A DNA stretch of 21,366 nt from a candidate division WOR-3 bacterium (lineage in GTDB: Bacteria; Hydrothermota; UBA3072; B12-G15). Within the stretch, counting starts at the first letter, position 1. Each line of letters opens with the position of its first letter. The notes under the pieces were generated by a model. The model did not search any database. It was not told the DNA's origin and worked only from the letters and a program-made list of their open reading frames with translations. Below are positions 1 to 21,366 of the stretch, piece by piece. Where the stretch lies: positions 3,343-24,708 of the forward strand of contig CBFGJG010000031.1 in assembly GCA_965649055.1 (NCBI GenBank), read 5' to 3'. The translations under genes and the position numbers were made by a program.

Positions 1-623
1 TCTATATTTTCAATGTCAAATACATTTAATTCAATAATCGGAAATTTTAAATTTCTATTCAATAAAAGTATATAACCTCCTAAAGTAAACCCTGTATTTT
101 TGTTAAATAAAATGGAATACCATATCTTATAATTCTTAAAAGTAGTTGAAAAACCAATATCAAATCCAGAAGTAGAAATACTCTTTATATTGGTCTTGAT
201 TTCTCGAGTTGTATCTCTTTCAATCGCATATTTCATTTTATTAATATAATCTTTTATATTTATGCCAATATAAGTATTCTTATTAACAGGAAAAGAAAAA
301 TTAACAATGACAAAATTATTAAAATAATATGAGGTATCATAAATACTATTAGGAACGTCGATAAATGTATCAGAATAATTGTAAAAAGCATAACCTAAAT
401 ATATTTCTTTTTCTTCCACAATAAATTTTTTTGCGCCTATTGAGCCAAAAGCATATTTATCATTAGAATTACAAAAATAAAAATTTTTTATAACTATCAC
501 TGCATTTTCCAATGCTGATATATTCTGTGGAGTATAATAATTTGCTGAGAAACTTACATTTCCAAAAGGAGAACTTAAAAAATCCTTATTAAATTGACTT
601 ACCATAAAAATTAGGAATATCAT
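1..623 (-). CDS. Partial CDS running off the left edge; probable outer-membrane beta-barrel protein, weakly PorV/PorQ-like
   Basis: Not in the ORF track. Manual translation from ATG at 623 (SD AGGAGGT at 628-634) gives 207 codons with no stop: MIFLIFMVSQFNKDFLSSPFGNVSF...IYLGYAFYNYSDTF...FVIVNFSFPVNKNTYIGINIKDYINK...SGFDIGFSTTFKNYKIWYSILFN. Alternating aromatic/hydrophobic strands and the GINIK and FDIG segments suggest a barrel. The ORF is solid; the family call is tentative. Confidence 0.55.
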   Translation of the reverse strand, partial: MIFLIFMVSQFNKDFLSSPFGNVSFSANYYTPQNISALENAVIVIKNFYFCNSNDKYAFGSIGAKKFIVEEKEIYLGYAFYNYSDTFIDVPNSIYDTSYYFNNFVIVNFSFPVNKNTYIGINIKDYINKMKYAIERDTTREIKTNIKSISTSGFDIGFSTTFKNYKIWYSILFNKNTGFTLGGYILLLNRNLKFPIIELNVFDIENI

Positions 624-627
624 ATTT

Positions 628-634
628 ACCTCCT
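628..634 (-). promoter_or_regulatory. Shine-Dalgarno site (AGGAGGT) for the CDS starting at 623
   Basis: acctcct on the + strand, 4 nt upstream of the ATG. Confidence 0.8.
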
Positions 635-640
635 ATGTTT

Positions 641-913
641 TTATTTCCCAAATCTGCCACCACTCCTTCTATTCCCGCCATCTCCAGAAGTGTTATTTCT
701 ATTATTATCTTGTGGAGATGAAGAACCTGATGTTGGTTGTGAATTATCTTTTCCAGCATTAAAAATAATCTCTGCTATATTAGTTATTTTTTCCTTTATA
801 GTATCACCAAAGAACTTCCAGATAGTTATACTCGCAACTGCTACGAGTGCAACTATTAATATGTACTCTATCATTGTTTGTCCTAACTTTGAAAATTTTT
901 TTTGTATTTTCAT
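641..913 (-). CDS. flp: Flp-family pilin with a low-complexity C-terminal tail
   Basis: Class III signal KKFSKLG|QTMIEY with the Flp E5-Y6 motif, a hydrophobic helix, then a 37-aa S/G/N/R-rich tail. Start overlaps the upstream stop (ATGA at 910-913) and has a GGAGG SD. Confidence 0.88.
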   Translation of the reverse strand: MKIQKKFSKLGQTMIEYILIVALVAVASITIWKFFGDTIKEKITNIAEIIFNAGKDNSQPTSGSSSPQDNNRNNTSGDGGNRRSGGRFGK

Positions 914-2547
914 AATCCCTCCAATTTTTTTGATACTTTTTTTATTTTTTCAAGAATTTCATTATAAATTGATGCATCTTTATAATTAGTAAGCATCTTT
1001 AAAGCAGTCTCATAGTTATTAAGTGCTTCTTTATATTTATCCTTTGCAGCTTCTGAATTATAATAATTTTCTTCGTATTCTTTTCCCTCTTCAAACTTTG
1101 CATCACCTTTTTTTAAATATTCTTGGACTATATTATTTACTTGTTCCGGTATATTACCTTTTTCCTGTTTTCTAATTTCTGTTTCTTCTTTACTTTTTTC
1201 CTTTTTAGTTTGTGGGGGTGTTTTATCTTGTTTTTGGGCTTCAAATCCTAATAATACAACTTTTGGAATTTCAGTTAATTTTAGCCTTTCGTCAATTATC
1301 CTGGTATCAACAATGTTAGAAAATCGGTTTTTTATTTCTTTATAAAAATTCTCTGCTACCTTTAATTTTTTTTCATTTAATAATAAATGATCTCCAAATT
1401 CTATTGACTTATCAAAGAGATGTTTAATTTCGTCGTTATAAAGAGAAAATTTTAACAAAGTATCAAGTATAACAAGAAAATCTTTCATATAACTACTAGA
1501 TTGTTTGTTGAAAATTTTATTGAGTGAATCAAACAACAAACTCCTGTATTTTTTTTCAATAAGCATTTTTTCGTATTCATTTAATCTTTCCTTATTATAG
1601 AAAAACGTATCTTTTACGCTATTTATTAAAGATTCTGCCGTTATTATATATCCATCTTTTAAAGTTACTTCTATATATTTTAAAATATTCTCTTCCTTAT
1701 ATTTTTTTTCAAGCTCAACAATTTTATCCTCGATATTTTTTTCATACTTTATTTTCAATGAATTTTTATAAAAATCTATAGCAAGTAAATATTCCTTATT
1801 GTTTTCATATTCTTCTGCCTGTTTTATTAAATTATTGTAATTAGATATAATTTCTTTACTTTTTTCACTTTTATAAAGAAGAACTGATAATAAAAAGATC
1901 AAAAATATTATTACCAAAGAGAATCTTTTTATTTTTTGGGGCATAAAGATCTTTTGTGGAGAAATGTCCTTAACCAAAAAAATCATTTTCACGTCTCCAA
2001 ATTGGATTATGTCTTTATCATTCAATAAAGTTTCTTTATGCACATTTATATTATTAACAAATGTTCCGTTTCTGCTCCCTAAATCTTCAACATATACATT
2101 TTTACCTTTTACGACTATTCTTGCATGAAATTTTGAAACAGATGGGTCATCTATGAAAATATCGGATGATGGGCTTCTTCCAATATTTGCAGTATCAAAT
2201 AATATAAATTTTTCACCTTTTTTATTCCCATCAATAATATAAAGATATCCTATTATCTTTTCTTTTTCTACATACTGAATCTGTATTGTTAATCCGCCAA
2301 TATTTATAATATCTTCGTTTGATATATTTGCTTCTTCTACTCTCATTCCATTAAGTAATACTGATCCTTTTTCAGCACGAATATAATAGCCATTTTTACC
2401 CTTGATTATTGAGCAATGGATATCAGAAATATTTTCTTCCTTTATTACTATGGTATTTTTATTACCGTTTCCAATTGTTATTGTGTCTAATTCTGTTGAT
2501 AATTCTTTTATTTTATTATTTCCTTTATATATTTTCAGAATAATCAT
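910..2547 (-). CDS. Tandem FHA-FHA, single TM, extracytoplasmic TPR-like helical protein
   Basis: FHA2 is canonical (IGRSPSSDIFIDDPSVSKFHA...DLGSRNGTFVN). FHA1 is degenerate (IGNGNKNTIVIKEENISDIHC). TM is FSLVIIFLIFLLSVLLY. TPR-like helices include LIKQAEEYENNKEYLLAIDFYKNSLKI and AAKDKYKEALNNYETALKML. Confidence 0.85.
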   Translation of the reverse strand: MIILKIYKGNNKIKELSTELDTITIGNGNKNTIVIKEENISDIHCSIIKGKNGYYIRAEKGSVLLNGMRVEEANISNEDIINIGGLTIQIQYVEKEKIIGYLYIIDGNKKGEKFILFDTANIGRSPSSDIFIDDPSVSKFHARIVVKGKNVYVEDLGSRNGTFVNNINVHKETLLNDKDIIQFGDVKMIFLVKDISPQKIFMPQKIKRFSLVIIFLIFLLSVLLYKSEKSKEIISNYNNLIKQAEEYENNKEYLLAIDFYKNSLKIKYEKNIEDKIVELEKKYKEENILKYIEVTLKDGYIITAESLINSVKDTFFYNKERLNEYEKMLIEKKYRSLLFDSLNKIFNKQSSSYMKDFLVILDTLLKFSLYNDEIKHLFDKSIEFGDHLLLNEKKLKVAENFYKEIKNRFSNIVDTRIIDERLKLTEIPKVVLLGFEAQKQDKTPPQTKKEKSKEETEIRKQEKGNIPEQVNNIVQEYLKKGDAKFEEGKEYEENYYNSEAAKDKYKEALNNYETALKMLTNYKDASIYNEILEKIKKVSKKLEGL

Positions 2548-2549
2548 CT

Positions 2550-3560
2550 TTATAATCCTTCTTTTAGCTTTAATATTTCTTTATAGTATTTACTATTTAA
2601 ATCATTATCAATGTATAAAATTACTTCATTTATTAAATCGTTAGCCATTTGATTATCACCTAATACTATATTTCTGTTAATTTCGTCAAAAAATTTTTTT
2701 AAAAATTTATCAAGTGAATCTTCAATGAACTTTCTAACATTATATATGTTTTCTCTATCCACATCTGAAATATTGATATTTTTAGAAACTGATTCAATAC
2801 TTGAAAATTTTTTATACGCCCTATAAAGATAATTTTTATTTGAAGGACTAAATCCATAGAAATAATTGAGCCCAGATTCAATATCATCTTTTAAAACAGA
2901 AATCTTTTTTACTTCTATAATAACATTGTCAATATTATCTATGTTGGTTTTTTGTTGCTCCTGTTTTGATATTATTTCTTTACTATTTTCCTGGCTTTTT
3001 TTATTCGGTGAGAACAATACAGATAATATTAAAAATATAAAAATGATAAGAGGTATGCTTAAAATTAATTTTTTATTTATTTTTTTATCTTCTTTTTTTA
3101 CTTTAATTTTTTCTGCAACATTTTCATATTTTTCTTCTCTAAAAACTTTTTCATCCAGAATCATAGTTTTAGGTATCTCTTCTTTTTGTTCCATAAGAAA
3201 TATTTTCTCTTCAGCTGTTACATCTGCTGTATTTTCCTTTCTTAATTCATTCTTGCTCTCTTCACTTATTTTCTTAAATCTTAATACAAATATGCCTATT
3301 TCAATTATATCGTTAGGGTGTAAAGGAACTTTCTCTTTATTTATAAATTTTCCATTAACATAAGTCCCATTTTTACTTTTGTCAACAAGCTCATATTTAT
3401 CATCTATTTTAACAATGAAGCACTGATGTCTTGATATTGTTCCATCAGTTAAAACTAAATCATTATCTTCAGCCCTTCCAATACTAAAATTGTCTTTATT
3501 TATTTCAATTATTTCCCCTTTTCTTTTTCCTTTGGTTATTTCAAGAACAAATTTATCCAC
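2550..3560 (-). CDS. FHA-domain single-pass membrane protein
   Basis: N-terminal FHA (SIGRAEDNDLVLTDGTISRHQC...DKSKNGTYVNG), charged linker, TM LILSIPLIIFIFLILSVLF, helical C-terminus. Confidence 0.85.
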   Translation of the reverse strand: MDKFVLEITKGKRKGEIIEINKDNFSIGRAEDNDLVLTDGTISRHQCFIVKIDDKYELVDKSKNGTYVNGKFINKEKVPLHPNDIIEIGIFVLRFKKISEESKNELRKENTADVTAEEKIFLMEQKEEIPKTMILDEKVFREEKYENVAEKIKVKKEDKKINKKLILSIPLIIFIFLILSVLFSPNKKSQENSKEIISKQEQQKTNIDNIDNVIIEVKKISVLKDDIESGLNYFYGFSPSNKNYLYRAYKKFSSIESVSKNINISDVDRENIYNVRKFIEDSLDKFLKKFFDEINRNIVLGDNQMANDLINEVILYIDNDLNSKYYKEILKLKEGL

Positions 3561-3900
3561 AGTTCTCTTCCTCCTCTATTATTTTTACTTTTTCATGGAT
3601 AGGAATTTCTATTAATTCATTTGAAAAACATTCTATACAATTCGCAGAGTTTAATGTTCCAAATATAAACCTTTTAGGAGGAACTTCTTTTATTTTTTTC
3701 ACTATTACATTTCTTTTCGAAAGAAAATATACATCAATATTTTCTCTCATAAAAAAGGTATGAATTGATGAACAATTTGGGAAATAATATAATCTTTTAT
3801 CTGGATTTCTTCCAATAAGACCTAAGAGTTTCTCAAAAAATCCATTTAAAATTATTATCTCCATTTGCTTTTCTCCAACAAAAAGTTTACCTTTTCTCAT
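3553..3900 (-). CDS. DUF192 family protein
   Basis: FFEKLLGLIGR and FPNCSSIHTFFMRENIDVYFL match the DUF192 pattern, a family often found beside tad genes. The track start at 3903 is TTG; ATG at 3900 (TGATG overlap with tadC) or at 3864 (GGAG SD) is more likely. Confidence 0.8.
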   Translation of the reverse strand: MRKGKLFVGEKQMEIIILNGFFEKLLGLIGRNPDKRLYYFPNCSSIHTFFMRENIDVYFLSKRNVIVKKIKEVPPKRFIFGTLNSANCIECFSNELIEIPIHEKVKIIEEEENCG

Positions 3901-4769
3901 CAAAATAATCCTGATTTAACAAGCATAAAAAATACAGGCCCTAATATTATAATAAATGTAGCAGGAAAAATAAATAAAACAAGTGGAATAGTCATTTTAG
4001 CAGGTGCTTCGTTTGCAAGTTTTTCTGCTCTATTAAATCTTTTTAATCTTATTTCTTCAGATAGAGACCTTAATATTGCACCTAAACTTGCTCCCAATTC
4101 ATCTGCTTGAATTATTGAGGTTGTAAAAGATATTGCTTCTTCCAAGTTAACTCTTCTTGCAAATTCTTTTAGTGCTTCTTTCCTTGTTTTCCCTAAAGAA
4201 AGCTGTGAGATTAATCTTTCAAGTTCCTTTTTCAACGCATTTTCTGGAATCCTTGGCAATATCTTTTTTAAAGCAGTATTGAATTCCAAACCTGCTTCTA
4301 CGACAAGCACAAGAAGATCCAAAAAATTTGAAAAATTTTTGACAATTTCTCTTTCTCTCATTTGAGTTCTTGAACTAATAATTAAATCTGGGTATGAAAA
4401 AAGTAGAGTTCCAAAAACAATAAATGTTAAAAACCAAACACTTATATCGAGATGAAGATTTAAAAGTAGCTTAAAATATAATAATAATATTGGAGCTGTT
4501 AAAAATAACAGTATTTTTATAGAGATAAAATCTTCGAAAGTTATTTCATCTTCGAGACCGCTCCAAATAAGTTTCTGCTTTATTGTCTCTCTATATATAG
4601 GATTTTTAATTTTACTTGTATAAATGTTGATAAATGGAATTAAGGGTCTGTATAATGAAAATAAAATAATCTTATACCTTCTTTTTGTTTTTATCTCCTC
4701 TGTTGGAATCAAATTATATGTTAATAGAAATATTGATATAAAAAAAAGAATATAAATTATAAATAGCAT
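3900..4769 (-). CDS. tadC: Tad inner-membrane platform protein TadC (T2SSF domain)
   Basis: FLDLLVLVVEAGLEFNTAL, LGKTRKEAL, IIQADELGASLGAILR, AEKLANEAPAKMTIPLVLFIFPA; lies directly after tadB; GGAGG SD. Confidence 0.93.
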   Translation of the reverse strand: MLFIIYILFFISIFLLTYNLIPTEEIKTKRRYKIILFSLYRPLIPFINIYTSKIKNPIYRETIKQKLIWSGLEDEITFEDFISIKILLFLTAPILLLYFKLLLNLHLDISVWFLTFIVFGTLLFSYPDLIISSRTQMREREIVKNFSNFLDLLVLVVEAGLEFNTALKKILPRIPENALKKELERLISQLSLGKTRKEALKEFARRVNLEEAISFTTSIIQADELGASLGAILRSLSEEIRLKRFNRAEKLANEAPAKMTIPLVLFIFPATFIIILGPVFFMLVKSGLF

Positions 4770-4778
4770 CGTTCCTCC

Positions 4779-5624
4779 TTAAACTTCTATTGTTGTTATT
4801 TTTTTTATGAAGAAAAAACCTATTATTTCTAAAATTATTCCAAAAGTTATCACAATTTTACCTATAAGATCTTCTATAAAAGGCATCATTATATCAGGAG
4901 CTAACATTGCAATTACAAAACCAAGTAGGAAAGGCATTATTGCAGTAAGAATTCCCTGAAATTTTCCCAAACTTGTCAATGCATCGAGTTTTCTCATAAG
5001 CTGATTCCTCTCCCTCATTGTCTTTTCAATTCTTTCAAAGACTTCTGATATTCTTCCTCCTGTTTCCTGAGATAAAGCAGTTGCTGAAATAACTATATTT
5101 AAATCTTCGCTGGGAATTCTTTTTTTAAGTTTTTCAAGTGCTTCTATAAAAGGGGTTCCAAGTTGAACTGCTTTTAGAACAAGTCCAAATTCTTGTGAGA
5201 TTGGCGGGGACATCTCTTTTACTACTGTTTCAAGTGCACGATTTAGACTTACACCTGCTTTCAATGAACTTGTAAAAAGTGCAAGGGCATCAACTAACTG
5301 GTCATCAAATTTCTTAAGCCTCCTTTTTTTCGCTAATTCTGAAAATATTTTTGGTGAAAAAAATGTAAATGCTCCAAGAACAAGGCCTAAGAAATAATTT
5401 CTAAAAATTATAGTAAAAAAGAGAAAAATTATTACAGCACCTATAAGTGTCCATTTAAAAATAAACTTTGGATCAATTTCCATAAAAAGAGAATCAAGGT
5501 CTTGAATCATTTTTTCATTAAGTGTTTTTACAACTTTATCAATAAGTTCAAATATAAGTTTTATAAATAAAAAAACTGTTCCAAACACAATACCATAAAT
5601 GATGAATTCAATTATTATATACAT
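4779..5624 (-). CDS. tadB: Tad inner-membrane platform protein TadB (T2SSF domain)
   Basis: FDDQLVDALALFTSSLKAGVSLNRAL, PPISQEF, ETGGRISEVF, RERNQLMRKLDALT. Start moved from 5663 to ATG 5624 (MYIIIEF), which has a GGGAGG SD and avoids overlap with cpaF. Confidence 0.93.
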   Translation of the reverse strand: MYIIIEFIIYGIVFGTVFLFIKLIFELIDKVVKTLNEKMIQDLDSLFMEIDPKFIFKWTLIGAVIIFLFFTIIFRNYFLGLVLGAFTFFSPKIFSELAKKRRLKKFDDQLVDALALFTSSLKAGVSLNRALETVVKEMSPPISQEFGLVLKAVQLGTPFIEALEKLKKRIPSEDLNIVISATALSQETGGRISEVFERIEKTMRERNQLMRKLDALTSLGKFQGILTAIMPFLLGFVIAMLAPDIMMPFIEDLIGKIVITFGIILEIIGFFFIKKITTIEV

Positions 5625-5628
5625 TTTA

Positions 5629-7182
5629 TCAACCTCCCTGGAATAAATTATATGGGACCTCAATTTGTTTTTGCTTTAATTCTTCGAAAAATCTCGGGAC
5701 TATTCCTGTTGCCTCAAAATTTCCAATAACCCTTTTATTCTCATCAATCCCTTTTTGTCTAAAAATAAATATATCTTGTGTTAGGATTGTCTGCCCTTCT
5801 AATCCACATATCTCTGTAATGTTTGTGACTTTTCTTGAACCATCAGGGAACCTTGATAAATGAATAATGATGTCAATCGCCGATGCTATCTGCTCTTTTA
5901 TTGCTCTCTCAGGAAGTTCCGTTCCTGCAAATAAAACCAATGTTGCAAGTCTTGACAAAGCATCTCTTGGAGAATTTGCATGGATTGTAGAAAGAGAACC
6001 ATCATGACCAGTATTCATTGCTTGCAGCATATCAAGTGCTTCTCCACCTCTTACCTCTCCAACTATAATTCTGTCAGGTCTCATTCTAAGTGAGTTTTTT
6101 ACCAGCTCCCTTATCGTTACCTCTCCTAATCCTTCTATATTTGGTGGTCTTGCTTCAAGTCTTATAACATGGGGCTGAGATAATTTTAATTCAGCGGAAT
6201 CTTCTATAGTAATAATTCTTTCATCTGGTGGGATAAAACTTGAGAGAACATTTAAGAATGTTGTTTTTCCTGTGCCTGTTCCACCTGAAACAAGTATATT
6301 TTTTCTATATTTTACCGCTATAGATAAAAATTTTATCATATTTTCTGATAGTGCTCCAAGAGACAATAAATCCTTTTCAGTCATTCTTCTTTTAGGAAAT
6401 TTTCGGATAGTTACAACTGGTCCTATCAGTGATATTGGGGGGATTATTACATTAACCCTTGAACCATCTTTAAGTCTCGCATCAACATAAGGTTGGGATT
6501 CATCAACTCTTCTTCCAATGGTTGAAACTATTTTATTTATAACATTTTTTAAACTTTCAACATCGGTGAATCTGCTTTCAGTCAAGTAAATCTTACCATC
6601 TTTTTCAATATATATTTTATCAGGACCATTAACCATAATTTCTGTTACTTCTTCATCATTTAAGTAATCTTCAATTGGGCCTAAACCTAACAAATCATCT
6701 TTTAATTTCTTTATAATTATCTTTCTATCTATTCCGGCAGGTAATTTTATTTCTTCCATGATTTCTCTAATCATTGAATCAACGTATTTTGACTTTTGCT
6801 CATCATCAAACGATTCAAGGTTTATTTTTTTTATATTTTGAATGTCTATAATTTTTGTCTTTATATTTCTCAATAACTCGTTTATTTTATCATCATCTTT
6901 CACCTTTCCTAATAAAATCTTATACGAACCTATTTGAATAACAGAATTTTCATTTAATTGAATTTCGGTATTATTAATTCTTTTTCCATCAACTATACTT
7001 CCATTTCTACTTTTATCCACATAGTATATCTTTCCATCCATATTCTTTATTTCTCCATGAAATGATGACACTATAGGTTCGCTTATTATTATGTCATTAC
7101 TTGTATCTCTCCCTATTTTACATATTTCTCTAAGAATTATCTCTTTTTGTTTATTATCCGAACTTATTACTATTATCTTCAT
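5629..7182 (-). CDS. cpaF: CpaF/TadA pilus assembly ATPase with an N-terminal FHA domain
   Basis: LGLGPIE, EIMVNG, PYVDARLKDGSRVN, Walker A GGTGTGKTT, TIEDSAEL, LRMRPDRIIVGEVRG, TGHDGSLSTIHANS. The first ~90 aa form an FHA (KIGRDTSNDIIISEPIVSSFHG...DKSRNGSIVDG). Confidence 0.96.
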   Translation of the reverse strand: MKIIVISSDNKQKEIILREICKIGRDTSNDIIISEPIVSSFHGEIKNMDGKIYYVDKSRNGSIVDGKRINNTEIQLNENSVIQIGSYKILLGKVKDDDKINELLRNIKTKIIDIQNIKKINLESFDDEQKSKYVDSMIREIMEEIKLPAGIDRKIIIKKLKDDLLGLGPIEDYLNDEEVTEIMVNGPDKIYIEKDGKIYLTESRFTDVESLKNVINKIVSTIGRRVDESQPYVDARLKDGSRVNVIIPPISLIGPVVTIRKFPKRRMTEKDLLSLGALSENMIKFLSIAVKYRKNILVSGGTGTGKTTFLNVLSSFIPPDERIITIEDSAELKLSQPHVIRLEARPPNIEGLGEVTIRELVKNSLRMRPDRIIVGEVRGGEALDMLQAMNTGHDGSLSTIHANSPRDALSRLATLVLFAGTELPERAIKEQIASAIDIIIHLSRFPDGSRKVTNITEICGLEGQTILTQDIFIFRQKGIDENKRVIGNFEATGIVPRFFEELKQKQIEVPYNLFQGG

Positions 7183-8165
7183 TATTCTTTCATTTTCTTT
7201 TCGTATACTTTATTGTCAATTTCTGTAGCTGGAACAGTTATAGATAAGACCAAGTAAAGAATTTTTTTCTCATTAATATTTTTGAAGAAAGGAAAAGGTA
7301 TAATACAACCACTTCTTGCATTAGACTCTATTCCCTCGTATTCAAATCCTCCAATGCAAATAGATTTATTTGGCTTAATGGTTAACTTTGATGAATAATA
7401 TTTCTTTAAATATCCCACCTGGCCACTTGGTAGTGGAGATGAAAAGTCAGGTTTACTAACTTCAAATTCAATATTGGCAGAAACATTTCCATCTAATCTT
7501 AATTCAGGTGAAACCTTAATAATTACACCATAAGGTTTAAACTCTATACCTACCCCATCTTTTGTTGAATATTGATATGGAACTTCTCCACCTATCTGAA
7601 ATTTACATTCTCCTTTATTTTCAACAAGAAAAGAAGGATAAGATTTAATATCTGCTTTACCTGAAATAACCCAATAATTCAGAATGTCAGAAATCTTAGA
7701 AAGATCCAATTGAACACCCCAATTTAGAGCATTTGCATCAAAACCAATGCTTGCATCTTTAACAATCCCAAAAAGGTCTGCCTTAAATTCATCACCACTA
7801 CTTTTATCAAGTATAACTATTGTAGCATCAACTCTGAAAAGCTGGGGAGAAACTTTATAATCTATAAGGTCAATAACCTGACTTCCGTATACTTTCAAAA
7901 TTTCTTTTACTTTTAACATTGAAGATTCTGTCTTAATAGTTCCCTTAACTACTACAATATGTTCACCAATAGTGCTTACTATAAGGCCTGATACATATTC
8001 ATCTAAAAGCCTTCTTAATTCTTCATCTATCTCCCTTGACTTTCTCTGTGGAACAGTCACTGGCTTTTGCGTCTGGGGTTGCTGCTGTTCAGTTCCACCA
8101 AATGTTACCTGTGAAAATAAAGGAAGTATACAGATAAAAACCAATAAAATTAATACTCTTTTCAT
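7182..8165 (-). CDS. cpaC: RcpA/CpaC-type secretin, unusually short
   Basis: Signal peptide, a BON/N3-like segment (IVVVKGTIKT...VIDLI), then secretin motifs FQIGGEVPY, IEFKPYGVIIKVSP, FEVSKPD, SICIGG. Sits between cpaB and cpaF. Confidence 0.85.
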   Translation of the reverse strand: MKRVLILLVFICILPLFSQVTFGGTEQQQPQTQKPVTVPQRKSREIDEELRRLLDEYVSGLIVSTIGEHIVVVKGTIKTESSMLKVKEILKVYGSQVIDLIDYKVSPQLFRVDATIVILDKSSGDEFKADLFGIVKDASIGFDANALNWGVQLDLSKISDILNYWVISGKADIKSYPSFLVENKGECKFQIGGEVPYQYSTKDGVGIEFKPYGVIIKVSPELRLDGNVSANIEFEVSKPDFSSPLPSGQVGYLKKYYSSKLTIKPNKSICIGGFEYEGIESNARSGCIIPFPFFKNINEKKILYLVLSITVPATEIDNKVYEKKMKE

Positions 8166-8167
8166 TA

Positions 8168-8923
8168 TTACCTCCTTCTTTTTAAACTAAGGTTTTCTGC
8201 GTCCATCCAGAGATCTGTAAATTTTATTCCCTGGGATGATTTACCTATTATTTTTATATCTTCAGGATTCCTTAATACAAATGTAAATCTTCCATTTGCA
8301 GCGTCCCTTATAAATGTAATTATTTCAGCTTCTTCTTTTGTCACCTCAATTGTAATTGTTCCATATCTGTTTGCAAAGAAACCATATGTGGGTTCAAGAA
8401 TATTCCCAATTGCAAGGACCTTTACATTTTCTAATAATGTCCAAGATTTAATTTCAAGTGATTGTGGTCTTTGTGCGGTAATTATTATATCTACTCTATC
8501 ACCCGGTTGAATAAATCCAGCGTTTCCTGTAACTTCATCAACAGGAAGAGTGATAGAACGCCATACATTATTATCACTTGGTCTGGAAATTTTATCAGAA
8601 AATCTTGGGACAGTAATAAAACCACCTATTGAATGAACAGGTATTATTGTCCCGCTTCTGATAAAAGAAACTGCTGTCTTGCCTACAATATCTCCTATCT
8701 TTCTTTTATCAATGTAATCCAAACCTGCAGGTAAATCAACTGCTTTTTCTTCAACCATATTTCTATCAATAATTGTTCCAGCTTCTATATCCCTTTTTGC
8801 CACAAAAACCGTTATCCTTGTTTTCTTTATTTCCTTCAATTTGCTATTTATGTAAAACCTTACAATAAATACACTCATAATAGCAAGTATAAATGCAAGA
8901 ATGAGCCTCTGACTCTGTTTCAT
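8168..8923 (-). CDS. cpaB: Flp pilus assembly protein CpaB/RcpC
   Basis: N-terminal TM, SAF domain (VFVAKRDIEAGTII...IVGKTA), RSITLPVDEVTGNAGFIQPGDRVDII, LLENVKVLAIG, TITIEVT, FVLRNPED. Confidence 0.93.
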   Translation of the reverse strand: MKQSQRLILAFILAIMSVFIVRFYINSKLKEIKKTRITVFVAKRDIEAGTIIDRNMVEEKAVDLPAGLDYIDKRKIGDIVGKTAVSFIRSGTIIPVHSIGGFITVPRFSDKISRPSDNNVWRSITLPVDEVTGNAGFIQPGDRVDIIITAQRPQSLEIKSWTLLENVKVLAIGNILEPTYGFFANRYGTITIEVTKEEAEIITFIRDAANGRFTFVLRNPEDIKIIGKSSQGIKFTDLWMDAENLSLKRRR

Positions 8924-8935
8924 ATATCCTCCTTT

Positions 8936-11359
8936 TTATTTTTTGTAAATATTTTTAGAACCAGTTTTCACAATAATAGGTTTGCTATTAAGTATTCCCT
9001 TAACAGAACCATATAAATAAATCTCATCAATTAAGAAATAATCAGTTGATATCTCATTGTCCCAGAATTCTATTATATGTATATAGTTACCACCGGGATT
9101 ATTTGAAACAAACGGCGCATTTGTTTTATATACATTATTAACATAAATATCATAATTTTTATTTATCCAGTCAAACTTTAATTTTAATTTATACCAAGTT
9201 CCATTACTTAATGAAGTAACTGTAATAAAGGAATCTGATCTTCCAATATAGTCTTTATATTTCAGCTTTCCTCCCGAAAAATTCAAATACCAACTTCTTG
9301 TTGAATCAAAATCGTTTGTGTCACCAACTGAACGGAAACCAATATCATAGTTATTTGTCTGGGAATAGACATAGAAAACAATGCTGTCAGGGTTTCCATT
9401 AATCTTTGCTATCAAAGAAGCGTAAGAAAAATCGGCGTTTGCTGCAGTATCAACAGTGGGATCATAAAGTCTAAGCGCATTTCCACTATAGCCATTTGAA
9501 ACAACTATTGCATCTGAAGGATTAGTAATTTCTATAACCCATTTTGTTGGATCAGGCCTTGAACCCGGAGAGTAATTATTAAAATCTTCTCCAAAAATAA
9601 CATTTGTGATATTCACTGTTAATGTACTTGACCATCCTGATTCAAGTCCATTTATATCCTTTGCCTTTGCCTTAACCTGATATGTCCCAGGAGATGACCA
9701 ACTATGAGACATTGTAACCTGTGAACCACTCGATACATATGAACTCCATGATGATGTCGTCCCATCGCCCCAATCAAACATTATCGCTACATTATCACCA
9801 TTCGGGTCTGTCGCTGATGACGAAAAATTATATGATGTATTAACATTTCCACTCGTAGGTCCTGTTGGAGTCGATGGGGTATTGGGTGGGTTATTTGTAG
9901 AACCAGTTATACTTAAAAGATAATCTTTTATAGTCGTAAAAAGCATACCATTGGGTTTATCATGAACCATCTGAGTATGATCATAATCTGAAAATGTTAC
10001 AGGGGCTCCATCAAAAGGACCCGCACCATCCCAATTTCCACTTTTTCTCGGGACTGCACCATCTGAAGGATAATTAAGCAAAAAACATATTAATAAATCT
10101 CCCGCTGAATAGGAAAGACCATGATTATTATATATTCCCTCTGAATATAATATCTTATATCTTGATTTGTAAGTATCATTTGAATTTAACTGAGATAAAT
10201 AATCATTAATAATGGGGAAGGATAAAGGTACTTCATAATTATCCCATCTTAAATTAAAAGTGGAAGGTTTGGGAAGACAAGGAAATGGAAGTGGTATAAC
10301 ACTAGACAACAAGTTTTCATCTCCCATTGCTATATTAGCCAAAGGACTCCCATGATGTGGTGTTGCAAGTGTTATTAGCCTTTTTACTTTTGAATAACCA
10401 CCTTTATTCACAATATATGCCCTTGAAACTAAGCCACCCATTGAATGCCCGATAAGAACAACAGAATCATTAGGGAAAACATTATCTATCAACTCTTTTA
10501 ATGCATTTGCCGAGGCATCTATCGGAACATCCCTATCATACCTGTATGCAAAAAGCATATATTTTTGATTCAAAGAACTATTATTTAGAAAATATGCGAT
10601 AAAAGAACTCCAATTGGCATATACACATATCTTTCTACCTATAATATATACATACTCGTTGTCAAACTCTAATGTCCATCCATGAACAAGAATTAAAGGG
10701 ATTTTACCTCCAAGGGAGACAGGACTTGAAATCTCAATATATCCCGATGTGTCTACAGATGTTATCTTATATAGTGTTCCAATTAGTCCTTTTTCATCAG
10801 AACCATAGTCATCTCCAAAACTTAATACCATAAATTCTAGTATAACATCACCTGAGATATCTTTTAGATATATATTTTTTAATAAACCAAGGGAAAAAAG
10901 ACACATTTTTTTCAGATTTAAAGTATCAAAGACATTTTGATAAAAGAAAAATGTATCACTTGAAGTTATTACAGCGAACCTTGTGCAAAGATTTTCTCTA
11001 TCTTCTATTGATGTAATAATTGATATAGTATCAGATGGTATAGAATCCAATAAACCTTTCTTTTTATTTGAGTCCATCACCACAGCATCAAAATCAAATT
11101 TCATTCTGAAAATAGAAGAAGATTGATTTGTATTTCCCGGTATCTTTAAATCAGATAAATCTTTTTTAGTTATTACAACCTCGGTTCCTGATTTTATAGT
11201 ATTAGGTGGAATATTTACATAACTACCATCTGAAAATTCAATCTTGTTTCCATCTGGAGATATAATTATTGTCTTTTCTTCTTCAAATTGTTCCTTTTTA
11301 CAGGAAGATATTTCTATTAAAATCAAAATTAAAACGACCAACAATAAACACTTTCTCAT
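8936..11359 (-). CDS. Multidomain lipoprotein: alpha/beta hydrolase (lipase/PGAP1-like), PKD domain, C-terminal beta-sandwich
   Basis: Lipoprotein-like signal ending IEISSC. Hydrolase motifs LILVHGW, GHSMGG, LATPHHGS, SDGAVP, DHTQM. PKD-type segment NNPPNTPSTPTGP...ATDPNGD...FDWGDG...SHSWSSPGTYQVKAKAKD. Lectin-like end (FGEDFNNY...WYKLKL...YDIYVNN...IDEIYL). Confidence 0.8.
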   Translation of the reverse strand: MRKCLLLVVLILILIEISSCKKEQFEEEKTIIISPDGNKIEFSDGSYVNIPPNTIKSGTEVVITKKDLSDLKIPGNTNQSSSIFRMKFDFDAVVMDSNKKKGLLDSIPSDTISIITSIEDRENLCTRFAVITSSDTFFFYQNVFDTLNLKKMCLFSLGLLKNIYLKDISGDVILEFMVLSFGDDYGSDEKGLIGTLYKITSVDTSGYIEISSPVSLGGKIPLILVHGWTLEFDNEYVYIIGRKICVYANWSSFIAYFLNNSSLNQKYMLFAYRYDRDVPIDASANALKELIDNVFPNDSVVLIGHSMGGLVSRAYIVNKGGYSKVKRLITLATPHHGSPLANIAMGDENLLSSVIPLPFPCLPKPSTFNLRWDNYEVPLSFPIINDYLSQLNSNDTYKSRYKILYSEGIYNNHGLSYSAGDLLICFLLNYPSDGAVPRKSGNWDGAGPFDGAPVTFSDYDHTQMVHDKPNGMLFTTIKDYLLSITGSTNNPPNTPSTPTGPTSGNVNTSYNFSSSATDPNGDNVAIMFDWGDGTTSSWSSYVSSGSQVTMSHSWSSPGTYQVKAKAKDINGLESGWSSTLTVNITNVIFGEDFNNYSPGSRPDPTKWVIEITNPSDAIVVSNGYSGNALRLYDPTVDTAANADFSYASLIAKINGNPDSIVFYVYSQTNNYDIGFRSVGDTNDFDSTRSWYLNFSGGKLKYKDYIGRSDSFITVTSLSNGTWYKLKLKFDWINKNYDIYVNNVYKTNAPFVSNNPGGNYIHIIEFWDNEISTDYFLIDEIYLYGSVKGILNSKPIIVKTGSKNIYKK

Positions 11360-11375
11360 AAAATCCCCCTTTTAT

Positions 11376-12080
11376 TCACTTCCCATTTTCAATTAATTGG
11401 AGAATTATTTCAGTCTCTATACCATTTTCTTTTGTAAAGATAATACCTTCTTTATTGCCTTTTGAGATTAAAATACCGTATCCATCAGATGAAGGCATAT
11501 CTGCAATATTCCATTTTTCGTATTTTAATTCAGATTTATAATAGTTTATTATGTAAGAAGCAGGTGAACCTGATTTATAAATTGCCATCTTTGTTGTTGT
11601 ATAAACATCTGTCTGTTCATTGTAAAAGACACTTTTACAACTTGCTGGTATTGGTAATTCTTCAAGAAATTTACCTTCCTGGAACATTCTCTTTATATCA
11701 TTTTCAGAACAACTCATCTTTTGAGAATACAATATTTTTTCACCTTCAAAATCCAAAAGTATTACCCCAATAACTTCATTATTTCCTTTTGCAACTATTG
11801 TGGAAAATTTTTCTGAATAAAAATCAGAAACAATTTTCATTTGTCTTCTTATTAGTTCATTTTTATAAGAGTTAAATGCATCTTCAATTGAAGTATTTAT
11901 TCTGTAAATACCTAAGACAGTCGGGATATTCTGAAACTTACCTTTTGTTATCGATATTTTTTTAAACTCATTCCCTTTAGGTATACCCAATGGATTTGTT
12001 ATATCACCAAAATAATCAAATACCGTTGAAAACAATGTTATTGCTATAGTAAATAATAAAATTACTTTTCTATCTATCAC
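11376..12080 (-). CDS. Exported hypothetical protein with two similar alpha/beta domains
   Basis: N-terminal hydrophobic segment and two related helices, SIEDAFNSYKNELIRRQMKIV and SPASYIINYYKSELKYEKWNIA. Probable start is GTG 12080 after GGGAG; the track gives 12101. Confidence 0.6.
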   Translation of the reverse strand: MIDRKVILLFTIAITLFSTVFDYFGDITNPLGIPKGNEFKKISITKGKFQNIPTVLGIYRINTSIEDAFNSYKNELIRRQMKIVSDFYSEKFSTIVAKGNNEVIGVILLDFEGEKILYSQKMSCSENDIKRMFQEGKFLEELPIPASCKSVFYNEQTDVYTTTKMAIYKSGSPASYIINYYKSELKYEKWNIADMPSSDGYGILISKGNKEGIIFTKENGIETEIILQLIENGK

Positions 12081-12594
12081 GCCATCTCCCTTCGTTATCA
12101 TCTATTTCAAAGGCATCTTTTAAAAAATCGACAAAGTTTTGGAACGCCCAAGGATTCCCAACCATATATGAGTTTGCTTTAACATTTAGTTTCCTTATCC
12201 CTATGTAAGGTATTCCATCTATCTCGCAGCTTCCCATATAACCACTTATTCCTGAAACTGCGGAAAAAAGACGGTTCATAGTTAAAATAATCGAATAATT
12301 AACTTCTTCATCTGGATAAAGAAAATGAGTAATATCGTTAAATATTCCATATTCTGTAATATTAAAATTCCTTTCGAATGGTGGAAGTAAGTTTTGAATC
12401 CTCTGATTAACTTTATTGTAATTCTCATCTTCAAATTTTCCTCCACCTGATAACATTATTGTTCCATTTCTTGCATTTGAAAGCATATCCATTTTAGTAA
12501 TCCATGCATTACAAACCAGTATTATTCCATATAATATTGTTAACATAATCATAATACTTACAATTCCTTCAACTGCACCTTGTCCTTTCTTCAT
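12070..12594 (-). CDS. TadE-like minor pilin
   Basis: MKKG|QGAVEG with E5, a hydrophobic helix, then NARNG as in TadE N-termini. Confidence 0.8.
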   Translation of the reverse strand: MKKGQGAVEGIVSIMIMLTILYGIILVCNAWITKMDMLSNARNGTIMLSGGGKFEDENYNKVNQRIQNLLPPFERNFNITEYGIFNDITHFLYPDEEVNYSIILTMNRLFSAVSGISGYMGSCEIDGIPYIGIRKLNVKANSYMVGNPWAFQNFVDFLKDAFEIDDNEGRWRDR

Positions 12595-12743
12595 TTTGTC
12601 ACCTCTTTTTTGTAAACGCTATCTGGAGGTAATGGTTCGTAGTCAATAATATACTTTTGTTTAAAAGAATAAAACGCTGAAATTATGGATATTATTATAA
12701 AGATTATAAAAAATATAATATCAATCTTTCTCTTTTTTATCAT
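12591..12743 (-). CDS. 50-aa single-TM small protein (not in ORF track)
   Basis: MIKKRKIDIIFFIIFIIISIISAFYSFKQKYIIDYEPLPPDSVYKKEVTK. SD AGGAGGA at 12747-12753; its stop overlaps the next start (ATGA at 12591-12594); it fills the gap between neighbours. Confidence 0.75.
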   Translation of the reverse strand: MIKKRKIDIIFFIIFIIISIISAFYSFKQKYIIDYEPLPPDSVYKKEVTK

Positions 12744-12751
12744 ATTTCCTC

Positions 12752-14440
12752 CTAATGATATCTTATTTTCAGGTTTAAAATTGCATCAATATAGTTATTC
12801 ACTTTTTCCTCTTGTTCTTCAGATAGTCCATATCCTTTTTGTTTCATCTTCTGGTTAACATTATCTATTACCTGATGTATATCTATACTTGTATATCTCT
12901 GAATAACCCTATTCAAATCTACTTCACCGACTGGCATAAGAGTTGCCCGCCAGGATGGTTTAAAAAGGAATGTTGGAACCTCTTCACTCTCAGGGTCTTC
13001 ATAGAAAATACGACTTTTTGCAACTGTTAAATATGGTGGAAGTATCTGATTGAATGTTGACTTTTTAGGTAATTCTACTGAAAATGTTACAACAGATTCA
13101 ACTGAATCTATCGGATAAAACTCCCCAAGCATCTTTTTATCTCTCATCATACCAAAAACAAGTTCAATTGCTGCATCAACAAATAAACTAAACGAAAATA
13201 CCACAGAAAGATCATAATAGAAACCGAGAGAATCACATTGCCATGCACATACATCATATAGACAGGTTTTAAAATATGTTGTATCTACATTTACTATAGT
13301 ATCTATTTTACCATTACTTTGCACTTTATATGTTGTATCTACATTAACTTTAATACTATCTAACCACTGACTTTTACAACAAGAAGATGTTGGATTACCA
13401 TTTCGGTCTATTACGCAATTAACTCGTGGACAATATGTTGCGTCTTTAGTTGAATAAGAGTAAGTTCTTGTGTCACTTATATACCAATGCCCATATGAAA
13501 AATAATACCGGCAATTACTCTTTATGGTTAAACTATATGCTGCATAAACATCTATCTTTCCAGGAATAGGTAATTCTGTAACAGGAGATGAAGAGCTGCT
13601 AAAAATCAAAACTTTTTCTTTTTGGTCAACTATTGTTTTAGAAAAAGACCATACACTTTCAGGAACAACGAATTCTCCAAGTGTTATTCTACTTAAGATT
13701 GCATCAGCATACCTTTCATCTCCTAATTTGGAAATCATCCAATTTCTTATAGTATTACGATAATTTATTAAATTCCAAGTAATACCGGGAGGCGTCTTAT
13801 TATTACAACTACGATGTTTTGGGGATTCCTTATAATCAAGATAAAAATCTATTGATATATTAGGCATTTCATACCTTATTCCACCAAGATTTTCTGAAGA
13901 AACATCATATTGCGATGAATGTTCTGTCCACATTGTTCTTTCATTCCCACCTTTTTGGGAAGTTTGTGTCTGAGAAAAAAGTCTGTCATTTGATAATTTC
14001 ATCTCTTTTACACATAAATTTGGTGGTAATGGATATGGAAATGTAATATCTGCACCATTCATAATACCAACCAGTGCATTAGTTAATGTCCCAAGATGAT
14101 ATTTATTGAACGCCTTTTGTATAAACCTTTGCGTGTGTAATTGCAATCTTATAAACTTTGGTGGGAACTCTGTTCCTGGATATGCACCGAATGCTGCGGC
14201 TATTATTGTTCCTACATAACTTGTTGTTATAGTTAGATTAAGTGCAGTTATAAGATTCAATCCTCTTGCCTGCCAAGAAGATGTGGAAACAGAAGCAAGG
14301 TCTGTAGCATTCTGAACTTTCATTCTTGTGTATACAATCTTACCAATATTATAAACCGAAATAAAAACAAAAACCAATGTTGCTAAAAATACTATAAAAA
14401 GTGGTAAAACCTGACCTTTTTTATTCCTATTCATTTTCAT
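12752..14440 (-). CDS. TadG-like large minor pilin / tip adhesin with a Cys-rich region
   Basis: NKKG|QVLPLF without E5, as is typical of TadG/PilX-like pilins; TM helix; KVQNATDLAS...QARGLN Tad N-terminal motif; 10 Cys; C-terminal W-R-A-T-L-M-P-V closing strand. Confidence 0.8.
   Translation of the reverse strand: MKMNRNKKGQVLPLFIVFLATLVFVFISVYNIGKIVYTRMKVQNATDLASVSTSSWQARGLNLITALNLTITTSYVGTIIAAAFGAYPGTEFPPKFIRLQLHTQRFIQKAFNKYHLGTLTNALVGIMNGADITFPYPLPPNLCVKEMKLSNDRLFSQTQTSQKGGNERTMWTEHSSQYDVSSENLGGIRYEMPNISIDFYLDYKESPKHRSCNNKTPPGITWNLINYRNTIRNWMISKLGDERYADAILSRITLGEFVVPESVWSFSKTIVDQKEKVLIFSSSSSPVTELPIPGKIDVYAAYSLTIKSNCRYYFSYGHWYISDTRTYSYSTKDATYCPRVNCVIDRNGNPTSSCCKSQWLDSIKVNVDTTYKVQSNGKIDTIVNVDTTYFKTCLYDVCAWQCDSLGFYYDLSVVFSFSLFVDAAIELVFGMMRDKKMLGEFYPIDSVESVVTFSVELPKKSTFNQILPPYLTVAKSRIFYEDPESEEVPTFLFKPSWRATLMPVGEVDLNRVIQRYTSIDIHQVIDNVNQKMKQKGYGLSEEQEEKVNNYIDAILNLKIRYH
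13274..13345. repeat. 18-bp exact direct repeat, two copies 54 nt apart, inside the TadG-like gene
   Basis: atatgttgtatctacatt at 13274-13291 and 13328-13345; the protein shows VNVDTTY twice. Confidence 0.85.
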
Positions 14441-15146
14441 ACTCCAGTTCCTTTGAATAATATATTACAAGTGCTGTTTTCGCTTTTAGTGGGAAATAGT
14501 ATAAACCTTTATTTATTTTGGTGAATGGGTCATCCCGAACGATTGGTAAATAACCAAGCATTCTATTAACCAAAGGAACAATAAGTCTATAATGATAAGT
14601 TACCTCACCTATAGCAACAGGTATCTTTTCAGTAGGTGAATCAAGATATAATCTTGCTTCAACAAGTTCTAATGTTCTTGAATATCTTTTAAGAAAGTCC
14701 TTCCCAAATTCATGGATATTTCCTGAATATATTTCCTGGGCAAAACTAAGATTCCTTAACCAGAATCTAAATTCATCAGGTATACCTGCAAAAATCCTAT
14801 TTTTTCCTTCAACACTTACAGCAGTTAAAGGAAGGGCGGCTATGATTCTCGCAGTATCAAATTGGGCAGGGAAAAAACCTATTCCCGTATCACATTCTAC
14901 AAGAGTCCAACCAAACCTAAAAATTGGAAAAGGTTGTATAAAAAATCTTCTTTCAAAATGTTTTCCCTGTGGGTCGTTTTTCGCAGAATAAACGCAACCA
15001 TACCTTGCAACACAGAAAGATGAATATTTTGTAACTATTAATGCAGTGGTTATTAGCCCAAATTGTAGTATTACTAATATTAAAATTATTATTACAGGTA
15101 TAACAAAGACTGATTCTATCATTGCCTGACCTTTTTTTGCCCTCAT
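14427..15146 (-). CDS. tadE: TadE family minor pilin
   Basis: KKG|QAMIESVFVIPVIIILILVILQFG...VARYG; C-terminal VTYHYRLIVPLV typical of TadE/TadF. Confidence 0.85.
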   Translation of the reverse strand: MRAKKGQAMIESVFVIPVIIILILVILQFGLITTALIVTKYSSFCVARYGCVYSAKNDPQGKHFERRFFIQPFPIFRFGWTLVECDTGIGFFPAQFDTARIIAALPLTAVSVEGKNRIFAGIPDEFRFWLRNLSFAQEIYSGNIHEFGKDFLKRYSRTLELVEARLYLDSPTEKIPVAIGEVTYHYRLIVPLVNRMLGYLPIVRDDPFTKINKGLYYFPLKAKTALVIYYSKELEYENE

Positions 15147-15147
15147 T

Positions 15148-15681
15148 TTATACCCCCAAGATTTTATATATAGGTATTATATTTTTTTCTATAAAGAAGT
15201 TTATCAGAACTGATATTCCTATTGGGATTGTGAAAGGAAATCTAACCATACTTTTTTTATCTACTTGCATATTAAGAAATATAAATAGTATGTTCTTTAA
15301 TCCTTGTTTTATTCTTTTATTTCTAATCATCTGCAATAAAGCAAAAAATCCACCGATAATTGTAGATAAGATAAATATTATTAAGAAAGACTTTAATCTT
15401 AAAATAGCGCATAATGATATTAGTAGTTTAGCATCACCTGCACCAAAAACATCTAAACTATAAAAGAAAAATGATATAATAAAAGCAATTAAGACTTCTC
15501 CTATATAAATAACAATTTCAATAAAAAGAGGATGCCGGTTTTGTATTATATAGAAAAGATTAATAACAAAACCTAATACAAAACCGGCTAAAGATACCCA
15601 GTTTTTCAATTTTCCCATTCTTAAATCTTGAAATACCGAAATCGCTATCATTAAAAAAACAGCAATCCAAGCAAAATGCAT
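15148..15681 (-). CDS. tadV: A24 prepilin peptidase TadV/CpaA
   Basis: Both catalytic Asp motifs are present (QDLRMGKLKN, FGAGDAKL); polytopic; C-terminal FPFTIPI. Start moved to ATG 15681 because 15705 falls inside the upstream pilin gene. Confidence 0.92.
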   Translation of the reverse strand: MHFAWIAVFLMIAISVFQDLRMGKLKNWVSLAGFVLGFVINLFYIIQNRHPLFIEIVIYIGEVLIAFIISFFFYSLDVFGAGDAKLLISLCAILRLKSFLIIFILSTIIGGFFALLQMIRNKRIKQGLKNILFIFLNMQVDKKSMVRFPFTIPIGISVLINFFIEKNIIPIYKILGV

Positions 15682-15688
15682 ATTGCCC

Positions 15689-15865
15689 TTATTTGTGCTG
15701 AGCATTAAATATTCTGGTGGCCAAATCTGAAAATAATTTAGCTATCTTTCCTCTAAAAAAGGCAAATGCGGTAATGGCACCAACTGCGATAACTGCAACA
15801 ATCAGAATGTATTCGATCATTGTCTGGGCATCTTCCTCTTTGAAAAACCTTTTTAAAAGTTTCAT
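15689..15865 (-). CDS. flp: Flp pilin, 58 aa, probable major pilin (not in ORF track)
   Basis: MKLLKRFFKEEDA|QTMIEYILIVAVIAVGAITAFAFFRGKIAKLFSDLATRIFNAQHK. Strong SD AAAGGAGG; ATGA overlap with the upstream gene; classic position just before tadV. Confidence 0.93.
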   Translation of the reverse strand: MKLLKRFFKEEDAQTMIEYILIVAVIAVGAITAFAFFRGKIAKLFSDLATRIFNAQHK

Positions 15866-17247
15866 AAAACCTCCTTTCGGTTTTTTTTGTAAACAACGAC
15901 CTTTTCATTTTCAAAGACCTTTAACCATTCTTTGTTGTTATAAATATGTCTTACCATTTTATGATTCTTGGGAAGAATAAAGCCATCTATTCCATATATC
16001 TTTACTAAACCTTTCCAATAATATGTATCCTGTTCAAATACTAAAAGAGAATTAAAATTGGAAAGTGTGTAAGGTTCTTTTAAGTCAAAAAATATCTTCT
16101 TGTTTTCATCATCGTTTAATAACAGAAATAAACCTGTCCATAAATAATATACGTAAATTCTTGTGAAATCAATATTTGTTGAATTTTGAATTGCTTCAAA
16201 TACTAATTTATTTTCACCTAATTTCAACAAGTTATCATTCTTATTTATAAATATAAAAATTATAAATATTATAAAAATAAAAGGTATAGAGAATATGAAT
16301 GAATTAAATTGCTCAGCTATCTTGAAAGATTCTCTTTCTATTTTTATCTTCTTCAAGATATCAGTAATAATCGGTAAAGATGCTATGAGTAAAACTGGTA
16401 TGAATCTTGTACCTAAAAATGGAAAATAAAAGAATGAACAGAAAAAAATTATATCAGGTAAAGAAATTTTAGAAATCCCTATCAAGAAGAACAATACAAT
16501 TAAATAAAGAATTGAAAAAATATCAAAACCGGTTTGCCATTCTGTTATATTTTCATAGATTGTTAAATCTTTAAGTAAAATGAAAGGAATTTTAAAAACT
16601 TTTATGAAATAAGGATTAATTAACGAAATAATTATCGAACTGATAATAACTAAAAAGAATTTCTTATCCCATTTACTATTTTTTATTCTTATAAAAATTG
16701 AATAAATAATCAAAGTATAGAAACCCAAAACGAAAGATGGATGTATATTTACCCATATCAAAAAAATTAAGGGTATAAGGTTGAAGTATTTCCTATCAGT
16801 AAAAAATAAGATATAGATTAAAATATTAAAAATAAAATATCCTAAAAATAATGGTCTTATAGAACGAAAGATTAATATATTGAATAATATCAAAAATAAA
16901 ATAATACTACTTAAGATGGGATTTATATTTGATTTTCTAAAAATTTTAACCAAAAGTATTAACCAAGATAAAAATAAAACGAATTGAAAAATTCTTAGCA
17001 TCAAAGGTGAAACATTATATAATCTATAAAATATTAAATCAGAAAGCCATTGTAAGTTCATTTCTTCCTTGTCTGGTTCAGTAAAATACAAATTTGAAAA
17101 AGATGGAATCTTAAAAGGATTATTTATATACTTACCTATAGATATATGCCAAATGGTATCTACATCAATATCAGTTTTAATTAATAAAGTAATTGCAAAT
17201 AAAATGATAATAATATCATATATTGATGGAATTAAAAATTTCTTCAT
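15862..17247 (-). CDS. Polytopic membrane protein, probable GT-C-fold glycosyltransferase
   Basis: Acidic motif after TM1 (DIDVDTIWHISIG), then QWLSDLIFY, IRP, WVNIHPSFVLG, INPY, ITEWQ; roughly ten hydrophobic segments; soluble C-terminal domain ending WLKVFENEKVVVYKK. Confidence 0.65.
   Translation of the reverse strand: MKKFLIPSIYDIIIILFAITLLIKTDIDVDTIWHISIGKYINNPFKIPSFSNLYFTEPDKEEMNLQWLSDLIFYRLYNVSPLMLRIFQFVLFLSWLILLVKIFRKSNINPILSSIILFLILFNILIFRSIRPLFLGYFIFNILIYILFFTDRKYFNLIPLIFLIWVNIHPSFVLGFYTLIIYSIFIRIKNSKWDKKFFLVIISSIIISLINPYFIKVFKIPFILLKDLTIYENITEWQTGFDIFSILYLIVLFFLIGISKISLPDIIFFCSFFYFPFLGTRFIPVLLIASLPIITDILKKIKIERESFKIAEQFNSFIFSIPFIFIIFIIFIFINKNDNLLKLGENKLVFEAIQNSTNIDFTRIYVYYLWTGLFLLLNDDENKKIFFDLKEPYTLSNFNSLLVFEQDTYYWKGLVKIYGIDGFILPKNHKMVRHIYNNKEWLKVFENEKVVVYKKNRKEVL
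15870..15877 (-). promoter_or_regulatory. Strong Shine-Dalgarno site (AAAGGAGG) of the probable major pilin
   Basis: cctccttt on the + strand, embedded in the last codons of the upstream gene, 4 nt before ATG 15865. Confidence 0.8.
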
Positions 17248-17254
17248 ATCTACC

Positions 17255-17401
17255 TCACGGCAATGGTATTGTGAAAATTAAAAATACCCTTAAGTAAATT
17301 ATATTCATAATGTTACGGAAAAGTGCTGATCCAACTATGAATGCACCTATTAGCGTTGCAACCACTAAAACATATTCAACCGTTGTTTGACCTTTTTTCA
17401 T
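17255..17401 (-). CDS. 48-aa Flp-like small pilin (not in ORF track)
   Basis: MKKG|QTTVEYVLVVATLIGAFIVGSALFRNIMNIIYLRVFLIFTIPLP. GGAG SD at 17410-17413; ATGA overlap with the PP2C stop at 17398-17401. Confidence 0.85.
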   Translation of the reverse strand: MKKGQTTVEYVLVVATLIGAFIVGSALFRNIMNIIYLRVFLIFTIPLP

Positions 17402-18903
17402 TTTTTATACTCCGGATATAGTTCATATTTATTAGCTTTCTTATTTATTGTTATTTCAAGAAAATCATCTTCCTTAAAAAGGAGGAATGTATCCAAAACA
17501 ATCTGATTATTTAAATTTTTTAAAACAAAATTATATTCATCCGGTAATATCTTAAACTCTTTCTCTTTATAAGAACTTAGTTTCCCAGAAATAGAATCTT
17601 TTCCTTTTAAAATTAATGTAAAGTCTTCAGAAAATGTATAAAAAATCTTAAATTTAGCTTTCTTTTTTGTTAGTACAATGTTTGTATCTATTTTATTATC
17701 TTTTCCTTTCAACATATTTATTATTGAATCCAATCTAAATGTAAAAGTTTCGTATCCTTGTTTTTTTAATCTTAAACTGTATGATGTATCTTTGTGAAAC
17801 GTCCTTTTTAAAACCACCGGAGTTTCTCCAATCTCTTCTTCGTTTCCAATCTCTTTTTTTAATAAAAAGACCTTGGCACTGTCCGGAGTTGTTTTAATAT
17901 TAATCTCTAACTCTATTTTCTTATTCTTTTCTATATTTGTTCTGTAAAAAATAAACGAAATAAAGGATAAAATTAAAAATAAAGAAGCAACTGCTATTGA
18001 GCCATATTTTATTAATTTTCTTTTTATATTTACACCATACCTTTTTTCAAGATACTTATCTTCAACAGGTAAAAGGGTTTCGTCTTCCTCTTTAATAGAA
18101 CCATGATATTCATTATAATTATCTGTTAAAGTTTCTTTTACCTCCTTTATAAAGCCTAAACCAACAGTAATATTGTCTTTTCCTCCATTATCTTTCGCAA
18201 TAGAAATTAAAGTATCTCCTATTTTCTTTATATCTGGGTAAAGTCTATTTATAACTTCTTCAATCTCATTTTCCCTCATCTCACCCGTGAGCCCATCAGT
18301 GCATAATAAAAATAAATCACCTTTTTTAACTCTTCCAATATTCACATCTACCTTTATATTATATTTTTGTCCCAAAGCCCTTGTAATCACATTCTTGTGA
18401 ACAAAATTCTCTGCTTCTTCTTCAGTTATTTCTTTATCATCTATTAATTCTTGAACATACGAATGGTCTTTTGTAATTCTTTGAAGCTTCATATCACGCC
18501 AAATATATGCCCTACTATCTCCAACATGAAGAACTCCATAATAATTATCAAAAAATACTGCTGAAACTATTGTTGTCCCCATACCTTTTCTACTTTTATC
18601 ATCAAGTGCTATATTATAAATTCTTCTATTTGCAAGTCTTATTCCTGTGCATAACTTTTTTACCTGTAATGGAACATCTTCCTTTATACTTGAATAAAAA
18701 AATGTTAAATCTAAATCAGAACTATAATATGTTTCTGCAACCGTATTAACAGCTAAAAGACTTGCAACCTCTCCTGCATTGTGGCCACCCATTCCATCGC
18801 AAACGATAATTAAATTATGTTTATCAAGAATCTTGAAATTATCTTCATTATCTTTTCTCTTAATACCCACATCAGTAACGCCGTAAAATAAAATATCACC
18901 CAT
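17398..18903 (-). CDS. PP2C/PPM (Stp1/PrpC-like) Ser/Thr phosphatase with TM and an extracytoplasmic PEGA-like domain
   Basis: TDVGIKRKDNED, VCDGMGGHNAGEVAS, MGTT, HVGDSRAY, TKDHS, NVITRALG, LLCTDGL, GGKDNIT. TM IAVASLFLILSFISFIFY. PEGA-like segment INIKTTPDSAKVFL...IGETP...LKKQGYE. Confidence 0.93.
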   Translation of the reverse strand: MGDILFYGVTDVGIKRKDNEDNFKILDKHNLIIVCDGMGGHNAGEVASLLAVNTVAETYYSSDLDLTFFYSSIKEDVPLQVKKLCTGIRLANRRIYNIALDDKSRKGMGTTIVSAVFFDNYYGVLHVGDSRAYIWRDMKLQRITKDHSYVQELIDDKEITEEEAENFVHKNVITRALGQKYNIKVDVNIGRVKKGDLFLLCTDGLTGEMRENEIEEVINRLYPDIKKIGDTLISIAKDNGGKDNITVGLGFIKEVKETLTDNYNEYHGSIKEEDETLLPVEDKYLEKRYGVNIKRKLIKYGSIAVASLFLILSFISFIFYRTNIEKNKKIELEINIKTTPDSAKVFLLKKEIGNEEEIGETPVVLKRTFHKDTSYSLRLKKQGYETFTFRLDSIINMLKGKDNKIDTNIVLTKKKAKFKIFYTFSEDFTLILKGKDSISGKLSSYKEKEFKILPDEYNFVLKNLNNQIVLDTFLLFKEDDFLEITINKKANKYELYPEYKK

Positions 18904-20857
18904 TTTTTATCCTTATTTTTCTGCGAATCATATCACCTAAAAGTAAAATTAAAGCTAAAATTAATAGCAAAAAATGTATGAATATTTTTTTGATAATTCG
19001 TTTTGGATCTATAGATGTATAATAGAACCTGTTGGTTAAATCAAAAACTCCAAAAGAATTACCGTATATTATCTCATTCTTGAAAATCTTTGCATCAGTA
19101 TTTATTATCTTCATATTTCCATTATTATCTTTTGCTAAGATTGAAATAAAACCATTTCCATATAAATCACCAATTACTGTGCTTGTAGATACAGAACTAT
19201 CAAATAATTTTTTCTTATAAATCAGACTTGCTTTATTACTATTTATAATATACACATAACCTAAATTATCACATATTATTATATCAAGAATTTTATCTTT
19301 ATTCACATCTGCTATGGATGGGGAAGAAACTGGTTCACCCTCCAGAGTAAACTCATTAATTATAGATTTCTTTGAACTGGAATATATTAAAATCTTATTT
19401 TCCTGATAAGAAGGAACTATCAATTCGTCATTTCCATCATTATCCAAATCTACTGAAATAGGTGAGCCTAATTTTGTGATTCCTCCCTTCCTAATATTCT
19501 CCACTTCTTTAACAAAATGAACATTCCCTAAAATATCAGATTCAAATAACTGGTCATACATACAAAAAGCCGCTACAAATAATTCTTTATTCCTTATAAA
19601 TATTGTTGGTGAAGATATAACATCTAAACTATAAGATGGTTTAACCATTCTTTCTTGTAAATATTTCTCTTCAAGATCAAATGTACTGATTTTTCCTTCT
19701 AAAGAAACAATAAACATTTTAGAACCTGAAAAAGTAATAATATTCTCCTTTGGAGCAAAAACAGGGGGAAGATTTAAAGGATAACCAACATTAAATTTAT
19801 TACTGATAACAAATTCAGAATGAATATTTTTTATAATACTAATATAACCATTCTCAGTCGTAGCAATGATTTCATTTCTATTGTCTTTATCAATATCTAC
19901 TACAATTGTTGGAAAAACAATCGGTCCTAATAAAGTCATTATTTTTGAAACAACCGTTGAACCGTCTAATCCATTTAATAATATTATATTACCCTCTTCT
20001 GTCTGGCATAAAATGTCATAATTTTTTGAATTTTCTGACAATTTACAACAGTAAGCAGATTTTATATTATATGAATTCTGTTCCCAAATAATTTTCTTCT
20101 CCTTTATGTCATATAAAGATATAATACCGTTTTCTACAATTGGAATATCAATACCACCTGAATTATTACAATTATTTACAGATAGTATAGGATTTTTGTT
20201 AACAATATTAAGAGCTTCTTCATAAAAATTTCCAATTGGGTTTTGTGTAATAATTTTATATCTATTCATTTCTTTCATAGAAAAGAATAATGATTCAATA
20301 ATTATATATATACATACTATTGGAGATAAAATGTAAAGAATTCTTTTTATTAGACTTCCTGCTTTTCTTGGTGGTGCAAAACTTATTTTATCACCATAGC
20401 AGAATCTAAAGATATTTCTTCCTATCTCTATTTCATCTCCCTGTTTAAGTTCTACTTCGTCTTCTTCTTTTACAATCTTCTGGTTTATATAGGTTCTATT
20501 TCTACTTCTTTTATCCTGTAAAACATACTTACCCCCAACAACCTTTATTACCGCATGCCTTCTTGAAGCCATTGTATCACCTTCAAGAACTATATCGTTA
20601 AAATTAGGCTCTCTACCAATCTTTGTTTCGTCCGATTTTAAGAGAAACTTTTTCCCAAAATACTTACCATCAATACAAACCAGATAAGCTGCTTTTACAG
20701 TCTTTATTACAGTGGAAGCCCTATCATCTTTTCTTCTTTCTACCTGAATAGTTTCGTCTTTAATTTCTTCATCATCTTTTTCCTTCTTTTTTCTTATGTC
20801 TTCTGTTTCATCCTTGTCTAAATCTTTTCTATTAATATTATCTTTTGTTTCTTCCAT
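18896..20857 (-). CDS. FHA domain, TM, FG-GAP/VCBS-like beta-propeller, C-terminal TM
   Basis: FHA KIGREPNFNDIVLEGDTMASRRHA...DKRSRNRTYIN. Ca-loop repeats DIDKDNRNEII, DLDNDGNDELIV, DVNKDKILDII, DLYGNG. Hydrophobic helices near aa 175-195 and at the C-terminus. Confidence 0.85.
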   Translation of the reverse strand: MEETKDNINRKDLDKDETEDIRKKKEKDDEEIKDETIQVERRKDDRASTVIKTVKAAYLVCIDGKYFGKKFLLKSDETKIGREPNFNDIVLEGDTMASRRHAVIKVVGGKYVLQDKRSRNRTYINQKIVKEEDEVELKQGDEIEIGRNIFRFCYGDKISFAPPRKAGSLIKRILYILSPIVCIYIIIESLFFSMKEMNRYKIITQNPIGNFYEEALNIVNKNPILSVNNCNNSGGIDIPIVENGIISLYDIKEKKIIWEQNSYNIKSAYCCKLSENSKNYDILCQTEEGNIILLNGLDGSTVVSKIMTLLGPIVFPTIVVDIDKDNRNEIIATTENGYISIIKNIHSEFVISNKFNVGYPLNLPPVFAPKENIITFSGSKMFIVSLEGKISTFDLEEKYLQERMVKPSYSLDVISSPTIFIRNKELFVAAFCMYDQLFESDILGNVHFVKEVENIRKGGITKLGSPISVDLDNDGNDELIVPSYQENKILIYSSSKKSIINEFTLEGEPVSSPSIADVNKDKILDIIICDNLGYVYIINSNKASLIYKKKLFDSSVSTSTVIGDLYGNGFISILAKDNNGNMKIINTDAKIFKNEIIYGNSFGVFDLTNRFYYTSIDPKRIIKKIFIHFLLLILALILLLGDMIRRKIRIKNG

Positions 20858-20870
20858 ATTCTACCTCAAT

Positions 20871-21365
20871 TTATATTAATAAAACTATAATCCTTCCAAT
20901 TGTCAAAAATCCAAATACAACAATAGTTAAAATTGTTCCAGAGTTATCGGCTTTTTGTTCTAATTTAGTAGATTCTTTTAACTTGTCTAATTCTTTATTC
21001 ATCTGATTTTTAATCTCATTAATCTTTTCTAAGATATACTTTTCTGAGTTTCTAATATCAGTATCTTTTATCTCGCTAATTTTCCTCCTTATTAATTCAA
21101 TTTCGTTTTTTAAATCTGCTATCTCTTTGATAATTTCTTTATTATCACCTGATTTGCTACCACCACCAGTCGGTATCTGTGATATTTTTCTCTGTAATTC
21201 TTTCTCAAAGAATTTTAAAATTTCATCAACTGCGGCAATAAATTCGCCTTTAGTTAGAACATCATTAAATTTATCATCTAATAACGGTAGTAGTAATGAC
21301 TTTTCTTTAAGTTCTACTGCAGAAACTTTCTTTTCACTATCAGAATAATCATCTGCATATGAAAC
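20871..21365 (-). CDS. Partial CDS (start beyond the right edge): coiled-coil protein with a C-terminal hydrophobic anchor
   Basis: Not in the ORF track. Open frame of 164 aa to TAA at 20871-20873: ...DVLTKGEFIAAVDEILKFFEKELQRK...EIIKEIADLKNEIELIRRKISEIK...GTILTIVVFGFLTIGRIIVLLI. Confidence 0.75.
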   Translation of the reverse strand, partial: VSYADDYSDSEKKVSAVELKEKSLLLPLLDDKFNDVLTKGEFIAAVDEILKFFEKELQRKISQIPTGGGSKSGDNKEIIKEIADLKNEIELIRRKISEIKDTDIRNSEKYILEKINEIKNQMNKELDKLKESTKLEQKADNSGTILTIVVFGFLTIGRIIVLLI

Positions 21366-21366
21366 C

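Follow-up and report, generated by a model that had tools for sequence, protein, structure and literature searches.

The window (the whole stretch of DNA analysed, 21,366 nucleotides) contains 23 tightly coupled minus-strand genes, which form one operon across its 21 kb. Every long open reading frame is on the minus strand; neighbouring genes are separated by no more than 17 bp, with many overlaps of start and stop codons. The upstream end of the operon is cut, because the end of the window is the end of the contig. The genes are as follows.

g01, 3..623, minus: coupled downstream gene, rich in beta-strand-like sequence; 17-bp gap to g02
g02, 641..913, minus: 90-aa Flp pilin (Pfam Flp_Fap 33.1 bits, cut-off 32.2)
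g03, 910..2547, minus: two FHA domains, transmembrane (TM) segment, ~320-aa helical extracytoplasmic domain (Bd0474/KilD-like architecture)
g04, 2550..3560, minus: FHA domain, TM segment, ~150-aa extracytoplasmic domain (MXAN_4649/Bd0473-type position)
g05, 3553..3903, minus: DUF192-like small protein, next after TadC (Pfam DUF192 19.8 bits, sub-threshold)
g06, 3900..4769, minus: TadC platform protein, KilH/Bd0470 type (Pfam T2SSF)
g07, 4779..5663, minus: TadB platform protein (Pfam T2SSF)
g08, 5629..7182, minus: CpaF/TadA motor ATPase with N-terminal FHA domain (class III CpaF; KilF architecture; Pfam T2SSE and FHA)
g09, 7182..8165, minus: short secretin, 327 aa (Pfam Secretin domain only)
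g10, 8168..8923, minus: CpaB/RcpC, KilB type (TIGR03177 111 bits, cut-off 71)
g11, 8936..11359, minus: lipoprotein with lipase-type alpha/beta hydrolase (GHSMG), PKD and C-terminal jelly-roll-like domains
g12, 11376..12101, minus: conserved 241-aa protein, N-terminal TM segment or signal anchor
g13, 12070..12594, minus: third minor pilin, TadE/F-like (leader motif KG/QGAVEG)
g14, 12591..12743, minus: 50-aa single-TM ORF coupled by a 4-bp overlap, gene status uncertain
g15, 12752..14440, minus: large TadG/KilN-type minor pilin (Pfam Tad PF13400 26.4 bits, cut-off 22.3)
g16, 14427..15146, minus: TadE-type minor pilin, leader KG/QAMIES (Pfam TadE sub-threshold)
g17, 15148..15705, minus: prepilin peptidase, CpaA/TadV/KilA type (Pfam Peptidase_A24 51 bits)
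g18, 15689..15865, minus: 58-aa Flp pilin (Pfam Flp_Fap 30.3 bits, below the 32.2 cut-off)
g19, 15862..17247, minus: polytopic membrane protein, GT-C-like, between two pilin genes (AF2 and Foldseek)
g20, 17255..17401, minus: 48-aa Flp-like prepilin (motif KG/QTTVEY)
g21, 17398..18903, minus: membrane PP2C Ser/Thr phosphatase, Stp1-like catalytic domain (NCBIfam; Pfam PP2C_2)
g22, 18896..20857, minus: cytoplasmic FHA domain, TM segment, extracytoplasmic FG-GAP/PQQ-like beta-propeller, C-terminal TM segment
g23, 20871..21365, minus: coiled-coil protein with C-terminal TM segment, 5'-cut by the contig end (~20 residues missing)

The structural parts of a Tad machine were all present: CpaF, TadB/TadC, CpaB, a short secretin, a prepilin peptidase, three Flp pilins, and TadE/F/G-type minor pilins. 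TadZ/CpaE was absent from the operon; the motor bears an FHA domain instead. The parts list of a first-pass annotation, made from the sequence alone, was borne out in every item by Pfam, NCBIfam, sequence motifs, and AF2/Foldseek. A collinear locus is present in G269, a genome of the same class. The motor (T2SSE 220 bits and FHA 54 bits in Pfam; E 2e-125 to solved CpaF in the PDB) is 60.5% identical to its G269 orthologue over the full length, and CpaB is 48% identical. TadC matched its counterpart in L091, a tadC-FHA locus of Bdellovibrionales (E 6e-46), TadB is 38% identical to a protein of the metagenome locus L101, and homologues of g05 directly follow TadC in L013, L036, L053, L091, L092, L101, L111, L137, and L178. 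Pfam detected no N-terminal pil_N, BON, or N0 domain in the secretin. The G269 orthologue (333 aa) and the L053 secretin (264 aa) likewise have the Secretin domain only; that of L101 is longer (453 aa, with pil_N, BON, and Secretin).

Pfam and NCBIfam gave no family match for g01, g12, or g23. g12 is 36% identical to the gene at the equivalent position in G269 and 23% identical (E 4e-4) to that in L101; an Atlas match to PF27226 (score 0.89) is a lead only. g23 is 27% identical to a 177-aa gene at the equivalent G269 position, and the alignment begins at G269 residue 21. g14 had no relative in any locus compared and no G269 counterpart. The 3' end of g01 runs into the contig's N run.

Pfam placed five FHA domains in four proteins: two in g03, and one each in g04, g08, and g22. 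In the whole 2.08-Mb genome, all five FHA matches and the one PP2C_2 match lie inside the operon. The canonical GR/SxxH/N residues are kept in three of the five domains (g08, g22, and the second of g03); in g04 the His column is occupied by Q, and the first g03 domain is degenerate. The other three FHA proteins besides the motor span the membrane and are co-operonic with the membrane PP2C. g22 (FHA 63 bits, FG-GAP_3, and Beta-prop_ACSF4 in Pfam; TM at residues 169-187 and 625-643) is a candidate envelope sensor or scaffold. Its G269 orthologue is 39% identical over 629 aa; beyond G269, a similar fusion was seen in one FHA-plus-FG-GAP protein (P0021), a weak partial match. g04 (FHA 72 bits and Yop-YscD_cpl 62 bits in Pfam; TM at residues 165-183) is 26% identical to an L101 protein over 369 aa. 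The architecture of g03 (FHA in two stretches, 106 bits in Pfam; TM at residues 206-224) recurs at the matching position in L091, L092, L093, L094, and L101. The phosphatase scored 249 bits against the NCBIfam Stp1/IreP equivalog Stp1_PP2C_phos (cut-off 230). It has one TM segment (residues 301-319) and a ~180-aa extracytoplasmic beta-rich domain; a PEGA match was below cut-off (19.7 vs 20.8 bits).

No kinase gene was found within the 21-kb window. The host genome carries four kinases, and no contig overlap joins C31 (the window's contig) to any kinase contig. The G269 locus begins with a 753-aa Ser/Thr kinase (Pkinase plus PEGA), which lies upstream of the g22 orthologue at a distance of three genes; the 333-aa gene beside this kinase had no match in G000, the host genome. 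g21 and the C54 kinase showed no pairwise similarity, and have in common only the Pfam PEGA label, which is sub-cut-off in g21. L101 has two kinases directly after its 2xFHA gene and a PP2C 39% identical to g21, L093 has a PP2C and a kinase, and a PP2C is also present in L137, L178, and L040. Related loci thus also have FHA, PP2C, and kinase genes in linkage with tad genes, and the absence of such linkage, which the first-pass annotation had named as evidence against its reading, was not what we found. Of 18 metagenome loci with a length of 15 kb or more, 3 had a PP2C and 5 a kinase, so neither enzyme is a fixed component in the FHA-linked TadC clade.

Two accessory genes were considered separately. 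g11 has a lipobox, a PGAP1 match of 46 bits and a PKD match in Pfam, and PDB sequence matches to secreted lipases and PKD domains. The collinear G269 locus lacks it, and it had no relative among about 170 loci; it therefore lies outside the conserved machine and, judged from this distribution, appears to be a lineage-specific insertion. g19 gave no match in Pfam. Its AF2 model (pLDDT 81.5, pTM 0.84) retrieved GT-C enzymes only among the first 33 Foldseek PDB matches listed (STT3/PglB/AglB, DPY19, AftA, ALG9/12, ArnT, and AftD; best E 8.5e-5, TMq 0.55). D26-x-D28-x-D30 precedes an invariant H34, and homologues adjoin tad genes in L020, L050, L053, L081, L083, L121, and L159. The model makes g19 a candidate pilin glycosyltransferase.

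Six prepilins have a G/Q...E leader: three Flp-type (g02, g18, and g20) and three TadE/G-type (g13, g15, and g16). Only g02 and g15 score above the Pfam cut-off; the other four are sub-threshold or recognised by motif, with no Pfam match at all for g13 and g20. g18 is likely the major pilin (45% identical to its G269 orthologue), g20 has a 48-aa G269 orthologue (37.5%), and g02 has a Ser/Gly/Asn-rich C-terminal tail of ~40 aa, as read from the sequence. The minor pilins g13, g15 (with a C-terminal domain of ~500 aa), and g16 are 37%, 40%, and 39% identical to their G269 orthologues. g13 was predicted to join g15 and g16 through an N-terminal three-helix bundle, with ipSAE 0.76 vs 0.27 for the best of three controls; the mark applied was reached by 51 of 78 solved complexes vs 2 of 108 mismatched pairs. 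Runs shared at least 66% of contacts, and partner pLDDT was at least 63.

In a 77-row TadC tree, the window fell in a 27-row clade (UFBoot 96, SH-aLRT 97) made up of 16 FHA-CpaF loci (the window among them), 6 of the split TadC-FHA kind (Bd0470 type), and 5 TadZ-CpaF loci; all remaining TadCs of the tree lay outside it. In a 17-row version built without the metagenome rows, the clade had SH-aLRT 98. The trees hold no Myxococcus, Bradymonas, Caulobacter, or Aggregatibacter sequence. The FHA-CpaF loci of the clade span several phyla. In the CpaF tree, the window groups weakly (SH-aLRT 86) with same-phylum TadZ-type CpaFs, whereas the TadCs of those genomes fall elsewhere in the TadC tree; the sequences do not resolve the window's position among CpaFs. 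The 27 complete CpaF genes beside clade-type TadC in metagenome loci comprised 23 with FHA, 4 with TadZ, and none with neither, suggesting that FHA and TadZ alternate on CpaF. The micro-synteny TadC-DUF192-FHA-(FHA)-2xFHA is common to L091 (a Bdellovibrionales chromosome), L092, L101, L111, L137, and L178, and the order CpaF-TadB-TadC-FHA-2xFHA is found in L093 and L094.

We consider it somewhat better than an even chance that the machine specified by the operon is a complete, phospho-controlled Tad/Flp (type IVc) pilus of the FHA-linked Kil-type subclass, the subtype with which predatory bacteria attack their prey. Because a phosphatase and phosphothreonine-reading domains are encoded in one operon, protein phosphorylation is probably what switches the pilus. 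Upon a cue from the envelope or from contact, a Hanks-type Ser/Thr kinase would phosphorylate cytoplasmic threonines of the motor or of the FHA proteins in the membrane. This kinase would be either among the four of the genome or encoded past the contig end, matching the upstream kinase of the collinear G269 locus. Extracytoplasmic domains would sense this cue (the g22 propeller, the g03 and g04 helical domains, and the PP2C beta-rich domain). Once the FHA domains of CpaF, g03, g04, and g22 read the marks, the hexameric motor would be docked or activated at the TadB/TadC platform, and Flp pilins would then polymerise with g13/g15/g16 as the tip ahead of them. Removal of the marks by the PP2C would reset the machine. 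The probable role of the GT-C enzyme is to glycosylate a pilin, e.g., the Ser-rich tail of g02. The output is most likely regulated attachment to a surface or another cell; killing is possible.

The first-pass annotation had gone further and proposed a contact-triggered machine, possibly for predation or epibiotic attachment. A killing machine like Myxococcus Kil, with the lipase as effector or helper, would accord with the Kil hallmarks and the KilLMN-like tip predicted here, with the clade and synteny common to the Bdellovibrio tadC-FHA operon needed for attack, and with the presence of a lipase-type lipoprotein in the operon. The check for auxotrophies that the annotation had proposed gave no TrpA and only weak partial HisA/F and KARI matches in a genome 93.8% complete at 2.08 Mb; however, absent amino-acid pathways fit any peptide scavenger. 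The lipase is missing from the related loci, and no FHIPEP (T3SS/flagellar) gene was found, whereas Kil tips 1-3 of Myxococcus need T3SS*. FHA-CpaF loci of the clade carry the labels Thauera, Chromatiales, Halofilum, Oleiphilus, Spirochaetaceae, and Lentisphaeria, and we know of no evidence that the hosts of these systems are predators. A Kil-like phospho-controlled Tad system is supported by comparison, but contact triggering, predation, and epibiosis found no support. We regard the killing machine as unlikely.

All four FHA proteins also matched Yop-YscD_cpl in Pfam, and YscD/PrgH cytoplasmic domains act structurally in T3SS. The FHA proteins could accordingly be phosphorylation-independent scaffold or ring parts replacing TadZ, with the PP2C as the cell's general Ser/Thr phosphatase. 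The alternation of FHA and TadZ on CpaF, the degenerate FHA domain and the one without His, and the rarity of a nearby PP2C or kinase among clade members are consistent with this, as is the term PrgH-like for MXAN_4649 in Seef et al. (2021, supplement 1). The genome has this one PP2C against four kinases, and the enzyme must therefore serve other substrates too. However, three FHA domains keep all canonical pThr-binding residues, and the genome offers its kinases no FHA domain outside the operon. PP2C and kinase genes recur inside tad operons of at least six unrelated loci, and the PP2C, including its extracytoplasmic domain, is conserved at the equivalent G269 position (41.5% identity over 477 aa). 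A purely structural role is quite unlikely. Type II secretion systems are built of parts homologous to the Tad machine, and the lipase and g12 genes lie between the minor pilins and CpaB, next to a machine with a short secretin; a pseudopilus exporting the lipase or other lipoproteins, with no surface pilus, could be imagined. However, the operon has three Flp-type pilins and the kind of tip set that characterises true Tad pili, the sister locus lacks the lipase, and secretion by a Tad system is, to our knowledge, without precedent. Such a device seems very improbable.

The first-pass annotation knew of no description of this gene combination; however, FHA-rich Tad systems (Kil and Bd0470-0475) and FHA-CpaF (class III) are already in print. 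The literature searched gave no instance of the PP2C/kinase link or of the accessory genes. To that literature, or to the other loci compared, this locus adds the host phylum, an FHA-propeller fusion, a lipase inserted in the operon, a GT-C gene flanked by pilin genes, and the PP2C/kinase link. Seef et al. (2021) name as Kil hallmarks an FHA domain on the ATPase, the absence of TadZ, a short secretin, and numerous FHA proteins, and the window shows all of them; its predicted g13/g15/g16 tip matches the KilLMN tip model in Herrou 2025. The dependence of Myxococcus Kil tips on T3SS* differs from the situation here, where no FHIPEP gene was found. Bd0470 (tadC) of B. bacteriovorus, equated with KilH in Seef et al. 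(2021, supplement 2), is required for attachment; a mutant in Bd0474, the 2xFHA-TM-TPR protein (PMC12034629) of the Bd0470-0475 operon, attaches without killing. The window's TadC lies in one clade with the KilH/Bd0470-like TadCs of this Bdellovibrio-type operon, with which it also has the TadC-DUF192-FHA-2xFHA micro-synteny in common. These findings uphold the earlier description of the locus as Kil-like, and comparison supports a Kil-like, phosphorylation-controlled Tad machine.

The minus strand carries every open reading frame of substance in the window (G000:C31:3343-24708); neighbouring genes are separated by no more than 17 bp, and many overlap by 1-35 bp. The right edge of the window is the end of contig C31. 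The host genome bin (G000) comprised 2.08 Mb in 85 contigs, with 93.8% completeness and 31.6% G+C. Gene identities were determined by Pfam and NCBIfam searches.

Genes of the operon in order of transcription
g23, minus strand: first gene; cut at its 5′ end, no family
g22, minus strand: FHA domain, transmembrane (TM) segment, FG-GAP-like propeller, TM segment
g21, minus strand: PP2C, TM segment, beta-rich domain; Stp1/IreP equivalog (Stp1_PP2C_phos, 249 bits; cut-off 230)
g20, minus strand: Flp-like, 48 aa
g19, minus strand: polytopic protein without Pfam or NCBIfam family
g18, minus strand: Flp; Flp_Fap just below the Pfam cut-off
g17, minus strand: A24 prepilin peptidase (Pfam Peptidase_A24)
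g16, minus strand: TadE
g15, minus strand: TadG-like, 562 aa
g14, minus strand: 50-aa TM reading frame
g13, minus strand: protein with pilin-like leader, no family
g12, minus strand: protein without family
g11, minus strand: lipoprotein, PGAP1/lipase-type hydrolase with PKD
g10, minus strand: CpaB (TIGR03177, 111 bits)
g09, minus strand: secretin, 327 aa; Secretin domain only (47 bits), no N-terminal domains (Pfam)
g08, minus strand: FHA-CpaF; FHA at residues 22-85, T2SSE
g07, minus strand: TadB (Pfam T2SSF)
g06, minus strand: TadC (Pfam T2SSF)
g05, minus strand: DUF192-like
g04, minus strand: FHA-TM
g03, minus strand: 2xFHA-TM-helical
g02, 641-913, minus strand: Flp with Ser/Gly/Asn-rich tail; Flp_Fap above the Pfam cut-off
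g01, minus strand: last gene; protein without family

These genes matched exactly the parts listed in the first-pass annotation (a Tad core, prepilins, FHA proteins, a membrane PP2C, a GT-C-like protein and a lipase-type lipoprotein). The core of a Tad/Flp (type IVc) system was present: CpaF/TadA ATPase, TadB, TadC, CpaB/RcpC and an RcpA/CpaC-type secretin, together with G/XXXXEY pilin leaders, read in the sequence, and a dedicated A24 prepilin peptidase. A PDB sequence search matched g08 to the solved Caulobacter CpaF (E 2e-125). None of the 23 window proteins matched CbiA, ParA or AAA_31 in Pfam; a TadZ/CpaE ParA-like ATPase was thus not found. An atlas search for the identity of g12 scored below 0.9 and gave only a lead. 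A short N run at ~3320-3340 of C31, immediately to the left of window position 1, truncates g01 at its 3′ end, where the frame reads XXXX. Downstream in the same direction, G000:C31:2089-3072 (L098) encodes a TPR-repeat protein of 327 aa that has an N-terminal TM segment and is a possible TadD- or Bd0075-like partner.

When one genome per species was scanned, 80 CpaF loci were obtained; of their 85 CpaF reading frames, the longest 37 were searched with Pfam. FHA was found on 14 of the 37, from genomes labelled Spirochaetaceae, Gamma- and Betaproteobacteria, Lentisphaerota, "Deltaproteobacteria" and unclassified. In nine, CpaF was fused to a TadZ-like ParA domain (every Bdellovibrionota row plus two genomes of the host phylum), and 14 had neither domain by Pfam. 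In two Acidithiobacillus loci of this last group (L047, L077), the long CpaF N-termini matched a local FHA profile and not Pfam FHA at 1e-4; in the CpaF tree both lie within the FHA-CpaF group, and their N-termini are possibly decayed FHA domains. Fusion of a TadZ/CpaE-like ParA to CpaF was seen in L016, L017, L018, L031, L040, L053, L065, L087, L088, L121, L136, L159 and L164. A further 80 metagenome loci were fetched with a four-sequence TadC alignment; the CpaF was complete in 27 of these, being of FHA type in 23, of TadZ type in four and plain in none. Every complete CpaF next to a TadC of the FHA-linked clade has one module or the other (0/27 neither); FHA and TadZ look like alternatives for one job.

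In a quick CpaF tree of 86 rows, the window fell outside a clade formed by 56 rows of plain CpaFs (from Bacillota, Chloroflexota, Actinomycetota and others); it grouped with TadZ-type CpaFs of its own phylum and L053 (SH-aLRT 86), and the tree gave no finer placement. In a TadC tree of 67 rows, one clade (SH-aLRT 98) held all 14 TadCs from FHA-CpaF loci, including that of the window, together with L053 and the split tadC-FHA loci L091 (a Bdellovibrionales chromosome) and L092. A careful search with ten added metagenome rows, picked by similarity, gave a 27-member clade with UFBoot 96 / SH-aLRT 97, the bootstrap being not fully settled. The window TadC groups there with Bd0470-like TadCs (96/97), in trees without Myxococcus or Bradymonas sequences, and many non-delta-proteobacterial systems fall in the same clade. 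The system of the window falls within a wide clade of FHA-linked Tad systems, to which the Kil/Bd0470 type also belongs.

Gene order pointed in the same direction. L091 and L092 both read TadC-DUF192-FHA-FHA-2xFHA; L093 reads secretin-FHA-CpaF-TadB-TadC-FHA-2xFHA-PP2C-kinase; L094 (Victivallales) reads FHA-CpaF-TadB-TadC-FHA-2xFHA...CpaA-TadE-TadG; and in L040 (Oligoflexia), FHA, 2xFHA and PP2C genes stand directly ahead of Flp-CpaA...TadZ-CpaF-TadB. L101 is a near gene-for-gene match of the window: PP2C (39% to g21)-Flp-CpaA-TadE-TadE-TadG-g12-like-CpaB-secretin-FHA-CpaF, then TadB (38%)-TadC (36%)-DUF192-FHA-TM (26% over 369 aa)-2xFHA+TPR-kinase-kinase with NHL propeller. In 23 metagenome loci the sequence downstream of TadC was 6 kb or longer, and this stretch had an FHA gene in 15, a 2xFHA gene in eight and DUF192 in nine; among the 18 loci of at least 15 kb, PP2C occurred in three and a kinase in five. 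In L121:15536-17341, a second ATPase of MshE/PilB type (T2SSE 405 bits plus MshEN) comes right after the three FHA genes in a tad locus with TadZ-CpaF. In the split tadC-FHA-PP2C loci L137 (16844-17602) and L178 (16874-18229), the gene after PP2C encodes Fic/DOC in one and a response-regulator receiver in the other.

The first-pass annotation had proposed a Kil-like Tad system, after the Myxococcus xanthus contact-dependent killing apparatus, and had suggested a search for conserved synteny of FHA-CpaF, PP2C and FHA-TM genes. The FHA-fused motor, FHA richness, short secretin, lack of TadZ and TadC clade (96/97) agree with a Kil-like type, and the gene combination recurs in L101, L093 and a sister locus.

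That sister locus was found with the propeller part of g22, which had one full-length relative (P0017), in genome G269, the only match among 271 other genomes of the phylum; G269 belongs to the same class as G000 and to a different family. No other g22 relatives beyond domain-level matches were found in 80 phylum genomes, nor any in metagenome contigs by peptide patterns. The 16.8-kb G269 contig is collinear with the window from a g23-like gene to TadB. Identities were 39% for g22, 41.5% over 477 aa for PP2C, 33% for GT-C, 37-40% for the three minor pilins, 36% for g12, 48% for CpaB, 41% for the secretin (333 aa) and 60.5% for FHA-CpaF; both small Flp genes and CpaA are also present. The g11 lipase and g14 are missing from the collinear locus, and g11 is therefore a lineage-specific insertion or loss. 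The contig ends within TadB, and TadC was not found elsewhere in the G269 bin. Upstream of the g23-like gene, G269 encodes a 333-aa protein without assigned function and a 753-aa Pkinase+PEGA kinase. The G000 counterpart of this stretch is probably unassembled, because the contig end removes only ~20 residues of g23 and nothing in the G000 bin matches the 333-aa gene.

Tad systems are rare in the host phylum. CpaF at E<=1e-40 occurred in 5 of 80 other genomes and in none of 14 of the same family, order or class; in the phylum genomes that do have CpaF, it is plain or of TadZ-CpaF type, and the TadCs of these genomes branch outside the FHA-linked clade. Vertical inheritance within the phylum was considered and not adopted, as the signals conflict: Tad is rare and the same-phylum TadCs (L086-L088) fall outside the clade, yet the CpaF tree weakly groups these genomes with the window.

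Whole-genome Pfam searches of G000 revealed five FHA matches, every one on C31, and one PP2C_2 match, g21. The five FHA domains lie in four window proteins, an over-representation characteristic of Kil. The catalytic motifs DGMGG, TDG and GGKDN are visible in g21. Profile alignment showed that the canonical Gly-Arg, Ser-x-x-His and Asn are kept in the FHA domains of g08 and g22 and in the second of g03; g04 has Gln in the His column, and the first FHA of g03 is degenerate, with Arg and Asn lost. Immediately before the FHA domain of g22, on its N-terminal side (residues 30-45 of window 18896-20857), G000 shares with G269 (L181:4177-6069) the motif E-T-[IV]-x-[IV]-E-R, a candidate phosphothreonine site.

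No Ser/Thr kinase was found within the window, whose upstream end is cut by the contig end. Four are encoded elsewhere in G000: a 491-aa Pkinase+PEGA protein on C54, two tandem kinase-STAND-TPR proteins on C61 and a kinase-sigma54-activator fusion on C1. C31 could not be joined to a kinase contig, having no end overlap of at least 15 bp with any of the 85 contigs. Pairing of g21 with the C54 kinase through a common PEGA domain was dropped as evidence and serves only as a lead; there was no pairwise similarity, and PEGA in g21 was below the cut-off. The tandem kinases (G000:C61:2454-9863, L095; 1226 and 1242 aa) also have STAND ATPase and TPR regions; the flanking genes encode a GAF protein and a peptidase of the C25 (gingipain) type, the latter cut off by the contig end.

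A phosphothreonine switch is the best-supported mechanism for the operon, because FHA readers keep their binding residues, the PP2C eraser is intact and conserved in place, the sister locus and related loci carry genes for kinase writers, and FHA and PP2C occur nowhere else in the genome. As the operon's FHA and PP2C genes are the genome's only ones, the wiring in G000 would be unusually simple.

Herrou et al. (2025, PMC12075869) show pilus tips formed by the TadE/F/G-like proteins KilL, KilM and KilN. In the window, g13 was predicted to bind g15 and g16 mainly via three N-terminal helices, with an ipSAE of 0.76 versus 0.27 for the best of three controls; runs agreed in at least 66% of contacts, and partner pLDDT was at least 63. 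Among 78 solved complexes 51 attained that ipSAE value, as did 2 among 108 mismatched pairs; this job had three chains, unlike the calibration, and hydrophobic helices may bundle readily. The prediction gives moderate support to a KilLMN-like tip of g13, g15 and g16.

g19 had no Pfam match, and its profile found no PDB sequence match. Only 14 relatives at E<=1e-5 were found among 5.8 billion clusters, several fused to TPR repeats. An AF2 model built from their alignment (pLDDT 81.5, pTM 0.84) retrieved GT-C enzymes only among the first 33 PDB matches listed by Foldseek (STT3/PglB/AglB, DPY19, AftA, ALG9/12, ArnT and AftD; best E 8.5e-5, TMq 0.55). The first extracytoplasmic loop has D26-x-D28-x-D30 ahead of invariant H34. 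At the level of predicted fold, these matches and the acidic loop agree with the earlier label "GT-C-like". Homologues of g19 adjoin tad genes in L020, L050, L053 (two copies), L081, L083, L121 and L159. L053:9335-13754, from an uncultured bacterium, encodes a 264-aa secretin and DUF192, then a TPR protein, a single-Cache protein and two GT-C-like paralogues; it is another instance of GT-C genes accompanying tad genes. g19 may act in pilin glycosylation, and the ~40-aa Ser/Gly/Asn-rich tail of g02, unusual for Flp, is a plausible target of the nearby GT-C. TfpW is a GT-C arabinosyltransferase encoded beside group IV pilin genes of P. aeruginosa. In both systems a GT-C-fold enzyme gene stands beside a pilin gene; TfpW modifies the neighbouring pilin, as g19 might. 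The P. aeruginosa pilin is, however, of type IVa, whereas the putative glycosylation here would be of Flp.

We know of no predators in the host phylum. No TrpA match was found in the 93.8%-complete G000, and HisA/F and KARI gave weak partial matches only; this pattern fits a scavenging or host-dependent life and is not specific to it. All these elements could be joined in one reading: a self-contained phosphothreonine switch, made up of a kinase just past the contig end, a PP2C in the membrane and four readers with FHA domains, the motor among them, would drive a Kil-type contact-dependent attack pilus in a phylum without known predators, with the periplasmic propeller as contact sensor, glycosylated pilins and the operon lipase as effector. 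We consider this whole combination unlikely, and killing and contact sensing by the system are what we infer rather than observe. If true, it would be the first system to name the enzymes behind Kil activation.

The system type is partly published already, as Kil, Bd0470-0475 and class III CpaF. The window and its relatives G269, L101, L093, L137, L178 and L040 have PP2C, and often a Hanks kinase too, inside the tad operon, and so give concrete candidate enzyme-reader pairs. No PP2C or kinase tied to Tad or Kil was found in the literature reached by search, which lacks most subscription papers. Seef et al. (2021, PMC8460266) and a 2025 review consider it probable that FHA proteins link contact with prey to the assembly of Kil, in passages that name no kinase or phosphatase; "phosphatase" and "kinase" have 0 occurrences in the main text of the former, and "phosphatase" has 0 in PMC12034629.

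In Seef et al., the traits that define Kil are an ATPase fused to FHA, a short secretin that lacks N0, numerous FHA proteins and the absence of a second ATPase. The authors place two propeller proteins and an FHA protein at MXAN_3102-3104, describe KilD as FHA+TPR, and put MXAN_4648/4649 (FHA+TPR, FHA) next to KilH/KilG; the kil clusters are MXAN_3102-3108 and MXAN_4648-4661 (PMC8460266, PMC12075869). The operon resembles Kil in FHA on the motor ATPase, a short secretin and lack of TadZ; g09 fits a short secretin without N0 by length and Pfam. FHA and FHA+TPR proteins likewise lie by the two platform genes, both systems have a beta-propeller plus FHA set by the peptidase, secretin and ATPase genes, and both have a TadE/F/G-like minor-pilin trio, tip-forming by prediction here. 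Unlike Kil, which has two clusters and scattered tip clusters in M. xanthus, the system is a single 21-kb operon, fuses FHA and propeller in one membrane protein, belongs to uncultured bacteria of a different phylum, and includes PP2C, GT-C and lipase genes, none of which was found in the Kil tables and passages of PMC8460266 and PMC12075869. Kil depends on a needleless T3SS (T3SS*; PMC12075869), whereas no T3SS* gene was found in G000; the absence of a match to its marker FHIPEP in this 93.8%-complete genome argues against a Myxococcus-like T3SS* partnership. Kil was stated to be confined to Myxococcales, Bdellovibrionales and Bradymonadales (text of PMC8460266), and the Kil/Bd0470-type subclass reaches well past these three predatory orders, which bears on its value as a predation marker at all.

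KilH is Bd0470 (supplement 2, PMC8460266). The Tad system of Bdellovibrio bacteriovorus comprises Bd0108-0119 and the tadC operon Bd0470-Bd0475, described as one operon in the passage of PMC12034629 that assigns Bd0474 two cytoplasmic FHA domains and an extracytoplasmic TPR domain. In the Tn-seq results quoted from PMC6561027, tadC Bd0470 was needed for cells to attach, and Bd0474, an FHA protein of the operon, afterwards. The window has the same TadC type (one clade), followed by DUF192, single-FHA and 2xFHA-TM-helical/TPR genes of Bd0474 architecture, although the similarity of g03 to the L091 2xFHA protein is confined to the FHA domains. Like the window, the related Bdellovibrionota-like loci L137, L178 and L040 also have a PP2C, which closes or opens their FHA run. 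Bdellovibrionota, by contrast, split the system in two and fuse CpaF to TadZ instead of FHA. The 230-aa gene after 2xFHA in L091, at the position of Bd0475, was considered as a decayed PP2C and rejected, with no Pfam match and no BLAST similarity to the L178 PP2C.

FHA-CpaF (FHA-IDR-CpaF) is class III, "mostly in betaproteobacteria", in the class account of the CpaF cryo-EM paper (PMC12019362), which mentions there no partner FHA proteins, PP2C or kinases. g08 has the same FHA-linker-CpaF order.

In the Pseudomonas H1-T6SS, the membrane kinase PpkA and the PP2C PppA write and erase pThr, which is read by Fha1 and leads to assembly of an envelope-spanning machine. The system proposed here differs in being a Tad machine with four FHA readers, one on the motor, and no kinase within the window; the domains are common and the parts are not orthologous. 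The write, erase and read logic would nevertheless be the same.
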